From sequence record OK905446.1: a DNA stretch of 64,000 bases; one strand, written 5' to 3'. The position numbers were made by a program, and so were the translations under genes. Each line of letters starts with the position of its first letter. Positions within the stretch are counted from its first letter, which is position 1. Of this stretch, positions 1-64,000 are shown piece by piece. The notes beneath the pieces were generated by a model. The model saw nothing but the letters and a program-made list of their open reading frames with translations, did no database searches and was not told the DNA's origin.

Positions 1-264
1 GCGACGTAGTTTGTTCAGCTTGTCGAACACATCATTGCCATATACGAGTTGCATTAGCTGCTCATATGCCCATTGCGTGTCGAGTTCTCGTTCGTTAAGC
101 TCGTCTTCAAGATAAGATTGTGCAAGTTTCACGAGTTTTGATTCGATTTCTTGAACTGGTGTCTTGTCAATTACGACTTTGATACTACCAAGTAATTCGC
201 GTTCAGCTTCACGTCGCGCTAGTTCTTCGCGAAGATCGTTTTCAGTGTAATTTTTCAAACTCAT
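1..264 (-). CDS. hypothetical protein, 3'-truncated by window edge
   Basis: Read by hand: ATG at 264 (MSLKNYTENDLREELARR...), GGAG SD upstream, open to position 1. Confidence 0.75.
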   Translation of the reverse strand, partial: MSLKNYTENDLREELARREAERELLGSIKVVIDKTPVQEIESKLVKLAQSYLEDELNERELDTQWAYEQLMQLVYGNDVFDKLNKLRR

Positions 265-291
265 TCTTAGTTCTCCTGTGTTGATGTCATC

Positions 292-320
292 ATGTTACAT
301 GGGTTATAAATACCTGTCAA
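292..320 (-). promoter_or_regulatory. early sigma70-type promoter
   Basis: TTGACA (315-320), 17 nt, TAACAT on minus strand. Confidence 0.55.
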
Positions 321-329
321 GTATAAATA
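305..329 (+). promoter_or_regulatory. two tandem T4-type late promoter boxes
   Basis: Exact TATAAATA at 305-312 and 322-329. Confidence 0.6.
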
Positions 330-360
330 CAGTATATCTTATCAAAATAAGGAGAAAGAT

Positions 361-381
361 ATGACAACTCCAACACATTAA
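361..381 (+). CDS. 6-codon minigene MTTPTH (or gene remnant)
   Basis: AAGGAG SD at 349-354, ATG 361, TAA 379-381, downstream of late boxes. Confidence 0.35.
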   Translation: MTTPTH

Positions 382-401
382 TCTAACTGACTAGCATTGC
401 G

Positions 402-755
402 CTAGCCTTTTTTAATGTATTTCTTCCCGACTCCCGTGAGGAATCGAACAATGAATGGTGTGGCGATTAACAACCAAACGACTGCGCTCTGCTCTAGTAC
501 GAATAAGCTGATTAGCATTAAAACCGTACCGCAGATCAAGTCAAGCATGAAATACGCTATCGCGTGATCGTCAGATTCCATGTAATTGCCAAACAGCCAA
601 CTCCACTTGAACGACTGGTATTTGTCTGCATACTCAACGAACGGGAATTCAGTTCTGAACATGAAGTTCACAAGAAACCCACCAGCGCATAGCACAACTG
701 GTATTAGCAAGTTGATAAGCCACGCCAGAATCACAATTGATGCTATCGTTTTCAT
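402..755 (-). CDS. membrane protein
   Basis: ORF track, start adjusted to TAATG-coupled ATG at 755; several hydrophobic segments. Confidence 0.75.
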   Translation of the reverse strand: MKTIASIVILAWLINLLIPVVLCAGGFLVNFMFRTEFPFVEYADKYQSFKWSWLFGNYMESDDHAIAYFMLDLICGTVLMLISLFVLEQSAVVWLLIATPFIVRFLTGVGKKYIKKG

Positions 756-1093
756 TAACATTTCTTCACCTTAATAACGACTGTTCGAATCACTGCAAAC
801 AATAGAATTGCAGCAGGGATGATTGGGAATAAGTTGCCTAGTAGAAATAACACGCCAAGCACTACCACATCAAAACATATGAATGTGAAACACCAGAATG
901 GCAGATCATCGTACGAATTCTTTTCGAAATGCGCTCGTTGCTCTTCAGTAAACAACCCGCCGTATTTGAAACCCTGCAAACGGTCGAGATAGTGACCCCA
1001 TTCGATGTTCATCATGAACGCGCCTTTTAAAAACAGCGTGACTACGATTGCAATTACAACAATTGCTAAGTTAATACCCCAGACTATGAACAT
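755..1093 (-). CDS. membrane protein
   Basis: ORF track, start adjusted to MFIVWG; N- and C-terminal hydrophobic helices. Confidence 0.75.
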   Translation of the reverse strand: MFIVWGINLAIVVIAIVVTLFLKGAFMMNIEWGHYLDRLQGFKYGGLFTEEQRAHFEKNSYDDLPFWCFTFICFDVVVLGVLFLLGNLFPIIPAAILLFAVIRTVVIKVKKC

Positions 1094-2064
1094 TTTACTT
1101 TCTCTTTTAGCATTGATACATGACAAGCGGTCTCGTGAAGACGCTCTTCCCAATTCTGACCTTTCTGAACAGTCATAAACGGCTTACCGGTTTTAATCAA
1201 GAGTTCTCGTGCGATTTCAAACCACAGTTCTCGTTCACCTTGCGATTGAGTACGAGTGCCGTCTTGAACAAACTCACAGTTCGGGCGAAACAGCACATAC
1301 GCATCAATGCTTTCATATGCAGCTAGTGCTTTCAGCAATGTTGGTGTTTCATTGAACTGAAAGTGACTGTAAACAGCCGACGTAATGGCAGAAGAATCAA
1401 CGATTACAGTGTCACTTTCTTTGCCAGTTGCTTCAATACGTGCAGTTTGTGCAATTGCGAACTCTAGAACGTCGTGCTCAGTGTAGTGATTGTCGCTCAT
1501 GATGTCGCGTGCTGCTTCAAGCACGAGTTCATAACCGTTTGCAGCCGCGATTGATGCTGCGTTCCATGACTTGCCGCATGACTCGGGACCGATGAATGCA
1601 ATACGTGTTACTCGATCTTGCTGTGCGCTCGGGCTGTAGAACTCGTGTGAATTGTTCTCGCGAACCGACGTGCTTGAGCAAGGTGTGATCTCGCGTTCTT
1701 CGTCGTAAATGATTCCATCAAAGTTACCGTACTCAGCACAGTAATTGATGTATTGTTCTGAACCAACGAACGCATCAATTTCTGGATAGTTGTCGTCGAT
1801 GTACGCTGCCCATTGCTTCGATACTTCGCGATCCGATTCTGACTTGTTAGACAAACCTTCGTCGCTTGGACAAATCACACTAATGCGAATGCGATTCCCG
1901 AAATCTTGGTGCATCCACTTCATGCGAGTTTCGACATCAATCGGATCGCTGTCTTCAGTGCAAAGCAGTACGGTAACTTTATCTGCTAATGACAATGCGT
2001 ATTTGATTAGCTTAAAGTGACCTTGATGGTAGTTGTTAAATTTTCCAATTACACCCGCGTGCAT
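1084..2064 (-). CDS. nadR: NadR-type bifunctional NMN adenylyltransferase / nicotinamide riboside kinase
   Basis: N-terminal GKFNNYHQGH (HxGH) domain followed by P-loop GPESCGKS kinase domain. Confidence 0.9.
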   Translation of the reverse strand: MHAGVIGKFNNYHQGHFKLIKYALSLADKVTVLLCTEDSDPIDVETRMKWMHQDFGNRIRISVICPSDEGLSNKSESDREVSKQWAAYIDDNYPEIDAFVGSEQYINYCAEYGNFDGIIYDEEREITPCSSTSVRENNSHEFYSPSAQQDRVTRIAFIGPESCGKSWNAASIAAANGYELVLEAARDIMSDNHYTEHDVLEFAIAQTARIEATGKESDTVIVDSSAITSAVYSHFQFNETPTLLKALAAYESIDAYVLFRPNCEFVQDGTRTQSQGERELWFEIARELLIKTGKPFMTVQKGQNWEERLHETACHVSMLKEKVKCS

Positions 2065-2432
2065 ACTTTATTCCTCAGATAGTCAAGATGTTCAGCAAAT
2101 TCTTCGTATGATTTGATGTCATTCTCCCTGAAATAAATGATCATGTCAAGAGAATGTTTGTCATCGTCGTACGTTTGAATCAATTCATCTTCGTAGAACA
2201 GTCCATTAGTGTTCACAATCGTCAGTCTATTCATATCCATTCTATGATGCGAACGGATATGCCAACGTCTCAATTCTTTAACACGCTCTTTGATTTGTGG
2301 TTCTACTCGCTTCATGATGTTATGCAAGTTATGCAGACGACGAATATCATGCGGCTTTCGTTTTAAATTTGCAACCGCTGTTTCTAACAAGTCGAAATCA
2401 GCAGGCAACCCTTTGCGTTCGTTGTCGTTCAT
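2049..2432 (-). CDS. hypothetical protein
   Basis: ORF track; coupled to neighbours. Confidence 0.7.
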   Translation of the reverse strand: MNDNERKGLPADFDLLETAVANLKRKPHDIRRLHNLHNIMKRVEPQIKERVKELRRWHIRSHHRMDMNRLTIVNTNGLFYEDELIQTYDDDKHSLDMIIYFRENDIKSYEEFAEHLDYLRNKVCTRV

Positions 2433-2543
2433 TTTCGAAGACCTCGTTCCTTTTTATCGTCTTCGACTGTTTTACTTGCATGACTCACAACGGGTTCGTC
2501 TGCGTAAACCTTTTCACCTCGCTTCACTACACCATGATATGAA

Positions 2544-2759
2544 TCAGCCTGCTTCGTCGAACCATTCTTTCCAACACGAAAGTTCGTCTTCTGTGCAAAG
2601 CGAAGTTTCACAACTAGACCCTTCTCGTGTTTCGTTGCATTCTCGTATACTACTTTCATAATTATTTTCCCACATTTGATCAACAGCCTTGTTGAATTCG
2701 TCGAATCCCATCGGTGTTAAGTCTTGCAGGGATAGCGTTGACTGCATACTATCCCACAT
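2544..2759 (-). CDS. hypothetical acidic protein
   Basis: ORF track; starts right after upstream stop. Confidence 0.55.
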   Translation of the reverse strand: MWDSMQSTLSLQDLTPMGFDEFNKAVDQMWENNYESSIRECNETREGSSCETSLCTEDELSCWKEWFDEAG

Positions 2760-2762
2760 AAA

Positions 2763-3194
2763 TTAGTTATCGTAATTGTCGTAACATGGCATCCACGAGT
2801 GACAAACACTATTCGAGCGAATGTATCCGTTGCGACCTCGATATGTTTCTACGCGATCATTGTAAATCTTGTTCTCAGTAAAAATATGATCGCCTACGTA
2901 TAGCATATCATCACCAGGGAAATCAGTCACGCGCAACGTCATTGAATGACCTTTCGTCGTTTTGATAAGACAACGTGTAGATCTCTTTGATGCTTTACAA
3001 TGACTCACGGAAGTTATTTTTCCATAGTCATATGTCGTTGTCTTTATAACGTCGTCTGATTTAGTGGCTGCTGAGAAAACCAACAGACCAATAAACATAA
3101 TCCCAACAATACACGCAAAATGAATTGCTGAAAGGCAGAACGTTAACGCTGGGTCTTCTTTATAGTCTTTTTTGAAGTCTTCGATGAATTTCAT
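2763..3194 (-). CDS. single-pass membrane protein
   Basis: One TM helix; conserved GAGAGAACATTATG initiation region and promoter upstream. Confidence 0.75.
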   Translation of the reverse strand: MKFIEDFKKDYKEDPALTFCLSAIHFACIVGIMFIGLLVFSAATKSDDVIKTTTYDYGKITSVSHCKASKRSTRCLIKTTKGHSMTLRVTDFPGDDMLYVGDHIFTENKIYNDRVETYRGRNGYIRSNSVCHSWMPCYDNYDN

Positions 3195-3260
3195 AATGTT
3201 CTCTCTCTAGTTGATGAGTTCATTATACGTATCTGATATTAATTTGCAACCATTAAAAAC

Positions 3261-3284
3261 AAAAAAAGACGCCGAAGCGTCTTT
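3261..3284 (-). terminator. rho-independent terminator (UUCG loop)
   Basis: AAAGACGC-TTCG-GCGTCTTTTTTT on minus strand. Confidence 0.8.
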
Positions 3285-4752
3285 AAAAGTGAGGAACTTC
3301 ACGTATTTCAATAAATGAAGCGAAGTTACCCACTCGATAGTCAGGTGAGTTGAACGCCTGACCGTTGTTGATCTGAAATGCAGGAACTGTAGTCACTGTT
3401 CCCGTTCCATTTAATCGACCGTATAGACTAATTCGAACCCAACTATTAGCAGGTGCTCTGAACGACCCATTGAACTCAGCGGTTACAATAAACCCGTCCC
3501 CTGATATATTGAACGAACGCCCGTTGCTCCCGATTGGAGGTCTAACTTGCGTCCACGTCCCGTCAATCCCGTTTGTTGAATCCAATGAAACCTCAATGAC
3601 GTTACTAAAGTAAACAGATGCCGCCGCCGCACTACCCGCAGTCTTTTGTAGCATAATCGAACCTACGATCTGAACACCCTTGCCTCGTTCATTATACATG
3701 ATAATTCGATTCGAGTCGTCTACAGAAAACGAAGATGTATTTGTAGAGATCGTTGCTGCGTCAAAAGTGATCTGAGATCCTAAGTTTGTCGTTGCTAACG
3801 TCGTCGCGGTTCTATGAAATGCCGTTGCTTGTTTTGCACTTAATACACGACACGGAATTCCGTACCCCGCGAGGGCTTGATATTGGCGAACGATTCTAGC
3901 AAGCGCGCCACTTTGTAGTTGAATAAAATCAGTAGCCGTTTCTTGAGTTCTAGATTTGAAATACGTTTTGAATGTAACGAAATCAGTTGCCATCAATTCC
4001 TGTTCAAATTCGTATCGTAAAAATCCACTACCACTCTCGTCAAAATCAAGTTCAGTCTCGTCAACTAAAACGTCATTTACATATATCCCCGCCGCGACCG
4101 TTAATGGATATGATGTTTTTCTTGCGCTTACGCTAATCGGAATTGATACGAATATTCCATAATTATCGTCATTGCTAACGGTGAATCTGTTATTCGACGC
4201 TGTTATACCACTACCGAAGTTGGTCTGATACACACCGAATACGACGGTTGGTGCTGCGTCATCAAATATAGTCTGATCGGAACTAGATCTCATTGTCGCA
4301 TAGAAATACTCGTTCTCGTCGAGTCTTTCCAATTCAACTGGCCTCCATTGACCATCACCGAGAGTAACATCAAATGACGCAAGCCCTTCCTCATACTCAT
4401 AATCAAGCATGTTTTTGTGTTGCATATCACTTCGACGTACGACGTTTTCTTTGGCAAAGTCAAGTGCGTCTTTGACTGAAGTATTATCGTCCTCGTCATA
4501 AAGAATAGAAGACGCTAGGTGCTGAAAACCTAGATCTCTATCTGCCAGATCGTTGTGGGAAAATGTATAACTCCCGAGACTAACCCACCCTTGATCTTGT
4601 CGGAGATATGGGGTACCGTCACTGGGCGCATCGACGAAAACATATTGAGACGCATCCACCCAGTTTCGATTGTATCGAAGATATGCGGTATCGTCTTCTG
4701 GTGCTTCTGGCACGAACGTCAAACCAGTACCAGTTAATGTAATGCTAGACAT
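3283..4752 (-). CDS. putative trimeric virion fibre/decoration protein with two fibritin-foldon-like motifs
   Basis: FVPEAPEDDTAYLRYNRNWV and FVDAPSDGTPYLRQDQGWV match T4 foldon [21 protein letters not shown]; beta-rich C-terminal domains; late operon. Confidence 0.65.
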   Translation of the reverse strand: MSSITLTGTGLTFVPEAPEDDTAYLRYNRNWVDASQYVFVDAPSDGTPYLRQDQGWVSLGSYTFSHNDLADRDLGFQHLASSILYDEDDNTSVKDALDFAKENVVRRSDMQHKNMLDYEYEEGLASFDVTLGDGQWRPVELERLDENEYFYATMRSSSDQTIFDDAAPTVVFGVYQTNFGSGITASNNRFTVSNDDNYGIFVSIPISVSARKTSYPLTVAAGIYVNDVLVDETELDFDESGSGFLRYEFEQELMATDFVTFKTYFKSRTQETATDFIQLQSGALARIVRQYQALAGYGIPCRVLSAKQATAFHRTATTLATTNLGSQITFDAATISTNTSSFSVDDSNRIIMYNERGKGVQIVGSIMLQKTAGSAAAASVYFSNVIEVSLDSTNGIDGTWTQVRPPIGSNGRSFNISGDGFIVTAEFNGSFRAPANSWVRISLYGRLNGTGTVTTVPAFQINNGQAFNSPDYRVGNFASFIEIREVPHF

Positions 4753-4760
4753 ATTTTACC

Positions 4761-5111
4761 TCAATAAACTAATGTTACAGCGCCGCTACCGCGTAGCCAC
4801 ACTCTTAAATTTCTGTTAAACAAACGCCCTTGTCCCTCGTACAATGTGTTAGATTCAAACAAGTGAAAATCTAAATCATCAGGGAGTGGGTCGTGTTCTG
4901 AATCTGACTCGTTATAAGCCCCACCAAACGCAAGCTCAAGTGATGCACTAGGACCTATCAGAATCGCGAAGTAATTATCATCAGACCCAAATGGGCTGCT
5001 CAATAAATCGAAGTATACGTGATTTGTATACTCTGCGCTGTCTAGATCAATTCGCTTTGTTCGTCTTGAACGCTTGGTTGGCGGCAATAAATCAATTTTT
5101 GTATATTCCAT
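4761..5111 (-). CDS. late small beta-rich protein
   Basis: GAGG SD and ATAAATA box directly upstream. Confidence 0.7.
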   Translation of the reverse strand: MEYTKIDLLPPTKRSRRTKRIDLDSAEYTNHVYFDLLSSPFGSDDNYFAILIGPSASLELAFGGAYNESDSEHDPLPDDLDFHLFESNTLYEGQGRLFNRNLRVWLRGSGAVTLVY

Positions 5112-5126
5112 ATATCACCTCTGTTC

Positions 5127-5134
5127 TATTTATC
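5127..5134 (-). promoter_or_regulatory. late promoter
   Basis: GATAAATA on minus strand, 16 nt upstream of ATG, just after a terminator. Confidence 0.65.
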
Positions 5135-5140
5135 AAACGC

Positions 5141-5163
5141 AAAAAAGCTGCTCGAAGGCAGCT
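5141..5163 (-). terminator. rho-independent terminator
   Basis: AGCTGC-CTTCGA-GCAGCTTTTTT. Confidence 0.75.
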
Positions 5164-5386
5164 ACATATTCAATACACCTAAATCTTCAGGCATCAAACC
5201 GTTCTCGATTGCTTTGTGATAATAGTTCTCGTGTTTGACAATACCACGCTGTAGATAATGACGATTGGCTTTGATGAACTGATCAGCAGCTTCAATGCTA
5301 TCTTCATGCGGATGCTTCAAGTAAAACGGCGCGCCATTGTCGATGAGCAAGTTACATAGTTCGATCTGCTTTTGCGTTGCTTTCAT
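5162..5386 (-). CDS. hypothetical protein
   Basis: ORF track, start adjusted to MKATQK. Confidence 0.6.
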   Translation of the reverse strand: MKATQKQIELCNLLIDNGAPFYLKHPHEDSIEAADQFIKANRHYLQRGIVKHENYYHKAIENGLMPEDLGVLNM

Positions 5387-5717
5387 AATCAAGTTTCTCA
5401 TACAATTTGTAAATTGTTGTCGTTGATGAATTCCAGTGATGTGGGTCATCATTGTGAAACGGCTTATTGTCGATCATTTTGTAAATGTAACGCACGTCAT
5501 CACCATCTTTACTGATCTCTGTGATTTCAATAACCGTAACTTCGTCGGGGTCGCTTGCGTATTTGGCTACTTTAACACGTTGGTACACATCACCGACTTT
5601 AATATCAGGCTTGAAACTCGGGAACCCATTTGCAGTATTGTACAGCATAAAGATTACAGTAGCCCACACTAGGATAATCGCGCCGGTAAACGTAAGCGGT
5701 GTCCATTTGAATTTCAT
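5352..5717 (-). CDS. membrane-anchored protein, paralog family A
   Basis: TM helix then IKVGDVYQR...IEITEISKDG..VRY motif shared with 6590-6874. Confidence 0.75.
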   Translation of the reverse strand: MKFKWTPLTFTGAIILVWATVIFMLYNTANGFPSFKPDIKVGDVYQRVKVAKYASDPDEVTVIEITEISKDGDDVRYIYKMIDNKPFHNDDPHHWNSSTTTIYKLYEKLDYESNAKADRTM

Positions 5718-6166
5718 TTTGTTTTCTCCGATGTTGTGTGTTTCAAATCGCGTTCAGCTACATACGAGCGTTTAAGAGCTTCAAAGGTCAGTTCTCGCTC
5801 GGCAGATTTTGTACCGATGTACACGTAGCGTAGTCGTTTCTGCTCGTAATTCACGTCAGTGACTGTAATACCAAACGATATTTTCTCACCACGTTCCCAA
5901 CCGCTATCTTCAATAATGAAGTATCGATCACCGATTTCAATCTGTCTGAAGAATCCCGCGTATGAAGCAATCCCAACCCCGATTATTGCAAAGAAGAACC
6001 AGAACATAATGATCTTGAAAATCTTCGCGTCTTTCTGCTCAGTTGCTTTGCAGTTCAACTTACGAGAACTAGGCTCATCTGGTAAACCGTCTTTAACGTG
6101 TCGCGTACCGTTTGGTCTTCTTGGCGGATGTGGGTGATAATCATCAAATCTCGGTGGACGTGCCAT
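5714..6166 (-). CDS. membrane-anchored protein, distant paralog family A
   Basis: TM helix then IEIGDRYF...ITVTDVN..KRLRYVY. Confidence 0.7.
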   Translation of the reverse strand: MARPPRFDDYHPHPPRRPNGTRHVKDGLPDEPSSRKLNCKATEQKDAKIFKIIMFWFFFAIIGVGIASYAGFFRQIEIGDRYFIIEDSGWERGEKISFGITVTDVNYEQKRLRYVYIGTKSAERELTFEALKRSYVAERDLKHTTSEKTK

Positions 6167-6176
6167 AATAATTTCC

Positions 6177-6593
6177 TCAGTTCAGTGCTTCAGCTTTCGC
6201 AGCGTCGAAATTGCTGCGCTTCACAAGTCGAGCCATGTTCAAATACATGTCTTCGGGTCTCGGTGACCAATAGTTCCAGTATGGTGTGTCAACAAACGTG
6301 TTTTCAATCCACTCGCAGATTTCTTCAAACTGTTCAACGTTGATATTCACACCACGATGCAATAACTCTTCGCACAAGTCTTGATAACGTGTATAGAGAT
6401 AGTGCAGCTTGTCAAAAAAGAACGTTTCGTGACCAGTACCAAGCACGTAATGGTCAGGAATGGTCACATTACCCATTGTATGCTCTTGTATGCGCTTCTC
6501 AACCTTGTTGAAGGGACGAGTTATCTCTTTATACTCTGCAAGCAAATGCTTGTCAGAGAGCGTTTCAGCCGGCATACAATTGATTCGTGTCAT
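6177..6593 (-). CDS. denV: pyrimidine-dimer DNA glycosylase (endonuclease V)
   Basis: MTRIN...LSDKHLLAEYKEITR...YVLGTGHETFFFDKLHYL matches T4 DenV. Confidence 0.95.
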   Translation of the reverse strand: MTRINCMPAETLSDKHLLAEYKEITRPFNKVEKRIQEHTMGNVTIPDHYVLGTGHETFFFDKLHYLYTRYQDLCEELLHRGVNINVEQFEEICEWIENTFVDTPYWNYWSPRPEDMYLNMARLVKRSNFDAAKAEALN

Positions 6594-6874
6594 TTTACTT
6601 TCTCAAACATTCTGTAAAGGTGGTGTGTTGCCATTTCGTATGTGCTGCTAGACGATGTTGAACCGGCGAATACTGCCACGCATGGCTTGCCTTCAATACG
6701 AACCCATTCGTATTTTATGTGCTTACCGTCTTTCGATACGTTGGTGACTTCGATTATAGTCGCGTGATTTTCAACGTCAACCCAATCTCTCTCGATTTGA
6801 CGATATTGTTCGCCAATCACTGGTGGGGTGATCGTTGGGAAGAAGAACTCTTTCACTTTAGATAAAATTTTCAT
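6590..6874 (-). CDS. hypothetical protein, paralog family A
   Basis: PVIGEQYRQ...IIEVTNVSKDGKHIKY. Confidence 0.7.
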   Translation of the reverse strand: MKILSKVKEFFFPTITPPVIGEQYRQIERDWVDVENHATIIEVTNVSKDGKHIKYEWVRIEGKPCVAVFAGSTSSSSTYEMATHHLYRMFEKVK

Positions 6875-7179
6875 GCTTTCTCCAATTTCTCAATAGCTGC
6901 CCAGAATGACTCTGTGTATTCTTGTGTTGACATGTACAATGGCCACCCAGCTTCGAAGCCAAGTTCTACCGCAATGCAATCGAATGCAATGTCTCGATCA
7001 GCAGTGTCTAACGACGTGCAATCATGCGTGTAAAACATAGCCCAATATTCTTGCTCACACTCTCGTGCGACTTTCTCAGCGATTTCAGCAGGCAAGATAT
7101 ATCCCGTCTTGTCTGTGAACTCACTGTTTACTGCTTTTAAAAGACTGACCATATGATGAATGCTCCGAGTAAAATCCAA
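6871..7179 (-). CDS. hypothetical protein
   Basis: ORF track; start uncertain. Confidence 0.6.
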   Translation of the reverse strand: MDFTRSIHHMVSLLKAVNSEFTDKTGYILPAEIAEKVARECEQEYWAMFYTHDCTSLDTADRDIAFDCIAVELGFEAGWPLYMSTQEYTESFWAAIEKLEKA

Positions 7180-7268
7180 CGTAATTTGTATGTCGTTTTA
7201 GTTACAAAATGCAGTGCGCAAAGAACATAAAATAAAATGCACAATAATGCTTCGTCTATTTTGCTCAT

Positions 7269-7559
7269 TTAAACCTCTGCTACTTCGCGAGTGAAACCAA
7301 TACAACCAGGGATTGTTCGCCAATCAAAGTTCAAGTAAGACTCTGCACACTTCGTCATGCTAGGACGATTAGCTGCTTTACGGTCTAAGTGACGTTCAGC
7401 AATAGAACAGATAGAAGACATTGCAATCGACACTTCTTGATCTTGCTGTGCGCGGTATGCAGCGCGTAGCTTAGTCACGTTACCTTTTGTAATCTTGTCT
7501 GATTTCAAAGTAGCAACTAGATTCATGCAAGCAGTGATTGTTTCAGTAGTGTAGTTCAT
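7269..7559 (-). CDS. early hypothetical protein
   Basis: Strong promoter and GAGAGAACATTATG initiation region. Confidence 0.8.
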   Translation of the reverse strand: MNYTTETITACMNLVATLKSDKITKGNVTKLRAAYRAQQDQEVSIAMSSICSIAERHLDRKAANRPSMTKCAESYLNFDWRTIPGCIGFTREVAEV

Positions 7560-7598
7560 AATGTTCTCTCTCTTGTCTTGATGTAGCTATTATCGGCT
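7557..7598. repeat. 42-bp exact repeat (RBS plus -10 of early promoter), copy 1
   Basis: cataatgttctctctcttgtcttgatgtagctattatcggct identical to 18133-18174. Confidence 0.9.
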
Positions 7599-7620
7599 TT
7601 TTGGTGATTGCTGTCAATGA

Positions 7621-8355
7621 TTATTTTAAAGAATTTTCAATTAACCATAGTGCAAGTTTGTAACGACGCTCGATAACTAGATTCTCTGGCGTGAATTCTT
7701 GAACAAACTCTAGGCGCTCGAACGGAGTCATTTCGTTGTGCCAAATGTCAGTTGCAATTTCAGCGTTAGATGCTACGTAATCGAAAGAAGCATTGACTTC
7801 AACAACTGCGTCTTGTGCGTTGTGGATAACTGCTTGGAATTTTGCGTTGATTACTGAAGTCATAATGTTCTCTCTGTATCTCGTTTCGATAAAGCTATAA
7901 TACAGAAAAGGGCTGCATAGCGCAACCCTTTTTTTGGTGAAATTGATTATTTTTTTACCGAATACGTATTTCTCGGTTAGACGTTGCAACTCAGCACGCT
8001 CTTTTTCTTCGATTTCGGCTTGAGCTTTTTTCTCTGCTTCAATCGACATTTTGGATTCCAGTGCTGCACGTGCATGTGCCGCTTCACGATAACGCTTGAT
8101 AGTCGCAGCAGTTGAATCGGTATCCCAGAAGTCTGAAACTGGATGAGTATAAACGATGTACTCAGATTGACCAGCCCAATAGTCTTCGAACTTTAAAATC
8201 ACGTTTGCGTCTTCGTCGATTGATACATCAACGAGATTGTAATCGCTCGTGTTGAAGTTTTCATAATCAGACATGTACGGTTCAATGACTTCAGCAAACG
8301 ATTCGGCGTTGCTTGTAATGAATTTGATTTTGTTTTTGAAGTAATCTGGGTTCAT
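7621..8355 (-). CDS. hypothetical ORF reading through a promoter cassette; probably two genes (second starts at 7863)
   Basis: Internal promoter, hairpin and GAGAGAACATTATG at 7861-7932 in frame. Confidence 0.65.
   Translation of the reverse strand: MNPDYFKNKIKFITSNAESFAEVIEPYMSDYENFNTSDYNLVDVSIDEDANVILKFEDYWAGQSEYIVYTHPVSDFWDTDSTAATIKRYREAAHARAALESKMSIEAEKKAQAEIEEKERAELQRLTEKYVFGKKIINFTKKRVALCSPFLYYSFIETRYRENIMTSVINAKFQAVIHNAQDAVVEVNASFDYVASNAEIATDIWHNEMTPFERLEFVQEFTPENLVIERRYKLALWLIENSLK
7861..7932 (-). promoter_or_regulatory. stem-loop early promoter cassette (PeSL-like)
   Basis: AAAAGGGTTGC-GCTAT-GCAGCCCTTTT with -35 in stem, TATTAT -10, conserved RBS. Confidence 0.7.
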
Positions 8356-8356
8356 G

Positions 8357-8950
8357 TTAACCTCGAATCAACGGAAAGTCATCTTTCCAAAGTGTAAGAT
8401 ATGAATCGCATTTCTCAACACCCCCACCCGTACCGCAGTTAATGCCCGGGATGTGACCAATGTACTTGCGATATAAATCGAACTTTTTACGATTGCCTTG
8501 ATGTTCCCAATGACAACGAATCGAAGAAGCTAAACCGCGCTTGATGTCTTCTTTGTTTTCAGACCACATCGGGCAAGTTTTCTCACCAACTGGCGCGCTG
8601 TGTGTCTTTCTCTCGTCTCGAAATTGTTCGTACTCGTGACAGAAATGACAGAACTCCCATCTGAAGTTCATCATACGCGGCGTTTTACGCTCTTCGTCGT
8701 AGTAATGCAGCACGTGAACAGCTTCGATGATCAAATCTTCTTCATCAAGAATGATGTTAAACAAGTGTTTAAATGAGCAAGCACGTAAACGAATCGTATC
8801 TAGGTAAGCACTAGCTTGTGCTTGTTGCATTGCTTTCACTTTTAAAAACGTGTCGTGTTTGCGACAACGAGCTTCGTGAACTTCGACTTCACGCTCTAGA
8901 ATGCTTTGAAAGTCGCAATAGTCACATACGTGTATTGTCATTTTGTGCAT
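8357..8950 (-). CDS. Cys/His-rich hypothetical protein
   Basis: CDYC...H...C zinc-finger-like N-terminus. Confidence 0.7.
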   Translation of the reverse strand: MHKMTIHVCDYCDFQSILEREVEVHEARCRKHDTFLKVKAMQQAQASAYLDTIRLRACSFKHLFNIILDEEDLIIEAVHVLHYYDEERKTPRMMNFRWEFCHFCHEYEQFRDERKTHSAPVGEKTCPMWSENKEDIKRGLASSIRCHWEHQGNRKKFDLYRKYIGHIPGINCGTGGGVEKCDSYLTLWKDDFPLIRG

Positions 8951-9321
8951 GTTGTTTCTCCGTGTGCTTCTACTCTATCCCATGTACCAGTGACTTCAGC
9001 TGGATCAATACCGCGACTGCATAGTTCAGCAAGCATGTAGTCTTTGAAATCGTTGCTGCTCATGTGATTCTCAGGGACTTCAAACCAGTAAATCACTTTG
9101 CCGTAATTGGTTCGCCAGTATTTCTCAGCGTTCGACAATTGATTGTAAGGCTTAACACCGCCACCACCTTGTCTGCAAAGAATCTCATCTGACCAAGTTC
9201 CCTCATCATCGCAGTCAATAAAGAACTCAATCGCTTCTGGCATATACGGCATACCGTATCGAATGCACAGATAAGTGCCGTCTCTCGACGGCAATCTATC
9301 TCTTACGTCTATCGGTTGCAT
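8938..9321 (-). CDS. hypothetical protein (DUF551-like N-terminus)
   Basis: MQPIDVRDRLP start typical of DUF551. Confidence 0.65.
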   Translation of the reverse strand: MQPIDVRDRLPSRDGTYLCIRYGMPYMPEAIEFFIDCDDEGTWSDEILCRQGGGGVKPYNQLSNAEKYWRTNYGKVIYWFEVPENHMSSNDFKDYMLAELCSRGIDPAEVTGTWDRVEAHGETTCTK

Positions 9322-9884
9322 TATGCACCTTTCACTAAGTCGCGTAAAATAACGCCATTGTCATCAAGAACACCACGATGGTTGCGAACTACGTATTTCA
9401 CGTTTCGCTCGTATGTGCTTGCGTGACTCTTCAAGATTTTACGAGCAGTTGCTGTTTTACCTTCTTGAATGTACTGAATCACTGTAGCAATACCAACTTC
9501 GTTTGAAGTGAACTTTTTATGACGGTACGTTTTGTCTACAATCATTTCAGCAATACATTTTTCAATCAGTGCAATGATGCCAGTACGCGGGATTGTGTTG
9601 CGACCATCTTTGTAAGGCACGTTCTTCAACCCAATCTTATCAGCGTACTTACGACATGTGTAACGATGTGCAAACTTATTTGAACCTGCGTATTTCTTAC
9701 CTTTGACGCGAGTCAGCAACCCAGCTTTTACGCCTGCTTCTAGCTCTTTAGCACATTGACGACGAACTGAGTCAACATACGTCTGGCTGTGTTTGTTCTC
9801 GTCGTAGAAGTTCTGACCAAGCTCGTATGCAGTTGGCATGTAAGTTCCAGCGAATGCGATTACTAGTTGTACTGATTTGTTCAT
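9321..9884 (-). CDS. basic hypothetical protein
   Basis: ORF track; GAGAG SD. Confidence 0.75.
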   Translation of the reverse strand: MNKSVQLVIAFAGTYMPTAYELGQNFYDENKHSQTYVDSVRRQCAKELEAGVKAGLLTRVKGKKYAGSNKFAHRYTCRKYADKIGLKNVPYKDGRNTIPRTGIIALIEKCIAEMIVDKTYRHKKFTSNEVGIATVIQYIQEGKTATARKILKSHASTYERNVKYVVRNHRGVLDDNGVILRDLVKGA

Positions 9885-9914
9885 AATGTAATTCTCTCAA
9901 GTTTTATGTGTTGA

Positions 9915-10487
9915 TTAGTCGTTTGCAAGTTGTACTTTAAGTTGTTCGAGGCGTTGAATCTCTGCATTGATTTCACTGATTTCTTGTGAACGTAGTGTAG
10001 TTTTTAACAATCGTTTTGCATTGAAAATTGTTGCCGAACCTCTCGGTTCACCTGTAACGGTCTCGACGTGTTTCAAATATAGTTGCTCGGAAGAAGCAAG
10101 ACCGTCATGCATTGATAGTAACTCACGAGGCGACAATTCATCGCGCATCAACGCAACTGCAAATCCCATCGGTGTATTCAATGACGGCTGATTATCTTCA
10201 CCTTCTTGCTCTTGTTTGCGCTTTCCTGGTTTAGTATCATTTTTGTATTGTACGTATGCAGAATCGGCTTCTTTGCGATTGATATTGACATGGTAAGACT
10301 CGGGAAAATCTACACGCGCAAAGCTAGGATTTTTTAAAAATTGTTTAACACAGCGACCTGCTTTCGACCAGTATACGATTGCGAGTGTGTTATTAGCGTG
10401 CATGACAATGCCATACTCGCCTTTCTTAGCAACTGCTTTGTTAGTATCTGCCGTTGAAACTACGATTTGACCTTGTTGAAATTTCAT
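9915..10487 (-). CDS. hypothetical protein
   Basis: ORF track; AAGGA SD. Confidence 0.75.
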   Translation of the reverse strand: MKFQQGQIVVSTADTNKAVAKKGEYGIVMHANNTLAIVYWSKAGRCVKQFLKNPSFARVDFPESYHVNINRKEADSAYVQYKNDTKPGKRKQEQEGEDNQPSLNTPMGFAVALMRDELSPRELLSMHDGLASSEQLYLKHVETVTGEPRGSATIFNAKRLLKTTLRSQEISEINAEIQRLEQLKVQLAND

Positions 10488-10500
10488 AATATGTCCTTAA

Positions 10501-10671
10501 TTAAAATGTATCAGATAGTGTTGTAATAAGTTCGAATGATTCTAGCTCTTTTTCGTCGTACGTGTCAAGAACTAATTCAGTATGTGAAAGCTTTTGTACT
10601 TCACAATTGTTATCACGATGAGACGTGACTAGAAAATCATCGCCGTTGATGCGTCTAATTTGATTAACCAT
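10501..10671 (-). CDS. small hypothetical protein (56 aa)
   Basis: Read by hand: MVNQIRRINGDD...; TAATG coupling. Confidence 0.55.
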   Translation of the reverse strand: MVNQIRRINGDDFLVTSHRDNNCEVQKLSHTELVLDTYDEKELESFELITTLSDTF

Positions 10672-10910
10672 TACAATCCCTTTAGCTTATTGACAACGTA
10701 GGTAAACGACTTCTCAATACCATGAGCCATACCCGCACTTAGAAGAAGCATTGCGATAACTGGCCATGCAACTGCTATTAGAAAAATGCTACTTGCATCA
10801 TCACCTTTCATTGGCTTATCTTTGTTATTGCGAATCTCATCGTATACGCAGTAGATAACAATACCGATTAGAACTACGATATACACAACACCCGCGATTA
10901 AATCAGCCAT
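10671..10910 (-). CDS. small membrane protein
   Basis: Two hydrophobic segments. Confidence 0.7.
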   Translation of the reverse strand: MADLIAGVVYIVVLIGIVIYCVYDEIRNNKDKPMKGDDASSIFLIAVAWPVIAMLLLSAGMAHGIEKSFTYVVNKLKGL

Positions 10911-11154
10911 TTAAAACCTCCCAATACCGTTCATAGTTGTCTTTGAAATGCTCTAGAGCGTCGATAGATTGAACCTCACCAACGTCTTTAAGTTTGATGG
11001 TGGCAAGTCGAGTTAGAATACCTGGCTTACCGCTATCGTAATACAAGTCAAGTTCGTCGTCGTAGCGTCGCACTTCACTAACATGCTCTAGTAAGTCATC
11101 AGCGCATGTTAGCTCATATCGGTCGTATACGACCCTGCTTTTAGTGATAATCAT
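10903..11154 (-). CDS. hypothetical protein
   Basis: ORF track, start adjusted to ATGA-coupled MIITK. Confidence 0.65.
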   Translation of the reverse strand: MIITKSRVVYDRYELTCADDLLEHVSEVRRYDDELDLYYDSGKPGILTRLATIKLKDVGEVQSIDALEHFKDNYERYWEVLNG

Positions 11155-11327
11155 TTTCTCTCCACTATACATTCAAAAAAGAGAATATCAGACGAAGACT
11201 TCCTTAAAGAATCAAGCTTGTCCATTGCTATCTCAGCATCATGACCAACCCAAACTGGCTGCCGGTATTCAATCGGCTCACCACAATCACCTTCCAGAAC
11301 GTCGATTTGCATAATCACGTATTTCAT
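11151..11327 (-). CDS. small hypothetical protein (58 aa)
   Basis: Read by hand: MKYVIMQIDV...; coupled at both ends. Confidence 0.6.
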   Translation of the reverse strand: MKYVIMQIDVLEGDCGEPIEYRQPVWVGHDAEIAMDKLDSLRKSSSDILFFECIVERK

Positions 11328-11929
11328 TATAGTGCGCCCATTACTACTAGTTTCTTCTTGAAGACATCTAGACGTTGCTCGAATGCTTCACCTTCAGCGT
11401 CAGTACCCATGATGTACCAGTCTTTGTACTTGCCACGCTGCTCGAATGTAATCTCAGTTAGACCAAGAAGTTCAGTTGCTTTCTCAGCTACTAAGTCACG
11501 CGCAGCTTGACCACGAGCGTTTGTTTTCTTAGGCTCTTCAGCTTTCGGCTCTGGCTTAGTCTCAACAACTGGCGCAGATACTGCGACTGGAGCAACAACA
11601 GCAACTGGCTTGTTGAACTTCTCAACTAGCACTTCGTATTGACCAACAAAGTCATCTAGTGCAATTGCCATTTCAGCGATTTGACCAGCAGTGTGCTTGA
11701 TGTCGTTCAGTTCAGCTTGCAAGTAAGCTTTCGCTTCTTTCAGAGTGTCACCACATACGTCAACTACTGATACGTGAGCGTCAGATTCTGCGTCGTAACA
11801 TACAGCAGCGCGTAGGATAATCTCACCAAGCTCTTCAGTAGCGAAGATTGTGAAATCTTTGTACTCAACAGTGCTGATACCGAATTCGCGAATGTCTTTG
11901 ATTTTGATGTTGTTTAGGTTGCTAGGCAT
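11327..11929 (-). CDS. early hypothetical protein with Ala/Pro/Lys linker
   Basis: First gene after strong promoter region. Confidence 0.8.
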   Translation of the reverse strand: MPSNLNNIKIKDIREFGISTVEYKDFTIFATEELGEIILRAAVCYDAESDAHVSVVDVCGDTLKEAKAYLQAELNDIKHTAGQIAEMAIALDDFVGQYEVLVEKFNKPVAVVAPVAVSAPVVETKPEPKAEEPKKTNARGQAARDLVAEKATELLGLTEITFEQRGKYKDWYIMGTDAEGEAFEQRLDVFKKKLVVMGAL

Positions 11930-12063
11930 AATGTCGTCTCTCTATAGTCGTTTAAGAATGTGTATCTCGTTTCGATGTAGCTATAATAGGCAATTACCAT
12001 TCACCACGCAACCACTTTTTGCAAAAAAATTAAAATAATTTCAAATTCGGTTTCGACAGACCT

Positions 12064-12093
12064 AAAAAAAAGCCCCAATTAAGGGGCTTTGTT
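12064..12093 (-). terminator. rho-independent terminator, 28-bp exact duplicate of 40262-40289
   Basis: AAAGCCCC-TTAATT-GGGGCTTTTTTTT. Confidence 0.8.
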
Positions 12094-12425
12094 TACTTGT
12101 AAACAGTCATGGTAACTTGATGTGGGTGTACTTCTGTCACATCATCAAGCGTTGGCATGTCTAAATCCATGTCACGCGCTGAGTTATCACCAGTAATGTG
12201 ATAGTCAAACGTTTGGAAGTAACGCTCTGTTCCGTCGATGTCAACAGCATGTACAACAGAACGAATGTCATACCAACGATGCTCAGACTCGTTTTCTTCT
12301 TGTACAATTCGCTTGCTTAGACATTCAATGAACGTCTCATACATCGAATCAGGCTCGTTTGAATAACCGTGCTCGTCGTTGTACGCTTTTACTACGTCGT
12401 ATAGTGCTTGGCTCATTTCGCCCAC
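12093..12425 (-). CDS. hypothetical protein
   Basis: ORF track. Confidence 0.7.
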   Translation of the reverse strand: MGEMSQALYDVVKAYNDEHGYSNEPDSMYETFIECLSKRIVQEENESEHRWYDIRSVVHAVDIDGTERYFQTFDYHITGDNSARDMDLDMPTLDDVTEVHPHQVTMTVYK

Positions 12426-12748
12426 CCCATTTTGTATAGTGTTTCGTAAGCTTCTTCATAGTCACCTACGTATTTGAAAATGTCTTCGTTGATGTTGCAC
12501 ACGGCATATGCATCCATGTAACCGTTCATGTACATAGCTGATTCGTCAACTAGCACTTTAACGTATGATTCATCGTACTGAACAACCTTGCCTTCACGGT
12601 CGATCTCGATTGAATACGTGTCGTCTGAATCTTCAACTAGCTTCATGACATCGAGAAACTTGTCTAGACACGGATCTGTCATCGGGATAAAACGATGCCA
12701 TGTTTCGCCTTCGTTGTCATTGAACTCAATATAGCGTGCGTATTTCAT
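12413..12748 (-). CDS. acidic hypothetical protein
   Basis: ORF track. Confidence 0.7.
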   Translation of the reverse strand: MKYARYIEFNDNEGETWHRFIPMTDPCLDKFLDVMKLVEDSDDTYSIEIDREGKVVQYDESYVKVLVDESAMYMNGYMDAYAVCNINEDIFKYVGDYEEAYETLYKMGWAK

Positions 12749-13073
12749 CTGATTCCTCTATGAGTTTTTTCACTTCGTTGTAAACCGCATATTTCTCATT
12801 AGGCACGTGTAAGACAGAACCTAATGCACCGCGAAAGTTATAGTCAGTTGGGTTGATGTCGCTGTCAATATGAGACTTAAACCCACAGTCAAGACATACA
12901 ATATCTTTCCAATATTGATCTCTAGACCACGGATCACCATCAGCAGCGCCTTCTTTGTAAGTCACACGAGTATGGTGACAACGGCTTCGCTCTTCATGTA
13001 GCTCACGCTCAAGTTCGCGAATCTGATTTTCCAAATCTTGTATATGACTCATAACCCACCCGTTAACGCGCAT
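12726..13073 (-). CDS. hypothetical protein (start probably MSHIQD)
   Basis: ORF track. Confidence 0.65.
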   Translation of the reverse strand: MRVNGWVMSHIQDLENQIRELERELHEERSRCHHTRVTYKEGAADGDPWSRDQYWKDIVCLDCGFKSHIDSDINPTDYNFRGALGSVLHVPNEKYAVYNEVKKLIEESDEIRTLY

Positions 13074-13234
13074 ACTAAAAACGCAACGACGATATTCACA
13101 AAGTGATTCATGTTGCGAAACGCAAACGGATCACGCCCTCTGTATGTACCATTATGTACTGTCAGATAACGACCCATGTAATTGCCAATGTATGCTGCAA
13201 TCAACGTACATAGTAAATTAGCTAGTACCATCAC
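13049..13234 (-). CDS. small membrane protein
   Basis: Two hydrophobic segments. Confidence 0.6.
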   Translation of the reverse strand: MMVLANLLCTLIAAYIGNYMGRYLTVHNGTYRGRDPFAFRNMNHFVNIVVAFLVCALTGGL

Positions 13235-13799
13235 TTCCCTCTATAAAATGTTTACGACACATACTACGGTAATCAGTATCACCGATATATGTCTGTTCAC
13301 CGTTAAGCACACGAGCTCCGCCAATGAACAAGCCGATATGAGTTGCTTTCTTATGACAACCCTCAACTGAGCACATAGCTTTGATTTCGCGAATCTCATC
13401 TGCATGACACATCAACGCAGCAGAACCTTGGAATAAATTACCCATGTAATCATTACGTATACCGTAACAAAGCACTGGAATATTGAACTTATCGACGATA
13501 TAAGCCAGGTCTAGCACTTGTTTTTTAGTCAAGAACTGACATTCATCAACGAAAATAGCCGCTGGCACGTGGTTTTCATGCATAGCGTAATGAATGAAAT
13601 CGAACTCTTCAGAGAACAATACCGCGTCATGCTCTAAGCCAATACGACTGGAGATTTTCCCAACACCAAAACGATTGTCTTGATAGTAGTTAAAATACCA
13701 CACAGTAGAACCAGTCTGTTCATAGTTATGAGCAGCTTGTAATAGCTGTGCGCTTTTTCCCGCATTCATAGCGGAATAGTTGTAGTACAATTTAGCCAT
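13218..13799 (-). CDS. tk: thymidine kinase
   Basis: YSAMNAGKS P-loop, FVDECQFL, YGIRNDY, C-x4-C...CRKH zinc site. Confidence 0.95.
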   Translation of the reverse strand: MAKLYYNYSAMNAGKSAQLLQAAHNYEQTGSTVWYFNYYQDNRFGVGKISSRIGLEHDAVLFSEEFDFIHYAMHENHVPAAIFVDECQFLTKKQVLDLAYIVDKFNIPVLCYGIRNDYMGNLFQGSAALMCHADEIREIKAMCSVEGCHKKATHIGLFIGGARVLNGEQTYIGDTDYRSMCRKHFIEGSDGTS

Positions 13800-14190
13800 T
13801 GCTTAACCTCACGTACTCTTGAAAGTCCCAATCCCCAATGTCACTTGGCAGGTCATCGTGAATCACATCAAGCACGTCCAAACGACCGGCACTGTTCTCT
13901 AGCTGCTCGATGTACTCAAGCGTATTACCAAGAGCTTCTTTAAGCATAGCGTTTTCAGAACTGTCTTTCGGAACAATGATGTTAGTTTTACGAACGGTCG
14001 TTTCATGCTTGGTGTCATGACAACGCACCAATGCTCGACCACGCTTAACTGAAATCACCGTAGCTGTGTAAAGACGCATATGACTACGAGTTAAACCAAA
14101 TGCACGTGTCATGACAACGACGTTCATACCCGCGGTGATTTCATTGCCTACTAAGTCATTCATTGAGATTCTCCATGAAACGCTCGGCAT
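13792..14190 (-). CDS. hypothetical protein (start probably MNDLVG)
   Basis: ORF track. Confidence 0.65.
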   Translation of the reverse strand: MPSVSWRISMNDLVGNEITAGMNVVVMTRAFGLTRSHMRLYTATVISVKRGRALVRCHDTKHETTVRKTNIIVPKDSSENAMLKEALGNTLEYIEQLENSAGRLDVLDVIHDDLPSDIGDWDFQEYVRLSNG

Positions 14191-14380
14191 TGTCCTTGTT
14201 CACGAAGTAATACGCATCAGTGTAATACGAATCCGTAGAAACTAGAACTTCAGTCAGCGACTTGTACTCACGAGCAAAACCACCATCTTCTGTGACCGTA
14301 GCATAACCCGCTTCATCACCAGACACAACTTGCACATGTTCGACCGTTCTCATAACGCACCCTCTACGACTTCTGTCCAA
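14156..14380 (-). CDS. hypothetical protein (start probably MRTVEH)
   Basis: ORF track. Confidence 0.6.
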   Translation of the reverse strand: MDRSRRGCVMRTVEHVQVVSGDEAGYATVTEDGGFAREYKSLTEVLVSTDSYYTDAYYFVNKDNAERFMENLNE

Positions 14381-14667
14381 TGAGCACCACCGTTATAATG
14401 ATACGTCTCAAAGTGAATATCACCATTCGGCTGAACTTCGGCTCTGGCAAGCTGATACAGATCTTCACGCTCGTTTTCAAACGTTACACGGTAACAAAGA
14501 TCTTTGATAAAAACCAACCCGAACTCTTCTGAGTTTTCCCGTAGATATTCAAGCTTGGTCTCACACCAATACGGCAAGTCAGAATCACTTACTAGCTCTT
14601 CAGCAAGTTTATCCACAGACTTATCCACAAGATGTAGAATGCCTTTATTGTATTCCATTTGGCTCAT
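14350..14667 (-). CDS. hypothetical protein
   Basis: ORF track. Confidence 0.7.
   Translation of the reverse strand: MSQMEYNKGILHLVDKSVDKLAEELVSDSDLPYWCETKLEYLRENSEEFGLVFIKDLCYRVTFENEREDLYQLARAEVQPNGDIHFETYHYNGGAHWTEVVEGAL
14609..14629 (+). repeat. tandem pair of perfect DnaA boxes inside a CDS
   Basis: TTATCCACA-GAC-TTATCCACA. Confidence 0.5.
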
Positions 14668-14810
14668 TGTCTGTCCTCGTTAAGTTGCTTGCACAATTTA
14701 TATGCGCCTGCTCTGGTGAAATGATACGAGATTGTACCGCGGTCGTAGTTGTTCGCGAAGATAACGACTTTCCAGAGAAAGCCATTGAAACACGGACGTA
14801 TGGCATACAT
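14664..14810 (-). CDS. small hypothetical protein (48 aa)
   Basis: Read by hand: MYAIRPCFNG...; ATGA coupling. Confidence 0.55.
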   Translation of the reverse strand: MYAIRPCFNGFLWKVVIFANNYDRGTISYHFTRAGAYKLCKQLNEDRQ

Positions 14811-14811
14811 C

Positions 14812-15249
14812 TTATTCAACTTCTACACCTTGTAATTTCAACCAAGTCTGTAAGTCACGATGAGCATTGACTAGATTATTGCGTAATGCATGAAATTCAC
14901 GCGACTCGACGACATTGTGACACACGCTTTGGTAATCGCTGTAGTACAGCATAGCGTAATCGAATTCTTCTTTGTCAATGCAACGACTCAATACCGACTT
15001 GTCATTGGCAGTTAAAGTAAGCTCTTCGAGTTCAACAGTACCAAGACCTTTTAACTCGCGAATATCAAAATCAGCAAGTTCAACAGTTCCCCAGCCGTTT
15101 ACGTGTTTCAGTAAAGCATGTTTGCCAGCTTCAGTACGATAGAAATCCATCATATCTGTCATGTAAGCACGCTTGCCCATATTATAGTGTTCGTCTACCA
15201 TTTCAATAAGGCAGTCGCCAGTTGGTGTTTCCCAGAATCTGTAAATCAT
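14812..15249 (-). CDS. hypothetical protein
   Basis: ORF track. Confidence 0.7.
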   Translation of the reverse strand: MIYRFWETPTGDCLIEMVDEHYNMGKRAYMTDMMDFYRTEAGKHALLKHVNGWGTVELADFDIRELKGLGTVELEELTLTANDKSVLSRCIDKEEFDYAMLYYSDYQSVCHNVVESREFHALRNNLVNAHRDLQTWLKLQGVEVE

Positions 15250-15563
15250 TATTTCACCTTGTATACGTCATGAAAGCACTTTCGAAAATGGTCGAATTCA
15301 ATCGGCTTGTGCTCTTGTAGATATTCACCATGTTCTAAAACTGCTTTATCGCTCGACCAGAAATCTTCAATACAACCGCCACACTCACAATCGGGACAAA
15401 GTAGTTCAGTATAGGCGGGCATTTCCCAACCGTCATGATGACCGTAGTCTTTTATGCAGTCAGAAACAGCGAAGTCAACGTGGCAAACTGAGCAGCGACA
15501 AAGATCAAGCACAAGAGATTTGTGCTCGACCTTGACTGGTAATGAAAAATTAAAGCTTTTCAT
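15249..15563 (-). CDS. zinc-binding hypothetical protein
   Basis: CRCSVC and CPDC motifs. Confidence 0.7.
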   Translation of the reverse strand: MKSFNFSLPVKVEHKSLVLDLCRCSVCHVDFAVSDCIKDYGHHDGWEMPAYTELLCPDCECGGCIEDFWSSDKAVLEHGEYLQEHKPIEFDHFRKCFHDVYKVK

Positions 15564-15810
15564 TCTTGCGTTTTTGGTGTGCGTCGTATGCTTTCTTAGC
15601 TTCTACAAACGGCCATGCTATCGTTACAATAGCAGCGCCTAGTACAGTCGCACATACACCGACAATAACTGCCCCGATTAATACAAGAATACCGATGACG
15701 AACTCAATAATTGACCAAATCAGACCAACAATTGCCATGAAAATAATCACGATGCCGCCAACAATACCCGCTAGTAAATCACTCATCTTCTGGTATTTCC
15801 CCTTCTTCAC
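15550..15810 (-). CDS. membrane protein
   Basis: Long hydrophobic stretch. Confidence 0.7.
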   Translation of the reverse strand: MKKGKYQKMSDLLAGIVGGIVIIFMAIVGLIWSIIEFVIGILVLIGAVIVGVCATVLGAAIVTIAWPFVEAKKAYDAHQKRKNEKL

Positions 15811-16066
15811 CTAGATAACGCTCTGCAACCCATACGCTTTCAATGTCGTTGATGTCGGTTGCGAGTTTAACTGGGTCTTCTAACAATGCAATGCGCATCA
15901 GTGCTAATCGCTCACGTAGTGCATTACTCTCTTTTTCGTCGTACGGATTCGCCGCTGCATGCCAAGAAACTGACTGTGGCGAATACGAAAAACGATACGT
16001 CCAAAACGCAACTGAATTGCCGCTTTTGTAGTTGACTACGATAACGGCGCGACTATAGTCTTTCAT
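15779..16066 (-). CDS. hypothetical protein
   Basis: ORF track. Confidence 0.65.
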   Translation of the reverse strand: MKDYSRAVIVVNYKSGNSVAFWTYRFSYSPQSVSWHAAANPYDEKESNALRERLALMRIALLEDPVKLATDINDIESVWVAERYLGEEGEIPEDE

Positions 16067-16295
16067 AAAGCCCCTTCACTGAGTTTTTCAAGAAGATTAG
16101 CACAAGTGGAAACCAGAATAAACTCATTACTGCAATGAATTTGTGCGTTTCAATCGAGTTGATCGGAAACTTGTTGTCAAGCTTGCCTTTCATTTTGTAC
16201 CAAATGTAATCGCCTAGTGCAACATACAAATAAGCACCCACTGCCACCAGCATATAAAACGCTAGTATATTGAGAATAATCATAGTGGCTTCCAA
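16053..16295 (-). CDS. small membrane protein
   Basis: Two hydrophobic segments. Confidence 0.65.
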   Translation of the reverse strand: MEATMIILNILAFYMLVAVGAYLYVALGDYIWYKMKGKLDNKFPINSIETHKFIAVMSLFWFPLVLIFLKNSVKGLYERL

Positions 16296-16672
16296 AGTTC
16301 TTGTAACGTTTGTTGATGGGGTTTCAAGTATGCGACAAAACGCGGTACGTCTTCTTCAGTGATAGACCGAATATGAAACGGCGCGAAAATACCTTTGCGT
16401 TGATGCATCATAAAGATCTCAGCGTAGTACGTACCAAGCGGTGTTTCGTAATCTTCGTCTGATAAATCTGGCTTGACATCCCAACGAAAAACCAAGTTCA
16501 TATCAACGTCAGCGTCTTCGAACTCGTCTAAAAACTCTTTCATAGTGTCATAGACCATACCAGCATCATTGCTGTAATAGTTCGAATCGCTACAGTAATA
16601 CGGATGATCTACGGCTAATTCAGCTAATGTCATTTGATACCCTCGATATTGGAGATGATAAACTCTAGCCAT
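16280..16672 (-). CDS. hypothetical protein (start probably MTLAELAVDHPYY)
   Basis: ORF track. Confidence 0.7.
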   Translation of the reverse strand: MARVYHLQYRGYQMTLAELAVDHPYYCSDSNYYSNDAGMVYDTMKEFLDEFEDADVDMNLVFRWDVKPDLSDEDYETPLGTYYAEIFMMHQRKGIFAPFHIRSITEEDVPRFVAYLKPHQQTLQELWKPL

Positions 16673-17100
16673 TTTATGCGATATTCGCGTAACTCATCAC
16701 GACCGAAAGTAAGAAAGCTCAAGAACGCAGATAAATGGCGAGCAGCTTCTTTGTCTTTAGTCGGGATGCCAAGCGTATCCAAGAATGGTACTTTGAGATC
16801 TTCTAGTGACTTGTACACTGAATTAAGCACTTCGAAATCAAGCTCGTCATTGTCTACGATGTTTGCAATCTGGCAACAAGTGAAATCGTCTAACGCTGTA
16901 ATGTCAGTTTTCGATTCAGCCAGTACTTGTTCAGCAGCGGCTTTGATTTGTTCTTGTAATGTCATAGGAAAATCCTTCGTGAATTCATCTACAGTTGAGC
17001 CAATGGCGGGATACGATTGCAATTCAGCTAGTATCTCATCTGGCGTTTTCTCGCTTAGTATATCGTCAAGCATGGCAAGACGTTCGTCTAGACTAAGCAT
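16630..17100 (-). CDS. paralog family B member
   Basis: FTCCQIA...REYRIKWLEFI. Confidence 0.7.
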   Translation of the reverse strand: MLSLDERLAMLDDILSEKTPDEILAELQSYPAIGSTVDEFTKDFPMTLQEQIKAAAEQVLAESKTDITALDDFTCCQIANIVDNDELDFEVLNSVYKSLEDLKVPFLDTLGIPTKDKEAARHLSAFLSFLTFGRDELREYRIKWLEFIISNIEGIK

Positions 17101-17506
17101 TTCTGCGGTTCTCTTGAGTCAAAATGAACTCTAACCATTGGCGACGATACTCGGCAAACAACTCTGAGTCTGTTTTCTCATCGTCACGAGTTGAAATATC
17201 GTGTATAAACGCACCGCGATAATACTTGATTTCGATGTTCTCTTTCAATACGCCAATAGCTCGCTCGGACAACTCGATTTCGCCAGATACGGCTTTTTCA
17301 TAAACCGCAAGTATGAACGGTCGTGAAATTTCAGACAGTGTAGTTTTCACGTCAACATGTACTGAAAACGAGTCATTGTATTTTTTCTTTACCATGAATG
17401 CAATTTCATTACACGTGTAAGAGTTTTGATGGGTGATAATATACCCATCTTCTAGCAGTTCACGAACCGCTTGTTGAATCTCATAGAGATATTTCATCAT
17501 TCGCAT
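17093..17506 (-). CDS. paralog family B member
   Basis: YTCNEIA...AEYRRQWLEFI. Confidence 0.7.
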   Translation of the reverse strand: MRMMKYLYEIQQAVRELLEDGYIITHQNSYTCNEIAFMVKKKYNDSFSVHVDVKTTLSEISRPFILAVYEKAVSGEIELSERAIGVLKENIEIKYYRGAFIHDISTRDDEKTDSELFAEYRRQWLEFILTQENRRNA

Positions 17507-17867
17507 CCACGATAAATTTCAACCATGCTTTACGACATAGCGTAAAAGCGTTCATATCACGACGACAATTTTCATCGTAAGAAAGCACATGTACAAACGC
17601 ACCGGCCCAATTGTCGCGAATAGAATCAGCAAGTGACTCTTTCGACGGTGTGCTTAACTCATAGCCAAGCAAGTCTGGATTGTCGTTAATGGCGTGTAAG
17701 AATTCGCGACCTTTATTGACAATGTACGATTCAACGTCGAAAAAAGGGATATGAGGAGCAATAACTGCCATGCGATCTTCCATCATATGACAAGTATAAC
17801 GCTCAACGCTAGACATTAGATCTTCGTCTTCTAGCAGGTCACTAGCGACTTGCGCGAATAAATTCAT
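17481..17867 (-). CDS. paralog family B member
   Basis: YTCHMME...LCRKAWLKFI. Confidence 0.7.
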   Translation of the reverse strand: MNLFAQVASDLLEDEDLMSSVERYTCHMMEDRMAVIAPHIPFFDVESYIVNKGREFLHAINDNPDLLGYELSTPSKESLADSIRDNWAGAFVHVLSYDENCRRDMNAFTLCRKAWLKFIVDANDEISL

Positions 17868-17868
17868 C

Positions 17869-18135
17869 TTATTTCCCCTTTAGTAAGTCGTAAACTTCGC
17901 TGTTCAGCTTGTCGCGAGTACCGTTAACATTACCAAGATAGTCGTTAAACAGCTTTTCACGAGACAAAAACCAGTGCTGCGTCGCTTGAATGATTAGCTC
18001 TTCAGTCATAATATGACCGTTAGATACTGCATATTGAACACGGCGCATTACACCATCTGCTAGTTCTTCAAGTGCAGATTGGTCTAGATTATGGTCTTTT
18101 GCGAATGCTTCTAGCTCAGAATTGAATACAGTCAT
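17869..18135 (-). CDS. early hypothetical protein
   Basis: Promoter and conserved RBS upstream. Confidence 0.8.
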   Translation of the reverse strand: MTVFNSELEAFAKDHNLDQSALEELADGVMRRVQYAVSNGHIMTEELIIQATQHWFLSREKLFNDYLGNVNGTRDKLNSEVYDLLKGK

Positions 18136-18174
18136 AATGTTCTCTCTCTTGTCTTGATGTAGCTATTATCGGCT
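18133..18174. repeat. 42-bp exact repeat, copy 2
   Basis: Identical to 7557-7598. Confidence 0.9.
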
Positions 18175-18204
18175 ATGCTGGTGGAACAGTCAAGCACTTT
18201 TTGC

Positions 18205-18564
18205 TTAAAGTGACAATAAAAGTGTAGTTTCACGCTCAAAACATGCTTTCAATGAGTCATTGTACACGCCTTCGACTACTGTTTTCACTTCGTAATTCGG
18301 CAGCATCACTTTAATACCAAGCTTTTTCATTTCTGGACAAGCTTTGTTCGAGACTTTACCAAACTCAACATCATACAAGTCTTGGCTGTTCAACGTGATT
18401 TTCACGTAGTTAATACCACGTACTGCTTTCGGCAAACGAAATGAAACAAATCGACCTTCAGGCGATTGAAGCAAGTTCTTAGCACCAGTCATGGCAACAA
18501 GACGTGAATGACCGTGTTTCGATTGCGTAAGATCGTTTAGTGCTTTAGCTGCGTTAAAAAACAT
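18205..18564 (-). CDS. early hypothetical protein
   Basis: PeSL-like cassette upstream. Confidence 0.8.
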   Translation of the reverse strand: MFFNAAKALNDLTQSKHGHSRLVAMTGAKNLLQSPEGRFVSFRLPKAVRGINYVKITLNSQDLYDVEFGKVSNKACPEMKKLGIKVMLPNYEVKTVVEGVYNDSLKACFERETTLLLSL

Positions 18565-18615
18565 AATATTCTCTCTCTGTTAGTCGATGTCGTTTCGATA
18601 TAGAGATAATACAAG

Positions 18616-18641
18616 AAAGGGCTGACACTCGTCAACCCTTT
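18616..18641 (-). promoter_or_regulatory. stem-loop early promoter cassette (PeSL-like)
   Basis: AAAGGGTTGAC-GAGT-GTCAGCCCTTT; -35 TTGACG in stem. Confidence 0.75.
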
Positions 18642-18652
18642 TCTTCAACTTT

Positions 18653-19267
18653 TTACGAATGAAGTTCTTCGTCGTATTCGCTTACGGCAAACTTACCCAC
18701 TAGTAGATGATCACCACAGTCAGATACAATATTACCAGACGAACGCATATTGTCAATGTTGAAAGCAACCAATACACCATCACGCTCTACTACAATCTGT
18801 CCCGGACGACTCAACACTACAGTTGCATCAACTGGCGCTTCGGCATACTCATCGTCAGCGGCAAAAATGTCTACTATCTCACCAACCACTAGCTCGTGTT
18901 TCTCTTCTACGAAATCTTGCTCTTTATACTCATAGACAAGACGACCGCTTTTCCACTTACATGGATACCAATCCCAATCTTTCGCAGGCAAGGCTAATCG
19001 CGCATGTACCGCTACAAGCTGACCATCGTGCTTTTCACGTGTCTGCTTATCACCATTCACACGGTCTTTCTCTATGTTAAAGAATGCACCATCTTCAGTA
19101 ACAAGCATATATGTACCATCAGTAACACCACGAATTTGATGACTCGAATCAATGAAGTTCATATAACCACTCAACGAACGGTAATACGTCTCGATTCGCA
19201 CCATTGCTTGATCTGGCAATACTGCTTTCTTCTCTACTACTTTCTTGTGTAACTCAATACTAATCAT
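18653..19267 (-). CDS. hypothetical protein
   Basis: ORF track, start adjusted to TAATG-coupled MISIEL. Confidence 0.7.
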   Translation of the reverse strand: MISIELHKKVVEKKAVLPDQAMVRIETYYRSLSGYMNFIDSSHQIRGVTDGTYMLVTEDGAFFNIEKDRVNGDKQTREKHDGQLVAVHARLALPAKDWDWYPCKWKSGRLVYEYKEQDFVEEKHELVVGEIVDIFAADDEYAEAPVDATVVLSRPGQIVVERDGVLVAFNIDNMRSSGNIVSDCGDHLLVGKFAVSEYDEELHS

Positions 19268-19413
19268 TACCAATTTCCCGTAAACATCATCATACCACAG
19301 AACGCCACTATAATCATGGCTAAGTCTAAAATACACGTACCAAGATATAAATCACTTGGTCGCTCACTGTAACTCATGTCGCGGCTCATATAGAACAACG
19401 CTAATGTAATCAT
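19267..19413 (-). CDS. small membrane protein (48 aa)
   Basis: Read by hand: MITLALFY...FTGNW; GGAGGG SD. Confidence 0.6.
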   Translation of the reverse strand: MITLALFYMSRDMSYSERPSDLYLGTCILDLAMIIVAFCGMMMFTGNW

Positions 19414-19584
19414 ATCACCCTCCCAAGGTGGTTCAGTTGGCTTCTCATTCTCTCACAGGATGGAATTGCATGTCAAGCGAAAAGATGCGAAGCGGATTAG
19501 ATTTTCACGAGGCAAGTACCTTTCTCGACTGCATTAGACTACACAGGAGCCGATGAGACATCACCAAATTTTGACACCAAAAAC

Positions 19585-19692
19585 TTATCCACGTAATCCA
19601 CAGACTTATCCACACGAAAATCTGTATTTTATCCACAATTTTAATAACTTATGCACAGTTTTACACACATCTTATCCACAGATTTATGCACA
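19585..19692 (+). repeat. array of eight co-oriented DnaA-box 9-mers
   Basis: TTATCCACA x3, TTATGCACA x2, three one-mismatch boxes in a non-coding gap. Confidence 0.85.
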
Positions 19693-19803
19693 TTGTGTTT
19701 TAAACGAGGCATGGTGCGATATATTAAAAACGATGTGTATTGTACTATGCTCTGACACGCTCTGAATAGCTCTGTAAGCGTTTTAGAGTGTGTATATGAT
19801 GAA

Positions 19804-20025
19804 CTACACTACTGTTAGTTTAAAGCGTGCAGCGACGTAACTAGCGCGTTGATTGTCGTCGTTAGTAATACGAATCATAGGTGGTTTGTTTGTATGTTCG
19901 TTTACGTTATACATGTGGACGACGTATTCTTTGCCGAATGTCAAGCCGCTAGGTGGCGCAGGCAAGTCTATACGATGTGATTGATTGTCGATACAGATAG
20001 CTTTGATTATTTGTGTTTGTTTCAT
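19804..20025 (-). CDS. small SH3-like hypothetical protein
   Basis: ICID...LTFGKEYVV...YVAARF pattern. Confidence 0.65.
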   Translation of the reverse strand: MKQTQIIKAICIDNQSHRIDLPAPPSGLTFGKEYVVHMYNVNEHTNKPPMIRITNDDNQRASYVAARFKLTVV

Positions 20026-20032
20026 AGTATTC

Positions 20033-20335
20033 TCACATTGATTGCATTACACGAATACACGTGTTCATTGATTCTCTAGTAGCGAATGAGCTACTGTTTT
20101 TATTATCTGATTCTGATTCTGATTCGTTATCATCGAATAGGCATATGATAAAACAGAATAGAGCTACTAAGACACTGGCGATTAAGAACATTAATAGCAC
20201 GCTCATAATGCACCAGCCGTGATGTGTAGTAGGACATATGAGATAAAGCCGAGTACAGCAGTGAGTATTAGTTTCACAAAGCCAGGTTTGTTGATGAAGC
20301 TGAACAGACATATAGCTGTTAGTACTACACAGCAT
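20033..20335 (-). CDS. small membrane protein (true start probably MSVLLM)
   Basis: ORF track; start uncertain. Confidence 0.45.
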   Translation of the reverse strand: MLCSTNSYMSVQLHQQTWLCETNTHCCTRLYLICPTTHHGWCIMSVLLMFLIASVLVALFCFIICLFDDNESESESDNKNSSSFATRESMNTCIRVMQSM

Positions 20336-20363
20336 ACGAGTATGAGTAGAAGTATTGTTAAGC

Positions 20364-20567
20364 TCATAGCATTACTCCGTATTTGTGCATAACAAACATG
20401 TTAGCTACGTTAACGACAGCGCACACTACAAGGAAGATACACATGCCGGTGCGGTGTTCGTTGCTCATTAGGCTTTCAACTGAGTCAAACGCTAGAATCA
20501 CGACGAACACGAGTATTATAATAGATAGACCAATCATAATGTTTTCCTTACAGTTCAAAAACTTCAT
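20364..20567 (-). CDS. small membrane protein (start probably MIGLS)
   Basis: Two hydrophobic segments; AAGGA SD. Confidence 0.6.
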   Translation of the reverse strand: MKFLNCKENIMIGLSIIILVFVVILAFDSVESLMSNEHRTGMCIFLVVCAVVNVANMFVMHKYGVML

Positions 20568-20787
20568 TTAGATGTAGAGCATTCTTTACTGCTTCTACTA
20601 CATTTTCAGATTGACTCATGATAACGCGCACTGAGTTTTGAATGCTTATCATACGAGTTGTTGAGATTCTTCCGTATATGCCATATGCATTATTTTTAAA
20701 CGTAATCTCTTGTTCTAAGATTTCTATTGCATTACGCGCTGAGGTGCTTAGAGTTTCGTTCGCTGCTTTTTCGATGGTGTTAATCAT
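20548..20787 (-). CDS. hypothetical protein
   Basis: Start adjusted to MINTIE after PeSL cassette. Confidence 0.7.
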   Translation of the reverse strand: MINTIEKAANETLSTSARNAIEILEQEITFKNNAYGIYGRISTTRMISIQNSVRVIMSQSENVVEAVKNALHLNEVFEL

Positions 20788-20827
20788 AATGTTTTCCTTT
20801 CTTGATTTGATATGTGTATGATACGCG

Positions 20828-20853
20828 AAAGGGCTGACTACTGTCAACCCTTT
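20828..20853 (-). promoter_or_regulatory. stem-loop early promoter cassette (PeSL-like)
   Basis: AAAGGGTTGAC-AGTA-GTCAGCCCTTT; identical core at 58538-58563. Confidence 0.75.
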
Positions 20854-20856
20854 TCT

Positions 20857-21216
20857 TTAGTATAATTCATATGATTTGATATTGTTCATGTCGAACAGGT
20901 AGAAGTCTCTATTGCCACAGCCGTCATCGGCAACAGTTAGTAGCCATTGTTTATCAGCAGAAAGCCATACGCTTGTGCCGTATACTTCTACTGAGTAGCA
21001 ATCGCCTTCTTCTAAGCCATTCGCGTCTTTAAAGCCGTATTGGAACTCACGCACTTTGTTAATGACCTTATGCATATCATCTATGTTATCTGGTATTAAA
21101 TCGCACGTGAATAGTTCATCTGTGCAGTCTACAAGATTATGCCATAGATGGTCTAACTCGAACTTAGCTGCGATTGATGCTTCTGTTTCTGCTAATGTCT
21201 TTAGTAGTTCTTTCAT
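20857..21216 (-). CDS. acidic hypothetical protein
   Basis: Start adjusted to MKELLK (GAGG SD). Confidence 0.7.
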   Translation of the reverse strand: MKELLKTLAETEASIAAKFELDHLWHNLVDCTDELFTCDLIPDNIDDMHKVINKVREFQYGFKDANGLEEGDCYSVEVYGTSVWLSADKQWLLTVADDGCGNRDFYLFDMNNIKSYELY

Positions 21217-21898
21217 TGTATACCTCATGCAGTTGTGATACAAGTTGTTTAATTTGAAGTAACAGTACGTCATCGACATTTCCGTAGATGTCTTTACTCA
21301 TAAATGTTGCATGTTGCATTATGTATTGAGATTGCTGTTCGAATGACATCCGAGTATGCGACTTGTTGCTTAATTTACTGTTATCTCTATGTGTTATCAA
21401 TTGTAAATTGTCAGGGTGATGCGCAACTGCACCATGTTCGTGAATTGTAAGACAGTGGTCAACAACAATCTTGATCGAACGGTCTTCACTTAATTCTAGG
21501 AGCGTGTTGATTTCTTTTGAAATTCGCCAAAAATCTCTCAGACGATACATTTCGAGTTTAGTCAATTTCGATTCAGCGTCATTATAGATGCTCGCTCGAT
21601 CTTTACGCTTATTGACATTGCAATACCATTTTTTACCTCGAATTTCTTCAACGTGTAACGTATGATTCAAGCGTTTAATTGTTTCAGGTGCGCTCATGAT
21701 GCATGAAACACGATATGCAAGATGATGAACCCACGTCGGTCTATGTGACGTTAGCTTTTTAGTTGCGAATGCACGCTCAATTTGCGGATGTTTTTTAGCA
21801 ATCATTTCTGCCACATCGAAGCTACAGTATTCAATATCATAAGCAATGCTGTTCATTGCATCATACACATAATCTGATACATCTATCATGCTGTTCAT
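21164..21898 (-). CDS. HNH-family endonuclease (free-standing)
   Basis: IVVDHCLTIHEHGAVAHHPDNLQLITHRDN HNH motif. Confidence 0.7.
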   Translation of the reverse strand: MNSMIDVSDYVYDAMNSIAYDIEYCSFDVAEMIAKKHPQIERAFATKKLTSHRPTWVHHLAYRVSCIMSAPETIKRLNHTLHVEEIRGKKWYCNVNKRKDRASIYNDAESKLTKLEMYRLRDFWRISKEINTLLELSEDRSIKIVVDHCLTIHEHGAVAHHPDNLQLITHRDNSKLSNKSHTRMSFEQQSQYIMQHATFMSKDIYGNVDDVLLLQIKQLVSQLHEVYNERTTKDISRNRSINRS

Positions 21899-21957
21899 AA
21901 TTCACCTCATTTATATTGAACTTGCATTGTACATGTAAATGATGTGAAATGAAAGAA

Positions 21958-22128
21958 CTAAATTCGTTTTACATGAATTTCGCAACGGCTAATTGTTTTC
22001 TGTTCGATATGGAACTTAGCCTTTACAGTTTTAAGATAATCAACCACGAGTACTTTATCGCGTGCTGAGTCGATAGTGATTACGTTTTCTACTACTTGTA
22101 CATGTTTTAGATAATCTGGCAATTGCAT
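21958..22128 (-). CDS. small hypothetical protein (56 aa)
   Basis: Read by hand: MQLPDYLKHV... Confidence 0.45.
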   Translation of the reverse strand: MQLPDYLKHVQVVENVITIDSARDKVLVVDYLKTVKAKFHIEQKTISRCEIHVKRI

Positions 22129-22358
22129 GTGAATGTCTCCGCATAGATTTGGTTTTCTATCGCTTCATTGCTTACACACATACTCCATTCAAAGCATTCA
22201 TCGTCTAAGCTATTAGATGCACTGAGTACAACAACGAAGCAACGTCGTTCTTTGTCGTATTTGATTGAGCAGATACGATTAGCAGTCCTTTGCTTAATAA
22301 CGCTATGCAATGCGTCAGTAATCTTCTCGTGGTGAAGCATTACATCGTTAATATTCAT
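22107..22358 (-). CDS. paralog family C member
   Basis: VMLHHEKITDAL...IKYDKERRCFVV. Confidence 0.7.
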   Translation of the reverse strand: MNINDVMLHHEKITDALHSVIKQRTANRICSIKYDKERRCFVVVLSASNSLDDECFEWSMCVSNEAIENQIYAETFTCNCQII

Positions 22359-22573
22359 AGGAACTTTTCTAGTTGATAGTTATGGATGAACACGTCTGTG
22401 TATTCAGTGCCATCCTCTGATTCTTCGACAATTGCTACATCAAATCCGAGATTGTCTTTATCATATTGAATGACATCAGTGTATTGGACAGAGTTCAAGC
22501 ACAAGAACTTTTCAATTGCTTGCATGATTCTCGCGTGATTGAGCATTGTGCTTTCTATCATTTGTTCATCCAT
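22355..22573 (-). CDS. paralog family C member
   Basis: TMLNHARIMQAI...IQYDKDNLGFDV. Confidence 0.7.
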   Translation of the reverse strand: MDEQMIESTMLNHARIMQAIEKFLCLNSVQYTDVIQYDKDNLGFDVAIVEESEDGTEYTDVFIHNYQLEKFL

Positions 22574-22776
22574 TGCTCAAGTGCAGTTGCTGTTACAGTT
22601 AGTTCACGAATGAACTCACCATCGTAGTATGTCACGTCCCATGCTTCGTCTTGTTCGAAGTAACAAGCATATTCGATATGACCTTCGCCGTCGAACTCTG
22701 CATCGAGATAATTTATCAATGCTTCTTCGATTTCTGCGTGTTGTTTCATTACTAATGCTACGTTCATTTGCGCCAC
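22558..22776 (-). CDS. paralog family C member
   Basis: VMKQHAEIEEAL...YFEQDEAWDV. Confidence 0.7.
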   Translation of the reverse strand: MAQMNVALVMKQHAEIEEALINYLDAEFDGEGHIEYACYFEQDEAWDVTYYDGEFIRELTVTATALEQWMNK

Positions 22777-23387
22777 TCATTGCGTTTAGTGTTAGTTAAT
22801 TGAAGATACAATGTATCAAGCCCTTCGAACGTACTAGCGTAATGCGGTGAGTCATCAATCAGCATAGTAATGCCTTGCTCTTTGCAGTAGCGTGCTTTCA
22901 TATTGTCCCAGATGTCTGGATCAACGTGAGGTCTGTTCTGTTCATCGTATGTGATTTCAACGCCGTCGATTTCACATTGCTCATGAATAGAGAACCAGTA
23001 GTCGTATTCTAAATCACTAGGCACGTCAGTGTCAAGCTCTTCTTTAATGCCAGTGATGATATGCACTTCGACTGGTAGTTTACTAATGAGCGTGAAAAGT
23101 TCTGGTGCTTTGTCTATTACGCCATGAATATCAATGCCGAGTTTGATAACGCCAGTGTCAACAGCACGCATACCACGCACGTTACTAATTTCACACAGCT
23201 TATCAGTGATGATAGCATCGAGTTCGTCAACTGCTTCAGTCACAACTAACCAGCCGCGACCATCTTCAGCAGTTGCAGCGAATTTGTCACACTGTAACAG
23301 ATACTTTCTAGCGTTTAGTAGTTGGTCAACGGTCTTACATGAGCGTACGACTGCTTGCATTTTATGTACTAATGGGTAGCCTGTCAT
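22764..23387 (-). CDS. HAD-superfamily hydrolase with N-terminal extension
   Basis: LGIDIHGVID motif I and MLIDDSP motif IV. Confidence 0.65.
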   Translation of the reverse strand: MTGYPLVHKMQAVVRSCKTVDQLLNARKYLLQCDKFAATAEDGRGWLVVTEAVDELDAIITDKLCEISNVRGMRAVDTGVIKLGIDIHGVIDKAPELFTLISKLPVEVHIITGIKEELDTDVPSDLEYDYWFSIHEQCEIDGVEITYDEQNRPHVDPDIWDNMKARYCKEQGITMLIDDSPHYASTFEGLDTLYLQLTNTKRNEWRK

Positions 23388-23731
23388 AATATGTTTTCTC
23401 GAATGTTGTTGATGGTTTGATATGCTTCGTCAATTTGCATATCAATAGCACGTTTGTTCACAAGAAGATTGTCGATGTGTAGCTTCAAGTCATCTACACG
23501 TTCGTTTGCCTGAGTGCGCCAGTGCGTCATGAGTTCTGGTATTTCTTCTTTAGATACGTCTAGCTCATCATACAAGTCTAGGAACTGAAGAATAAGCGCA
23601 TGACACATTGGTGGTCGTTCTGGTCTGCGCGACATAAAGAAGTCTTCATCATGGAATGGACTCTGAACAAACAGATCGTATTGTTCAATGCCAAGATCAT
23701 CTATTGCTTTTTTAATGCGATATGCTTTCAT
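23384..23731 (-). CDS. hypothetical protein
   Basis: ORF track; C-terminal coiled coil. Confidence 0.7.
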   Translation of the reverse strand: MKAYRIKKAIDDLGIEQYDLFVQSPFHDEDFFMSRRPERPPMCHALILQFLDLYDELDVSKEEIPELMTHWRTQANERVDDLKLHIDNLLVNKRAIDMQIDEAYQTINNIRENIL

Positions 23732-24024
23732 ACGAATTGCTCTAGTGAGTTGCCGTTTGGTAAGCGTTCATACAACTTACGACCTGAATCAGTCTTGCCG
23801 ATTGCTTTCCAGTTGGTAGAACTATCAAGAGCACGCGAGATTTCACGTCTTAATGTGCTGTTCTTCATTGTTCCGTCATTGCTTGATGCACTAGCACGCG
23901 CTTGAGGGAACTTAGCAAGCATATCGTCCATGATGTCATATACAGTAGCGTAACGGCTCGTGTTGTTCTTTACTTCATTGCGAATTAGCAGATTGATATT
24001 CATAGTTATTTTCCTCAGGGGCAT
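23728..24024 (-). CDS. basic hypothetical protein (start probably MNINLL)
   Basis: ORF track. Confidence 0.65.
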   Translation of the reverse strand: MPLRKITMNINLLIRNEVKNNTSRYATVYDIMDDMLAKFPQARASASSNDGTMKNSTLRREISRALDSSTNWKAIGKTDSGRKLYERLPNGNSLEQFV

Positions 24025-24038
24025 TGCTGCCCCATTTG

Positions 24039-25085
24039 TTAGTAGATGCCAGTGAAGTGTTGAATGATCTGATAGTGATCATCATACATCAGATGTTGTA
24101 GCTCACGAACTTCGCTCAGGGGTACCCACTCGACTTTGATTAAGTCATCAGCAGGTTTGATGCGAGGGAACTTACCATCGTTATCAGGCTCGATGTCAAT
24201 ATGATATGCCATAGTGATACGAGTGTGAGGGTAAGAGCGTTTCGGATCGTCGAACATCTTTTCAGCTTTGATCGAGCCACGCAGTACTTTCTCTGGTACT
24301 TTCAAGCATGTTTCTTCTTTAAGCTCACGTAATGCAGCAGTCAAGAAAGTCTCGTTGTCGGCTTTATGACCGCCAGGTAGTGCTAGACAGTTCTTGCCCG
24401 GGTTGTTCTTACGAGTACCAAGCAGTACGTGACCTGCACATGTAACAACGTTATCAGCGCACGCGATATTCAAGTGACCAGCATATGGATAGTCTAAGAA
24501 CTTATTGATCTCACGCACTGAGCTATCATATTCAGCTTTCATATCAGTGAACGTCTCAGTTTGTGACCATTCAGCAAGAAACTCTTTCGTGCCTTGTGGT
24601 AGAATAACGCTCAATGGACTATTCATTAGTACTTCACTGAAGTAACACGCTCGAATATCAGTTGCTGATACGACTTTGCCTGCTAAGTCAATTGCCTTTG
24701 GTTGATAGTGCTTCAACTCAGGGAAAAGTTTCAGATAGTAGCTGCTTTCATCTTTGTCATAGCCAACGATGTGCGTTACGCCCTTAGCTTTTGTACGAAC
24801 TTCAGTTGCCCAAACGTTATCGTTCGAGTGATCATACAGTGATTTGATGTGAACTTTCTCTCGTAGTTCTCGTGGTAAGTTGCATTTAATCATGTAGCGA
24901 ACTTCTTCGAACGTGAATGGATTCTTCACTGAACGATGTCGATTACAAGAACCAACGAGTACAGTCATTTGATCTAAGTTAAGATCATCGAATGCTTGAG
25001 TGATAGTCGATAGATGACCAACGTGGAATGGACGGAAACGTCCGATGTAGATTGCATGTGACATTATAGGCTCCCTATTTGTCAT
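24039..25085 (-). CDS. natV: bifunctional NMN adenylyltransferase / Nudix ADP-ribose pyrophosphatase
   Basis: GRFRPFHVGH, SATDIR, Nudix box GGHKADNETFLTAALRELKEET. Confidence 0.9.
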   Translation of the reverse strand: MTNREPIMSHAIYIGRFRPFHVGHLSTITQAFDDLNLDQMTVLVGSCNRHRSVKNPFTFEEVRYMIKCNLPRELREKVHIKSLYDHSNDNVWATEVRTKAKGVTHIVGYDKDESSYYLKLFPELKHYQPKAIDLAGKVVSATDIRACYFSEVLMNSPLSVILPQGTKEFLAEWSQTETFTDMKAEYDSSVREINKFLDYPYAGHLNIACADNVVTCAGHVLLGTRKNNPGKNCLALPGGHKADNETFLTAALRELKEETCLKVPEKVLRGSIKAEKMFDDPKRSYPHTRITMAYHIDIEPDNDGKFPRIKPADDLIKVEWVPLSEVRELQHLMYDDHYQIIQHFTGIY

Positions 25086-25126
25086 TGTTGTTTGAGATTT
25101 GATTATTACATGTTTAAGTTGTCATG

Positions 25127-25657
25127 TCAACAAAATTCTTGTCCTGTATCAACGCAAGGTGCGTGATTCAAGATTGATGCTGCTCTTGCTACAGTTCGAT
25201 CAGTCATACCAATCTCATGGTCGCAATTGACATAGTTATGTCGTTGCCACAAAAGCATATCAGTGTCATCGTCTAAGATAACATAGCTGCGATAATCATA
25301 ATGATGCATACCAAGCAGTGTTTCGTTGTCTTTGAGCCATTTAAGAATCTCATTGCCACGAAACGCCCATGAGTATTTGTGATCTAGATTATCAGTTTTA
25401 CCAATGCACTTCGCATTGATTCCCATTGTGTCGAGTAAGAGATTAATCTCATCAAGATCAAGACCATTACGCCATACGCTTGTCAGTACAATACTGGCGT
25501 TAGTCTTTTCTATGAGTGCATTAAGTCTTTCTACACAACGCGGCGAGTAAATGCCTTGATACTCACCTTTAAGTAACACGTCCTTGTGTTCATCGACTTC
25601 TAACGAATTGTTAAGAACGCCGTCAATATCCAAGAATATAATCTTCATGGTTACCAC
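25127..25657 (-). CDS. HAD-family phosphatase (Swiss-Army-knife RNA-repair-like HAD)
   Basis: IFLDIDGVLN, IVLTSVWR, RGNEI..WL, YVILDD. Confidence 0.8.
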   Translation of the reverse strand: MVTMKIIFLDIDGVLNNSLEVDEHKDVLLKGEYQGIYSPRCVERLNALIEKTNASIVLTSVWRNGLDLDEINLLLDTMGINAKCIGKTDNLDHKYSWAFRGNEILKWLKDNETLLGMHHYDYRSYVILDDDTDMLLWQRHNYVNCDHEIGMTDRTVARAASILNHAPCVDTGQEFC

Positions 25658-26118
25658 TTACATAGTTCACCAAGTGCTTCGTACGCTTGACTCATGCCTT
25701 TCAAACTGAAATGATATGAATACTTCACTCCCTGTACTCGATTCTCAACAACATATTCAAGTTTGTTGCCTGATTTAAGAGTGTCAATTGCTTTGACATT
25801 ACCAACAAAGGTAGTGACAGATGCTTGATGTTGAAGCTGTTCATTATTGATTCGCGTATACGGTTTGCCGTCGATAGAATACCAAACGTCCTCCGGTGAT
25901 GCTGCGGTCAAATAATCTCTCGTTTCATACAACGTGACACTCTTATTACAATCAATCGTAAGAACTGCAAGGTGATTGGTTGATGATGTACTTGCTGTGT
26001 GTATTAGCTTGTGTGTGCGAACGTCAACACGATGAACTGTCACCCAGTCATCGTGTATATGAGCGTTCGCAAATAGTGGCATCAGTGCCACAGTAGTTAA
26101 TAACAATGCGATCTTCAT
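25651..26118 (-). CDS. secreted/periplasmic protein
   Basis: Signal peptide MKIALLLTTVALMPLFANA. Confidence 0.7.
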   Translation of the reverse strand: MKIALLLTTVALMPLFANAHIHDDWVTVHRVDVRTHKLIHTASTSSTNHLAVLTIDCNKSVTLYETRDYLTAASPEDVWYSIDGKPYTRINNEQLQHQASVTTFVGNVKAIDTLKSGNKLEYVVENRVQGVKYSYHFSLKGMSQAYEALGELCKW

Positions 26119-26174
26119 AGTGCGTTTCCTTGTGCTTGTAACTGCACACGTGCAACATATGACGCTATTTTATT

Positions 26175-26951
26175 TTACACTGTATGCATACCACGTCGTT
26201 GCATTGAAGAAAGTTCATGCGAACGCATACAACCTGATTTCTTCATTGGAGCTTCTTTAGGCTGAACGATCTTCTTTGCTTCTTCAGTGATGATTTCGAC
26301 TAATTCAATGTCGGTGTAATGAGTGTCGAGTAGTCTACCCTCTTTGCTCACGGGCTGAATGCCAACCGAGATTGTTCCGCTTGCTTGATTGAAAATAGCA
26401 GTGACTAAGCCTGTACAGCCAGTTGCCATGCATCGAGCTTTTTGCAGCAGTTCAACTTTAAGTTCATCACGCTCACGTTTCAAGCGATTGTTGATGATCT
26501 TATCGTGAATTGAGTGACCCGTTTTCTTACAGCTAATGACACGAGCAGATGCATAAATATTCGTTTCATGCTCTGAGTAAGGCTTAATCATTAGCACATT
26601 CGGTGCTGCATTTACTGAGTATTGAATTTCAGTTACGATGCCTTTCGCTTCTGAAACTGTATCTTCTACTTCATCGCCTAGACGAATCGGCATCGTCGTA
26701 TTCGTTTCAGCGAAAATAGCTTCGTACTCTTCTACGCGGTCAGAGTTGATAATCTCTACCAGTTTTGAGCTAAAAACATGTGTTCGAGCGATGCCTTTGT
26801 TGTCTTTTGACTGAACTTCCAGCAGTTCGCACCCTGCAATGCAATGTGTGATACCGATTACAGTACCACGTAAGCCCGATGCAATTGATTCTACGAGCAT
26901 ACCAAAGCGGTGACCAGATGTAGTTACAATACTCATAATATATTCTCTCAC
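26175..26951 (-). CDS. protein with three internal SH3/KOW-like repeats (start probably 26938)
   Basis: Three G...V....SG..G.V..I repeats; ATAAATA box upstream. Confidence 0.7.
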   Translation of the reverse strand: MREYIMSIVTTSGHRFGMLVESIASGLRGTVIGITHCIAGCELLEVQSKDNKGIARTHVFSSKLVEIINSDRVEEYEAIFAETNTTMPIRLGDEVEDTVSEAKGIVTEIQYSVNAAPNVLMIKPYSEHETNIYASARVISCKKTGHSIHDKIINNRLKRERDELKVELLQKARCMATGCTGLVTAIFNQASGTISVGIQPVSKEGRLLDTHYTDIELVEIITEEAKKIVQPKEAPMKKSGCMRSHELSSMQRRGMHTV

Positions 26952-26954
26952 TTG

Positions 26955-26961
26955 TATTTAT
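26955..26961 (-). promoter_or_regulatory. possible late promoter
   Basis: ATAAATA on minus strand. Confidence 0.45.
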
Positions 26962-27002
26962 TAGTTGTTCACAGATTGTTCACATATATTCATATGAATT
27001 TG

Positions 27003-27185
27003 TTATGAATTTTTGTCATGTCTCAAATCGTAGATAGTCTTGCCGTCTATATTAGCAAGTGCTTCAGCATATGCACAGCGTGCAACTGATTTACAATCGT
27101 TGAACATGCCACCAGACGGCGTGCATAACCATGCACGCGCTTTGTCTAGATATTGTTGTACTTCTTCAGCAGTTGCTAAGATCAT
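27003..27185 (-). CDS. small hypothetical protein
   Basis: ORF track; ATGA coupling. Confidence 0.6.
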   Translation of the reverse strand: MILATAEEVQQYLDKARAWLCTPSGGMFNDCKSVARCAYAEALANIDGKTIYDLRHDKNS

Positions 27186-27505
27186 TGTACGATTTCTTCT
27201 AGCTCATTCGAGCTACCCGCACCAACGTCCATGACTTTCTTCAAGTCGATCCAACGTGTGCCATTGTAATACTGACAGTTGTTGTTCCACATGTTATGAC
27301 GCCACAAGTCCCATGGCACTGATTGGTCAACAACAGCAGTCCATGTACACGATGCAATTGCAGGAACGCGAGTGTATGCAGTGTAACCAAGCATCAGAGT
27401 TGCAACAAGCACAGCAGCAGTGATTTTAGGGTGTGACTTAGCTTCTTGTGCAAGAATCACAGTGTTTTCGAGCCAGTTTGGCATTGTGAATTTAGGTAGT
27501 TTCAT
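27182..27505 (-). CDS. membrane-anchored protein
   Basis: One TM helix. Confidence 0.7.
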   Translation of the reverse strand: MKLPKFTMPNWLENTVILAQEAKSHPKITAAVLVATLMLGYTAYTRVPAIASCTWTAVVDQSVPWDLWRHNMWNNNCQYYNGTRWIDLKKVMDVGAGSSNELEEIVQ

Positions 27506-27583
27506 GATTTTGTTCTCTTGTTTTGTTAGGCGTTGAGTGACATATTACTGCCACTCACACTCATTGTCAACTACTTTCTGAAA

Positions 27584-28849
27584 TTAATTGTACAATGCCC
27601 AATCAGTTGGTCGAGTAAGACCAACGTACACAAGTTGCTGAAGTATCTCTGGCTCTGCGTATCCCATGTCTTGAGTGTACAGACACACACCTTTAACAGT
27701 CGTACCTTGCGATTTGTGAACAGTTGACGCACCAAGTGACTTAGTTTCAATCATTTGCTCTTTCAAACCCCAGAATGCACGCCAGTAACGCTTCGTATTA
27801 CCACGAATTGACTTGTAAGTGCCAGCAGCAACAGACAAATAGCGTGCGAAACGTTCTTTCTGTAGGTCATCCCACAGCACATGAAACTCATACACGTTAC
27901 CATCTTCTTTCTCGACTGTCAGCACAGCAACATCAAACGATTCGTTGTCTACTTTAGGCAACATACCGTCGATTGTCTTCTGGCGAACGTCTAAGATCTT
28001 CACCACTTCACCATTTTCAATGACACAAACAGGGTATTTGCCGTTTGAGACCATCACTGGCATTTGTGTCACTAGATATTCACCGGGAATGAACGGCTCA
28101 GTCGTGTTGTACACGTGCTCACGAATAATGGCGTTGAATGTGTCAACACAGTCATTCGTGTACGCGAGAATGCGATAGTCAAGCAGGTCTTCAGGCGAAT
28201 TCACTTTGCTCAAGTACGTATCAAGCATTTTGCTCACGTTTGGCACGTGTAATACGCCTTGACGACGCTCTTTCGACCAGTTTGAACGCAGCCACTGACC
28301 GTTTCGTACTTCAGTTGCTACTTGAATCAATGGGTTGTCTTTCGCTTGACGAACGACTTCATTCATTTCAAACGTGCTGAACTTCGTGAAGAACGGAGAG
28401 ATAACACCAGGGTCATGCTTAACTGGCTGAAGCTGATACTTATCGCCAACAGCTAGAATGCGACACTTGCGTGGCATCGTGCGACCAGTAATTCCGAATA
28501 GCTCATCATCAACCATACTTGCTTCTTCGACAACGAGCACGTCGATTTCGTCTAGACCTTCAACTTCACCTGACTGAGTGAAATGCTTTTGGTCTTCGTA
28601 TGTGTCTGGGTGAATCTTCAACAGACTGTGAATGGTAGTTACTTCTTTACCAGTTGCTTTGTGTAGTACGTTCTTTGCTTGGTGCGTTGGCGTGACCATG
28701 ACTACATTCTGACCTTTCGACTCAAGAGCTTCAAGAATCGACTTCATCAAGAATGTTTTACCAGAGCCTGCGGGACCAGAGATAGTCATATGACCATCAG
28801 ATTTTAGAAAGGCGTCCATTGCGCCTTGTTGGCAGTTAGTTAGACCCAT
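27584..28849 (-). CDS. dda: Dda-like SF1B DNA helicase
   Basis: GPAGSGKT, VVEEASMV, GDKYQL, TVHKSQG, YVGLTR. Confidence 0.92.
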   Translation of the reverse strand: MGLTNCQQGAMDAFLKSDGHMTISGPAGSGKTFLMKSILEALESKGQNVVMVTPTHQAKNVLHKATGKEVTTIHSLLKIHPDTYEDQKHFTQSGEVEGLDEIDVLVVEEASMVDDELFGITGRTMPRKCRILAVGDKYQLQPVKHDPGVISPFFTKFSTFEMNEVVRQAKDNPLIQVATEVRNGQWLRSNWSKERRQGVLHVPNVSKMLDTYLSKVNSPEDLLDYRILAYTNDCVDTFNAIIREHVYNTTEPFIPGEYLVTQMPVMVSNGKYPVCVIENGEVVKILDVRQKTIDGMLPKVDNESFDVAVLTVEKEDGNVYEFHVLWDDLQKERFARYLSVAAGTYKSIRGNTKRYWRAFWGLKEQMIETKSLGASTVHKSQGTTVKGVCLYTQDMGYAEPEILQQLVYVGLTRPTDWALYN

Positions 28850-28871
28850 TATGTATTACTCTCGTTGCTTA

Positions 28872-29237
28872 TTAAATTGAATCTGTGAATGTACGAGCAA
28901 TCACATCGTTTTGCTGTTCTGTAGTCAGTGCATTGAAGCGAACAGCGTAACCGCTGACTCGAATAGTAAGCTGCGGATACTTCTCTGGGTGTGCTTGCGC
29001 TTCTAACAGCGTGTCACGATTCAGCACGTTAACGTTAAGATGCTGACCACCCTCAATCTTCTGAACTTCGATGTCGAACTCTTTGACAACGCGAGATTCA
29101 TCGAGTTTGATAATGTCGCCAACTGCAAGACCACTGTTACCTGATTCGATTACTTGACCAGTCGTGTCGTCTCGTGTGATAATTGCGAAGTTTTCACCTG
29201 ACAGTGAAAGAATATAACCTTTCATTGATACTTCCAT
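28872..29237 (-). CDS. grcA: autonomous glycyl radical cofactor (T4 vs.6-like; start probably MKGYIL)
   Basis: GGQHLNVNV...[16 protein letters not shown]. Confidence 0.95.
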
Positions 29238-29596
29238 TCTAATAAATGTACTTTTATATTACGTTCGCGACATATATCAACCATGTTCTGAGTGCCGCGC
29301 CCACCTTTGAATGCCAAACAAATGTCTGGCTTGAGATTAGCCATGTCTGTGTTGCGTCGATAGCCCGCAGAGTCGCCATACTTCTCCCAATCAGCTTCGC
29401 ATGTGATTAGCTCAACGTCGATATGCGCTTGATTCGCCCAATCTTGCGCAAGACGATCAGCACCCAATGCTCCGCCTTCGATAATAGTCATGCGACCTAT
29501 ATAATTGCTATTGTATAGCTTATCGAGTGCAGCATAAACAAGTTTTCGATTATTATATTTGCGACCACCGCACACGAGTACTCTCGGATTAAACAT
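29222..29596 (-). CDS. SLOG/YspA-like (DUF2493) protein
   Basis: [32 protein letters not shown]. Confidence 0.85.
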
Positions 29597-29610
29597 ATGC
29601 CCTCACAAAT

Positions 29611-29634
29611 AAAAAAAGCGCCGATTGGCGCTTT
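29611..29634 (-). terminator. rho-independent terminator
   Basis: AAAGCGCC-AATC-GGCGCTTTTTTT. Confidence 0.8.
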
Positions 29635-29637
29635 CTA

Positions 29638-29889
29638 TTATGGTAAACGTAGTTCTTTACCAGTGATGTAGATGTCAGTGTCTGGGTCGTAATACATACC
29701 CTCGCGCTTGTCGTAGTAGTAAACTTTACCATTCAGATCAGTGTACGGTCCCTCAAGACCAGAACGTGACAAATCTGGATACTGTTTGCTATCGACTTTG
29801 CGGTGCTTGACAACACGTTCATGAAACTCTTGTTCAGTTTCTTGAAGCTTCACTTCACCTTTGCTGTGATATTCGTTAAAACCTTTCAT
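29638..29889 (-). CDS. putative internal head protein (late)
   Basis: MKGFNEY...KLQE N-terminus; in late operon. Confidence 0.55.
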   Translation of the reverse strand: MKGFNEYHSKGEVKLQETEQEFHERVVKHRKVDSKQYPDLSRSGLEGPYTDLNGKVYYYDKREGMYYDPDTDIYITGKELRLP

Positions 29890-29901
29890 TGTTTTTCCTT
29901 A

Positions 29902-30255
29902 TTAAAACTTCTCGCGAATGTAACCGCCAGGTGAACCAGTCATCGTTTTAGTGATAACGATACGTTGATCACCAATTGTGAACTCAGCTTCTTTGCGTTT
30001 TTCGTCGATGTAATCAGCAGTAACGCCAGAATTCTTCGAAATGCTGTTAACAAGCTTAGTAAACCAGCCACGTGGTGCTTTCTTGTTGCTAGGTACAGGG
30101 AATGTGAATTGAATATCCCCGTACACCTTGCTCATCATCGGTTGAATCATGCGACCAAACACTTCTTGACCAGACTTCAGAAGAATTTCATCAACTTGGC
30201 TCTTCGGTGTAAATGTGTACGACGATTCAATCATGAATTGATTAAATGTTTTCAT
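29902..30255 (-). CDS. putative internal head protein with capsid-targeting sequence
   Basis: MKTFNQFMIES resembles T4 IP CTS; TATAAATA upstream. Confidence 0.65.
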   Translation of the reverse strand: MKTFNQFMIESSYTFTPKSQVDEILLKSGQEVFGRMIQPMMSKVYGDIQFTFPVPSNKKAPRGWFTKLVNSISKNSGVTADYIDEKRKEAEFTIGDQRIVITKTMTGSPGGYIREKF

Positions 30256-30279
30256 GTTATATCCCTAGTTTGTTTATCG

Positions 30280-30287
30280 TATTTATA
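30280..30287 (-). promoter_or_regulatory. late promoter
   Basis: Exact TATAAATA on minus strand, 25 nt upstream of ATG. Confidence 0.8.
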
Positions 30288-30288
30288 A

Positions 30289-31329
30289 CTAGTAAGCACC
30301 TAGCATTTCTTTCATTTCTTCGTCCGTCATTGTACACGGGAAGTAGAATTCGTCAAGATAATCATCGTACCACATGTAGAATTGAGCTACTAAATCTGGT
30401 GTATGATTCGGAAGTGACGTTGTAGCTTTTGCATTTTCAAGCTTCTCAAGGCGTTCTTGCAGCACTTCAGAGACGTATTCCCACGTGTACTTACCGATTT
30501 TAACGTCACGATAGAATGCAGCGTGCTTCAATGGGAACTCAAGCTTACCAACTTCAAGGATGTCGATTGCTTGATCGATTACTCGCATAGCATGAGAGAT
30601 CGCTTTCCAGTCTGAACCACTAGCAGCACGAGCTTGATACGAACGCGCACCGTATTTGCTCATCATCTTCTCAAGACGACCAGCCGCTTCTTCAAATGAG
30701 ATTTCAAGACCGAATACCTTTTCAAGCACACTGAACGCAGGGTCTTGCAAATCGCTTGCGTCTGTAGTCTTGGGCCCGTGATACCACTGAAAACGCACGT
30801 GAGCGTCTTCTGCGCTTAGTTCCCATAGACGTTGACACAACTCAGGGCTTGAACCCAACTTCGCTTTAGAATCGACGTTGTGCGTCTCTACAGCACGTGC
30901 AAATTCCATAAGGCTGTTTAGTCGTGTACCTTTGATACCGTATTTCTGCGCTTGGTTCAGTGCATAACCCGTCATTGCTTTGACGTTTGATGTCAAGTAT
31001 TTGCGCGTTAGCTCTTGACACATAGCATGGAACGTAGGGTGACAGTCATCTGGGTTCTGTAGTGCGTTGAATGCTAACTCGATAGCATACGACTGACCAC
31101 CTAGAAAGTCGCGCATGAACACTTGAACAGGGATGTATTCGAAGTCTTCATCTTCAGCGCCGTTCTTCGAGAACGCTTTACCAGTTGAATGAACTGAGTT
31201 CTTGATTGCAACACCACGCAATAGTGTACGCAACTCTGGTAAGAAGACAGCTTTGTAATCAGTATCTGACTCTGGCGTGTCTGTGCCATATAGTTTTGAA
31301 CCGAATAGGCTCGTGTATAGTACATTCAT
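30289..31329 (-). CDS. DNA Pol-beta-superfamily nucleotidyltransferase (T4 NrdC.11/RlaP-like)
   Basis: LFGSKLYGTDTPESDTDYKAVF; DWKAISHAMR. Confidence 0.8.
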   Translation of the reverse strand: MNVLYTSLFGSKLYGTDTPESDTDYKAVFLPELRTLLRGVAIKNSVHSTGKAFSKNGAEDEDFEYIPVQVFMRDFLGGQSYAIELAFNALQNPDDCHPTFHAMCQELTRKYLTSNVKAMTGYALNQAQKYGIKGTRLNSLMEFARAVETHNVDSKAKLGSSPELCQRLWELSAEDAHVRFQWYHGPKTTDASDLQDPAFSVLEKVFGLEISFEEAAGRLEKMMSKYGARSYQARAASGSDWKAISHAMRVIDQAIDILEVGKLEFPLKHAAFYRDVKIGKYTWEYVSEVLQERLEKLENAKATTSLPNHTPDLVAQFYMWYDDYLDEFYFPCTMTDEEMKEMLGAY

Positions 31330-31802
31330 AGACCACCTCGTGATGCTTGCATGGCAACGTAGATACGTTTGCCAAATGGTTTAGCGATTGATTCTAGAAT
31401 ATCAACGATGTTATGACCTAGAATCGGTGAAACGTGTTCAATAAAGATGTGTTCACGCTCTTGAGCACACGCAAACGCAACTGAAGAGATAAGAGACTCA
31501 AGATCTAACCCGCTTTGAATAACGAGTGAACCCTCACCAAGTTTTGCTGCCATTTCAGTGTGGCGTTGCTCAGTCACAATCATAGTGCTTTCTCGTACGC
31601 CACGCTGAACGAGCATTCCCATCAGCATAGCGTTCTTGCCACTCCCAGGTCTACCAACAACAACTGTGCTGTCTGAGCCATTGAAGATTTGCAATTCAGA
31701 AACTACTGTCTTCGCGGCGCGAATTAACGATTTTGGAGTCATTTTATACACCTTTTGTTGGATTTTTGAACGTTTCGTCTTTATATGCTGTATGATACGC
31801 AT
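31326..31802 (-). CDS. short P-loop NTPase-like protein
   Basis: VVVGRPGSGKN Walker A; RecA/DnaB-like topology suspected. Confidence 0.6.
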   Translation of the reverse strand: MRIIQHIKTKRSKIQQKVYKMTPKSLIRAAKTVVSELQIFNGSDSTVVVGRPGSGKNAMLMGMLVQRGVRESTMIVTEQRHTEMAAKLGEGSLVIQSGLDLESLISSVAFACAQEREHIFIEHVSPILGHNIVDILESIAKPFGKRIYVAMQASRGGL

Positions 31803-31873
31803 ATTTTACACTTTAGTCAACAATTATTTCAGATTTTTATTGAGATAATTGCTATGCAACACGTAACAAAACA

Positions 31874-32005
31874 CTAAATAAGATAGAGACATTTTACAGT
31901 TTCGAGGGATGTGACTATGTTATCGCATTGGTCACTGCGAGTATTGGTTCTACTATAGTCGCCTCCCTCGCTTTTTAATTTCAAAGGGGCATTTCTGCCC
32001 CTTTT
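31874..32005 (+). ncRNA. candidate structured late antisense RNA
   Basis: CTAAATA box, 16-bp long stem enclosing two hairpins, U-run and bidirectional terminator; no long ORF. Confidence 0.45.
31983..32005. terminator. bidirectional terminator
   Basis: AAAGGGGCA-TTTC-TGCCCCTTTT. Confidence 0.75.
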
Positions 32006-32006
32006 C

Positions 32007-32585
32007 TTATCGTCTCTTCTTACCAAACTTCATCTTAAACCCACTCGATTTCTTCTTAGGCTTCGGCTTAGACAGAACTTTCTTTGGCTTTTCTACTTTC
32101 TTGACTGTAGTAGGCTTCTTGTTCTTCAACTCAGTAGACTTTTTCGGCTCTACTTTCTTCACTTCAACAGGTTTCACGGGAGCTACTGGCTCTACTTTCT
32201 TGATTACAGGCGCAGTTTTTGTCTGATACGGTGTCACTTTGTTGATAATTGGTGCTTGAGTTGGTGCAATGTAGTTCTTTTTACCGGAATCAAAGACATC
32301 ATCTACAATCTCTGCCGCCACAAAACCAATTGCTGCCGCACCCCAATCGAATCCCTCATCTTCAGATTGATGAATCACAACTGGCGCTTGTTGTACAGGT
32401 TGTTGTACAACTTCTTGTACATTATTCACTGGCGGAAAGTCATCGACCGTTGGCGCTTGCATTAGCGGCTGACCTTGCTCGGCATAGTATGCGTTTGTGT
32501 CTAGAGTAGCAGAGCCATTATCACAGCCCGCCAGTACTGCAATCATACTAACGATTGCGATTGTGCGAATTTTCATTTTATACAC
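32007..32585 (-). CDS. lipoprotein with Lys/Pro-rich tail
   Basis: Lipobox VLAGC. Confidence 0.7.
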   Translation of the reverse strand: MYKMKIRTIAIVSMIAVLAGCDNGSATLDTNAYYAEQGQPLMQAPTVDDFPPVNNVQEVVQQPVQQAPVVIHQSEDEGFDWGAAAIGFVAAEIVDDVFDSGKKNYIAPTQAPIINKVTPYQTKTAPVIKKVEPVAPVKPVEVKKVEPKKSTELKNKKPTTVKKVEKPKKVLSKPKPKKKSSGFKMKFGKKRR

Positions 32586-33243
32586 CTTTAAAGTTATCGT
32601 AAAATGCTTTTGCTTCTGGCTTATGTAAGAAAGTATGCCAACGAAGTGCAGCTACATCCGTTTCGACGTTGCGCTCATTGATTGCAACTACATAGCGACC
32701 GCTATCATCTTTACCAAACGTGATGATGCATTCCATGTCACCATTAGTGTCCATCTTCTGCTCGATTTGCTGATCAATACCGTGAGCTTCTTCGCTGAAG
32801 ACAACAGTCTGGTCAATACCAAGAAACTTCTCGATACGGTCAAGCTTCTGAAATGAAGCGTCACCTTGTGTCTTTAACACGCGATTCTGAATGCTCTTGT
32901 CGAACTTCGAATACATCCAAGCATTAGCAATACCGATATTCATACCAATCAGAGACGCACCGACAACAAACATCGAGCCAATCACGATTCGACCACCTGT
33001 AGTAACAGGATAATGATCACCAAAACCGATTGTGCTCATAGCCATCCACACAGTCCAGAATGCATCACCTGGCGTTTTGATGTTGGCAGTTACGTCATTC
33101 ACTTCGAACGCAAACAGAATATTTGATGCTACTAATGCTATTGACATAGACACTGCTATAATCAAAGAGAATATTAGCAGCATATTGTACTGCACAACAC
33201 CATGTTCGTCGTATGACTTAATGTGTTTCTTCAATCGTTTCAT
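32578..33243 (-). CDS. KcsA-like potassium channel
   Basis: TM-pore-TM; DAFWTVWMAMSTIGFGDHYPVT..GR filter. Confidence 0.85.
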   Translation of the reverse strand: MKRLKKHIKSYDEHGVVQYNMLLIFSLIIAVSMSIALVASNILFAFEVNDVTANIKTPGDAFWTVWMAMSTIGFGDHYPVTTGGRIVIGSMFVVGASLIGMNIGIANAWMYSKFDKSIQNRVLKTQGDASFQKLDRIEKFLGIDQTVVFSEEAHGIDQQIEQKMDTNGDMECIITFGKDDSGRYVVAINERNVETDVAALRWHTFLHKPEAKAFYDNFKGV

Positions 33244-33565
33244 GTTGTTCCTCTGGCAAGTGGATGTTGAATTGAAAGTCAGATTTTAGTTCTGCGTAGT
33301 CAATCTCGCTCAGTGAATCCTTGATGAATTTGATTGATGATTTCAATTCACCATACGGCAGAATAACTTGATTTGATTGACAGTACTCGATGTCAAATCG
33401 TTCTACTAACACGTTCATGTGATAGTCACGAAAAACTTGACGCTGAACGCCAGTCATGCATCCGTAAGCGAATGCAAATGCATTGCGATACTCTTGTTGG
33501 TTAACGATAGCTGCATCTTTCTGTTCTACTAGAATTTCGACAGTGCGTAGGTCAGTTGCGTTCAT
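33218..33565 (-). CDS. early hypothetical protein
   Basis: PeSL cassette and conserved RBS upstream. Confidence 0.75.
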   Translation of the reverse strand: MNATDLRTVEILVEQKDAAIVNQQEYRNAFAFAYGCMTGVQRQVFRDYHMNVLVERFDIEYCQSNQVILPYGELKSSIKFIKDSLSEIDYAELKSDFQFNIHLPEEQHETIEETH

Positions 33566-33612
33566 AATGTTCTCTCTTTGTGTATTTCGTTTCGATGAAG
33601 CTATAATACGCG

Positions 33613-33638
33613 AAAGGGCTGACCGAAGTCAACCCTTT
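33613..33638 (-). promoter_or_regulatory. stem-loop early promoter cassette (PeSL-like) with C(UUCG)G loop
   Basis: AAAGGGTTGAC-TTCG-GTCAGCCCTTT; -35 TTGACT. Confidence 0.8.
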
Positions 33639-33646
33639 TATCAAAC

Positions 33647-34690
33647 TTATTTCAAAGTATTTTTGTCTAGCTCTTTCAGAACTAGGTATTCGCTACAGCG
33701 CAACTTAGTGTTGTTGTAGTCGCTCGGTACTGACACAACATCACGTGGGTTGACTTTACACAGTACAACACGATTGCCAGCAGCACCACCGAAGTGTGGC
33801 AAGTAACCTTTCGAACATACATGCAGACCCGCAGAACACGTTTGGTCTTTGTTGTCGTTCACTTGGTGACGTAGCATCCACACGCGAGTGCCCGGCTTGT
33901 TGCTCATGCTATTGCTGTGAATGTCGTTGTAGTTGTCGCGAATCTTCTTGTACGCTAAGAAGTGACCATCGTCTGTTAGTTCGATGTCAGCAGCTTCTAA
34001 GAAGCCGTAAAGCTCTTCTACAGCGCGACGTGACGGGTTAGTGATTAGGTTCTCGAAGAACTTCACTAGCTTGGTCACTTGAGACTTGTCGCCTTCTTCC
34101 ATTGCTTCAAGAATGCGGTCAGTCATGCCACCGTCGATGTCAAGATCACGATACTTAACAACGCCACCCTTGACAACTACGTTGCCTAGCATGAACTCTT
34201 CGATGCCTTTAGCAACATCAAGCAATGACACTGCAAGTTCACCGTCAGACTCAAGCAATGCAGCAACGATTTTGCTGTAGTTCGGTGCTGTAATGTCAGC
34301 AGAGAACGCTTGACCTTTAAAGGTAAACGACACGTTGACTGGCGTAATGACGTAAGCGAAGTCTTCAATTGCTTCTTCTAGCTTCTGATCAAGAGTCTTT
34401 TCAGGCTCAGGCGCTTTCATCTTCTGAGTTGGCTCAGTTTTAGTGCCAGTAGCGTCTAGCAACTCGTCTAGATTCGCTTTGAAGTCAGTCGAAAGTGACT
34501 TAACTTTTGCAGGTCGCTTAACGACTTGTTTCGCAGTGTTCAGACTAAATTTGCCTTCACGGTGTTCAGCAAGCACACGGCGCAGAGTAGTTGGCGAAGT
34601 ACCGTGCTTCGCCGCATTTTCTTTCTGAGACATACCGTTTGCAGATGCTTTAACGATAGACTGTTTTGTTTCGATTGGCAAATTAACCAT
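33647..34690 (-). CDS. rIIB: RIIB protein
   Basis: N-terminal HTH; DGHFLAYK, CSAGLHVC, VNPRDVVSVPSDY...RC. Confidence 0.92.
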   Translation of the reverse strand: MVNLPIETKQSIVKASANGMSQKENAAKHGTSPTTLRRVLAEHREGKFSLNTAKQVVKRPAKVKSLSTDFKANLDELLDATGTKTEPTQKMKAPEPEKTLDQKLEEAIEDFAYVITPVNVSFTFKGQAFSADITAPNYSKIVAALLESDGELAVSLLDVAKGIEEFMLGNVVVKGGVVKYRDLDIDGGMTDRILEAMEEGDKSQVTKLVKFFENLITNPSRRAVEELYGFLEAADIELTDDGHFLAYKKIRDNYNDIHSNSMSNKPGTRVWMLRHQVNDNKDQTCSAGLHVCSKGYLPHFGGAAGNRVVLCKVNPRDVVSVPSDYNNTKLRCSEYLVLKELDKNTLK

Positions 34691-36758
34691 TGCGTTTTCC
34701 TCTCAAGAGATTAATTAGTTGTTTAGCTGCGTCGTCGTCGGTGCAATTATCGACGAGTTTGAACAGCAAATTGTATTTCGGTGTTTCTTGAATCGACGTT
34801 AGTTTATTCAAGTGTTTATCGACTTCAGCCGTACGAACGTCGCGAACAATCGAGAAGTTGTTACACAGACGATCAATCGTTTGTACACATGCTTCAGCGC
34901 CACCAGTGTTCGGATAACCAAAGTGTTCACGAACAGTTGAGTTAGCCCACGTGTTTTCAAGCTTACTGCGCCAACCGTAAAGATTGTTGTCAACTGCATA
35001 CGATTTCCAGTTGATTTTACTACGCAATTCACGCTTGTTAAACTTAATATCGAAGATATTAATCGCGTTTTCGTTTTCTTTAATGTGTACGTACTCAGGA
35101 CGACGAGCAATATACACAACATCAATGCCTTTGATGCGCATGATTAGTTCAATTGTACCAAGTGAACGATGGTAATCTTCACCATGACCACATTCTGGTA
35201 CTTTCTCAACGTAATCGCGGAACAGACTCACGAAATATAGCTTGTCGTTCTTCAATACTTCACGCTTAACGTCAGACGCAGCTACTGTACGGCGATTGTT
35301 TTCGTCAATGCGCATTTCGTACAGACGAATCGTTGGTGATACTGGCTTTTTAGCGACAGTCTTCTTCTTAGGCGTGTAGTTCGCTTTCAGATCAGATGTC
35401 TTCAGCACTTTGTATTCACAATCACGAAGACGTTCTTTGAAGAACGGTAGTGCAGCAGTCGTTGACGGCTTTTCGTCATGATGATAGAACACCACTTTCG
35501 ACTCTTCACGTACGTATTCTTTAGCGATACCAACGCCACCAGATTTCATGTCATCAACGATGATGTAAATCGGCTTTTTCTCGTACTCTTTGCGTGGATC
35601 AAGCAAGTCGTACGGTCGTGAGAAGTTAGTACGACGCTGAACGCCTTCTTTGTTGCTGTGTTCAGGGCGTAGCTGAACAACTTTACCAAGAATGGCGAAG
35701 TCTTTCAGCATATCGTTTGAATACGACATAACTGGTTGACCGTCGAATGTCATCTTCTTCAAGATCGCATCGTTAAAACGATTGTCACATGCACGGAATG
35801 CATCACCGATGTGCGTGAACTTCTGATCATCAACCCACTTCTGTGCTTCATCAAGGAACTTACCATTGATGACGTTCACACGCTTATTGATGTTCTCAAT
35901 CGTGTAGTCATCGTAGTGAAGCTCTTCACGTGATGCACTGACATCTAGCTCACCGATAGGGAACTCAATGAACAGATCAGAATTCTTGAAGTAGCTACGA
36001 ACAAGCTGAATGTCTTTGATGTAGCTTTCACTCAACGGGTAGCAAACATTGCCCATCACTGCATACACATCACCAGAACGCCAAGAGTTTTTGTTCGTTT
36101 CAGTGAAATAACCAGCCATTTGAGTGAATTTACGCTCTGGTAGAGTCATATTCGTCTCAACAGCAGGTGATTTGAAGTAAGGCATTACTCGGTTTGCAGC
36201 GTCTTTAAAGCGACTAAAGTCTTCTTTACGCACTGGCACGATTACTTCAACGCCGTCTGGTTCATCAGTCGGTGCAGGCTCTGACATACAAGTGATCGCT
36301 GGCTCACCTTTATCAAGATAAGCAGAGTAAACAGCTTTCAAACCGTTCTTCGTTGACTTAACAGTAAACGATTGACCGTTGTTGTAGCTGAATGGCGTCT
36401 TTGAACCTAGACCCATTGCACCAATCACGTCGTTTGAGTCGTCTTTAGTTGAATCAAACACAGTCGTGTACACGCCAAAGATCTCGTCGTCGCTCATGCC
36501 ACAACCAAAGTCTTTCACGCTGAACCACGGTTCAAACTGATTTGGCAAGTGAACTTCAATCGCTTTACCGAGATTTTTGTTCATTTGATGCGCATCCCAA
36601 CCATTACACGTAAGCTCACGCACGATAGCTAGAATTGGATCTTTGTAAAGCGTAGTCGAGATAATACGAAAGCCTTTTGCACTTGCTTTCATATTAAAGC
36701 CAGCCGTACGCATCTTACCAGACGTTTGTACGGTACTATCAGGGGTATGGATAATCAT
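34683..36758 (-). CDS. rIIA: RIIA protein (GHKL ATPase N-terminus)
   Basis: AIVRELTCNGWDAH, DFGCGM, GAMGLGSKTPFSY; adjacent to rIIB. Confidence 0.92.
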   Translation of the reverse strand: MIIHTPDSTVQTSGKMRTAGFNMKASAKGFRIISTTLYKDPILAIVRELTCNGWDAHQMNKNLGKAIEVHLPNQFEPWFSVKDFGCGMSDDEIFGVYTTVFDSTKDDSNDVIGAMGLGSKTPFSYNNGQSFTVKSTKNGLKAVYSAYLDKGEPAITCMSEPAPTDEPDGVEVIVPVRKEDFSRFKDAANRVMPYFKSPAVETNMTLPERKFTQMAGYFTETNKNSWRSGDVYAVMGNVCYPLSESYIKDIQLVRSYFKNSDLFIEFPIGELDVSASREELHYDDYTIENINKRVNVINGKFLDEAQKWVDDQKFTHIGDAFRACDNRFNDAILKKMTFDGQPVMSYSNDMLKDFAILGKVVQLRPEHSNKEGVQRRTNFSRPYDLLDPRKEYEKKPIYIIVDDMKSGGVGIAKEYVREESKVVFYHHDEKPSTTAALPFFKERLRDCEYKVLKTSDLKANYTPKKKTVAKKPVSPTIRLYEMRIDENNRRTVAASDVKREVLKNDKLYFVSLFRDYVEKVPECGHGEDYHRSLGTIELIMRIKGIDVVYIARRPEYVHIKENENAINIFDIKFNKRELRSKINWKSYAVDNNLYGWRSKLENTWANSTVREHFGYPNTGGAEACVQTIDRLCNNFSIVRDVRTAEVDKHLNKLTSIQETPKYNLLFKLVDNCTDDDAAKQLINLLRGKRNG

Positions 36759-36765
36759 GTATTTC

Positions 36766-36903
36766 TCACATTTCGTTAATTACCTCGTGAATCGCGTCTA
36801 CTGCTTCATCGTGAGGTACATTGTACTGGTTAATCAGACAATCAAGAATGTCATTGAACTCAAGTTCAGACTCAATCATGTCTTTTATCATGTTGTCAAT
36901 CAT
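36766..36903 (-). CDS. small acidic protein
   Basis: Start adjusted to MIDNMI (GAGAG SD). Confidence 0.6.
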   Translation of the reverse strand: MIDNMIKDMIESELEFNDILDCLINQYNVPHDEAVDAIHEVINEM

Positions 36904-36958
36904 ATTGCTCTCCTTAGTTTTAAGAGAATTATACACGACTGACAACATGTGTCAAGAA

Positions 36959-37270
36959 CTATCGAGGGATTGGCGTGCGAAGAAGTTCAGCTTCTTGCAA
37001 TGCAGCGCGATAAGCATCAGGGAACGACTTCTCTACCACGCTTGGCTCGATGATAGTCGAAGAACCACCACTCGGTAACTTGGCGTTTTTGCTAACGTAG
37101 TTGCTACGTGAACTCAACTCAATGTACTTGCGCTTACCATCGTCTAAATCAACGACAAGCAATACATTCATTGTATACGAACGACCTGCGTTCTTAGCTC
37201 GAAGAACAAAGTCACCGTCTTTAATCTCACGACCAAAGAAATCGTGTTGTTTAATCATTGTATGCCTCAC
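36959..37270 (-). CDS. hypothetical protein (start probably MIKQHD)
   Basis: ORF track. Confidence 0.65.
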   Translation of the reverse strand: MRHTMIKQHDFFGREIKDGDFVLRAKNAGRSYTMNVLLVVDLDDGKRKYIELSSRSNYVSKNAKLPSGGSSTIIEPSVVEKSFPDAYRAALQEAELLRTPIPR

Positions 37271-37520
37271 TTAACGTTGCATTACCGAAGTACCAACTAC
37301 CTGCAAAGCAGATAGTCTTACAGTTTTCTTTGGTGAAATCTTGCCAGAAGTCAACTTGCCAACCGTTTGTTTCAAGATCTTGAGCTTCATACCCAAGTTC
37401 TTGCATGTAGTTCACAACATCACATGGCGTAAACTCTTGCACGCTGTACGAACTCGTTGACCCAGCTTCGATTTTATCAACAGCATCATTGATCACTGTT
37501 TGGATTCGTGTCTCGCTCAT
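37251..37520 (-). CDS. hypothetical protein
   Basis: ORF track. Confidence 0.7.
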   Translation of the reverse strand: MSETRIQTVINDAVDKIEAGSTSSYSVQEFTPCDVVNYMQELGYEAQDLETNGWQVDFWQDFTKENCKTICFAGSWYFGNATLSEAYND

Positions 37521-37924
37521 CGGTGATTAACATCCCCATTGTGATTACTAACATTGCCATGCACGACGCCACAGCGAATATCGCCGTTGTGCGACTTAAC
37601 ATTACCACCCACGTAACCATCAATTTCGATGTCGCCGTTAGTTGTTTCAGCATCACCAGCAACTGATCCGTTGACTTTAATATCGCCATTCGTGTTCTGA
37701 ACAAGCGTACAATCGCCTTCAACGTATACATTGATGATATGTTCGTTCACTTCGCCTTGAGGTCGACCATCGACAACGACTTGACTATTGTTGATTGTCA
37801 CGCTCTTGCCGTGATACACTTGACCATTTACTTTAACAGTACCTGAGTTTGAACTCATATTAACCGTGAAATCTCGCATAAGTTTCCTTAATAATTTTCT
37901 CATAAACGTTTCGCTACGTGCCAC
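37517..37924 (-). CDS. beta-solenoid repeat protein (DUF4097/bactofilin-like; start may be MSSNSG)
   Basis: Repeated NGDI.V.G.V.G units. Confidence 0.65.
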   Translation of the reverse strand: MARSETFMRKLLRKLMRDFTVNMSSNSGTVKVNGQVYHGKSVTINNSQVVVDGRPQGEVNEHIINVYVEGDCTLVQNTNGDIKVNGSVAGDAETTNGDIEIDGYVGGNVKSHNGDIRCGVVHGNVSNHNGDVNHR

Positions 37925-38109
37925 ATGTACACATCGCCTAGAGTGGAGTCAGTTGAAACCAAGTAAGTCTCTAGCAATAGTTCGCATGGGCGACGTAGCA
38001 CTTGAATGCCAAAAATCGAATAGTGAACTTCACCGGTGACGATTTTCATGCGTTGTGGGTGCTCGAATGTGTCTAATAGACCGTCGTAAGTTTCAACTGT
38101 AGTAATCAT
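37900..38109 (-). CDS. hypothetical protein
   Basis: ORF track. Confidence 0.55.
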   Translation of the reverse strand: MITTVETYDGLLDTFEHPQRMKIVTGEVHYSIFGIQVLRRPCELLLETYLVSTDSTLGDVYMWHVAKRL

Positions 38110-38678
38110 ATTACCATTAACTCCGCTTTACCTGTGTAACCTTTTTGAAATACAAAGTGCGCGTACTCAATAGAGTCTGTGCCTTTTGTACCGTGAAATG
38201 ATGGTCTACGATGATGAACCATCACTGCTCTCAGGGGCATGATGTCCCAGAAAGGCTTTCGTTTGATACTACCTAGCCAGTTTAGACGCTGTAGCATGAC
38301 TACATAACCATTGTCTTGTACTTCTGAAATTGCTTTCTCAGCAAAACCAACTGACAAGCTAAATGGCGGATTAGTCATGATCATGTCGTAGTAGTCTTTC
38401 TGAACAGTCGTTTCAAGATAGTTTGCAATGATGTGAGCATGACTATCTTCACGAATGTCCATTGTGTCTATATCAACATGATACAAGTTCTTGTATGCTA
38501 CTGGATAAGCTGCTTTATGCTCTGAACACCCACCACATGATGGATCGAGCACGTACATTGCTGCCATGCTCTTATCAGGTTGAATACGCGCTTCAAACGC
38601 TTGAAGAAACTCTTCAACTATCCAGTCTGGCGTAGCGTAGTAATCGTCTTTATTGACATTACCTTTTGTGCTACTCAT
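38106..38678 (-). CDS. DNA N6-adenine methyltransferase (phage type)
   Basis: DYYATP, VLDPSCG (motif I), MTNPPF (motif IV). Confidence 0.8.
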   Translation of the reverse strand: MSSTKGNVNKDDYYATPDWIVEEFLQAFEARIQPDKSMAAMYVLDPSCGGCSEHKAAYPVAYKNLYHVDIDTMDIREDSHAHIIANYLETTVQKDYYDMIMTNPPFSLSVGFAEKAISEVQDNGYVVMLQRLNWLGSIKRKPFWDIMPLRAVMVHHRRPSFHGTKGTDSIEYAHFVFQKGYTGKAELMVI

Positions 38679-39215
38679 TTAACCATTTACTGTTAAGTAT
38701 TTGTCTCGCGACATTTCATAGATGTTACCATCTACTTCAAGGTCGATGAATACATCACCCCAGTTAATGTTGCTGCTCAAGATAGTTGGCATATCATCAA
38801 CGCTGATACCCATTAGCTCAGTGACTACATGCTGTGCATAGTCTTCAGACGTACCTTCGAATACCCAACAATCTTGAATCTTCTCGGCTGCATCTTCGTA
38901 CGACATGCAAATGTTCTGATCATAGATGAATTCGCAAAGCTCACGCTCTGATTCATCAAGGTCAAACCAAGCAAGTAGACCATCGAAGTCTAGTTCTTCG
39001 TCTTGTAAATCATTTGGGATGTTGTGCCATTCAAATGCTACATAAGCTGTACCCTCATGGTTGTCCAAAAAGTCTTTGAACTCATATGGGCAAACAGTGT
39101 AGTAATTACTCATACCAGCACATGAAACGGTGACAGCAACTTCATCGTCAGATACATGGTCGATAGCTAATGCTTTTAGCTCTTCTTCACGTTCACTCAA
39201 GTTCATAGTCTTCAC
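38679..39215 (-). CDS. ardA: ArdA-like antirestriction protein
   Basis: Very acidic; G..EDYAQ..V......P..L...INW..V..DL...G C-terminal pattern. Confidence 0.7.
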   Translation of the reverse strand: MKTMNLSEREEELKALAIDHVSDDEVAVTVSCAGMSNYYTVCPYEFKDFLDNHEGTAYVAFEWHNIPNDLQDEELDFDGLLAWFDLDESERELCEFIYDQNICMSYEDAAEKIQDCWVFEGTSEDYAQHVVTELMGISVDDMPTILSSNINWGDVFIDLEVDGNIYEMSRDKYLTVNG

Positions 39216-39240
39216 TCACATAAATTGCTTCAAGGACTGT

Positions 39241-39298
39241 ATATTATGATCAAAAAAGGGGACTGTCAACAACTTTTTCAAGTTATTTTCAGTCCCCT
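39241..39298 (-). promoter_or_regulatory. early promoter with long-loop inverted repeat
   Basis: TTGACA 39264-39269, 17 nt, TAATAT; GGGGACTG...CAGTCCCC. Confidence 0.6.
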
Positions 39299-39344
39299 AA
39301 TACTACTAATACCTCTAACTTCACTAAAACTACTAATACTACTA
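39297..39344 (-). repeat. in-phase TAG/TAT triplet tract
   Basis: TAG TAG TAT TAG TAG TTT TAG TGA AGT TAG AGG TAT TAG TAG TAT TAG. Confidence 0.7.
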
Positions 39345-39381
39345 AGATGATGCGGAATTTTTCCGCCTTATCCGTTTCTGA

Positions 39382-39690
39382 TTAGACCTTGAAGTGACGT
39401 TTCACGAAGTTTTTCAAGCGTGGTCCACTGGCTTTATCTTCATGCGGGAAGTAATCAACCTCTTTCCCGCCTTTGGTGATTAATACACCTGCTTCTTCTG
39501 AAGAAACACCACCAGTTGCGATAGCTACGTTACGTGCGTTGGCAATTCTTGTCAATTCGTCACGCATCACATCGTCTGAATGAAGCTCAACCTCTTTACC
39601 ATCTACATTTACCAGACCGAATACTTCATATCCAGCAGGTAGTTCATACACGTTTTGCGCTTCTGCTAAAAAATGTTTGAATGATTGCAT
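39382..39690 (-). CDS. putative internal head protein with capsid-targeting sequence
   Basis: MQSFKHFLAEA N-terminus. Confidence 0.6.
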   Translation of the reverse strand: MQSFKHFLAEAQNVYELPAGYEVFGLVNVDGKEVELHSDDVMRDELTRIANARNVAIATGGVSSEEAGVLITKGGKEVDYFPHEDKASGPRLKNFVKRHFKV

Positions 39691-39707
39691 TGTTAATTCC
39701 TTGTGTC

Positions 39708-40247
39708 TTATCGGTTCTTTTTAACTAGATTCCAAAATCTGTAACCTAGCTTCTTGATTTGTTTTAACTGCTCTTCGATTGTCATCTTTCGACCATGAAG
39801 TCTCTTTGGCATTCTAACTTCTCTGGCATTTAGATAACCATCAACTTCGATGATACCTGCCCATTCTGGGACTTCAGCATGGTCTACAAGCCCTTTAGGG
39901 AATGCATACCAGAAGTAGTTCGACATTTTACCATCTTGCAATGCTGTGCGTTTTGGAACGTCTTCATAACGATGCCAACGAAGATTTGGTGTACTTTCAT
40001 CAATTACTTTGACAGACTTCTGTTCGTCGATTCGAAAGTCTGACTTGGACACCTTGATTTCGATTTCATCATAAAGCCCACTTGGTCGAATAGCAAGTAA
40101 ATCTGCTTCATTATCCCATTTGGTGTAACAGTTTGGTACAATCGCTGTGTATCGCTTGTTAATCCATACGCTTTGTACTGCTATTGCGTACTGCATATCT
40201 GCTTCTGTGATGTCTTTGGTGTCTTTTTCTTTTTTAATCAGTGCCAT
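39708..40247 (-). CDS. PD-(D/E)xK nuclease-like protein (MmcB-like)
   Basis: EADLLAI......EIEIKVSKSDF. Confidence 0.65.
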   Translation of the reverse strand: MALIKKEKDTKDITEADMQYAIAVQSVWINKRYTAIVPNCYTKWDNEADLLAIRPSGLYDEIEIKVSKSDFRIDEQKSVKVIDESTPNLRWHRYEDVPKRTALQDGKMSNYFWYAFPKGLVDHAEVPEWAGIIEVDGYLNAREVRMPKRLHGRKMTIEEQLKQIKKLGYRFWNLVKKNR

Positions 40248-40261
40248 TTTATTTCACCCAT

Positions 40262-40289
40262 AAAAAAGCCCCAATTAAGGGGCTTTGTT
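40262..40289 (-). terminator. terminator, 28-bp duplicate of 12066-12093
   Basis: Identical sequence. Confidence 0.8.
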
Positions 40290-40469
40290 GTTTTCATCGT
40301 CTTCGATGCCCGCTCTGATTGTATTTAATAGAGCTAGAAAAACGAGACCTATGAACATTAATGACACTTCGATAGACTCAGAGATCAATAGCGACGCTAA
40401 GAATAAGCCACCGAAGTAGCTTATTGCACCGATCCCACAGAAAACAAAGAACCACGCACGCTTTTTCAA
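40275..40469 (-). CDS. small membrane protein
   Basis: Two hydrophobic segments. Confidence 0.65.
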   Translation of the reverse strand: MKKRAWFFVFCGIGAISYFGGLFLASLLISESIEVSLMFIGLVFLALLNTIRAGIEDDENNKAP

Positions 40470-40471
40470 TA

Positions 40472-41458
40472 TTAGAAATTCCCGTCGAGAATATCCATCC
40501 AGTTCTTGCGTAAAATTTCATTGGCGATATTCGTTAGTGAACGCCTGATCACGTCCCAATCATCACGAGAAATTGCCGTTTCGTTGAGTTCGTCACGCTC
40601 AAACTCATCTTTGGCATCTTTGATGAACAAACCGCTGACCATCCCGAACTGTTTTTGTGTCACAGTTTCAAGCTTACTTAGTACGTTGCGTAAACGGTTT
40701 TCTGTCAAGTAGCAGCTAAATTCAGCGTGTAGCTTCTCTTGCTCTTCAGTCAACACGACGGCTGAACGCGGAGTTTTACCAGCTTTGTTCTTCTTCTCTT
40801 TGAACTTTTCGTTCTTGACCTTCAGAATCGCACGAGAACCGTTGTGTAAGCGTTTCTCAGCGGTCAATTGCTTAACAACGAACCCTTCTGCTACGTTATC
40901 GCCTTCGTGCTCTACGGGCGTGTGAAAGCTCTTAAACAACGGGTCGATTTTTAGCAACTCTACAAGAGTGCCACGTGCCATTTCATGAGTCGTCTTGATC
41001 TCAGCGAAGCGACATGCGTCTAGCACGTCATCCCAATCAAGAAATACTTCACGCTCTGGTACGTAGATGTCATATGCCCAGAAGTCTTTGTCACCGTAGT
41101 TGACTTCCTTCTGAACGCCTTTACCTGCTAGTTCACCGTAAACGATAACAGTTTCACCGTCACCGACGATGCCACGCGCCCACAAGTAGTTCGCGACTGC
41201 TTCTACTTTCGGCTTGTGAGCTTCTACAACGCTCGTACAGCCGTAGAAGTCGTAATCGCCCGTAGCATTAGCGCCGATAGCAGAAGTACGTTTAGCGGGC
41301 GTTACAGTGTACTCTCCGTTGAATTCAACGATGAAACTAAAGTTTGCGCCGTGTAGTTTTTCAAGTGCTACCCAATCACGTACGCCTAGCATGTCACATT
41401 TGTCTACGAATGCTTGACGGTAGCTGTTTTCTAATGATGTGTATTTCACAAAGCTCAT
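40472..41458 (-). CDS. rnlB: RNA ligase 2
   Basis: ALEKLHGANFSF (motif I), YGELAG, EGFVVK, ILKVKNEKFKE. Confidence 0.92.
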   Translation of the reverse strand: MSFVKYTSLENSYRQAFVDKCDMLGVRDWVALEKLHGANFSFIVEFNGEYTVTPAKRTSAIGANATGDYDFYGCTSVVEAHKPKVEAVANYLWARGIVGDGETVIVYGELAGKGVQKEVNYGDKDFWAYDIYVPEREVFLDWDDVLDACRFAEIKTTHEMARGTLVELLKIDPLFKSFHTPVEHEGDNVAEGFVVKQLTAEKRLHNGSRAILKVKNEKFKEKKNKAGKTPRSAVVLTEEQEKLHAEFSCYLTENRLRNVLSKLETVTQKQFGMVSGLFIKDAKDEFERDELNETAISRDDWDVIRRSLTNIANEILRKNWMDILDGNF

Positions 41459-41460
41459 GT

Positions 41461-41754
41461 TTAAATTCCCATGTAACGTTCTTGGTGTGCGAGTTCTTCA
41501 AGAATCTCGATTTGTTTTTCAATGTCTGAATCAGTGTATGCCACACGACCTCCATTATCTGACATGATAACGAGTGTTGATTCGGGGTTCACATCGAATT
41601 TCCATTCGGATGTTTTGTATCGTTCACTTCCGCTTTCAAAGTAACGAACTTCGACTGAACTAAAATCGCATAACGCGAGTGTTTCAAGTCTTTGTCTTAT
41701 TAGTCTTGCGTTCATGATTATTTCCTTATTAGAAATTGCCTTCTCATTGTACAT
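41461..41754 (-). CDS. hypothetical protein (start probably MNARLI)
   Basis: ORF track. Confidence 0.65.
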   Translation of the reverse strand: MYNEKAISNKEIIMNARLIRQRLETLALCDFSSVEVRYFESGSERYKTSEWKFDVNPESTLVIMSDNGGRVAYTDSDIEKQIEILEELAHQERYMGI

Positions 41755-41761
41755 ATAAACA
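41754..41761 (+). promoter_or_regulatory. probable late promoter
   Basis: TATAAACA (one mismatch) upstream of plus-strand gp49. Confidence 0.5.
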
Positions 41762-41792
41762 ATAGCACAGTCAATAACTTTTTGAGAAAAAG

Positions 41793-42302
41793 ATGAGCAA
41801 GCAATTAAAACAATCTGACCTTACCGAATGTCGTAACGAATTAATCATGAGCCAACTTGACCGTTGCGTGCTATGCGGAACGAAGTTGAGCGACGAGAAG
41901 AGCACACCACATACTGACCATGACCACAATACTGGTCACATTCGCGGTGTTCTTTGTCGGGCTTGCAATACATATGAGGGCGTTGTGATTCACAAGTTCA
42001 CACGTTCTGGTCTGAAAGGTCGCGGCATTGATTACATTCAATGGCTACGCAATCTAGTAGATTACCTAGAAGCTGATTACTCAGACAACGACTATCACCC
42101 ACAGCATCCCAAAGACCAAACCAAGATCTTCAGTCGTTTGAAGCTGCAAGAGCAAAAGGAACATTTGGACAGTCTAGGTATTAAGTACTCAGATAACGCT
42201 AAGAAGAGTGATTTGGAAAAGCTTTATAGGAAGAGTTTCTTACATAATCCACGTTGTGACTTTGACAACAACAAATATGGTTATGCGGAAGATGATGAAT
42301 AG
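41793..42302 (+). CDS. 49: recombination endonuclease VII (Holliday junction resolvase)
   Basis: CVLC...DHDH...IRGVLCRACN.YEG...KFTRSGLKGRGIDY..WL.NL..YL..DY aligns along T4 gp49. Confidence 0.9.
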   Translation: MSKQLKQSDLTECRNELIMSQLDRCVLCGTKLSDEKSTPHTDHDHNTGHIRGVLCRACNTYEGVVIHKFTRSGLKGRGIDYIQWLRNLVDYLEADYSDNDYHPQHPKDQTKIFSRLKLQEQKEHLDSLGIKYSDNAKKSDLEKLYRKSFLHNPRCDFDNNKYGYAEDDE

Positions 42303-42303
42303 C

Positions 42304-42330
42304 AAAAAGGGAGCTAATTAGCTCCCTTTT
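42304..42330. terminator. bidirectional terminator between convergent genes
   Basis: AAAAAGGGAGCT-AATT-AGCTCCCTTTT. Confidence 0.85.
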
Positions 42331-42359
42331 GTGTAACTATACTTTCACTTTTCGCTGAA

Positions 42360-42749
42360 TTATACAACGATAGTTTCAGTACCAATTGTGATGATGGTTT
42401 GCGTCTTGACTTCAATCGTGTTGTTCATGTCTTCGTTCAACGCGATCATTTCTTCAATGTCTTCGTTTTCGAATTCATCACTGTCAAACATTGCTTCAGT
42501 GATACCCCAACACTCGCCTTGTGAATCACTCCATGCAAGAGCCATATCACGCTGATCTGAGTAGATGCCGACTTCAGCTTCAGTCTCAGAGTGCTTACCG
42601 TCTAAGTCAGAGAATGAAAAGTCAAATGCGTAAATCACGTCTTCGTACTTCTCTGCAAACTCTTTGGTAACCCAGCACGTATGTGCAGCAGTCGCGTTGC
42701 TGTAATATCCAGTCGCAGATAATACAATCATTCGTAAATCATCATTCAT
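42360..42749 (-). CDS. acidic hypothetical protein
   Basis: ORF track. Confidence 0.7.
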   Translation of the reverse strand: MNDDLRMIVLSATGYYSNATAAHTCWVTKEFAEKYEDVIYAFDFSFSDLDGKHSETEAEVGIYSDQRDMALAWSDSQGECWGITEAMFDSDEFENEDIEEMIALNEDMNNTIEVKTQTIITIGTETIVV

Positions 42750-42960
42750 GAGACCAAACCCCTTCTCTAATTTTGGTTAGATTCTCAGGCAAAAATTCAT
42801 ATTCGCCTTCGTAAATTGAGAACGTGTTGTTCTCAAGAACATCATCAATTGTCGCAGACCAGGGTCCGTTGTCGATGATACGATCACTTTCAACGCTTAC
42901 GCGATCACCCTTCGCGGGTGATGCGTTAGTCATTTCATTGAATTGCTTAAACGTCTGCAT
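42742..42960 (-). CDS. putative internal head protein with capsid-targeting sequence
   Basis: MQTFKQFNEM N-terminus. Confidence 0.55.
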   Translation of the reverse strand: MQTFKQFNEMTNASPAKGDRVSVESDRIIDNGPWSATIDDVLENNTFSIYEGEYEFLPENLTKIREGVWSHE

Positions 42961-43294
42961 CCTCTACCTCACGATAGACAGCAGCTACGTTTTTGTAGTG
43001 CGTGTGAACCCAAAGAGCACGTTCTTGTGCGTCTTGCTTCATTAAACCTGCGATAATGCGCGGATCAGGTACGTTCTTCATACTGCCTTGAGGCAATAGA
43101 ACTTTATCACCGACTCTGATTACGTCTTGGTCAACGTCTTCGCCGACTGAAATCACAACACCGTGAAGAGGAACTTCACCTTGAGTCGCACGACCGATAA
43201 CGATGCCGCCCGCTGAAGTGATTTCTTCGCCTTCTTTGATTGCTTTTGTGTCAATGATGATTTGTTCGCCTAAAGCAAATGCTTTCAGTGTCAT
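42947..43294 (-). CDS. 31: GroES-like co-chaperonin for capsid protein folding
   Basis: GEEITSAGGIVIG..TQGEVP...V.SVG.DV matches T4 gp31. Confidence 0.92.
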   Translation of the reverse strand: MTLKAFALGEQIIIDTKAIKEGEEITSAGGIVIGRATQGEVPLHGVVISVGEDVDQDVIRVGDKVLLPQGSMKNVPDPRIIAGLMKQDAQERALWVHTHYKNVAAVYREVEDADV

Positions 43295-43498
43295 TTTTCT
43301 CGCCTTTTATATTTGTTTCGTGTTTCTTCAAATGCTGAAACTCGCTCATCTGTAGCTTTCTTACGCTCTTCAAATTCACGACATTTCTTACGCATATTAC
43401 CGTGTTCAACGTCGTATTCACGACTTTCGGGACCGCGTTGATCCCAACCAATCCAGAAGTTGTTTACGTCGTCTAGTAGTTCTTTGTCTGTAGCCATT
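43291..43498 (-). CDS. hypothetical protein
   Basis: Start adjusted to MATDKE. Confidence 0.6.
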
Positions 43499-43601
43499 AT
43501 ATAGATCTCACGAAAGTTGATAGATGATGAGTTAGGGCCCATCACTCCTATTTGTTGATCGCTGTTTTATCAGCGCACTGCGACATGTCTCTCAGTGCGG
43601 A

Positions 43602-43802
43602 CTATGCTAGTTCAAACCCGCGGAAGTCGTCGTATGTTCTTGTGTATACGTCGCCTATTTCGTTCGTGTAAGTGACAGCATTGTACCATTTACCGTCGAA
43701 CTTGAGTTTGCCTTTACTCATTACTGTATACACATTGCCCGTCTTCTTGTGAACAATCCACTGTCCGACGCGCAATAGTTCAGCAAAAGGATCGTTATAC
43801 AA
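43602..43802 (-). CDS. DUF1653-like SH3 protein
   Basis: HKKTGNVY.V...AVTY...YTR..DDF. Confidence 0.65.
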   Translation of the reverse strand: MYNDPFAELLRVGQWIVHKKTGNVYTVMSKGKLKFDGKWYNAVTYTNEIGDVYTRTYDDFRGFELA

Positions 43803-44070
43803 ACGATTTCACTTCGCGTAGATTCGCTCGTTTGAATGAACGCCAGCCGTTAGCTTCTAAGTCGAAATAACCACAAGTAGCTTTCTGCTTTTCAGTCTTT
43901 TCTTTTGGTGCTTCGCCTTCAGCTAAAGGCTTGTCTTTCGGGTGAAACTCAGCAGGGATGAAGTCGAGATTACGAGTACCAGTTACGGTCTTTACCGACC
44001 CGTCTGCTTTTTCAAATTCAAATGTGACTTTGCCGTTTTTCAGCAAGTCGTCAATATTCACTTCAATCAT
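43795..44070 (-). CDS. WYL/DUF2693-like SH3 beta-barrel protein
   Basis: F.FEKADGS.....GTRN...YFDLEANGWRSF. Confidence 0.75.
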   Translation of the reverse strand: MIEVNIDDLLKNGKVTFEFEKADGSVKTVTGTRNLDFIPAEFHPKDKPLAEGEAPKEKTEKQKATCGYFDLEANGWRSFKRANLREVKSFV

Positions 44071-44079
44071 GATGTTACC

Positions 44080-44688
44080 TTACATAAAGAAATATGGATT
44101 TTCGCGAGTCTTGAACTCGCTTACTAGAGACATTCTAAACGTCTTCAAGTCGATGTTAAACAATTTATTTGGCTCAACATGATCAGGCGTTAGAATAGTT
44201 CTTGTGCTACTGAATGCTGTACCGTCTTCGTTCATGAATAACGGGCTGATTTCATTGCGAAACACGCGCAAACTGCCGTTAATGAAGTGAAAACACGCAA
44301 ACGTACCATCAAGTTCACTCAGTTTGTTGTAGCAAATAGCTTCAGCAATGTGTGCAGTATCCCACGTTTGAGTCTGCTTTTTCATGTAATGATCTTTGAG
44401 GATGCCATTATGCCACACGTGTGAATCGTGTAACTGACCGTTCTCTTCGATTGTTACAATCGCTGGGTGTGCTTGCGCACTAGTACCAGTTGGTGCTTGA
44501 ACGTGACAGATATAGAAATCTGCACTATCTGGCACATTAGTTGGGTCGAATGCACCCGTGAACTTATGAATAGCCACACGACCGTTCTTAAACGTACTCA
44601 CAGAGTGAGTACGAGAACCACGATGGATATTGCTTTTTGACAATTCAATAAGCTCTTGCTTGCTTCTAGCAGCAAATAATCCACACAT
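44080..44688 (-). CDS. class II (Ntn) glutamine amidotransferase, coupled to queC
   Basis: N-terminal MCG, HRG, HVQAPT, WHNGIL; TAATG overlap with queC. Confidence 0.8.
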   Translation of the reverse strand: MCGLFAARSKQELIELSKSNIHRGSRTHSVSTFKNGRVAIHKFTGAFDPTNVPDSADFYICHVQAPTGTSAQAHPAIVTIEENGQLHDSHVWHNGILKDHYMKKQTQTWDTAHIAEAICYNKLSELDGTFACFHFINGSLRVFRNEISPLFMNEDGTAFSSTRTILTPDHVEPNKLFNIDLKTFRMSLVSEFKTRENPYFFM

Positions 44689-45404
44689 TAATGACCTGCC
44701 TTAGCAAACACTTGATCCCATGGGATGTCTTTCGAGTACGGTGCAGGGTCTTTGATACCCGCTTTACCGAAGTTCATGATGCGTTCAGCACATGACGGAC
44801 ATACACCGCAACTTTCACCTGCTTCGTTCGGGTCATAGCAAGTTAAGCTATCTTCGAACGGTACGCCAAGCTCTATGCCGATAGCGATTTCTTCAGCTTT
44901 TGACATCTGAGCAAACGGTGCACATAGTGAAATTTCATGTTGACGATTCAGTGATGAGATTTGATTCATACCATCAAGAAAGTCTTGTGTACAATCCCAA
45001 TAGCCATATGCGTCATGCACTTGAATGCCAGTAAACACCGCAGCACAGCCATTCGCTTGCGCAAACGAGAACGCGATTGTATTCAATAGCATGTTACGAT
45101 ATGGGACTTCAGTTGGCGGCTGAGGGTCACCTAGAACGTCTTGAATGGTCGGCATTGCAACATCAGTGCCTTTGATATTCGCACAAACAGGAGCAACAAC
45201 TTCACCTAAGAATGAAATGTCGATTAGACGATGCTCGATACCGAGCTTTTGACAAGTCAACTTCGCTTTTTCTAGCTCAATCGACTGCTTTTGACCGTAG
45301 TAGAACGATAATGCAAACACATTGTCTTTGCCAAATTGATCTACTAGTGAATATGTAAGAATGGTAGAGTCAAGACCACCACTTAGAACAGATACTACTT
45401 TCAT
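44688..45404 (-). CDS. queC: 7-cyano-7-deazaguanine synthase
   Basis: VLSGGLDST, VPYRNMLL, TCY...CGVCPSCAER. Confidence 0.95.
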   Translation of the reverse strand: MKVVSVLSGGLDSTILTYSLVDQFGKDNVFALSFYYGQKQSIELEKAKLTCQKLGIEHRLIDISFLGEVVAPVCANIKGTDVAMPTIQDVLGDPQPPTEVPYRNMLLNTIAFSFAQANGCAAVFTGIQVHDAYGYWDCTQDFLDGMNQISSLNRQHEISLCAPFAQMSKAEEIAIGIELGVPFEDSLTCYDPNEAGESCGVCPSCAERIMNFGKAGIKDPAPYSKDIPWDQVFAKAGH

Positions 45405-45458
45405 TTTAACCTCTCAAGTATATGAGTGCTCACTATTGAACACTCATTATAGCTCTTA

Positions 45459-46367
45459 TTACTGACGGAATAAACAGCTTCCGTTAGTGTGCGAGACAGA
45501 TTTACTACCTAGTGCTTCGGGTAATAGCTCTTCGTGCGTTGCACGTGCAGGGCAGATATTCCAACCACCGCGACGTGTGTATAGTGCAGTTACCATCAGT
45601 TCAGTTGGGTTGAACTTATCAAGTAACGCTTTGTAAATCATTTCGACACATTCTTCATGGAAATGATTCTCTTTGCGAAAAGACACGATGTATTGCATTA
45701 AGCTATCAACAGTCGGGGTCTTCTCGCCGTTCATGTACACGTACAAATCACCGAAGTCTGGTTGATGAGTAACGCGACAGTTCGAACGCAGATTGGGTGT
45801 GAACACTTTCAAACGCTTGATGTGTGATTCTTGCAGCAAATCAGTATCAGCACCGCTTTCAGAGTCGAAAACAGTCTCTTCAGACACGTATTTGTCAAGC
45901 TCTGCAAAGCCAGTCATGCCATGCGGTTGAGTTAGTTTTTCAGTGAAGAAGCTCACTTGAACTGGTGCACCAATGATGCTCGATAGATCGCGTGCTGCAA
46001 TAACTTCGATTGCTCGTGCTACTTCAGCGCGATTGTCACCGATTTTAGCCATGTTGAAGCTGTTCCAGTACAGTTTCATCGACTTACTTTCAACGATGTT
46101 CGGTGAATCACTTGGATACACAACTTTCGCCATACCAGATACTGGTAGACCTTGTTCAGTCAATGATGAAACTTCAAAGCCGTGCCACGTATCAAAGCCA
46201 GCAAAGTCGCTGTTAGTGATGCCGTAATCAGTTCGGTTTAACTCACGCGGGATTGGTACGAGTAAGTCAGGTCTAATGCTTACAATGTTGACGAAATCAC
46301 TGTAATCGCCTGCTTTTTTACCTAAGTGTTCAGCAGCAATAGCTGAAACTTGATCATAATTGCTCAT
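45459..46367 (-). CDS. queF: NADPH-dependent preQ0 reductase (bimodular type)
   Basis: IVESKSMKLYWNSFN, LRSNCRVTHQPDFG, FHEECVE, YTRRGG. Confidence 0.92.
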   Translation of the reverse strand: MSNYDQVSAIAAEHLGKKAGDYSDFVNIVSIRPDLLVPIPRELNRTDYGITNSDFAGFDTWHGFEVSSLTEQGLPVSGMAKVVYPSDSPNIVESKSMKLYWNSFNMAKIGDNRAEVARAIEVIAARDLSSIIGAPVQVSFFTEKLTQPHGMTGFAELDKYVSEETVFDSESGADTDLLQESHIKRLKVFTPNLRSNCRVTHQPDFGDLYVYMNGEKTPTVDSLMQYIVSFRKENHFHEECVEMIYKALLDKFNPTELMVTALYTRRGGWNICPARATHEELLPEALGSKSVSHTNGSCLFRQ

Positions 46368-46380
46368 GTATACCTCATAA

Positions 46381-46400
46381 AGAGCGCCCGAAGGCGCTAT
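46381..46400 (-). terminator. UUCG stem-loop
   Basis: AGCGCC-TTCG-GGCGCT. Confidence 0.55.
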
Positions 46401-47809
46401 TCTTGTTCTTTGAAAGCTGGGAATTCAGCAGTTGTACCGCGACGGATGCGCATAGACGGCAGTCTGTCAACGTAGCTACTGTGCCAACGATCATACGCTT
46501 CGACAGTGTTCACGTCTAACAGCTTATCAAGAACGTCAAGACGACGAATCGCTGACCACTTCTTGAAACCCTCTTGCGGCTCTTTCTTCTCGACTGCACC
46601 ACCGAAGAACGCTGATAAGTCAGCAGCTTTTGGTGTGTTCAAGTCGAACGTCTCAGAGATAATCGCTTGAAAGTTGTTAACTTGAGATAAGATTATACAC
46701 AAATTACAAGCAACTTCAAACACAATATCTTCGTCTGTCATCGTTTCTTTGTCGAGTTCTTTCAGCCACAAGCGTGTTGCGAAATCTTTGAACTCTTCTT
46801 TGCCACGAGGTAACACAGCACCGAATCGACCCCATACTTCGTCGAGCATTTCATCAAGCTCACGAGAAGGCAATTTCTTACCATCTTTGAAGATACCGTG
46901 ACCTGAGATTTTCTTACGACGACCGAGCTTATCTGTGTATTCACGGTTGGTTAAACAACCCGTGTGCGTTGATGAGTCATAGCTAATATGAAATTCATCA
47001 CCGAAATAACCGCTTCTGATAAGAGCTACAGCAGGTAATAGACGTTTAACTGACCCAACACCAAGCATGTGAACTGATTTCTTCGCTTGTTCTGGTATGT
47101 TGAGCTTTGGGATAACGCTCATCATGTCGATTGATTCACGTACGCCATTACCAATACATGTATCGGCAGCAGCACAACCAGCAATGTACTCTTCAACACC
47201 ATCGAGTTGCGACATAATGCCGTCACTGAATGCTTTGAAGTCATCGTCTGAGTTGCCTTGTAAGATGATATACGGCTTGCACTTGCTTTCAGTTGCGATA
47301 TACGTCTCAATCTGTGCGCGAATGTTCTTGCCAGTCTTGACCCCGTACTTGTACGCTAGATCATACATGAAAACTTTATCTTTCGTGTTGATACGAGCCG
47401 CGCCGCCGCCTTTTGCTTCATTGTGCAGCGGGATTTCATCGAAGCACATACCAATATCACCAGACTCTGCTTGATTCTCGTAAACTGCCTTACGAAGCTC
47501 TGGTGTGTTGTCTAAACCCAAGTTGACAATCTGAAGACCGCCAGAATCGACGTGTACTTTGTACACAGAATCACCGAACAAATCATTAATTTGATGACCG
47601 ACTTTCTTCTCAGTATATGCGTTGTACAGCATACTGATTTTGTGAACACCATCTAGGTCTTGTGCTGCGTCTAGAATTTTACGCAGATAGGACGTGTCAA
47701 CCACGCCCATTAGTTTATGTGCTGCACCAAGACGAGCGTGACCCGTCGCAGACATAACGTATTCAATGATCAATGTGAACCTCGTCTTAAAAATTATAAA
47801 TATTAACAC
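46397..47809 (-). CDS. dpdA: TGT-fold guanine transglycosylase, probably DNA-acting DpdA(2)-like (true start probably 47773 or 47755)
   Basis: VDSGGLQ, FDEIP, ILQGN, HMLGVG, YDSS motifs; no CxCxxC zinc site of tRNA TGT; inside que cluster. Confidence 0.65.
   Translation of the reverse strand: MLIFIIFKTRFTLIIEYVMSATGHARLGAAHKLMGVVDTSYLRKILDAAQDLDGVHKISMLYNAYTEKKVGHQINDLFGDSVYKVHVDSGGLQIVNLGLDNTPELRKAVYENQAESGDIGMCFDEIPLHNEAKGGGAARINTKDKVFMYDLAYKYGVKTGKNIRAQIETYIATESKCKPYIILQGNSDDDFKAFSDGIMSQLDGVEEYIAGCAAADTCIGNGVRESIDMMSVIPKLNIPEQAKKSVHMLGVGSVKRLLPAVALIRSGYFGDEFHISYDSSTHTGCLTNREYTDKLGRRKKISGHGIFKDGKKLPSRELDEMLDEVWGRFGAVLPRGKEEFKDFATRLWLKELDKETMTDEDIVFEVACNLCIILSQVNNFQAIISETFDLNTPKAADLSAFFGGAVEKKEPQEGFKKWSAIRRLDVLDKLLDVNTVEAYDRWHSSYVDRLPSMRIRRGTTAEFPAFKEQE
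47795..47802 (+). promoter_or_regulatory. late promoter of HNH endonuclease
   Basis: Exact TATAAATA. Confidence 0.75.
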
Positions 47810-47835
47810 AGTAATGCTTATTTAAAGAGAGTACA

Positions 47836-48537
47836 ATGTTAACACACGACAATCTTATACTAAACAAATACACAAAATGGTACATTTCTCTAATCGAGAA
47901 TCGGATTAAAAACACACCCGACGGCTATAGCGAAAAACATCACATTTTACCTAAATGTGCGGGTGGTAGTGATGAATCACATAACCTAGTGCGCTTGACG
48001 GCTCGTGAGCATTATATAGCTCATTTGCTATTGGCTAAAATGTTCAATGGCAAATTGAAACATCGCCTGAAGTTTGCACTGACAGCATTCAATATGTCGA
48101 ACAGCTCACAGCAACGCGAGTTCAATATGAACTCTAGATTGTTTGAGTCGATGACAAAAGATGCCAGAAAAGATGCTGCAAAGCATCATATAGGTAAGTT
48201 TGCTGCGATATGCATTGCTACTGGTGAAACTGAATACATTCGAGTTGACGACGAACGCTACCTTCGCGGTGAATATGTTGCGAAGAGTAAAGGTGTTCTG
48301 AAGGGCACGACAAAAACTGAAGAACATAAGCGAAAGCTCGCTAAGTCTAAAGTCGGGAGTCAAAACCCGCAATCAAAGTATCTATTTCACACACCAAACG
48401 GGGTGTTTGAGTCGTCTCGATTAGCAGCCGAAGCTAATGATACCACTAATGTGACTGTGTATAACCGATGCGTAAAATACACATCGGCTAAGTTCAAAGA
48501 TTGGTACGTTACGCCTGTGAACGAGCAAGAGACATAA
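47836..48537 (+). mobile_element. free-standing HNH homing endonuclease
   Basis: EKHHILPK..GGSD...NLV.LT.REH..AH.LL; NUMOD3/NUMOD1-like C-terminus; inverted, overlapping the folE 3' end. Confidence 0.85.
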
Positions 48538-49183
48538 ATTCTGCTCGTGCTTCCGGTTCATTTCTAAAAGCACCTGAAAGATGACTTGTAACAGTACTTG
48601 AGTTGTTGTCTTCAACACCACGCGCTTTGACACAATAGTGTTTGCAGTCTAACATCACCGCTACGTCTTCAGTTTCAAGAATGAACTTCAGTGCTTCAGC
48701 GATTTGAACAGTCAGACGCTCTTGAATCTGCGGGCGTCGAGCGAAGTACTCAACGATTCGATTCATTTTAGAAAGACCAAGAACTTTGTTCTTCGGGATG
48801 TATGCAACAGTGGCAAACCCGTCGATTGTCACGATGTGATGTTCACATTGTGAAAGAACAGTAATGCCTTTTTCACAAACCATCTGATCGTAGTTCATTT
48901 TGTTGTCTACTGCCGTACATTTCGGGAACATATCTGGCGATAGACCGCTCATAAGCTCGTTTACCATCATCTTAGCCCAACGCTTTGGCGTATCGACTAA
49001 CGAATCGTCTGACAGGTCAAGACCAAGAGCTTGCATGATGTCAGTAAATCGATCTTCAAGAATCGCTTTCTTTTCATCATCAGTTAGACCGTTTTTAACA
49101 GTCGGCGTGTGCATTCCGATTTTGCGAAGATGCGCTTCAACTTTTTGTCCTAGGATAGGATCTACTTTATTTTTGTCTAACAT
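48509..49183 (-). CDS. folE: GTP cyclohydrolase I
   Basis: DTPKRWAKM, SQCEHH, GLSKMNRIV..FARRPQIQERLT, HYCVKARG. Confidence 0.95.
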   Translation of the reverse strand: MLDKNKVDPILGQKVEAHLRKIGMHTPTVKNGLTDDEKKAILEDRFTDIMQALGLDLSDDSLVDTPKRWAKMMVNELMSGLSPDMFPKCTAVDNKMNYDQMVCEKGITVLSQCEHHIVTIDGFATVAYIPKNKVLGLSKMNRIVEYFARRPQIQERLTVQIAEALKFILETEDVAVMLDCKHYCVKARGVEDNNSSTVTSHLSGAFRNEPEARAEFMSLARSQA

Positions 49184-49250
49184 TCTATTTCCTCATTGAT
49201 AGAAAACAATAATAGCACGCCGAGACGTGCTACTAAACAATTATTGTTGA

Positions 49251-50177
49251 TTACTTATAGAGCAATGCTTTGTTGATTTTGATGTTAACTACTGAGCCTT
49301 TCGATAGACCCTCAGAAACCCACACACGTTGAACACCCATACGTTGGAATTCTTCTTCGTATGTCGTTGCAATGTAGTTTGCGAGATTTTCAACTGTAGT
49401 TTCAGTTGGTATCACGATCATGTTTTCGTGGCGCATGTAGAAATTGCCGCGCTGTGACTTGTACGACACTTCATCTTCTTTGCGAATGTTGTCTGACCAA
49501 GCAATATAACCGCTCATTTCTTTGGCGATGCGCTTCAGTACCTTGCGACCATTGCTATTCAAGTGCTTATCAACAGCAATGAACGAACGGTGACCGTGTG
49601 CGATATTCTGACACCCGTAAGAAGTGCTTGAACGCAGCCCGTGAGCGTAATTGAATTCGACGTGACTGTTTGCCCATGATGGTAAGTCAAACGACTCTGA
49701 AAGCTCTACAGCGACGTGTGTAACGGGATAACCTTGCTTGCGTAGCTGCTCAAGTAGCATATCTTCAAGATACTCAGCAACATATGACATGTACAGCGAA
49801 TCGCTAGGGATTCTGAAGTCTGTTTCAATCAGTTCGCTAGGTTTGATGACTTGATACCAGTCGTTTACCGTTGACGCTGCGTGGAAAACTGGCGTGTCTA
49901 CTTGCATTCGAAGACGATCTTCAACTTGAGACAACACCGCATCACTAAACCCATCAACGATAACTAGACGATGGTCGATAGCGAATTCAGAATCGTCTAC
50001 AAGATGCTTGATTGCTTTCTTACAGCCGCTGAAATCAATCACGACTTGTTCAGTTTCGTCAACTTCACCGGTAATCTCAGCACACAGATTGTAGCTGTTA
50101 CCATTAATTTCACCCATATCGTCAACCCATGCATGGTCGATACACGTGATATTGTTTAAAAACATTGTACTTTTCAT
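49251..50177 (-). CDS. queD: 6-carboxytetrahydropterin synthase (double-domain QueD-like)
   Basis: CIDHA, IDHRL, GCQNIAHGHRS, TTVENLA, EGLSKG. Confidence 0.8.
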   Translation of the reverse strand: MKSTMFLNNITCIDHAWVDDMGEINGNSYNLCAEITGEVDETEQVVIDFSGCKKAIKHLVDDSEFAIDHRLVIVDGFSDAVLSQVEDRLRMQVDTPVFHAASTVNDWYQVIKPSELIETDFRIPSDSLYMSYVAEYLEDMLLEQLRKQGYPVTHVAVELSESFDLPSWANSHVEFNYAHGLRSSTSYGCQNIAHGHRSFIAVDKHLNSNGRKVLKRIAKEMSGYIAWSDNIRKEDEVSYKSQRGNFYMRHENMIVIPTETTVENLANYIATTYEEEFQRMGVQRVWVSEGLSKGSVVNIKINKALLYK

Positions 50178-50231
50178 ATGTTTCTCTCTTGTTAAAGCTC
50201 TATTATAAGTCCGAATTACTTATATTAAACA

Positions 50232-50684
50232 TTATTCGTCTTCGAACGAAATAACTTTGACACCGCGATCACGTAGCCAATGCCACCAGTCGGGTTGTGA
50301 GCCACTGTAAATCGAACCAACAATGAGAATTTTGATACCAGCCGCTACAATCAGCTTGGCACAGTTGTGACATGGCGACGCTGTTACATACATCGTTGCG
50401 CCTTCAGTTGATATGCCAGCGCGGGCAGCGTAGCAAATCGCGTTTTGCTCGGCATGTATCTCGTGAATCTCTGACCATTGACGGTGCGTTAATTCACCGT
50501 AATCAGCAGTATCGCGACAATGAATCATACCAGACGGCGTGCCATTGTAACCATGAGAGATAATGCGATCATTCTTGACGATGACAGCACCTACTTGCTT
50601 CTGCTTGCAGGTGCTTTTCTTAGCAAATGACTTGGCGATGTCAAGATACACCAAGTCATAATAGCTTTTGTTCTTCGGGTACAT
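50232..50684 (-). CDS. cd: dCMP deaminase
   Basis: GYNGTPSG, HAEQNAI, PCHNC. Confidence 0.9.
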   Translation of the reverse strand: MYPKNKSYYDLVYLDIAKSFAKKSTCKQKQVGAVIVKNDRIISHGYNGTPSGMIHCRDTADYGELTHRQWSEIHEIHAEQNAICYAARAGISTEGATMYVTASPCHNCAKLIVAAGIKILIVGSIYSGSQPDWWHWLRDRGVKVISFEDE

Positions 50685-50998
50685 TACGCGAATAACGCTG
50701 CTTTAACCATTTCGTCGAACTTCGCATCAGCTTGCTTCAAGTACACTGGCGCATTGATTGTGTTGAAGTCAGCAAGTGCTAGAGAAGAAAGGTTGCGTAG
50801 GTGGAACACGCAGTTGCGAGTTTCGGCATACACTTTACCATCAATTACTTTGAAAGCTTCGATTGCAGCAGTCTTTGACTGCTCACCTTGCTCGTGACCG
50901 ATAGTCGAGTTGTAGAAACGACCTTCGATACGATTTGTTTCAACTAGAGCTTTAGTAGTTAGTTCGATTGCAGCAGTGAAGTTAACGATAGTAGTCAT
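50684..50998 (-). CDS. hypothetical protein
   Basis: ORF track; weakly similar to 51060-51359. Confidence 0.7.
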   Translation of the reverse strand: MTTIVNFTAAIELTTKALVETNRIEGRFYNSTIGHEQGEQSKTAAIEAFKVIDGKVYAETRNCVFHLRNLSSLALADFNTINAPVYLKQADAKFDEMVKAALFA

Positions 50999-51059
50999 AA
51001 TATATTTCTCTCAAAAAGTAATCAAAAATAGTAAATCAGTTTGTATTAAAGCAGTTTTT

Positions 51060-51359
51060 CTAGTTATTGTAAAGCGGAATATTGATACCGCGTTCGGCTG
51101 CTACGTGAACCATGTGCGTGATCTCGTCAAAAGACACGTTGGTTAGCTGATAGCGACTCTTGGAGTGTGTCACAGCATACACGATACCGCCGTTGATTTC
51201 AACGTACATTACGTTTGAAGTCACGATGTCACCCGGTTGGTTGAAGTGATTGTTGATGTGCTCACTTGCTTGACCAACTAGAGAATGCGTCTTGTAAACG
51301 TTGTACGGTACGTTAACGAACTCTTTCATGCTTAACTCAAGCTTAGATGTTACGTCCAT
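51060..51359 (-). CDS. hypothetical protein
   Basis: Start adjusted to MDVTSK after promoter motif. Confidence 0.7.
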   Translation of the reverse strand: MDVTSKLELSMKEFVNVPYNVYKTHSLVGQASEHINNHFNQPGDIVTSNVMYVEINGGIVYAVTHSKSRYQLTNVSFDEITHMVHVAAERGINIPLYNN

Positions 51360-51438
51360 TTCGTTTTCCTCTTTCGTTTCGATGTAGCTATAATAGGCGT
51401 TTTGAGTATTTGATGCAACCACTTTTGCTATAAAAACG

Positions 51439-51464
51439 AAAAAAGGTAGCCGAAGCTACCTTTT
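51439..51464 (-). terminator. rho-independent terminator (UUCG)
   Basis: AAAAGGTAGC-TTCG-GCTACCTTTTTT. Confidence 0.85.
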
Positions 51465-51466
51465 CA

Positions 51467-52306
51467 TTAAAGACCAAGACGATCTAGCGTGCCTTGACTC
51501 AGAGTTGAATCGCTTTGCATTTCAAGATCGCGAACACTCTTCCAAATAGTGATTTCGGTATCATGAACGATCCAAATCTTGCCTGCGATAACCGCAATTT
51601 TCTGCATATCATCATACCAAGTCTCGTCTTCTTCTTCATAATGCCATTCTAAATCGTAGAAAGCATCATACCAAGCGTCTGACATGCGAATCGGACCCGA
51701 TGTTAGATTGACTTTACCATTGACGATTTTCAGTCTGTGGAAGTTATTAAGAAGCCAATCACCATTCCCCTCTGTGGCTTTGACAATAGCAGCGTCGTTG
51801 ACCTCATACAGATCAAGCATTTCAGTGCCCCATGCAGTATCGTAACCAGTAGGGCTTTCGACTGTCTGATCTCGGTCTAATACGAATGAATCACCATACA
51901 TCTTCATCTTGAACCCAATTTCTTTACTGAAACGCTCTGCCATGCGCTTGTATAGTCGAGTTCTCTTACGCGCATCGGATGAATTTGAGTCTTGGAATGC
52001 GCTGAATTTGATACGGTCAATAGTTCGAATCTGCATTTCACGCTTGATTTCAGAAATAACCGTTGCAAAAACAGTCATTGCGTCTTTCGGGTCGCCTTTT
52101 GCTAGATTGTAGAAGTAAGATGACGCGCCTGGCGGTTTTATCATGAAGTCTACTGATAATGAGTTGTTGCTATCATCAAAATACAACCCGATCATGTATT
52201 CAGTTTGACCAATCATGAAGTAACTCTGATTCCCGCGGCGATTGGTGATTGGCGCTGGGCGATCAAACGCTTCTGTAAGTTCGTTCTGGTATTCGCTAAA
52301 TTTCAT
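51467..52306 (-). CDS. putative virion-internal protein, N-domain paralogous to 58568-60007
   Basis: MKFSEYQNELTEA start; VFATV...FSA...R..LY motif. Confidence 0.55.
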   Translation of the reverse strand: MKFSEYQNELTEAFDRPAPITNRRGNQSYFMIGQTEYMIGLYFDDSNNSLSVDFMIKPPGASSYFYNLAKGDPKDAMTVFATVISEIKREMQIRTIDRIKFSAFQDSNSSDARKRTRLYKRMAERFSKEIGFKMKMYGDSFVLDRDQTVESPTGYDTAWGTEMLDLYEVNDAAIVKATEGNGDWLLNNFHRLKIVNGKVNLTSGPIRMSDAWYDAFYDLEWHYEEEDETWYDDMQKIAVIAGKIWIVHDTEITIWKSVRDLEMQSDSTLSQGTLDRLGL

Positions 52307-52596
52307 TCTAGAAATTCTCCGTCTGGTAAAGTATCTAGATCGACGTTACCATTTAATGGCAGATCATCGTCAAGACCAACTTCGATTGATTTAATATGAA
52401 GCTCAAGATCATCTATCGTCTGTTCTTCATAAAGATAATTGCTTTTGTAGTCGAAAAATGAGTAGCAATCTTCTGTGTATTGCACCTTCAAAACTGTTTC
52501 ATGCCCCGCATGAACATATAATACTGGATCGCCAAATGCGCTAATGTCAGTATATCCCATTCTCGTGTTGCTTAGTAATGCAATTGCTTCTCTCAT
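52303..52596 (-). CDS. acidic hypothetical protein
   Basis: ORF track. Confidence 0.65.
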   Translation of the reverse strand: MREAIALLSNTRMGYTDISAFGDPVLYVHAGHETVLKVQYTEDCYSFFDYKSNYLYEEQTIDDLELHIKSIEVGLDDDLPLNGNVDLDTLPDGEFLE

Positions 52597-52600
52597 AGAT

Positions 52601-52885
52601 TTAACCTATAAAATTGTTTAGTGGACTGCTCAATCTATCAAGTTCTTTGAGAATTACATCGCCATGGCATGCTTTTGGCTTACAATGACATCCGAGAATC
52701 TTTCCTTTTAGTTGCATAAATTGCTTTTTAAATTCGTCGTCTTGTAACTGAATGCGCAACCACTCTCGATAAAGCTCTATAACTTCGCTCCGAGTGCCGT
52801 CTATTCCAATTTTAAATGGATTTCCGTACGGGGTGCCGCGACCAATGTACACATCAAAAGAATGATGAGCAATATTGACTAACAT
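52601..52885 (-). CDS. DUF4326-family protein
   Basis: DVYIGRG..YGNPF...LGCHCKP.ACHGDV. Confidence 0.85.
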   Translation of the reverse strand: MLVNIAHHSFDVYIGRGTPYGNPFKIGIDGTRSEVIELYREWLRIQLQDDEFKKQFMQLKGKILGCHCKPKACHGDVILKELDRLSSPLNNFIG

Positions 52886-52926
52886 TATTTAGCATTCCTC
52901 AAACCGAAAAAAGCCGCATTAGCGGC

Positions 52927-53112
52927 TTATAGTGCGTCTTGTACGTAATCAATACCTAGCAAGAACGCTTCAATACAGTATTCGTTGTATGACTCGTAAA
53001 TCACTGTACCATTCTCAATAACTTGCCAGCGCGACTCGCTGTACTCGTTAATTGCTTCACCCGCAGTAAACCCACGTTTTTCAATCATTTCTTCAATTTC
53101 ATGGCGATACAC
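52927..53112 (-). CDS. small hypothetical protein
   Basis: ORF track. Confidence 0.6.
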   Translation of the reverse strand: MYRHEIEEMIEKRGFTAGEAINEYSESRWQVIENGTVIYESYNEYCIEAFLLGIDYVQDAL

Positions 53113-53265
53113 GTTTCACCTCCCAATCCCACAAGTCCCATTGATCTTTGAATGCAGTTGCAACGTCAACGGTCTCGAATGAGTCTGCTTTGTCTAAGTC
53201 AGGGGTGCAACAAATGTCACACCCAACCTGCACGATATAACCATCACTTGCGTGCTGAATTACGA

Positions 53266-53499
53266 TCATGCTTTCTTGTTCCAGCTAGAGTTCTTCAGCT
53301 TACCCCAGCCCATTAAAACAATTATAAGCAGGTAGAAGAAGATTACGCCAACGAATCCGAAAACTACTGCTAGTTGTTGCAAACGTGTTGCAGTAGACCA
53401 GAACAGCTTTGGCTTTGTGCATTTGTATCGAAGATTCGGCGGTAGTTCGCTCATGAAATACGCGCCTAGAAAGAACGATACAAGTAAGAAAATAATCAT
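53266..53499 (-). CDS. small membrane protein
   Basis: Hydrophobic segments; ATGA coupling. Confidence 0.6.
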   Translation of the reverse strand: MIIFLLVSFFLGAYFMSELPPNLRYKCTKPKLFWSTATRLQQLAVVFGFVGVIFFYLLIIVLMGWGKLKNSSWNKKA

Positions 53500-53777
53500 A
53501 GTTCAGTGCCCCATTCAGTAAAGTTACGACCAGTCCAGATATAGTCACGGTCGGTTAGTTCATCAATTGCTTTCTGAGTTGGTTCGAACTTGAAGATCTC
53601 ACCGATATACTCATAGCCGTGCTTCGACGTTTTGGCGATTTCTTGCATCTGCAAGCCCTTCGCTCGGACGTCTGCTTCGCTCTTCGCGATAATGTAACCA
53701 TCAGGGCGTGTGCCCCATCCCGGTTCAAACTCTGTCACGTGTGCTGCATAACAGATAATCTTTGTTTCAAAGCTCAT
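53496..53777 (-). CDS. hypothetical protein
   Basis: ORF track. Confidence 0.7.
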   Translation of the reverse strand: MSFETKIICYAAHVTEFEPGWGTRPDGYIIAKSEADVRAKGLQMQEIAKTSKHGYEYIGEIFKFEPTQKAIDELTDRDYIWTGRNFTEWGTEL

Positions 53778-54115
53778 AGTCCACGTACCTCTAGGTCGAA
53801 ATATTGTTTCTGCTCAACTACAACTTTGTTAATGGTCGGCAATGCAGCGTCGATCAAGAACGCATTCATGTATGCAATCATACCGTCTATTGTGTTGAAA
53901 CGAATCTTGTCTTCGTGTGCGCTCATTGCATAGCGATTCTTGACAAGAATTAGCTTACCATTTGCATCTTCGACTGCAATCATATTAGCCGAGTATATGC
54001 GCTGCAAACCAACATCTTTGAAGTGCATGATATTGATTTCAGAATCATCAACATCACATTTAACGGCAATTGCAGTTGTCGGGTCTTGATGATCTACTAG
54101 AATAATGTTTTTCAT
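53774..54115 (-). CDS. hypothetical protein
   Basis: ORF track. Confidence 0.7.
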   Translation of the reverse strand: MKNIILVDHQDPTTAIAVKCDVDDSEINIMHFKDVGLQRIYSANMIAVEDANGKLILVKNRYAMSAHEDKIRFNTIDGMIAYMNAFLIDAALPTINKVVVEQKQYFDLEVRGL

Positions 54116-54354
54116 TAAAATTCTCTCATTTTAGCGAATTTCTGCCAGAACTTTGTTTCTTCGACTCTGGCAATTATGAATAGAATCAAGAACACGACTG
54201 CTACAACAAGCGTACCCATGAATCCGTACAGCGCGACTAAGATCATCGGCATGTTGTACTTGCGATTATATGCTGCATACAGGCAAATGAAAATCGAGCC
54301 GATGTTTGCCATTACGAGTGAAAAAATGAACATGGCTAATACAAATTCATTCAT
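54115..54354 (-). CDS. small membrane protein
   Basis: Two TM segments. Confidence 0.7.
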   Translation of the reverse strand: MNEFVLAMFIFSLVMANIGSIFICLYAAYNRKYNMPMILVALYGFMGTLVVAVVFLILFIIARVEETKFWQKFAKMREF

Positions 54355-54358
54355 GAGA

Positions 54359-54751
54359 TTAACCCTCGTACTTGTACGTGTAATCAGGTGTAGGTCGAAT
54401 GAAGTCGCGACCGTCGCGCTGACCTGCTAGCCAGATTTCTTGAGCACAACACTCACAGTAATACGCACGCATTGCTGTATTGTAAGAGCTTGCACCTGGC
54501 TTTTGACACTGAGTTACGTTACAATCGCCACCTTTCTTGCCTTTACGCTCGTTGCGCTGTGCAAGTTCAATCATTGCTTCGTGGCGTTCGCGTGTACCTA
54601 GACGGTCGATTTCTTCGCGTTCGCGAAAACGATCCATGATTTCGACTTGCTTCTTAGCAGTTTCTTGCATCTTCGACCATTCTTTGTCGTAGTCACGTGG
54701 CTTTTCTTTCTTGACTTTGCGTAATTTACCGTTGATTACTTGATATGCCAT
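54359..54751 (-). CDS. basic protein with C-terminal zinc-binding motif
   Basis: CNVTQC...YYCECC. Confidence 0.7.
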   Translation of the reverse strand: MAYQVINGKLRKVKKEKPRDYDKEWSKMQETAKKQVEIMDRFREREEIDRLGTRERHEAMIELAQRNERKGKKGGDCNVTQCQKPGASSYNTAMRAYYCECCAQEIWLAGQRDGRDFIRPTPDYTYKYEG

Positions 54752-54753
54752 GA

Positions 54754-55449
54754 TTAAGCTCCGTATGCTTCAGATAGTTGTTGACGTTTCGCTTGGCGAC
54801 GTTTTTCTTCTTTCGCACGTTTCTTAGCGCGAATATCATTGATGCGAGAACTCACAACATTTTCAATTGCACAACAAAGTGATTCCTCTTCGTTAGAGTT
54901 AAACACGTTTGCAGGTGTCGCGAGTCGCAAACGTGATCCACTATGTCGAAAATCGTGAGATTTCACAACGAATTTCACGCCAGTATCTCGGTCAATCAGA
55001 ACAATTGAGTCGTTCGTATTGCTAATGACGAATTCGTAATTGATGTACTTTGCAACGTGAAAACGCTTCGGCTTGGTCAACATCTTTTCGATGATCGAAA
55101 GTGTTGGCTCTTCAACATCGTAGTCGTAATCAAGATAAGTCTTAGTCACGTAGTTTGCGTATTCAGCTTTGCGTTTAATGATTTCTTTCGCCACGCTCGA
55201 CCACGTGCCTTCGATTTTGTCATGATCGTCACGAATATCATGCGACCAATGAGAACGACCGTACTTGGTATCATGTCGTTTACTCACAAACATAACAAAG
55301 CGTTGTTTGCGTATATGCAGATTAGTTAGATAGTTGAGAACTGGCTTACCATCTGAACCTGTGATTTTAAATACGTCTAAGTTCACAGACGGCTTTTTAA
55401 GCTCATCATGGAAGATGTCGTATACAAATTTGCGTGCTGCGTGAGTCAT
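54754..55449 (-). CDS. early hypothetical protein
   Basis: Conserved GAGAGAATATTATG initiation region. Confidence 0.75.
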   Translation of the reverse strand: MTHAARKFVYDIFHDELKKPSVNLDVFKITGSDGKPVLNYLTNLHIRKQRFVMFVSKRHDTKYGRSHWSHDIRDDHDKIEGTWSSVAKEIIKRKAEYANYVTKTYLDYDYDVEEPTLSIIEKMLTKPKRFHVAKYINYEFVISNTNDSIVLIDRDTGVKFVVKSHDFRHSGSRLRLATPANVFNSNEEESLCCAIENVVSSRINDIRAKKRAKEEKRRQAKRQQLSEAYGA

Positions 55450-55487
55450 AATATTCTCTCTTTCGTGTCGATGAGAGAGATATTAAC

Positions 55488-55494
55488 CTAAATA
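55488..55494 (+). promoter_or_regulatory. probable late promoter
   Basis: CTAAATA upstream of plus-strand gene. Confidence 0.6.
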
Positions 55495-55526
55495 AGTAAT
55501 ACAGTCAACCGAATTCGAGAAAAAAG

Positions 55527-56582
55527 ATGATTATTTTTGAAAGCGTTCAATCGCAGCGTGCATTAGAGTACGCATCTAAGTTTATCGTCGATAGACTTGA
55601 GACACAATTAGAAGCTGCTCTAAGTAGCCCACCATTCGACCCAAACAAACTCGCACTTAATACCAAGAATCTGAACATCAAAACTGGTGAAACTGAATTC
55701 GATGCACTTCTTGCACGTGGTATTGTCGCGTATCTTAAATTAGATAACCAAAACCCGACTGAACTCGGCGTATGGCGTGGTGCATTACATGACCCACAAG
55801 CAGGCGAAGCGGGTAACTTGCAAATCACCGTAGACATCACCGGTGTTACTGCGGTTAGCCAGATCATGGCTAAATTTCGAGTCAAGAAAGACCAAATGTA
55901 CAGCACTGCATTGCATGAACTGCAACACGCTTACGATAACTGGCGTTCTGGTGATATAGCAGACTTCGACACTCGCGACGAAGAGGGCGTGTATCAACAC
56001 TCAGGGCGTAATAGAGCTTACATTGATAAAGAGTTCATCCGACACGCTAAAGCCGGTCACAAAGCGTCTCACGACGAATATCAGAACTATTCTCATGAGA
56101 TTAACGCACGATATGCACAAGCAATAGCTGACACTAAGGCACACTTCAAGGGTTCACCTGCTACCACAGAAGCATGGATTATGAATTTCAAGAAGTATTT
56201 TGATGGTTGGTTTAATATACCAGACGACGCGAAGAAGCGATTGCTTGCGCGTGCAGGGGCTGAACATAGCGAATACAAAAAGCCGTTTCACGGCAAAGAA
56301 AGCAGCTTGCTATATGCTCTGAAAGGCTTCGATGTCAAATACACCAGAGATACTAAGTTCAGCAAGATTGGCTATTGGTTCAGTAAATTTGAATACAACG
56401 GTCGAACGTCTGCCGACTTACTTGATCGACTTGAGCTTTTAGCTCACAAAACTGAAGGTGTTGTTGCATTGCCACTTGATGACATTCGCGCTAACCCTGC
56501 TCTCTTTGATGAAATGAAAAGACGCATGAGCAGTGGTGAATGGGATCGAATGGGTGCTAATCACATGATCTACAGACCATAA
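55527..56582 (+). CDS. zincin-like metallopeptidase-domain protein (late, inverted)
   Basis: ALHELQHAYD (HExxH) and downstream YQNYSHEINAR. Confidence 0.7.
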   Translation: MIIFESVQSQRALEYASKFIVDRLETQLEAALSSPPFDPNKLALNTKNLNIKTGETEFDALLARGIVAYLKLDNQNPTELGVWRGALHDPQAGEAGNLQITVDITGVTAVSQIMAKFRVKKDQMYSTALHELQHAYDNWRSGDIADFDTRDEEGVYQHSGRNRAYIDKEFIRHAKAGHKASHDEYQNYSHEINARYAQAIADTKAHFKGSPATTEAWIMNFKKYFDGWFNIPDDAKKRLLARAGAEHSEYKKPFHGKESSLLYALKGFDVKYTRDTKFSKIGYWFSKFEYNGRTSADLLDRLELLAHKTEGVVALPLDDIRANPALFDEMKRRMSSGEWDRMGANHMIYRP

Positions 56583-56605
56583 AAAAGGGGCTAAATGCCC
56601 CTTTT
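56581..56605. terminator. bidirectional terminator
   Basis: AAAAAAGGGGC-TAAAT-GCCCCTTTT. Confidence 0.85.
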
Positions 56606-56606
56606 A

Positions 56607-57227
56607 TTATTCTTCACCACAAATTGTATACGCTTCATCGTCTACAATCGAGTTATATGCCCATCTGATTTCGCGTTCTGCGTACAATAGATTCTCAACA
56701 TGAAAACCACAGCCGTAAGATGAACGATGCCAACCGTTATAAGGTTTGTCAGGTCGAATATCAGCCCAAATCGAGTCTAACTGGAACACAAGAGATTCGT
56801 CGCGTAGATCTTCATAACCAAACTTCCAGTTATGGTCACGTAGAGTATCAAGTCCCTCAACTGTCCAATCACGATGATCACCAAAGTTCCAACTTTCGTG
56901 TTTAACACCTTGCCCTTCAACGCACTTACAAAGCGAAATATGACGTGTTTCGCGATTGATGACTGCAACTACGATAGCTCGGTCAAAGCACGATACAACG
57001 TTGTTGATGATGAGTACGTCGTGGTCTTCACGGTATTTCTCGAATGCGTACTCAATCGACACGTAAACATCAGCGTCACCGTACCAGATTTCTTTGTTGT
57101 AGCCGATTTTCTCACGCATGTGGTCGTAAATAGCAAGAATACTTGGTTTCATTGCTTCGTTTACAATTTGAGTGTAAACTTTGTTGTTAACTTGATTCAG
57201 TTCGCGTAGTGCTAGTTCAACGTTCAT
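56607..57227 (-). CDS. hypothetical protein
   Basis: ORF track. Confidence 0.75.
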   Translation of the reverse strand: MNVELALRELNQVNNKVYTQIVNEAMKPSILAIYDHMREKIGYNKEIWYGDADVYVSIEYAFEKYREDHDVLIINNVVSCFDRAIVVAVINRETRHISLCKCVEGQGVKHESWNFGDHRDWTVEGLDTLRDHNWKFGYEDLRDESLVFQLDSIWADIRPDKPYNGWHRSSYGCGFHVENLLYAEREIRWAYNSIVDDEAYTICGEE

Positions 57228-57234
57228 ATATTTC

Positions 57235-57612
57235 TCAGCTATTGTAGTAAAATAAACCGTCTAGTGTCTTGACAGACTCTTGGTTGAAAAACCAAGCGAT
57301 AGCATCTTCACGTCGCTTGAATCGCTTCATGTACGACGTGTTATCAATGCCATATAAGACTAGCAACCATTCGTAACCTTTGTCAATACGTTTTTGTTCG
57401 CGTTCTTCTTCATCTGAGCGTGTTGCTTGTTGCTCAGTGTCGAATAAGTGAACAGCGCACCAACGATGGTCACACTCAGGGGCGGTCATTCCCCAAGTAT
57501 CGTGCTGCGCTGTAATCGGCATGAACCCTAAGAATGTTGTTCCCGGTACAAACTGAGAACTCATGTAATTAACCATGTTCATGAACTTGTTTGTTGAGTA
57601 TCTATGAAGCAT
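57235..57612 (-). CDS. hypothetical protein
   Basis: ORF track. Confidence 0.7.
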   Translation of the reverse strand: MLHRYSTNKFMNMVNYMSSQFVPGTTFLGFMPITAQHDTWGMTAPECDHRWCAVHLFDTEQQATRSDEEEREQKRIDKGYEWLLVLYGIDNTSYMKRFKRREDAIAWFFNQESVKTLDGLFYYNS

Positions 57613-58231
57613 TGCGCACCTTTTCGATGACTTTATCTACTTGATCTAGATTATCTTTCCAGCTAATTAAAGCACGAGCGTAATAATCATCAGTTTGACT
57701 TGCATCGTCTGACAATTCATGAACCGTTGCGTTGGCAATACAGTCTCTGAAGTACTCAAGCTGCTCAACCATGTCTTCGTATTTCGCTTTCTCGAACTTA
57801 TACATCGGGATATAGCGTTTGCTCCCACCCCAACTGTATACGTGCAAGTTAGTTAAATCAGGTTGAATCTTGTACGCTTCGTCGATGTTGCATAGACGTT
57901 CAACCGTTCGCTCGTCTTCGATCATCTGATCTTCAATTTTCTGCTTGAACTTTTCAACTAGTTCTGGGTGGTCGTCACCAAGCTCTTTGATGAAACGCGC
58001 ATACATACCAAGACTGTGCTCAGAAGAGTCTTTAACTTCGGCAATGATGTCTTCGCGAGACAATAATTTCTTCGGTTCAGTGCTACGATTGTTGTAATCA
58101 TAGATGTAACCGTTTTTCAAATCAATGCCGTTGCCGTTCGTAGCGAACAAATGATCTAGAACCGAAAAACGAGTTGGGAAGATCGTGTGGTATTCTTGCA
58201 TTGCGTGCTTGATGTAGTCAGCTAAAAGCAT
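57602..58231 (-). CDS. hypothetical protein
   Basis: ORF track. Confidence 0.75.
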   Translation of the reverse strand: MLLADYIKHAMQEYHTIFPTRFSVLDHLFATNGNGIDLKNGYIYDYNNRSTEPKKLLSREDIIAEVKDSSEHSLGMYARFIKELGDDHPELVEKFKQKIEDQMIEDERTVERLCNIDEAYKIQPDLTNLHVYSWGGSKRYIPMYKFEKAKYEDMVEQLEYFRDCIANATVHELSDDASQTDDYYARALISWKDNLDQVDKVIEKVRNAS

Positions 58232-58242
58232 GTGATTCTCTC

Positions 58243-58497
58243 TTAAATCATGAATTCAATGTCGCCAATTTCGTCGCCAAACTCTGCTTCGAGCTTGCTA
58301 ACGACGAATTCTTCATATTCAGATAGTTCTAACTCAGGGTTAGTAACTTCTTCAATGAAAATACTCATGCCTTGAGTAAACGGGAGAAATACGCCATGTA
58401 CGTCTTCTCGGTCAATCGCAGCTTCAATTCGATTCATGAACTCATCAGAGTCATAATTCTCAGTTGGGATGTTGATGAAAATCTCTGTCAATTCCAT
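58243..58497 (-). CDS. very acidic small protein
   Basis: Start adjusted to MELTEI after PeSL cassette. Confidence 0.7.
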   Translation of the reverse strand: MELTEIFINIPTENYDSDEFMNRIEAAIDREDVHGVFLPFTQGMSIFIEEVTNPELELSEYEEFVVSKLEAEFGDEIGDIEFMI

Positions 58498-58537
58498 AAT
58501 TATTTCCTCATTTAATTTGTTATACGTAGAATACACG

Positions 58538-58563
58538 AAAGGGCTGACTACTGTCAACCCTTT
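58538..58563 (-). promoter_or_regulatory. stem-loop early promoter cassette (PeSL-like)
   Basis: Same core as 20828-20853. Confidence 0.75.
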
Positions 58564-58567
58564 TTCA

Positions 58568-60007
58568 TTATTCTTCGTCTTCGTCTTTGTACTCAGAGAC
58601 ATCAACGCCGTTTTCTTCAGCGATTTCGATTGCTTTTGCTTCAGCAGCGGGACCGAAGTGACCGTTCATGATGTATTCGAAGTTCTCTTCTCGGTAAGCA
58701 TCACCGTGTTGCAGAATTGCTTCAACCGCTTCTTCAGAACCTTCCGAATTGAAGTAGTAGTTCATTGCAGCTTGGCGAACATCTTCGTCATGGTCGTCTA
58801 CTAGCTCTTCAAGACGGTAGCCTTGTTCAGCAACGTAAACACGCTCTTCATAGTCGTCAGAATCATCAATCATGCGATCCCAAATGTCTTCTGCCATCGA
58901 ACGACCGAATTCACCTTCGTAGCGTTTCGCATATGTGATACGTGTATCTGCGTCGTCGTTCTCGATAGCCCAATCCCATGCAGCTTCGCGCACGTCTTCG
59001 TCTGAGTCAAGAACAAGATCCCAGATAGCATAGCCATTTTCAGCAGCTTGCTTACGATGTTCCCAATCACTAGACGTAGCTAGTTTATCACCCATTTCAT
59101 AGTCTGTGCGAAGTACAGCGTTTCGAACGTCTTCATCATCATGGAAAATCAGTTCATCGTGCATCAGACCCCATTCAGCGATACGAACTAGAGTTTGCCA
59201 ATCTGCGTGTTCGATGATCTCATCTTCGCGTCCGTCATTGATCCATGCTTCGATTTGGTATTGTTCAGCATCGTTGATCGTGTCTTCTAGACTCGCTTGA
59301 CCGAACGGTGCATCATAGCTTGATGGGCGTTCATGCTCATTGGTAAGCGTGAATCCAACTGAGCCACTCATTTGCATCAATGCTTGGTTAACGTCGTTGT
59401 CATTCATCGACAGAATTGAGCGAGTCACGTTCTTACGAACAGAACGGAAATCGTTTGCACCTGCGGCAAGACGAGAAAGCCAACGGTCGCTAATGTCAGT
59501 TGAGTAACCGTATTCTTTACCGAACGTCAACGATAGGGCGTAGTAAAGCATAGGACGAGAGATCAAGTCTTTCAATAGCTTTTTCTTGCTTTCTTCGTCT
59601 AAGCGTTGCGCTTCACGACGGTTGTTTTGCAGTGCGTAGTACTCGTGATTCTTAGATAATTCGTACGCCGCGCTGAAGTCATATTCATACGGCTTCATGC
59701 CCATTTCTTCTTCGTACGTCTCGGTGAATTCACGTAGTGTAGTCAAGACGCCAGAAAATACCGCTGCCGCAGAGTGACCCGCACGACCAGTTTGTGAATA
59801 ACCGCCACGGTTTTGGAAAGAAATAGTGAAATAACCAGGGTTGCTTTCGTCTACGTCAACTTTAAATTCTTCGCCAGCAGCATTGAAGCGTGCTGAAGTT
59901 TCGCCAGTTCCGTTCTCATGACCCCAATCCCAATCAATGTCGATATTGGCACGGTCTGAGATTTCGTCAAGACGAACTTCTTGATAAAATTGTTCAAACA
60001 GTTTCAT
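58568..60007 (-). CDS. putative virion-internal acidic protein with HEAT/LRV-like repeats
   Basis: MKLFEQFYQE start; D.DEDVR.AA repeats; late box upstream. Confidence 0.6.
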   Translation of the reverse strand: MKLFEQFYQEVRLDEISDRANIDIDWDWGHENGTGETSARFNAAGEEFKVDVDESNPGYFTISFQNRGGYSQTGRAGHSAAAVFSGVLTTLREFTETYEEEMGMKPYEYDFSAAYELSKNHEYYALQNNRREAQRLDEESKKKLLKDLISRPMLYYALSLTFGKEYGYSTDISDRWLSRLAAGANDFRSVRKNVTRSILSMNDNDVNQALMQMSGSVGFTLTNEHERPSSYDAPFGQASLEDTINDAEQYQIEAWINDGREDEIIEHADWQTLVRIAEWGLMHDELIFHDDEDVRNAVLRTDYEMGDKLATSSDWEHRKQAAENGYAIWDLVLDSDEDVREAAWDWAIENDDADTRITYAKRYEGEFGRSMAEDIWDRMIDDSDDYEERVYVAEQGYRLEELVDDHDEDVRQAAMNYYFNSEGSEEAVEAILQHGDAYREENFEYIMNGHFGPAAEAKAIEIAEENGVDVSEYKDEDEE

Positions 60008-60034
60008 TGTGATACCTTTTAGTGTTGTTTCTTC

Positions 60035-60042
60035 TATTTAGA
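60035..60042 (-). promoter_or_regulatory. probable late promoter
   Basis: TCTAAATA on minus strand after terminator 60050-60076. Confidence 0.6.
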
Positions 60043-60060
60043 CGAAAACTAAAAATCCCG

Positions 60061-60285
60061 TCATTCAGACGGGATTGCTTCTTCCAGTTTTTTAATATCG
60101 TTGATAATAGAATTACCAATACGACTGTGTTCGGCACGCTCGAATTTCTTGAAGAACTTACCGCGTGGTTTATATCGCTTGGCGTTCTTGCGTTTGGTAT
60201 TATCCCACGCTTTGCCGTCTTTGTGTCGCAGAGAGTTTTCATTCGCTTGAATGATTGTCTCATGCAGTTGTTCTAGATATGTCAT
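60061..60285 (-). CDS. basic hypothetical protein
   Basis: ORF track. Confidence 0.65.
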   Translation of the reverse strand: MTYLEQLHETIIQANENSLRHKDGKAWDNTKRKNAKRYKPRGKFFKKFERAEHSRIGNSIINDIKKLEEAIPSE

Positions 60286-60294
60286 AAAGACCCC

Positions 60295-60693
60295 TTATAG
60301 TGTGTTGTCTTCAGCAAATTCGAGATTTTCATCATCGAAGAACTCTCTTGCTTTTTGCTTGTACCACATGATTAGCTCTTGTGTGTACTGAATATGCGCA
60401 CCATCAATTTCAATTGACAAATTGGCAATATCTTCATCTGACATACGAGCTTCGAAGTTGTGTCGATCTTCAGCAGTGTTGAGAATCAACAAATCACCAA
60501 AGAAATGACCGACGTATGGGTGCTCACGTTCACGCGATTCAGCTTCAACGATGAAATCAATGAAATTGTCCATGTCATCACCGTCGATTTTGTCACTTAT
60601 AATTTCGATGACTTTCGTACCGAAGTTATGACCTGCGACTTTAGTCGATTTAATGATCGTCGGATTCATTAGTACAATATCGTTATCAGTCAT
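60295..60693 (-). CDS. acidic hypothetical protein
   Basis: ORF track. Confidence 0.7.
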   Translation of the reverse strand: MTDNDIVLMNPTIIKSTKVAGHNFGTKVIEIISDKIDGDDMDNFIDFIVEAESREREHPYVGHFFGDLLILNTAEDRHNFEARMSDEDIANLSIEIDGAHIQYTQELIMWYKQKAREFFDDENLEFAEDNTL

Positions 60694-60877
60694 TGTTTAC
60701 TACCTCAACTCGCTCAAAGCGACGGTCAAACGCAGCAAGACATGCATCAGCATAGCTTGTCGCGGTGGATGTTTCTTTACAGTCATTTGCATTTGCAGTA
60801 TGACACCATGCTTTTAACCACACGTCGCGTCGTTGCATTTCGTGGTCAACTTCGTGCTTGTATAGCAGTTTAGCCAT
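60686..60877 (-). CDS. small hypothetical protein
   Basis: Start adjusted to MAKLLY. Confidence 0.6.
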   Translation of the reverse strand: MAKLLYKHEVDHEMQRRDVWLKAWCHTANANDCKETSTATSYADACLAAFDRRFERVEVVNND

Positions 60878-61100
60878 TTGTTGTTCCTCTTCCAGAATTT
60901 GTATAAAGACCGAATATCGCAGCACCTGCACCGACGATTGTCGATACAAATGCAGCTTGCGTTCCCGATGGGTCAGGTAGTGCCATAAACCATATTGCTG
61001 TAGTATACAGTAAGTAGCAATACAACGCAACTAAAATTCTAGGCACTACACGCCATGAGTCGAACGCATCAGCAAGTTTTCTGTTTGTTTCATAACTCAT
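60870..61100 (-). CDS. small two-TM membrane protein
   Basis: WRVVPRIL...TM...TM pattern. Confidence 0.7.
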   Translation of the reverse strand: MSYETNRKLADAFDSWRVVPRILVALYCYLLYTTAIWFMALPDPSGTQAAFVSTIVGAGAAIFGLYTNSGRGTTNG

Positions 61101-61129
61101 TTTGGTAGTCTCATCTTTGCTCGTTTTCT

Positions 61130-61267
61130 TATGAGCTTGTGACGTAGTTTAACACGTTTTTCCTCATTCTTGTCAACCATTTTTGCAATGGTATAAGCAA
61201 AAACTGCACCTACTGTCAGAATCCCTAGAAAAATCAGAGAATTATACACAAATGCGGAAGTAAACAT
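61130..61267 (-). CDS. small membrane protein (45 aa)
   Basis: Read by hand: MFTSAFVYNSLIFLG... Confidence 0.5.
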
Positions 61268-61270
61268 AAA

Positions 61271-61780
61271 TCACCACTCAATTAGTGTGCCTTGTTCGAA
61301 GTGTACAATCACAACTTCTTTATCGCCACTTGCTTTGTCGATGATGTATCGAATGATTTCCCAATCACCGCCTGCAAGCCCTGCACCAATAAGAGGCAAG
61401 TAAATTTTGTCACCGTTACACTCGTAATCACAGATAGCTTTTACTGCTTCTTTGATTGCCGAGTATTCAGCGTGACGCTCAGTTGTTCCCATGCTGAACT
61501 GAGTATACATGTTGAATACTACAGCTTGCGGAACAGTGCCGTGATCATCGAAAATGGCAGTCGAGAATTCCCCAAGCTTTAGAGGATCACCATAACGACC
61601 GTAATCTTCATCGGCTTTATACACTTCAGGGAAACGTCGTAGCTGACCTGCAATACCAGAACCTTGAGTGATAAAGCAGTTACAACCTTGACCCATGATG
61701 AATGTACGTTGGTGTGTCGGGTTTTCAATCGCGTGAGCGAGAGTGGCGACCAAGTCGCCACGAATCTCGGATACAATCAT
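61271..61780 (-). CDS. macro-domain (Appr-1''-p / ADP-ribose processing) protein, T4 tk.4-like
   Basis: RGDL, GCNCF..QGSGIAGQL, YLPLIGAGLAGGDW. Confidence 0.88.
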   Translation of the reverse strand: MIVSEIRGDLVATLAHAIENPTHQRTFIMGQGCNCFITQGSGIAGQLRRFPEVYKADEDYGRYGDPLKLGEFSTAIFDDHGTVPQAVVFNMYTQFSMGTTERHAEYSAIKEAVKAICDYECNGDKIYLPLIGAGLAGGDWEIIRYIIDKASGDKEVVIVHFEQGTLIEW

Positions 61781-62319
61781 TAGTCAAAGCTCCCGCCTGA
61801 AGATGATGAAGAACTACTGTCACTGCTTGAGTAACTAGAGCCACTATCACTCGAACCTGAGTAGCTTGAACCACTGTCTGAAGACCCAGAGAACGAGTAA
61901 CTACCCGATGGTTCAGTGTAACGAGTCGGCTCTGGCGTTGGCTCTGGGCGTGATTCGCGAACTGAATCGCTGCTACCGTACACATCAAACGGATCTGTAA
62001 TCGGGTTCAACGGGTGAAGCGGGTTAGTAATGATGTCACTGTCATCACGACGAGAACGTGATACGCTAGGTCGTGACGGTGCAGAATGTCGCGACGTATG
62101 AGTTACTTTCGGTTTCATGCTCGAAGCACCAGACGCAGAGCCGTTTAGAGAACGTAGAGCTTGAGCATCACGTTCACGTAGAGTCTCGACTTGTGTCACG
62201 ATTTTACGAGGAACAACTTTCTTTTCTTCTTCTTTCTGCTCTTTACGAGCACGCAGAACGATTGTTACTAACATTGCCACTACAGCGATTGCAGCGATTG
62301 CGATTAATACTTCAGTCAT
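61780..62319 (-). CDS. membrane-anchored protein with Ser/Gly-rich tail
   Basis: N-terminal TM; SGSSDSGSSYS repeats. Confidence 0.75.
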   Translation of the reverse strand: MTEVLIAIAAIAVVAMLVTIVLRARKEQKEEEKKVVPRKIVTQVETLRERDAQALRSLNGSASGASSMKPKVTHTSRHSAPSRPSVSRSRRDDSDIITNPLHPLNPITDPFDVYGSSDSVRESRPEPTPEPTRYTEPSGSYSFSGSSDSGSSYSGSSDSGSSYSSSDSSSSSSSGGSFD

Positions 62320-62328
62320 AATTTTACC

Positions 62329-63246
62329 TTAAAAGTTACCGGGTTGTACTTGGAACACTTCAACACCTACTTCGCGTAGAGTATTGACTACTTGATCACG
62401 GTCATCGAACATCACAACAGGACGACGGAAACCGCGGTTTGCTAATTCTAGCAGCAATTCTAGTTTGATTACCCAATCTGGGCGAGAATCGCCTTTCTTA
62501 CGCATTACCAAATCAAAGCCACTTGAGTGTGTGAATGTCATATGCTTAGATAGCCAACGGCGTGTATGCTCTTCACAGATACCATCACGACCGCTCATGA
62601 AGATGATTGGGTAATGGATGCTCAGAAGATCTAGCATTTCGATTACAGTTTCGCGTGGCGAATCTTCTTCAACGCGAAGCCATTCGAATGGGCTACGACG
62701 ACCTTTCACACCTTTGTGCATTTCTGCAACTGTACCGTCGATGTCAGACAATACACATAACTCAGTACCTGATTCCCACAGAGGTTCAAGTAGAGCTTTG
62801 AAATGTGCGATAATCAGTTCGCGATTGTTTTTGTGGTAGTTCTGGAACATAGTTGTTAGAACTTTACCACCAACTGACATTTCACGAGCTTTATCGCGTG
62901 CAAATGCTTCATCGAAAGAGATATGAAACAACTTCTCTTCGTATTCAGCACCTAGCTCTTTAGCGATATTGCGCCATTCTTCGCGACGCTCAGGGACAAG
63001 GTTGGTATCAGAGATAACGACGTTTTTACCTTGACGAAGCGCAAGCATAGCTTTGTCTTTGTTAACTTTCGTCACAAGCTCTTCGTTTTGTTTCGTGAAC
63101 TTGTATTCACCCCACTTAAAGGGACCGAATAGCTCTTGTCGCGTATCGTCGCGATTCACGTTTACTGATTTCCCGTTCGCACAGAATTTCTCAGCCCATG
63201 TTGTTTTACCAGACGCAGGTACGCCTACTGTCACAATCAGTTTCAT
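62329..63246 (-). CDS. pseT: polynucleotide 5'-kinase / 3'-phosphatase
   Basis: GVPASGKTT, VNRDDTR, SDIDGT, FDDR. Confidence 0.95.
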   Translation of the reverse strand: MKLIVTVGVPASGKTTWAEKFCANGKSVNVNRDDTRQELFGPFKWGEYKFTKQNEELVTKVNKDKAMLALRQGKNVVISDTNLVPERREEWRNIAKELGAEYEEKLFHISFDEAFARDKAREMSVGGKVLTTMFQNYHKNNRELIIAHFKALLEPLWESGTELCVLSDIDGTVAEMHKGVKGRRSPFEWLRVEEDSPRETVIEMLDLLSIHYPIIFMSGRDGICEEHTRRWLSKHMTFTHSSGFDLVMRKKGDSRPDWVIKLELLLELANRGFRRPVVMFDDRDQVVNTLREVGVEVFQVQPGNF

Positions 63247-63254
63247 GTTTGTCC

Positions 63255-63488
63255 TTATTTCTTGTAGCGAGTCACGATAGACTCGGCAATTTCTAGAAGT
63301 TGAGTCGTTCGAGTGCCAGATAGAGCACTGAATGAATCTAGCTCATTACGCGCTGCTTTAACAAACACGTTACTAGGTACAGAAGCTTCAAGCTCTTCAA
63401 TCAGACTTTCAATTTGAAATACACTGCATACGCCGTATTGCTTGAACTGCGTGTTTGCTTCATTGTATGCGTTTTCTAGATGCTTCAT
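63255..63488 (-). CDS. hypothetical protein
   Basis: Start adjusted to MKHLEN. Confidence 0.6.
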   Translation of the reverse strand: MKHLENAYNEANTQFKQYGVCSVFQIESLIEELEASVPSNVFVKAARNELDSFSALSGTRTTQLLEIAESIVTRYKK

Positions 63489-63489
63489 A

Positions 63490-63807
63490 TTACAACCCTC
63501 TTGTGTTAAAGTAAACGTCATTTACATATTCAATTACTTCTTTCTTAGTCTTGAAACCATCAGCTACGACTAACAGCTTGAAACGCTCATCTTGGTCAGT
63601 TGCGCGAAGAACCCACTTGCTATCAAATCGACCGCGAGTAATACGTAGAGTCGAGTGAGTTTCACCAGTTACATTGTTGTAAAAGTTACGCTCTTTGATT
63701 CGCATGTCAAGATCTTTGCTTTGAAGAGCATCAACTGAATCATATGCCCAAATTGGTGTACAATCAGGGTAATCAGCCATTAAGTTTCTGCGTTTGAATG
63801 TAATCAT
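63490..63807 (-). CDS. hypothetical protein
   Basis: GAGAGAACATTATG initiation region at 63805. Confidence 0.7.
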   Translation of the reverse strand: MITFKRRNLMADYPDCTPIWAYDSVDALQSKDLDMRIKERNFYNNVTGETHSTLRITRGRFDSKWVLRATDQDERFKLLVVADGFKTKKEVIEYVNDVYFNTRGL

Positions 63808-63818
63808 AATGTTCTCTC

Positions 63819-64000
63819 TTAAAATTCGATGTTAGATGTTTGAACTGTTTTAACAGCACCGATTTTAGCAGGTTTACCGAAACAGTCAACACCACCAGTA
63901 ACTCGAACTGTAAAATTGTCTTTGTTGCCAAGACGATTCACAGAGTTTTCATCGTGAGAAATGATTTCAACTTCAGTGTATTTGCCAAAACCTTGATTGA
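63819..64000 (-). CDS. hypothetical protein, 5'-truncated by window edge
   Basis: Open frame ...NQGFGKYTEVEII...SNIEF* from edge. Confidence 0.6.
   Translation of the reverse strand, partial: NQGFGKYTEVEIISHDENSVNRLGNKDNFTVRVTGGVDCFGKPAKIGAVKTVQTSNIEF

Follow-up and report, generated by a model that had tools for sequence, protein, structure and literature searches.

We find that the lytic T4-like Vibrio phage VS1 (OK905446.1; 248,270 bp; KVP40-like, Straboviridae) carries an array of eight co-oriented DnaA boxes in a non-coding gap, that the boxes are preserved site by site in three clades of two genera, and that they stand among other unique, conserved cis elements. The phage very probably recruits host DnaA to this site. 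We tentatively interpret the array as an accessory DnaA module of an early phage replication origin, a reading to which we assign a probability of roughly 0.35. Coordinates refer to the window, the whole stretch of 64,000 nucleotides that was analysed, in which position 1 corresponds to genome position 184,271.

A DnaA-box array far beyond chance

Re-scanning the window recovered the eight 9-mers that an initial sequence-only reading had listed, all on the plus strand and with its start spacings of 9, 12, 23, 20, 12, 11 and 12. The gap that holds them measures 390 bp (19414–19803) rather than the roughly 330 bp first given, with a minus-strand gene on either side. Its features and the adjoining genes, from left to right, are:

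19267–19413, minus strand: first small ORF past the promoter, 48 aa; a PHROG model covers residues 9–48
19447–19476, minus strand: sigma-70-type early promoter, TTGACA-18-(TG)n-GAGAAT (TGnGAGAAT), reading leftward
19541–19557, no strand assigned: left-flank conserved block ACACAGGAGCCGATGAG, with CCGATGAG invariant
19585–19692, plus strand: array of co-oriented DnaA boxes, seven strong and one weak, matching TTATNCACA
19585, 19594, 19606, 19629, 19649, 19661 (weak), 19672 and 19684, all plus strand: starts of the individual boxes
19703–19730, no strand assigned: right-flank conserved block AACGAGGCATGGTGCGATATATTAAAAA, starting 10 bp past the last box
19749–19785, no strand assigned: three GCTCTG copies with a 10-bp period (19749, 19759, 19769), then conserved TAAGCGTTTT
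19804–20025, minus strand: upstream gene, 73 aa, whose stop codon opens the gap

Five boxes (19606, 19629, 19649, 19672 and 19684) fit TTATNCACA exactly and two have one mismatch (19585, TTATCCACG; 19594, TAATCCACA). The weak box at 19661, TTACACACA, differs from TTATCCACA at two positions, and its counterparts in relatives are TCATACACA or TCACCCACA. Three pairs (19594/19606, 19649/19661 and 19672/19684) are separated by a 3-bp gap, and the largest spacer within the array is 14 bp.

The cluster is far beyond chance. Strict boxes number 22 in the whole VS1 genome. Allowing up to one mismatch raises the count to 52, of which seven lie on one strand within 108 bp, while 200 simulated order-2 Markov genomes reached a maximum of one or two boxes per 120 bp, and three in one case. 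Motif density across the full genome thus marks the cluster as unique, at 7 boxes in 108 bp versus a simulated maximum of 3. Box groupings elsewhere in the genome never exceed pairs, in keeping with the initial description of isolated single boxes and one pair at 14609, although that description had overlooked reverse-strand singles at 20384, 48456 and 59793. The pair (14609/14621; window 14609–14629) comprises two perfect boxes 3 bp apart and has an 18-mer in common with the main array. We considered it as a second site and rejected it: it is coding sequence, part of the opening 20 codons (VDKSVDK) of a gene on the minus strand, and is missing in ValKK3 and nt-1, and is therefore probably incidental.

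The DNA of the array is itself unusual, being 68% AT with a stability in the lowest 0.5% of genome windows and a plus-strand GC skew of −0.54, in the lowest 0.016% of windows.

Conservation follows the specificity of DnaA

The gap is recognisable in all 31 of 31 KVP40-like records. Conservation in related phages had been named as a check on the array, and it held: three clades from two genera retain it box for box with the same spacing (9, 12, 23, 20 or 21, 12, 11, 12).

Clade 1: VS1, VS2, QD01
Clade 2: phi-ST2, ValKK3, VH7D, Va3, R10Z
Clade 3: nt-1, CZ01 (a different genus, Mylasvirus)

We aligned the gap from 12 phages and counted variable columns over the 8 array-bearing sequences of this alignment:

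Base-specific box positions (1–4 and 6–9): 5 of 64 columns variable
Box position 5: 4 of 8 columns variable
Spacers: 19 of 36 columns variable

Across these 8 sequences the specific positions differ strongly from the spacers (Fisher p≈9e-7), and because position 5 is the N of TTATNCACA, the constraint is shaped like DnaA's own specificity. In a comparison of VS1 with nt-1, identity is 80% in the array and 44–49% in the left flank, and no part of the gap is better conserved than the array. The spacers drift in sequence but keep their lengths, a pattern better explained by a phased DnaA oligomer than by independent titration sites.

A tblastn search with E. coli DnaA found homologues in 55 phage records and in no Vibrio phage; host DnaA is thus the likely ligand, and the sole identifiable one. 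(The records of two Campylobacter phages, A18a and A11a [MG065686.1, MG065691.1], contain a gene 99.8% identical to E. coli DnaA, which looks like contamination or mis-assembly.) That the 9-mers are DnaA boxes, as first proposed, is well supported by a conservation pattern equal to the DnaA-box information profile, and judged by sequence comparison they are very probably genuine DnaA sites under selection. We consider it likely that host DnaA binds the array, and the site-by-site preservation of the boxes makes its recruitment by the phage very probable. DnaA binding itself, like all of the replication roles considered below, is something we infer.

Single-copy conserved elements flank the array

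On the minus strand the right-flank block reads as an AT tract and then a GC-rich stretch, CGCACCATGCCTCGTT. It is nearly invariant in 12 of 12 aligned phages, the box-less KVP40 clade included, and is also present in the phage D480, which likewise has three 10-bp-phased GCTCTG copies. In KVP40 the block scans as a minus-strand sigma-70-like promoter, TTAATA-18-TAAAAT, aimed into the array; the promoter-like element has a poor −10 in exactly the array-bearing phages. The wider element at 19703–19785 (12290–12385 of locus L160 in D480) occurs in all clades and in D480 and is promoter-like in KVP40 and D480, and its "spacer" looks, from the alignment, too conserved for a promoter alone. Each flank motif (AACGAGGCATGGTGCGATATATTAAAAA, the GCTCTG repeats and ACACAGGAGCCGATGAG) is single-copy in the VS1 genome, which rules out a promoter class. 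Being single-copy and conserved even without boxes, the motifs indicate a special cis region and not an ordinary class of promoter.

On the other side, following the direction of transcription, the −35 of the early promoter comes 108 bp after the array, and the promoter element is identical in KVP40 and ValKK3. Along the minus strand the order is:

73-aa gene stop (19804); TAAGCG block and three CAGAGC repeats; AT tract, then CGCACCATGCCTCGTT
Eight TGTGNATAA boxes (19692 to 19585); CTCATCGGCTCCTGTGT; promoter (19476 to 19447)
Ribosome-binding site; 48-aa ORF; 227-aa ORF

We found no minus-strand intrinsic terminator after the 73-aa gene. The neighbouring proteins contain no Pfam domain, and their PHROG matches are only of unknown function. 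About 1.5 kb from the array, a 244-aa ORF (21164–21898, minus strand) weakly matches a PHROG for endonuclease VII (E=3e-7), contains an H-N-H-like motif and may encode a homing-type nuclease.

Two other kinds of function for the gap were considered and rejected. A protein-coding reading of the array fails: a plus-strand ORF from the left-flank ATG is open in the VS1 clade alone and stops after 8–21 codons elsewhere, so that the ATG is not a gene start. The plus-strand "hypothetical protein" QD01_174, annotated over the array in PV785814.1 (L002, 3862–4167), has a frame that is open just in VS1, VS2 and QD01 and closed in the other clades, and the annotation is therefore spurious. A structured RNA is likewise unsupported: Rfam gave no match in the gap, the right-flank stems predicted by RNAalifold showed zero compensatory changes and thus no evidence for structure, and the right-flank pairs are broken in nt-1.

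The surroundings of the array raise the possibility that bound DnaA acts on transcription of the early unit around it, as a roadblock or insulator against RNA polymerase that comes from the upstream genes or from the promoter-like right-flank element, or by modulating the conserved early promoter at 19476 from upstream. In both variants early expression would be tied to the host DnaA-ATP level, that is, to growth state. The flanking genes all lie on the minus strand without a minus-strand intrinsic terminator between them, in the KVP40 scan the right-flank element comes out as a promoter directed into the array, in D480 it directly precedes a gene, and a strong, conserved extended −10 promoter follows 108 bp beyond the array. 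DnaA is an established transcription factor and can block elongating polymerase, as reported in Messer's work on asnC and mioC. The array is, however, some 110–220 bp upstream of the −35, far for classical repression or activation, and its 7–8 phased boxes are many more than is usual at regulated promoters. The poor right-flank −10 in exactly the array-bearing phages and the single-copy flank motifs, unlike a promoter class, also speak against transcriptional control, which we regard as possible but rather unlikely.

The array is a separable module of the locus

In the KVP40 species group (KVP40, phi-pp2, PG216, VH1_2019 and PVA8) both flanks are kept, at 70–87% identity to VS1, while the centre is 49% identical and contains zero boxes with at most one mismatch to TTATCCACA. 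Remnants of boxes are visible there, for example TTACACACG and TTTTACACG, and a search for alternative iterons in KVP40 found no repeat family in place of the boxes. The more distant Vibrio phage D480 (254 kb) has neither the array nor the left flank and retains the right-flank element alone, directly preceding the next gene. Decay in the KVP40 clade, together with a D480 locus without boxes, shows the array to be separable and dispensable; by sequence comparison, the locus is a unique composite cis region with the DnaA array as one such module. Scans for the flank motifs in IMG/VR and metagenome contigs returned just KVP40 and VH7D, plus chance matches in coding DNA.

A possible early origin with an accessory DnaA module

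The sequence-only reading had suggested that the array might serve as a host-type or host-assisted early origin. The first form is not supported as such, as the locus has no conserved DnaA-trios, GATC sites, IHF site or skew switch and no clearly discrete unwinding element. The published definition of a DnaA-trio element requires three or more trios (NAN, consensus 3'-GAT-5') no further than 16 bp from a box (PMC8287927); past the final boxes of the array we found no conserved run of trios, the matches differing between clades and none being consensus-like. GATC occurs 0 times in the gap versus 1.1 expected, and the IHF consensus WATCAANNNNTTR is absent from it. Conserved A/T sequence is limited to one 12-bp tract (19720–19731), and the lowest stability is that of the array. 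No inflection of cumulative GC skew is seen at the locus. Skew inflections are rare in T4-type genomes, where skew follows transcription. A captured host origin was rejected as well: similarity to E. coli oriC stops at single boxes, and the scores fall within the shuffle range. Unlike oriC, the array has no adjacent dnaA- or gidA-type genes.

What the array does have in common with the left-half array of oriC and the basal unwinding system is geometry, namely co-oriented boxes with 2–3 bp gaps that support head-to-tail DnaA oligomers (PMC8287927). Tandem boxes no more than 3 bp apart belong to the bacterial unwinding module (PMC8287927), and two co-oriented boxes separated by 3 bp make up a canonical DnaA site of chromosomes: we found such a pair in more than 120 bacterial species across phyla, with dnaA at a median of 271 bp from the pair in 19 of 120 bacterial loci.

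The origins of T4 are without a common motif, and oriE among them depends on an early promoter and has iterons whose role is undefined (PMC3016281). T4 belongs to the same family as VS1, and oriE presents the same order on the transcribed strand, with repeats followed by a sigma-70-type extended −10 promoter and small ORFs (in oriE, six repeats, an early promoter and then repEA); a 12-nt repeat register is common to oriE and the VS1 array. The two differ in detail. The oriE repeats, GTTGAAGGTAAT, lie within the coding sequence of gene 5 and are not DnaA boxes, whereas the VS1 array is non-coding, and the distance from the repeats to the −35 is 108 bp in VS1 versus about 25 bp in oriE, where the repeats abut the promoter. 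A BLASTP search for RepEA and RepEB homologues downstream in VS1 gave no alignment even at E≤100.

DnaA-assisted origins of plasmids and temperate phages are represented by P1 oriR, RK2 oriV, F and pSC101. Like VS1, these place a DnaA-box cluster beside short phased repeats and an AT-rich tract, and their DnaA boxes are a host-factor module for another initiator. VS1 departs from them in having no identifiable Rep-type initiator gene nearby, only 2–3 copies of GCTCTG, and a T4-type replisome that works without DnaB or DnaC.

Taken as a phage-type origin with a DnaA accessory module, and not as an oriC-type origin, the host-assisted proposal is the best reading we have, if a tentative one. On this model host DnaA would load in cis at the array, which would supply the accessory, host-factor part of a larger control region. 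That region, present once in the genome and most likely an early origin, has several elements: the GCTCTG repeats, the AT tract and GC-rich block, the DnaA array, the early promoter and the small ORFs. ATP-DnaA would assemble head to tail on the 7–8 co-oriented, helically phased boxes, and this oligomer would either destabilise the array DNA, which is AT-rich and strongly skewed, or organise it. Phage helicase-loading machinery or a primer transcript could then start the first round of replication, and the extreme strand skew of the array may favour an R-loop with the minus-strand transcript. Analogous designs would be T4 oriE, or those plasmid and P1-type origins in which DnaA boxes assist another initiator.

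We favour the early-origin reading because of the filament geometry, the unique multi-element cis locus, and the parallel with oriE and plasmid origins. Counted against it are the loss of the array in the KVP40 clade and the fact that it was never seen in D480; T4-type origins are multiple and each dispensable, which fits the loss of boxes in KVP40. T4-type replisomes need neither DnaA nor DnaB, and consequently no route is known by which a DnaA complex would bring about the loading of gp41. The downstream ORFs are unlike RepEA and RepEB and have no known domains, and T5, which has similar boxes, has mapped origins elsewhere (10.1101/866236).

Possible titration of host DnaA

The other role suggested from the sequence was that of a sponge. 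As a decoy, amplified arrays would sequester or inactivate DnaA, halt host initiation and de-repress genes such as nrdAB. Chromosomes offer precedents in datA and the Bacillus box clusters; these, like DARS, are non-origin clusters that alter the amount or nucleotide state of free DnaA, and such elements need an IHF site, an opposed orientation of boxes, or both. We estimate that five consensus and two near-consensus boxes, multiplied by phage copy number, could rival the DnaA pool, and the array is dispensable in some lineages, as would be expected of an auxiliary host-takeover function. The VS1 array nevertheless differs from datA and DARS in that all boxes are co-oriented, spacers do not exceed 14 bp and the IHF consensus is missing, so that neither the IHF site nor the opposed boxes of the catalytic elements are present. 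Its spacer lengths are kept and its spacer sequences are not, a constraint that independent titration sites do not need, and the conserved spacing therefore argues against a simple decoy. The effect would also come late, when blocking host initiation brings little benefit, and KVP40-like phages encode nucleotide-metabolism genes of their own. T5-like phages destroy host DNA early, yet they retain very similar boxes. With its conserved spacing, the decayed boxes of the KVP40 clade and the similar boxes of T5, the simple sponge is the weaker of the two roles first suggested, and we think it improbable.

DnaA boxes in T5-like phages and other viruses

Heusterspreute reportedly described, in 1987, a set of DnaA boxes in the injection-stop region of T5-like phages. 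In 25 T5-like phages the injection-stop (iss) region has about eight conserved DnaA boxes, which invariably form pairs with 3 bp between the partners (Davison 2020, bioRxiv 10.1101/866236), and Davison proposes membrane-bound DnaA as the injection stop (10.1101/866236). A 2026 PNAS paper restates the description of these boxes. Our literature search found no paper linking KVP40-like or other T4-like phages to DnaA boxes. The feature thus appears undescribed within T4-like phages, as had been claimed, but this kind of element is not new in virulent phages, since the T5-like set, with its eight or so boxes and 3-bp-gap pairs, is a precedent.

The two cases agree in that a virulent phage carries about eight consensus or near-consensus boxes, with 3-bp-gap pairs, in a conserved untranslated region. 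They differ in arrangement. The T5 boxes form two inverted-repeat pairs (IRC/IRD) with 52-bp spacers, in the terminal repeat and a few kb from a fixed end, whereas those of VS1 form one co-oriented run of 108 bp in the interior of a permuted T4-type genome, beside other unique conserved motifs. Inverted repeats at the VS1 array are just weak, short ones.

By BLAST, the VS1 double-box unit matched 641 phage records, of which about 470 are T5-like, at 92–96% over 25 nt in hundreds of T5-like genomes. The matches are mostly T5-sized phages of Salmonella, Escherichia and Klebsiella, with Vibrio T5-likes included. In IMG/VR, more than 120 contigs carry at least three co-oriented boxes, in arrays of up to 13; among these loci (L035–L154; for example L089, L107 and L100) arrays of 6–13 boxes are frequent and many are fully co-oriented. 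A BLAST comparison of the large-array contigs with named phages was uninformative. DnaA-box arrays occur in small genomes too, as in the microvirus records PQ006258.1, MZ089785.1 and MK765623.1.

The T5 precedent suggests a role in DNA handling, in which membrane-associated DnaA would tether or pause incoming or packaged DNA, or in which the gap would be a pac or end region with DnaA as an accessory. The conservation of 3-bp-gap double boxes in the injection-stop region of T5-like phages, those of Vibrio included, speaks for it, and single-copy flank motifs would be expected of a pac site. Moreover, among the 31 KVP40-like assemblies, 7 that come from three or more laboratories have their start or end in this gap or no further than about 260 bp from it, a hint of a preferred genome end. 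These clustered ends, which lie at the equivalents of ~19488–19530 and ~19752 and at different bases (R10Z, L014; PVA8, L007; TCU_VP02_YC), could reflect a physical end, a nick or a break in coverage. PhageTerm classed one KVP40-like phage as "headful (pac)", although the paper gives no coordinate (PMC13373721). Against a role in DNA handling, T4-type genomes are circularly permuted, which leaves the array without a fixed place relative to the entering end; no published coordinate for a pac site is known; the role in T5 is itself a hypothesis; and the VS1 boxes are co-oriented, without the inverted repeats characteristic of T5. The breakpoints are also found in the box-less PVA8 and TCU_VP02_YC, and if real they are therefore tied to the flanks and not to the boxes. 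We judge this explanation distinctly unlikely.

Least likely of all, and by our estimate highly improbable, is that the repeats are iterons for a phage protein with a DnaA-like preference, or a neutral relic of captured host DNA: the majority of neighbouring genes are without known function and the iterons of T4 oriE are thought to serve a phage protein (PMC3016281), but the tolerated variation is exactly that of a DnaA box, where eight positions are fixed and position 5 alone is free, no Vibrio phage has a gene resembling DnaA domain IV, the KVP40 clade has no replacement repeat and thus no sign of co-evolving iterons, neutral DNA would not hold 80% identity beside a 44–49% flank, and similarity to E. 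coli oriC is limited to the boxes themselves.

Implications for virulent phages

Replication that dispenses with the host initiator is exemplified in textbooks by T4-type phages, whose origins, T4 itself aside, are poorly defined. Purifying selection of the DnaA type across two genera indicates that these phages use host DnaA for something. The question is confined to a single 400-bp locus and can be tested with ordinary tools; V. natriegens, a fast laboratory host, supports several of the phages, and the box-less KVP40 clade and D480 provide natural controls. T5-like phages also have DnaA boxes that lack an explanation, and this parallel hints at something more widespread among virulent phages. 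There is some chance, though we think it a small one, that a lytic T4-like clade with its own replisome has evolved DnaA dependence, with a phased filament that fires an early origin or licenses the early programme by DnaA-ATP state. If so, the double boxes of T5-like phages would be a sign of a general, unrecognised readout of host replication status by virulent phages.

Follow-up and report, generated by a model that had tools for sequence, protein, structure and literature searches.

Do genes scattered over the last 64 kb of the genome of Vibrio phage VS1, a KVP40-like member of the Straboviridae, encode proteins that are loaded into the phage head in the manner of the T4 internal proteins? 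We analysed this stretch of DNA (the window), in which a preliminary description had singled out six open reading frames (ORFs) with N-termini resembling the T4 capsid-targeting sequence. All six are on the minus strand, and both their coordinates and their N-termini were confirmed:

29902..30255, minus strand: c117, 117 aa, full T4-type leader (F4, F7, M8, E10)
29638..29889, minus strand: c83, 83 aa, F4 and Y7, then L15-Q-E17
39382..39690, minus strand: c102, 102 aa, full leader (F4, F7, L8, A9, E10, A11)
42742..42960, minus strand: c72, ORF of 72 aa, F4, F7 and E9, no E10
51467..52306, minus strand: c279, 279 aa, leader displaced by one position (F3 and Y6, then L10-T-E12↓A13)
58568..60007, minus strand: c479, 479 aa, acidic (pI 4.3), full leader (F4, F7, Y8, E10)

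In T4 IPIII, residues 4 and 7 function in targeting and residues 8 and 10 in processing (PMC9026906). The proposed resemblance holds against this published mapping and against ipI, ipII and ipIII taken from the T4 record (NC_000866.4). The full T4 pattern, with aromatic residues at 4 and 7, a hydrophobic one at 8 and Glu10, occurs at 29902-30255, 39382-39690 and 58568-60007, and the ORFs at 29638-29889 and 51467-52306 have the aromatic pair and a displaced hydrophobic-x-Glu site; in T4, IPI likewise has its hydrophobic-x-Glu further along. The pair is F4/F7 in c117, c102, c479 and c72, F4/Y7 in c83 and F3/Y6 in c279; the putative protease site spans residues 8-10 in the three full leaders, 15-17 in c83 and 10-12 in c279, and c72 fails this pattern, with Asn8, Glu at position 9 and no E10. 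The leaders of T4 ipII and ipIII have an aromatic residue at 4, then F7, I8, A9 and E10↓A11, and that of c102 has F4, F7, L8, A9 and E10↓A11; 8 of the 11 leader positions of T4 ipII/III are identical in the c102 orthologue of phage nt-1. Support is strong for c117, c102 and c479, moderate for c83 and c279, and weak for c72, which is the weakest of the leader candidates. The set is also larger than the six originally claimed, with at least five further leader-bearing genes in VS1 outside the window, including c481, c215, c59 and c67; in c481, c59 and c67 the motif stands at offsets +1 and +2.

As these genes begin with a T4 head-loading leader, their products are probably head-packaged. The reading that we favour, to which we give a probability of about 0.62, is that they are internal head proteins that would be loaded into the prohead by a T4-type leader and trimmed by a gp21-type protease. 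VS1 encodes gp20, gp68, gp21, gp22 and gp23. Its gp21 protease is 49% identical to that of T4, the maturation site of its gp23 (Leu-x-Glu↓Ala) aligns with the T4 gp23 site, and its gp21 and gp22 retain Leu-x-Glu close to their N-termini. Virion proteomes, sequenced N-termini and expression data of KVP40-like phages were sought in the searchable literature and not found.

The motif is short, c72, c83 and c279 match only a loosened version of it, and similarity among some 420 short N-termini might arise by chance. We counted a strict motif, aromatic-x-x-aromatic-hydrophobic-x-Glu starting at residue 3-6, among 422 non-overlapping VS1 ORFs from a crude ORF call, and found it at five N-termini against 0.57 expected from its internal rate (ca. 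9-fold; Poisson P = 3e-4). In a control census of 50 kb of T4, the strict matches were ipII and ipIII only, and the loose ones ipI and one other, probably unrelated ORF; in VS1 the loosened motif selects two ORFs that are probably unrelated, a point in favour of chance. Ten leader genes include four with a late-promoter box of their own, against 21 of the 422 ORFs overall (P = 8e-4). Moreover, orthologues conserve the motif residues: down to 41–49% identity the motif positions are fixed and the neighbouring leader positions vary. In the c479 family, K2, F4, F7, Y8, E10 and V11 are invariant to 49% identity and positions 3, 5, 6 and 9 vary, and in the c83 family F4 and E17 are invariant, with Leu or Ile at position 15. 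The c102 proteins of VS1 and nt-1 differ by ca. 10 substitutions, 4 of them at positions 2, 3, 5 and 6 of the leader, and agree at positions 4, 7, 8, 9, 10 and 11. In the c279 family, F3, Y6, L10, E12 and A13 are invariant to 41% identity; this invariant N-terminus continues into the part of the protein that folds, and might therefore be conserved for structural reasons. With enrichment, late-box association and conservation all against it, chance similarity is very improbable as an explanation of the set.

The preliminary description also reported late boxes before two of the genes, together with terminators or stem-loops, and the following elements were located:

30280..30287, minus strand: late-promoter box TATAAATA, 24 nt upstream of c117
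60035..60042, minus strand: late-promoter box TCTAAATA, 27 nt upstream of c479
29613..29636, minus strand: intrinsic terminator ending the c117-c83 late unit
51440..51465, minus strand: intrinsic terminator immediately 3' of c279
60054..60076, minus strand: intrinsic terminator just 5' of the c479 late box
39241..39297, minus strand: PeSL-like element downstream of c102
58528..58563, minus strand: PeSL-like stem-loop and -10 box directly 3' of c479

Both reported boxes are in place, before the ATG codons at 30255 and 60007 respectively, and the flanking hairpins are real, with the terminator at 29636-29613 following the c83 stop codon and the stem-loop at 58563-58538 that of c479. Likewise, as had been stated, a search within 600 nt of c102, c72 and c279 (starting at 39690, 42960 and 52306) detected no late box. 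Genome-wide, 12 of the 16 copies of TATAAATA lie 5-60 nt before a gene; TCTAAATA is as well positioned (9 of 12 copies), and other one-mismatch variants are mostly not positioned before genes. The genes behind positioned boxes of these two types include gp18, 19, 22, 23 and 24, and late boxes stand before c117, c479, c59, c67 and one c279 paralogue. The genome-wide positioning supports both sequences as late boxes that would drive c117, with c83 12 nt behind it in the same late unit, and c479, and thereby the proposed late expression of these three genes. Phage nt-1 retains both the box and the 5' UTR of c117, and the TCTAAATA box of c479 is conserved in the PVA8 orthologue. Codon usage did not separate early from late genes in VS1.

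A second alternative takes the shared N-terminus for inherited baggage or for an expression signal of ordinary cytoplasmic early or late proteins, either copied by recombination in a cassette of promoter, 5' UTR and first codons or made of codons that favour translation initiation. The late promoter and 5' UTR of c117 are indeed near-identical to those of the tRNA-adjacent gene c59; in KVP40 the same late box stands directly upstream of the c83 orthologue, and the place of c117 in VS1 is precisely between this conserved promoter and c83. PeSL-like elements lie beside c102 and c479. They are built like the PeSLs of T4-like phages (PMC4122927), with a TTGACA-bearing stem-loop and then a -10 box, beside ORFs prone to indels, and here both lie 3' of the gene: downstream of c102, a hairpin (39297-39258) with a TTGACA -35 box precedes a T-run and a -10 box, and the hairpin 3' of c479 (58563-58538) carries an embedded TTGACA box with a -10 box beside it. 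Stem-loop with -35 box, correctly spaced -10 box and indel neighbourhood thus occur together at 39297-39241 and 58563-58528. PeSLs are early-promoter elements (PMC4122927), whereas the c117/c59 cassette consists of a shared late promoter and 5' UTR, and a cassette of this type is not described in PMC4122927. Phage genes, moreover, commonly have Lys at position 2 and early codons rich in A. Nevertheless, a copied or translational signal is improbable. DNA identity across the VS1 leaders is low and synonymous codons differ; as most pairs of proteins are also dissimilar past the first ca. 10 residues, selection acts on the peptide. What is fixed within families is the aromatic residues and hydrophobic-x-Glu rather than the ATG-proximal codons, with positions 2, 3, 5 and 6 drifting; a translation signal leaves the offsets of +1 and +2 in c481, c59 and c67 unexplained; and the functional residues of T4 IPIII are at the same positions (PMC9026906).

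The six genes differ in their distribution. c117, with a predicted mature part of 107 aa, is an accessory gene confined to the VS1 and nt-1/CZ01 groups. c102 is a near-orphan accessory gene, found in 6 phage records, with 2 matches in 1.8 billion representative proteins and absent from the corresponding site of KVP40; c72 is a precise insertion of ca. 206 bp between gene 31 and the next gene, in VS1 and VS2 only. Conversely, c83 is present in 49 phage records and c479 in 48, and both are therefore core to the clade; c279 is a member of a family of paralogues, of which each genome has 2-5.

Such differences bear on a third alternative, in which the proteins are targeted to the prohead as structural or core components instead of injected effectors. 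They would be scaffold accessories, or DNA-condensing or size-determining proteins, like T4 gp67/gp68 or IPII/IPIII in their bulk role, and after cleavage would either be broken down or remain on the DNA with no action on the host. c83, c279 and c479 recur in virtually all genomes of the clade (48-49 records), a distribution more in keeping with assembly functions than with arms-race cargo. The gp68 of VS1 also has an N-terminus related to the leader and several Leu/Ile-x-Glu sites, and c59 and c67, both adjoining the tRNA cluster, resemble DNA-binding internal proteins in being small, late and rich in lysine. No cargo has a recognisable enzyme or inhibitor family, and sequence searches of PHROGs, Pfam, NCBIfam and PDB returned no function for the cargo. 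The role in anti-defence or host takeover that the preliminary description had thought likely thus found no direct support. The small clade-wide leader proteins could equally be internal structural or core proteins. However, c117, c102 and c72 are patchy accessory genes acquired as indels, a mode of gain typical of host-interaction genes, as in the T-even IP locus (PMC4122927, PMC9026906). As scaffold parts, neither an acidic 54-kDa HEAT-repeat protein such as c479 nor c279, with 2-5 diverging paralogues per genome, would be expected, and the N-domain fold of c279 is found in Alt-type and multidomain effector-like phage proteins. For the set as a whole, a purely structural role is unlikely, but it deserves more weight than chance or a copied expression signal.

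Predicted structures, which the preliminary description had proposed as a check, place the leaders of c479 and c279 outside the fold: pLDDT is below 50 for residues 1-21 of c479 and averages about 50 for residues 1-10 of c279. The c479 model (54 kDa) combines an N-terminal alpha/beta domain, predicted with moderate confidence, and a C-terminal HEAT/ARM-like solenoid. In its residues 240-470 pLDDT is above 90 and the Foldseek matches are ARM, importin-alpha and alphaRep proteins; five of the seven family members have a Pfam HEAT or HEAT_2 match (best E 5.8e-6). Model and profiles together identify the C-terminal half as a predicted HEAT/ARM alpha-solenoid. The c279 model has an N-terminal alpha/beta and a C-terminal beta-rich domain, and in the late-box-bearing paralogue Leu-x-Glu↓Ala is retained, whereas the aromatic pair is not. 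The cargo had been described as unrelated, and this stands for most pairs; c279 and c479 may nevertheless be related to each other, as their profiles align over a shared N-terminal domain (39% probability, E 3e-4) and their predicted folds have the same topology.

Foldseek searches of PDB with this N-domain retrieved nothing at E <= 1e-3 and weak GNAT-fold matches at E 2e-3 to 0.7, with no clear GNAT cofactor-binding motif by eye. The c279 model matches predicted Alt-type structures of other T4-like phages (Foldseek E 8e-5 to 7e-4), and by fold its N-domain recurs in large multidomain phage proteins with zeta-toxin, ParB/Srx or deaminase domains. This fold match is the sole link to Alt: hhalign of the c279 and c479 family profiles against T4 Alt gave a probability of 0.1%, and no ART domain (R-S-E) was detectable in either protein. 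A separate, weakly Alt-like ORF lies in VS1 outside the window.

In several respects the VS1 genes resemble the T4 ip genes. They share a leader that is ca. 10 and at most 17-19 residues long, its aromatics at positions 4 and 7 combined with a hydrophobic-x-Glu site, unrelated mature parts, a location on the early strand among early genes, and gain and loss between close relatives; the position of c59 and c67 beside the tRNA cluster recalls that of ipI. Unlike in T4, some leaders are shifted by 1-2 residues, the mature parts share no sequence similarity with those of T4, and the genes are spread over more than six loci instead of two. The T4 internal proteins are basic and of 8-20 kDa, whereas the VS1 cargo is mostly acidic and of up to 54 kDa: mature pI is 9.6 for c117, 5.6 for c83 and c102, 4.3 for c72 and c479, and 4.9 for c279, so that five of the six are acidic, against pI 9.0-9.7 in T4 IPI-III, a typical but not strictly defining feature. 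Internal Leu/Ile-x-Glu sites are not depleted in the candidate proteins.

Like T4 Alt, a head-packaged, gp21-processed ADP-ribosyltransferase, c279 and c479 are large and have a short putative N-terminal Leu/Ile-x-Glu propeptide, and the layout of c479 (terminator, late box, gene) is like that of alt, which has a terminator and TATAAATA directly upstream on the early strand; unlike Alt, they have profiles negative against it and no detectable ART domain. The idea of diverse, head-delivered, host-directed domains is shared with polyvalent and MuF-fused effectors (Iyer et al. 2017, PMC5512222; PMC9503650), but the VS1 proteins have one or two domains, with no giant, MuF or portal fusion, and would be targeted by a short cleavable leader. 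The SPN3US/phiKZ group has several inner-head ejection proteins that a T4-gp21-like protease processes at x-x-Glu sites (PMC5694885), with paralogues that, as in VS1, conserve their N-termini and diverge elsewhere; their propeptides are of ca. 80-130 residues (PMC5694885), in contrast to the T4-like 9-17 residues of the VS1 leaders.

Under our preferred reading, as internal head proteins, c117 with c83, and c479, would be transcribed from their late promoters, and the remaining genes probably from neighbouring early or read-through transcripts, a route open to the T4 ip genes too. During prohead assembly the leader, through its aromatics at 4 and 7, would bind the gp22/gp68 scaffolding core; the protease would then cut after the Glu of hydrophobic-x-Glu (residues 8-10, or 10-12 and 15-17 where shifted), which would free the mature protein inside the head. 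By analogy with T4, these proteins might finally exit with the DNA at infection. The cargo would include a clade-conserved part (c83, c279 and its paralogues, c479 and, outside the window, c481, c215, c59 and c67) and a fast-turnover accessory part (c117, c102 and c72), new cargo being gained as gene-sized cassettes, either downstream of a late promoter and leader context already in place or beside PeSL elements. The proposed packaging of the VS1 leader proteins is well supported by inference. They are probably previously unannotated head-packaged proteins of a KVP40-like phage, and are possibly, by analogy, injected into the host.

The window corresponds to positions 184271-248270 of Vibrio phage VS1 (OK905446.1, 248,270 bp, an unannotated record), a KVP40-like phage of the Straboviridae whose close relatives are VS2 and QD01 (97.7%) and which shows 81-84% identity with phages of the KVP40, ValKK3/VH7D and nt-1 types. 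This placement follows from window positions 29000-45000, which match VS1 213270-229270 at 100% identity. For comparison we used the rest of the VS1 genome (pieces L003 to L006, with piece-internal coordinates), annotated stretches of QD01 and KVP40, the whole genome of the KVP40-type phage PVA8 and two parts of the T4 genome (NC_000866.4; accession taken from PMC9697503). The preliminary description had listed six genes whose products start like T4 capsid-targeting sequences, and all six are present on the minus strand with the N-termini quoted there, together with its two candidate late boxes and its terminators or stem-loops. Genes are named by the length of their products in amino acids:

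29638-29889, minus strand: c83, open reading frame with the quoted N-terminus
29902-30255, minus strand: c117, open reading frame with the quoted N-terminus
39382-39690, minus strand: c102, open reading frame with the quoted N-terminus
42742-42960, minus strand: c72, open reading frame with the quoted N-terminus
51467-52306, minus strand: c279, open reading frame with the quoted N-terminus
58568-60007, minus strand: c479, open reading frame with the quoted N-terminus
30280-30287: box TATAAATA
60035-60042: box TCTAAATA
29636-29613, 60076-60054, 58563-58538 and 51465-51440: flanking hairpins

In the records examined, all these genes of VS1, KVP40 and nt-1 are labelled as hypothetical proteins, and the published comparison of nt-1 and KVP40 names no internal proteins for either phage (PMC4122927). 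A literature search retrieved no virion proteome of any KVP40-like phage, and the T4 omics paper contains no text on the ip genes.

Other genes in the window include a potassium-channel-like gene among early genes (32578-33243, minus strand), so annotated in QD01, VH7D and ValKK3, and a 7-deazaguanine/queuosine-type block (44080-50684, minus strand) where, by the names used in the records of QD01 and KVP40, a QueC-like gene and a gene of the GTP cyclohydrolase I family stand with their neighbours; a dCMP-deaminase-like gene comes next. The block probably encodes a pathway that modifies DNA or tRNA. Within it lies a 233-aa open reading frame with the look of a free-standing homing endonuclease (47795-48537, plus strand), with TATAAATA 33 nt upstream. 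A 351-aa gene with a HExxH-type motif and no family match (55527-56582) is the sole plus-strand gene in a minus-strand block, has CCTAAATA 32 nt upstream and a terminator after it (56583-56605), and may be a late gene.

Mutational mapping of T4 IPIII indicated that the first 10 residues are enough for packaging, with targeting depending on residues 4 and 7 and processing on residues 8 and 10 (PMC9026906). As translated from the T4 record, the ipII and ipIII leaders show an aromatic residue at 4, Phe7 and Ile8-Ala9-Glu10 followed by Ala, and the ipI leader shows Phe4, Phe7 and an Ile-x-Glu site at 17-19, cleavage at which leaves a mature protein of 76 residues, in agreement with its reported size (PMC3012670). 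The resemblance claimed in the preliminary description is complete in c117, c102 and c479 (Phe4, Phe7, Met/Leu/Tyr8 and Glu10). It extends with a displaced site to c83 (Phe4, Tyr7, then Leu15-x-Glu17), which is like IPI in having the protease-type site further downstream, and to c279, where the aromatic pair comes one residue early and is followed by Leu10-x-Glu12|Ala, and it is weak in c72, which has Phe4, Phe7 and Glu9 and lacks Glu10.

The leader positions tend to be those retained in orthologues. In seven sequences of the c479 family, down to 49% identity, Lys2, Phe4, Phe7, Tyr8, Glu10 and Val11 are invariant while positions 3, 5, 6 and 9 vary. Likewise, the c102 products of VS1 and nt-1 are 90% identical, with four of their ca. 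10 differences falling at leader positions 2, 3, 5 and 6 and none at 4 or 7-11, and the nt-1 leader equals that of T4 ipII/III at 8 of 11 positions. Phe4, Phe7 and Glu10 are fixed in c117, with positions 8 and 9 changing within hydrophobic or small classes; all 10 sequences of the c83 family share Phe4 and Glu17, with Tyr or Phe at position 7 and Leu or Ile at position 15. For c279, 11 of the first 14 residues are invariant in nine sequences down to 41% identity, including Leu10, Glu12 and Ala13, which is less diagnostic because the conservation runs on into the folded domain. Similarity beyond ca. 10 residues is absent for most pairs of leader proteins, and synonymous codons differ among their leaders.

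The pattern is not due to chance. A strict motif (aromatic-x-x-aromatic-hydrophobic-x-Glu, starting at residues 3-6) occurs at the N-terminus of five of 422 non-overlapping VS1 open reading frames, against 0.57 predicted from its internal rate (P = 3e-4). With the same script, strict matches in 50 kb of T4 (86 annotated features) were exactly ipII and ipIII, and the loose matches were ipI and one other open reading frame. The whole-genome census of PVA8 retrieved only the shared core set, with no new or lineage-specific strict leader genes. The loose census also picked a 111-aa open reading frame (window 12413-12748, minus strand), conserved in PVA8, whose Tyr3 and Tyr6 followed by Ile-Glu do not fit the hydrophobic-x-Glu rule, and which is probably unrelated. 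Four further leader-bearing genes were found outside the window:

L003 15679-17124: c481 (481 aa), strict leader, conserved in PVA8
L003 15022-15669: c215 (215 aa), strict leader, conserved in PVA8
L005 27219-27398: c59, leader two residues further in, TATAAATA box
L005 28256-28459: c67, strict leader two residues further in, TCTAAATA box

The first two directly follow gp24 and a gp55-like gene and end in a strong terminator. By eye, c215 has a glycine-rich, methyltransferase-like stretch; a Pfam search gave no match. The same stretch of ca. 22 nt with a TATTAT-type -10 box follows the terminators of both c279 (window 51380-51440) and c215 (L003, about 14930-15000), which suggests that a promoter or 5'-UTR cassette serving the next gene is repeated. 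The products of c59 (pI 9.8) and c67 (pI 10.5) are small and lysine-rich, and both genes lie just after a cluster of 27 tRNA genes, a location that recalls that of T4 ipI; by position and properties, they are the best counterparts of the T4 internal proteins.

The processing machinery is also encoded by VS1, which has gp20, gp68, gp21 (49% identical to that of T4), gp22 and gp23. The gp23 propeptide junction is Leu-x-Glu|Ala, aligned with the T4 position, and Leu-x-Glu is kept near the N-termini of gp21 and gp22; the short propeptide known from T4 seems to be missing in gp24. Depletion of internal Leu/Ile-x-Glu in the mature proteins, which would be a sign of exposure to the protease, was not seen (23 observed vs 18 expected), a comparison that is uninformative.

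Perfect TATAAATA boxes, with 16 copies, are not over-represented overall in VS1, and for 12 of them a gene starts 5-60 nt downstream, with gp18, gp19, gp22, gp23 and gp24 among these genes; two perfect copies, 17 nt apart, stand at the window start (305-329, plus strand). The second box proposed at the outset, TCTAAATA, is a credible late promoter because 9 of its 12 copies are positioned in the same way, whereas other one-mismatch variants mostly are not (e.g. 2/18 and 2/17). Five of 23 positioned boxes precede leader-type genes (c117, c479, c59, c67 and one c279 paralogue), and 4 of 10 leader genes have their own late box, against 21 of 422 open reading frames overall (P = 8e-4). Since c83 starts 12 nt behind c117, before the terminator, it is part of the c117 late unit. 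KVP40, which lacks c117, has the same box and 5' UTR directly before its c83 orthologue, and nt-1 keeps the VS1 order of box, c117 and c83, so that c117 appears to have been inserted behind the late promoter and ahead of an older gene with a leader. Moreover, c117 and c59 have in common a near-identical promoter-UTR cassette that occurs in no other late gene. As had been noted, c102, c72 and c279 are without a late-type box, here within 600 nt; this weakens their case but does not exclude it, because the 80 nt before T4 ipI, ipII and ipIII also lack a perfect late box and carry early-type promoter and hairpin sequences. A codon-usage likelihood of early versus late expression was dropped, as its leave-one-out means (0.002 and -0.011, sd about 0.015) barely separate; it calls c117 and c83 early despite their perfect late box.

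The genes differ widely in distribution. Homologues of c83, c479 and c279 occur in 48-49 phage records, all of Vibrio T4-like jumbo phages, with c279 in 2-5 paralogous places per genome; an IMG/VR scan with c479 retrieved KVP40 and VH7D only. By contrast, c117 and c102 are in six records (the VS1 group and nt-1/CZ01), c102 being a near-orphan in a representative-library search, and c72 is in two. Relative to QD01 and KVP40, c72 is a clean insertion of ca. 206 bp between gene 31 and the next gene, and KVP40 lacks c102 at the corresponding site. A stem-loop with a TTGACA box and a -10 box follows both c102 and c479, matching in architecture the promoter-stem-loop (PeSL) elements that have been linked to indels in nt-1 and KVP40 (PMC4122927). 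Several imperfect TTAGTAGTA-type repeats, conserved in nt-1, precede the hairpin after c102 (window 39298-39345, minus strand).

For the cargo of the six genes, no library offered a function: PHROGs returned only families of unknown function, the NCBIfam matches were noise below threshold, the PDB had no match by sequence or by profile, and Pfam gave a weak HEAT match in c479 only. Structure prediction, as recommended earlier, yielded folds for two products. In its model (pLDDT 77), the very acidic c479 protein (109 Asp+Glu vs 44 Lys+Arg) starts with a disordered leader, continues with an alpha/beta domain of moderate confidence and ends in a confidently predicted helical solenoid; HEAT models of Pfam match five of seven family members, and Foldseek retrieved ARM, importin-alpha and alphaRep proteins. 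The c279 model (pLDDT 84) has an N-terminal domain with the strand-helix order of c479 and a beta-rich C-terminal domain. The profiles of the c279 family (paralogues included) and of the c479 family can be aligned starting at the leader (39% probability, E 3e-4), so that the two are probably distant paralogues; the cargo is thus otherwise unrelated, as first described, for most pairs but possibly not for this one. The c279 model matched nothing in the PDB at E <= 1e-3; a GNAT identity for its N-terminal domain was considered but not adopted, as the GNAT-fold matches were weak, like those to the RNase E small domain. Among predicted viral structures it had 43 matches at E <= 1e-3, including ADP-ribosyltransferases of the Alt type from several T4-like phages, as well as large multidomain proteins that carry zeta-toxin, ParB/Srx or deaminase domains. 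These model-based matches hint, as a lead only, that the c279 N-terminal domain may be a recurrent module of head-delivered proteins such as those treated in PMC5512222 and PMC9503650. Comparisons by hhalign of c279 and c479 with T4 Alt, or with a weak Alt-like open reading frame of VS1, were negative. The latter (L003 20607-22247, plus strand, outside the window; tblastn E 0.005 to T4 Alt residues 367-584) has CATAAATA 31 nt upstream and lies tail-to-tail with a c279 paralogue (L003 22283-23164, minus strand) that has a perfect TATAAATA box.

These observations are best explained if the window genes encode internal head proteins of the T4 type, which bear the leader and are processed by the gp21 homologue, with all steps after transcription inferred. 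On this view c117, c102 and c479 are strong candidates, c83 and c279 fair ones, and c72 a weak one. Injection as anti-defence factors, as initially proposed, is possible for the genes with fast turnover; for those found across the clade it has no support, and these may be structural internal proteins. Such a mechanism is already known, and the proteins are new, unannotated members; compared with T4, the VS1 set is larger (about ten or more per genome) and dispersed over many loci, and it differs by its large acidic cargo, its shifted leaders and a shared late promoter-UTR cassette.

No phage proteins reach the host earlier than the internal head proteins, which in T4 include an inhibitor of a restriction system. 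To our knowledge, they are almost never annotated outside T-even phages, because their mature parts diverge too quickly to be traced by homology. The KVP40-like group comprises broad-host-range vibriophages under development for aquaculture; if the leader rule holds, candidate packaged proteins could be listed for them by sequence only, and the T4 targeting and processing code would prove to have been kept across a deep split in the Straboviridae. A bolder proposal, which we consider rather unlikely, at roughly three chances in ten, is that head delivery in KVP40-like phages is much larger and more modular than in T4, with about ten or more leader proteins per genome, some of which would combine an Alt-like N-terminal domain with varied C-terminal modules such as a HEAT solenoid, a beta-rich domain or possibly an ADP-ribosyltransferase, and with new open reading frames captured behind a reusable late-promoter/UTR/leader cassette. 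If true, the injected proteome could be read from the leader sequence across the Straboviridae.

Follow-up and report, generated by a model that had tools for sequence, protein, structure and literature searches.

In bacteriophage lambda the pR'-6S RNA-tR' unit, which lies upstream of the lysis and late genes, is the nearest functional analogy for the RNA element described here. In T4-family phages, to our knowledge, the structured regulatory RNAs described so far are, with few exceptions, the classical translational operators, such as the gene 43 operator, a hairpin with a 5-bp stem and an 8-nt loop, and the pseudoknot of the gene 32 leader. Small RNAs of the Hfq or ProQ type, in turn, carry a 3' module made up of a stem followed by a U-tail.

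The element is located in a window of 64,000 nucleotides, the whole stretch of DNA analysed, taken from sequence record OK905446.1. With the lambda unit, and with leader attenuators in general, it shares the succession of a promoter, a short structured leader, a stem with a U-tract and, in related phages, a gene for a membrane (holin-like) protein reached by read-through only. It differs from the lambda unit in that no antiterminator fold, Q-like factor or qut-like site was found, while transcription is predicted to start at a late promoter of the T4 gp55 type, the hairpin extends over 68 nt with an apical module of invariant sequence, and termination is a prediction.

Its small hairpin resembles the T4 gene 43 operator, as both belong to T4-family phages and consist of a 5-bp stem and an 8-nt sequence-specific loop within a 5' leader, where sequence is kept and not only shape; a small leader hairpin conserved in sequence is the pattern expected of a protein-binding operator. 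Unlike the T4 operators, the hairpin is not located beside a Shine-Dalgarno sequence but 25-50 nt upstream, within a long stem; the product encoded downstream is a membrane protein, unlikely to bind RNA, and no sequence similarity to these operators is known. The cis-acting antiterminator RNAs of phages, such as HK022 put, and the Hfq- or ProQ-type small RNAs are likewise compact structured RNAs placed right after a promoter, or ending in a stem with a U-tail. The second stem-loop of the element is not conserved; binding of polymerase or of a chaperone is hypothetical for the element, and no target was found in the window or in five phage genomes. The element represents a new RNA family, although its general kind, that of structured phage leader or terminator RNAs, is familiar; unusual is the existence of a natural orphaned copy.

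Genomic location and features of the element

Over the region 31000-33000 the window matches Vibrio phage VS1, a KVP40-like phage of the Straboviridae, with 100% identity. Over the same region vB_VspM_VS2 and QD01 are 95-97% identical, and KVP40 and other schizo-T4 vibriophages about 80%. Nearly all genes of the window are encoded on the minus strand. The element falls within a 264-nt gap, between the stop of the minus-strand gene at 32007-32585 and the start, at 31742, of a minus-strand gene for a P-loop protein. Two genes away, the minus-strand gene at 32578-33243 encodes a potassium-channel-like protein, annotated in relatives as a cAMP-dependent Kef-type K+ transporter; its homologue in the metagenomic contig L030 matches Pfam Ion_trans_2.

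All the sequence features reported in an initial annotation, which had been made from the letters of the window, were found in place. The features of the locus are the following:

31326-31742, minus strand: gene for a P-loop protein, behind the divergent sigma70-like promoter
31792-31820, minus strand: divergent early-type (sigma70-like) promoter TTGACT-17-TATCAT, 10 of 12 consensus matches
31874-31880, plus strand: CTAAATA late-promoter box (T4-type, -12 to -6), invariant in seven of seven lineages
31903-31909, plus strand: 5' strand of helix P1a, CGAGGGA, pairing with 31964-31970; compensatory double changes in four of six model pairs
31911-31918, plus strand: 5' strand of helix P1b, GTGACTAT, pairing with 31955-31962; U.G wobble 31912/31961 in six of seven lineages
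31923-31940, plus strand: hairpin P2, with a 5-bp stem TCGCA/TGCGA (31923-27 with 31936-40) and the 8-nt loop TTGGTCAC; GGTCAC (31930-31935) invariant
31941-31954, plus strand: 3' junction or internal loop, holding a weak second hairpin (31941-31953)
31955-31970, plus strand: 3' strands of P1b (31955-31962) and P1a (31964-31970)
31971-31976, plus strand: C followed by a U5 tract, a terminator-like 3' end directly after P1
31983-32005, both strands: bidirectional intrinsic terminator AAA-GGGGCA-TTTC-TGCCCC-TTTT (AAAGGGGCA-TTTC-TGCCCCTTTT), common to the convergent gene at 32007-32585 (minus strand)

The early promoter, from which the late box had been described as divergent, is thus the sigma70-like sequence read on the minus strand from 31820 to 31792; its -35 region is kept in KVP40 and D482. 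The CTTTTT described at the end of the long stem is present at 31971-31976, and the bidirectional terminator said to follow it corresponds to the hairpin at 31983-32005. Counterparts of this terminator are located 3' of the phrog_14713 gene, discussed below, in KVP40, nt-1 and D482.

A conserved late-promoter box

The plus-strand CTAAATA, already indicated as a promoter box in the initial annotation, is found in all seven lineages compared, at a distance from P1a which varies between 5 and 27 nt. For the schizo-T-even phage Aeh1 the published late consensus is CTAAATA, beginning at -12 (PMC1524935), and KVP40 late promoters are reported to vary at -13 (PMC2988020). As a reference for T4-type late promoters, a TATAAATA-like box at -13 to -6 was used. 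On T4 spacing, transcription would start at about 31886; in nt-1 the predicted start would be the very base at which P1a begins. Only four copies of CTAAATA are contained in the 64-kb window, against 8.5 expected, and, of the other three, two are followed, after 26-33 nt, by an ORF in the same orientation, while the third abuts the start of ORF 52601-52885. The other copies in the window also behave like promoter boxes, and the placement of the motif at the element is that of a T4-type late promoter. No RNA run containing VS1 or KVP40 was found among the 26 runs listed, and a literature search retrieved no transcriptome paper on the KVP40-like phage group.

The two copies found 26-33 nt upstream of ORFs precede conserved genes with no assigned function, phrog_15811 (351 aa) and phrog_13195 (479 aa), which may be late genes, although the region around them otherwise looks early:

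55488-56582, plus strand: CTAAATA and phrog_15811 gene (gene start at 55527)
58568-60041, minus strand: CTAAATA and phrog_13195 gene

A canonical T4 late box, TATAAATA (47795-47802), is also present in the window and precedes by 34 nt a gene for a homing endonuclease on the plus strand (phrog_655; 47795-48537 with its box, start at 47836), which sits among minus-strand genes. The seg and mob genes of T4 are expressed late and are likewise located among genes of the opposite strand.

Secondary structure

The 68-nt core of the element (31903-31970) folds with an energy of -27.7 kcal/mol (z = -4.1), a value reached by none of 200 shuffled sequences, and when the downstream terminator is added z decreases to -5.7. 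The fold contains the long stem previously noticed, formed by 31903-31918 and 31955-31970. A single U.C mismatch (31910/31963) separates P1a from P1b, and a single U.G wobble is located at 31912/31961. The first of the two enclosed hairpins that had been described, TCGCA-TTGGTCAC-TGCGA, is found at 31923-31940. A run of at least four U follows the long stem within 0-1 nt in six of seven lineages, whereas in nt-1 (UAUUCUUUU) the interval is 6 nt; the sequence beyond is not alignable.

The second hairpin (GTA-ttggttc-TAC, 31941-53) has a different status. It shows zero covariation, is absent or gapped in two of seven lineages and is not part of the minimum-energy fold; for these reasons the Y shape initially proposed for the RNA is doubtful, and the data agree better with one long hairpin that has a large internal loop on its 3' side. 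The same comparison bears on the suggestion that both loops, by starting with UUGGU, share a unit which a decoy RNA might present twice: the first loop reads CGGUCAC in D482 and UGGUCAC (AUGGUC) in L029, so that UUGGU is not a constant feature, and a decoy with two such loops finds no support, the second hairpin being not conserved. The hexamer CAGTTT (31897-31902), directly 5' of P1a, is kept in six of seven lineages and is absent from nt-1, where the promoter abuts the stem.

Distribution, conservation and covariation

The element was detected in 47 records of Vibrio phages by a sensitive blastn search. For nt-1 the blastn alignment is confined to the 66-nt core, with 94% identity, and the flanks are not alignable. 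A covariance model, built from four lineages and used to search the complete genomes of five relatives, revealed exactly one plus-strand copy per genome in KVP40, nt-1, QD01, D482 and F86. A seventh, more divergent lineage (L029), a metagenome contig, was obtained by a protein-guided search. Two new lineages came out of a large protein search, L029 with the element and L030 devoid of it, while scans of the IMG/VR and JGI metagenomes with the protein profile retrieved KVP40 itself or nothing. Four sequencing runs covering the KVP40 locus correspond to near-identical strains, in which the element is invariant.

Comparison with Rfam, by cmscan of the region 30500-33500 (E <= 10), returned no match in the element or in 31800-32010, so that the search suggested along with the initial annotation led to no known family; ARAGORN found no tRNA or tmRNA. 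When genome and metagenome collections were scanned for exact occurrences of the core motif, defined by 16 specified bases, only chance matches resulted, mostly in coding DNA, and none of the other GGTCAC hairpins of the window repeats the sequence of the element. The motif therefore appears, on the collections searched, to be confined to KVP40-like vibriophages. A 23-nt identity to the P2 hairpin plus junction (CGCATGGTCACTGCGAGTATTGG) was noticed in three metagenome contigs (L253:2508-2530, L174 and L247), which look eukaryotic from their low ORF density and a proline-rich protein; no P1 stem surrounds the match, which was rejected as a copy of the element and judged to be due to chance.

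In the alignment of seven lineages, 98.4% of the pair cells hold standard pairs and double changes are found in 8 of 18 pairs. This level of covariation was reached by none of 500 column shuffles, and sliding the partner strand by 1-3 columns leaves 0-2 pairs with double changes; the alignment was fitted by the model, which inflates the covariation counts somewhat, but the changes are plain in the raw sequences. P1a occurs as CGAGGG:CCCTCG, TGAGGG:CCCTCA, CGGGAT:ATCCCG and GAGGGAA:TTCTCTC. P1b occurs as GTGACTAT:ATAGTCGC or GTGACCAT:ATGGTCGC, and in L029 it is rewritten, with full compensation, as CUCGG:CCGAG (DNA CTCGG:CCGAG). P2 is TCGCA:TGCGA, replaced in F86 by TCGTT:AGCGA (A-U to U-A, C-G to U.G). 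Covariation thus supports both the long stem and the first hairpin.

The helices change with compensation, but some blocks stay constant. GGUCAC, in the apical loop of P2, and GCGAGUAUU are invariant in all seven lineages, and the 12-mer GCGAGTATTGGT (RNA GCGAGUAUUGGU; 31937-31948), which covers the 3' strand of P2 and the junction, is identical in six of them; the L029 copy carries one extra T/U (GCGAGTATTTGGT, RNA GCGAGUAUUUGGU). Covarying scaffold helices combined with an invariant apical hairpin and strand would be the pattern expected of a site recognised by a protein or an RNA. Between lineages the element is 66-94% identical, compared with 56-75% for flanking CDS and 52-77% for neighbouring intergenic DNA; between KVP40 and nt-1, in particular, identity is 84% for the RNA, 59% for the nucleotides of the downstream CDS and 48% for its protein.

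Strand is indicated by two observations. Eleven cells of the alignment are G.U pairs, among them the U.G wobble of P1b shared by six of seven lineages; read on the minus strand, all of them turn into A.C mismatches. Moreover, the plus strand folds better than the minus strand, the difference being 4 kcal/mol for VS1, 11 kcal/mol for L029 and 13 kcal/mol for D482. G.U pairs and folding energies thus favour the plus strand. The comparison bears out the initial proposal of a conserved, structured plus-strand RNA placed after a late-type promoter box; the term antisense, which had been attached to it, holds insofar as the strand is opposite to that of the neighbouring genes, but the element overlaps no gene.

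The downstream membrane-protein gene and its loss

In relatives of VS1, a plus-strand gene, phrog_14713 (KVP40.0150), starts 10-35 nt after the U-tract of the element. This arrangement is found in KVP40, phi-pp2, VH7D, nt-1, CZ01, D482, D480, 6E35.1a, F86 and L029. By tblastn the gene is present in 44 phage records, corresponding to the 47 which contain the element minus VS1, VS2 and QD01, where tblastn against the phage collection did not find it. The encoded protein, 158-188 aa long, contains two transmembrane helices rich in glycine, and its C-terminal half is charged; its matches to Pfam, to a holin family and to LapA, are all below threshold. In all the 44 gene-bearing records the element lies between the promoter and the start codon, as a leader attenuator does, while in VS1 the gene is absent. 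The distance from the U-tract to the Shine-Dalgarno sequence and start codon is too short for another promoter, and the element is therefore an obligatory 5' leader of a late mRNA in the phages which carry the gene.

According to the identities of flanking genes, VS1, KVP40 and nt-1 form a trichotomy, with VH7D, D482 and F86 outside; the absence of the gene from the VS1 clade therefore represents a loss. VS1 keeps the promoter, the leader, the U-tract and six more bases, followed by the same kind of bidirectional terminator. As judged by comparison with the gene-bearing phages, the deletion in VS1, VS2 and QD01 is clean, running from just after the U-tract to the bidirectional terminator. In every relative outside the VS1 clade, a context missed in the initial annotation, the element is the 5' leader of a plus-strand late gene; the VS1 copy is consequently an orphaned leader and did not originate as a free antisense RNA.

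VS1, VS2 and QD01 are 1-2% diverged in this region, where about 5 of 268 columns are variable, none of them in the core. Three-taxon distances give the element a branch of about 1% in VS1 and of 8% in both KVP40 and nt-1; for the flanking gene the VS1 branch is about 12%. The least-changed copy is therefore the gene-less one of VS1, as expected if the RNA is selected independently, and equally if the deletion is recent.

The lineage devoid of the element, L030 (Logan contig SRR27362841_42468, 159-1140), contains two tandem phrog_14713 paralogues of 144 and 167 aa, located behind a CATAAATA box with an unstructured leader of only about 25 nt. The gene family thus exists also without the RNA element.

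Interpretation of the element and alternative explanations

The explanation preferred, with a probability of roughly 0.55, is that the element is a late leader, shaped like a terminator, which has been orphaned and in which the invariant hairpin serves as a recognition site. Its ancestral role would be that of obligatory 5' leader for the late gene of the protein with two transmembrane helices. A stable stem which ends 0-1 nt before at least four U in six of seven lineages, and is placed between promoter and gene, reads as a leader terminator; the anatomy of an intrinsic terminator, a stable G+C-rich stem directly followed by a U-tract, is present in the same number of lineages. The long covarying stem (P1a and P1b) and the U-tract adjoining it would thus act as an attenuator, limiting or timing late expression of the phrog_14713 membrane protein. 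The apical GGUCAC hairpin and the adjoining strand GCGAGUAUUGGU would be the recognition site of a putative protein or RNA, and the bound factor would modulate read-through or stability. In VS1 the promoter would then produce just a short non-coding RNA, of about 91 nt (31886-31976) if ending at its own U-tract, or about 121 nt if reading on to the next terminator. Such a terminator would be atypical, being a 68-nt branched hairpin, and the U-tract could instead be an A/U-rich translational enhancer. No mutually exclusive antiterminator fold was found: no alternative structure opens P1a, and the only competing one, fold B described below, leaves P1a intact and is lost in L029. The expression of two phrog_14713 paralogues in L030 from a CATAAATA box without the leader also counts against an orphaned leader.

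The peptide reading, put forward initially as a type-I-toxin-like mRNA for 13 aa with Shine-Dalgarno, start and stop buried in the stem, is close to nil in probability. The ORF MLSHWSLRVLVLL* is present in VS1 as described, with a GAGGGA box 7 nt upstream; what falls is its meaning as a peptide, because the comparative data refute it. The frame from ATG to stop is one in VS1, another in KVP40 and nt-1 (..RIGHCEYW..) and a third in F86 and L029 (..VTASI..), D482 lacks the ATG, single-base indels occur within the ORF across lineages, and substitutions track base-pairing, not codons. Nor was a convergent promoter found which might provide the antisense partner of a type I toxin, the sole minus-strand promoter (31820-31792) lying downstream and pointing away. 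Short hypothetical CDSs have been annotated over the element in D482 (D482_0191; L004:1558-1680, minus strand) and D480 (D480_0188; L012:1472-1594, minus strand), and mostly over its upstream leader in F86 (L011:1426-1518, plus strand); their frames are not conserved and they are probably mis-annotations. Hardly more probable is a feature acting as DNA or on the minus strand, either a protein-binding palindrome or an extra terminator for the gene at 32007-32585 (minus strand). The inverted repeat does fold on the minus strand of VS1 as well (-23.9 kcal/mol, z = -4.4), but the eleven G.U cells become mismatches there, wobble of six of seven lineages included, the fold is 10-13 kcal/mol weaker in D482 and L029, and on that strand no U-tract follows the stem, while a good terminator is already available upstream. 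A bistable switch, in which a factor selects between fold A (P1b and P2) and fold B, is unlikely. In fold B, which six lineages can form, GUGACUA, containing the GUGAC of the 5' strand of P1b, would pair with the P2 loop UUGGUCAC, and GCGA, from the 3' strand of P2, with UCGC of the 3' strand of P1b. The two folds are within 0.5 kcal/mol in five of the six lineages first compared, while in randomised sequences preserving fold A the gap is 7-11 kcal/mol, the natural value being reached by 1% of them at most; pairing is possible throughout the fold-B helices (100%), a compensatory change being seen once, in D482, and the conserved U.G wobble would be explained, as that G pairs with C in fold B. 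Yet most fold-B pairs never vary, and so carry no evidence, the gap is 2 kcal/mol in F86, and P1a is kept in both folds, leaving no obvious difference in output. Furthermore L029 has replaced GUGAC:GUCGC by CUCGG:CCGAG while keeping GGUCAC, which makes fold B impossible (a gap of 14.3 kcal/mol); bistability cannot then be the reason for the conservation of the loop.

A trans-acting late small RNA is a possible, though distinctly weaker, alternative. The main product in all these phages would be an RNA of about 70-90 nt, ending at its own hairpin and U-tail, whose single-stranded GGUCAC and GAGUAUUGGU would be seeds or protein-binding sites directed to host or phage targets; the downstream gene would be expressed only by read-through, and its loss in VS1 would have left the role of the RNA unaffected. 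The required anatomy is there, with P1 followed by U5, GGUCAC and GAGUAUU invariant and unpaired, and the junction GAGUAUUGGU kept in six lineages, and the stem with U-tail is like the 3' module of Hfq- or ProQ-type small RNAs. The element is also more conserved than the protein encoded downstream, as the KVP40 and nt-1 values show, and promoter, structure and U-tail are wholly kept in the three gene-less phages, with the short VS1 branch (about 1%, compared with 8% in gene-bearing lineages and about 12% in flanking CDS). The VS1 copy shows no decay, which fits continued selection without the gene and favours a small RNA unless the deletion is recent; the three phages being only 1-2% diverged, retention may reflect just such a recent event. 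Outside the VS1 clade, moreover, the element never occurs away from the gene, and complements of the conserved 10-mer, as would be expected at phage targets, show no excess over controls in the window or in five phage genomes. A bolder variant, rather improbable, would see here a new class of self-acting phage regulatory RNA, a late transcript of about 90 nt in which the GGUCAC loop and GAGUAUUGGU capture a host or phage factor, and which has two folds of equal energy in most lineages; the captured factor might, as a speculation, be the ACCA 3' ends of tRNAs, through two UGGU motifs. If this were true, VS1 would be a natural experiment, in which the RNA is selected without the downstream gene.

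Significance

The leader described here is an RNA motif supported by covariation and without an Rfam match, which is present as one copy in each complete genome searched and is more conserved than the protein genes surrounding it. Its position suggests that expression of a late membrane protein is controlled after initiation in these phages. VS1, VS2 and QD01, which keep the promoter and the RNA without the gene, provide a natural deletion test of the function of the RNA itself.
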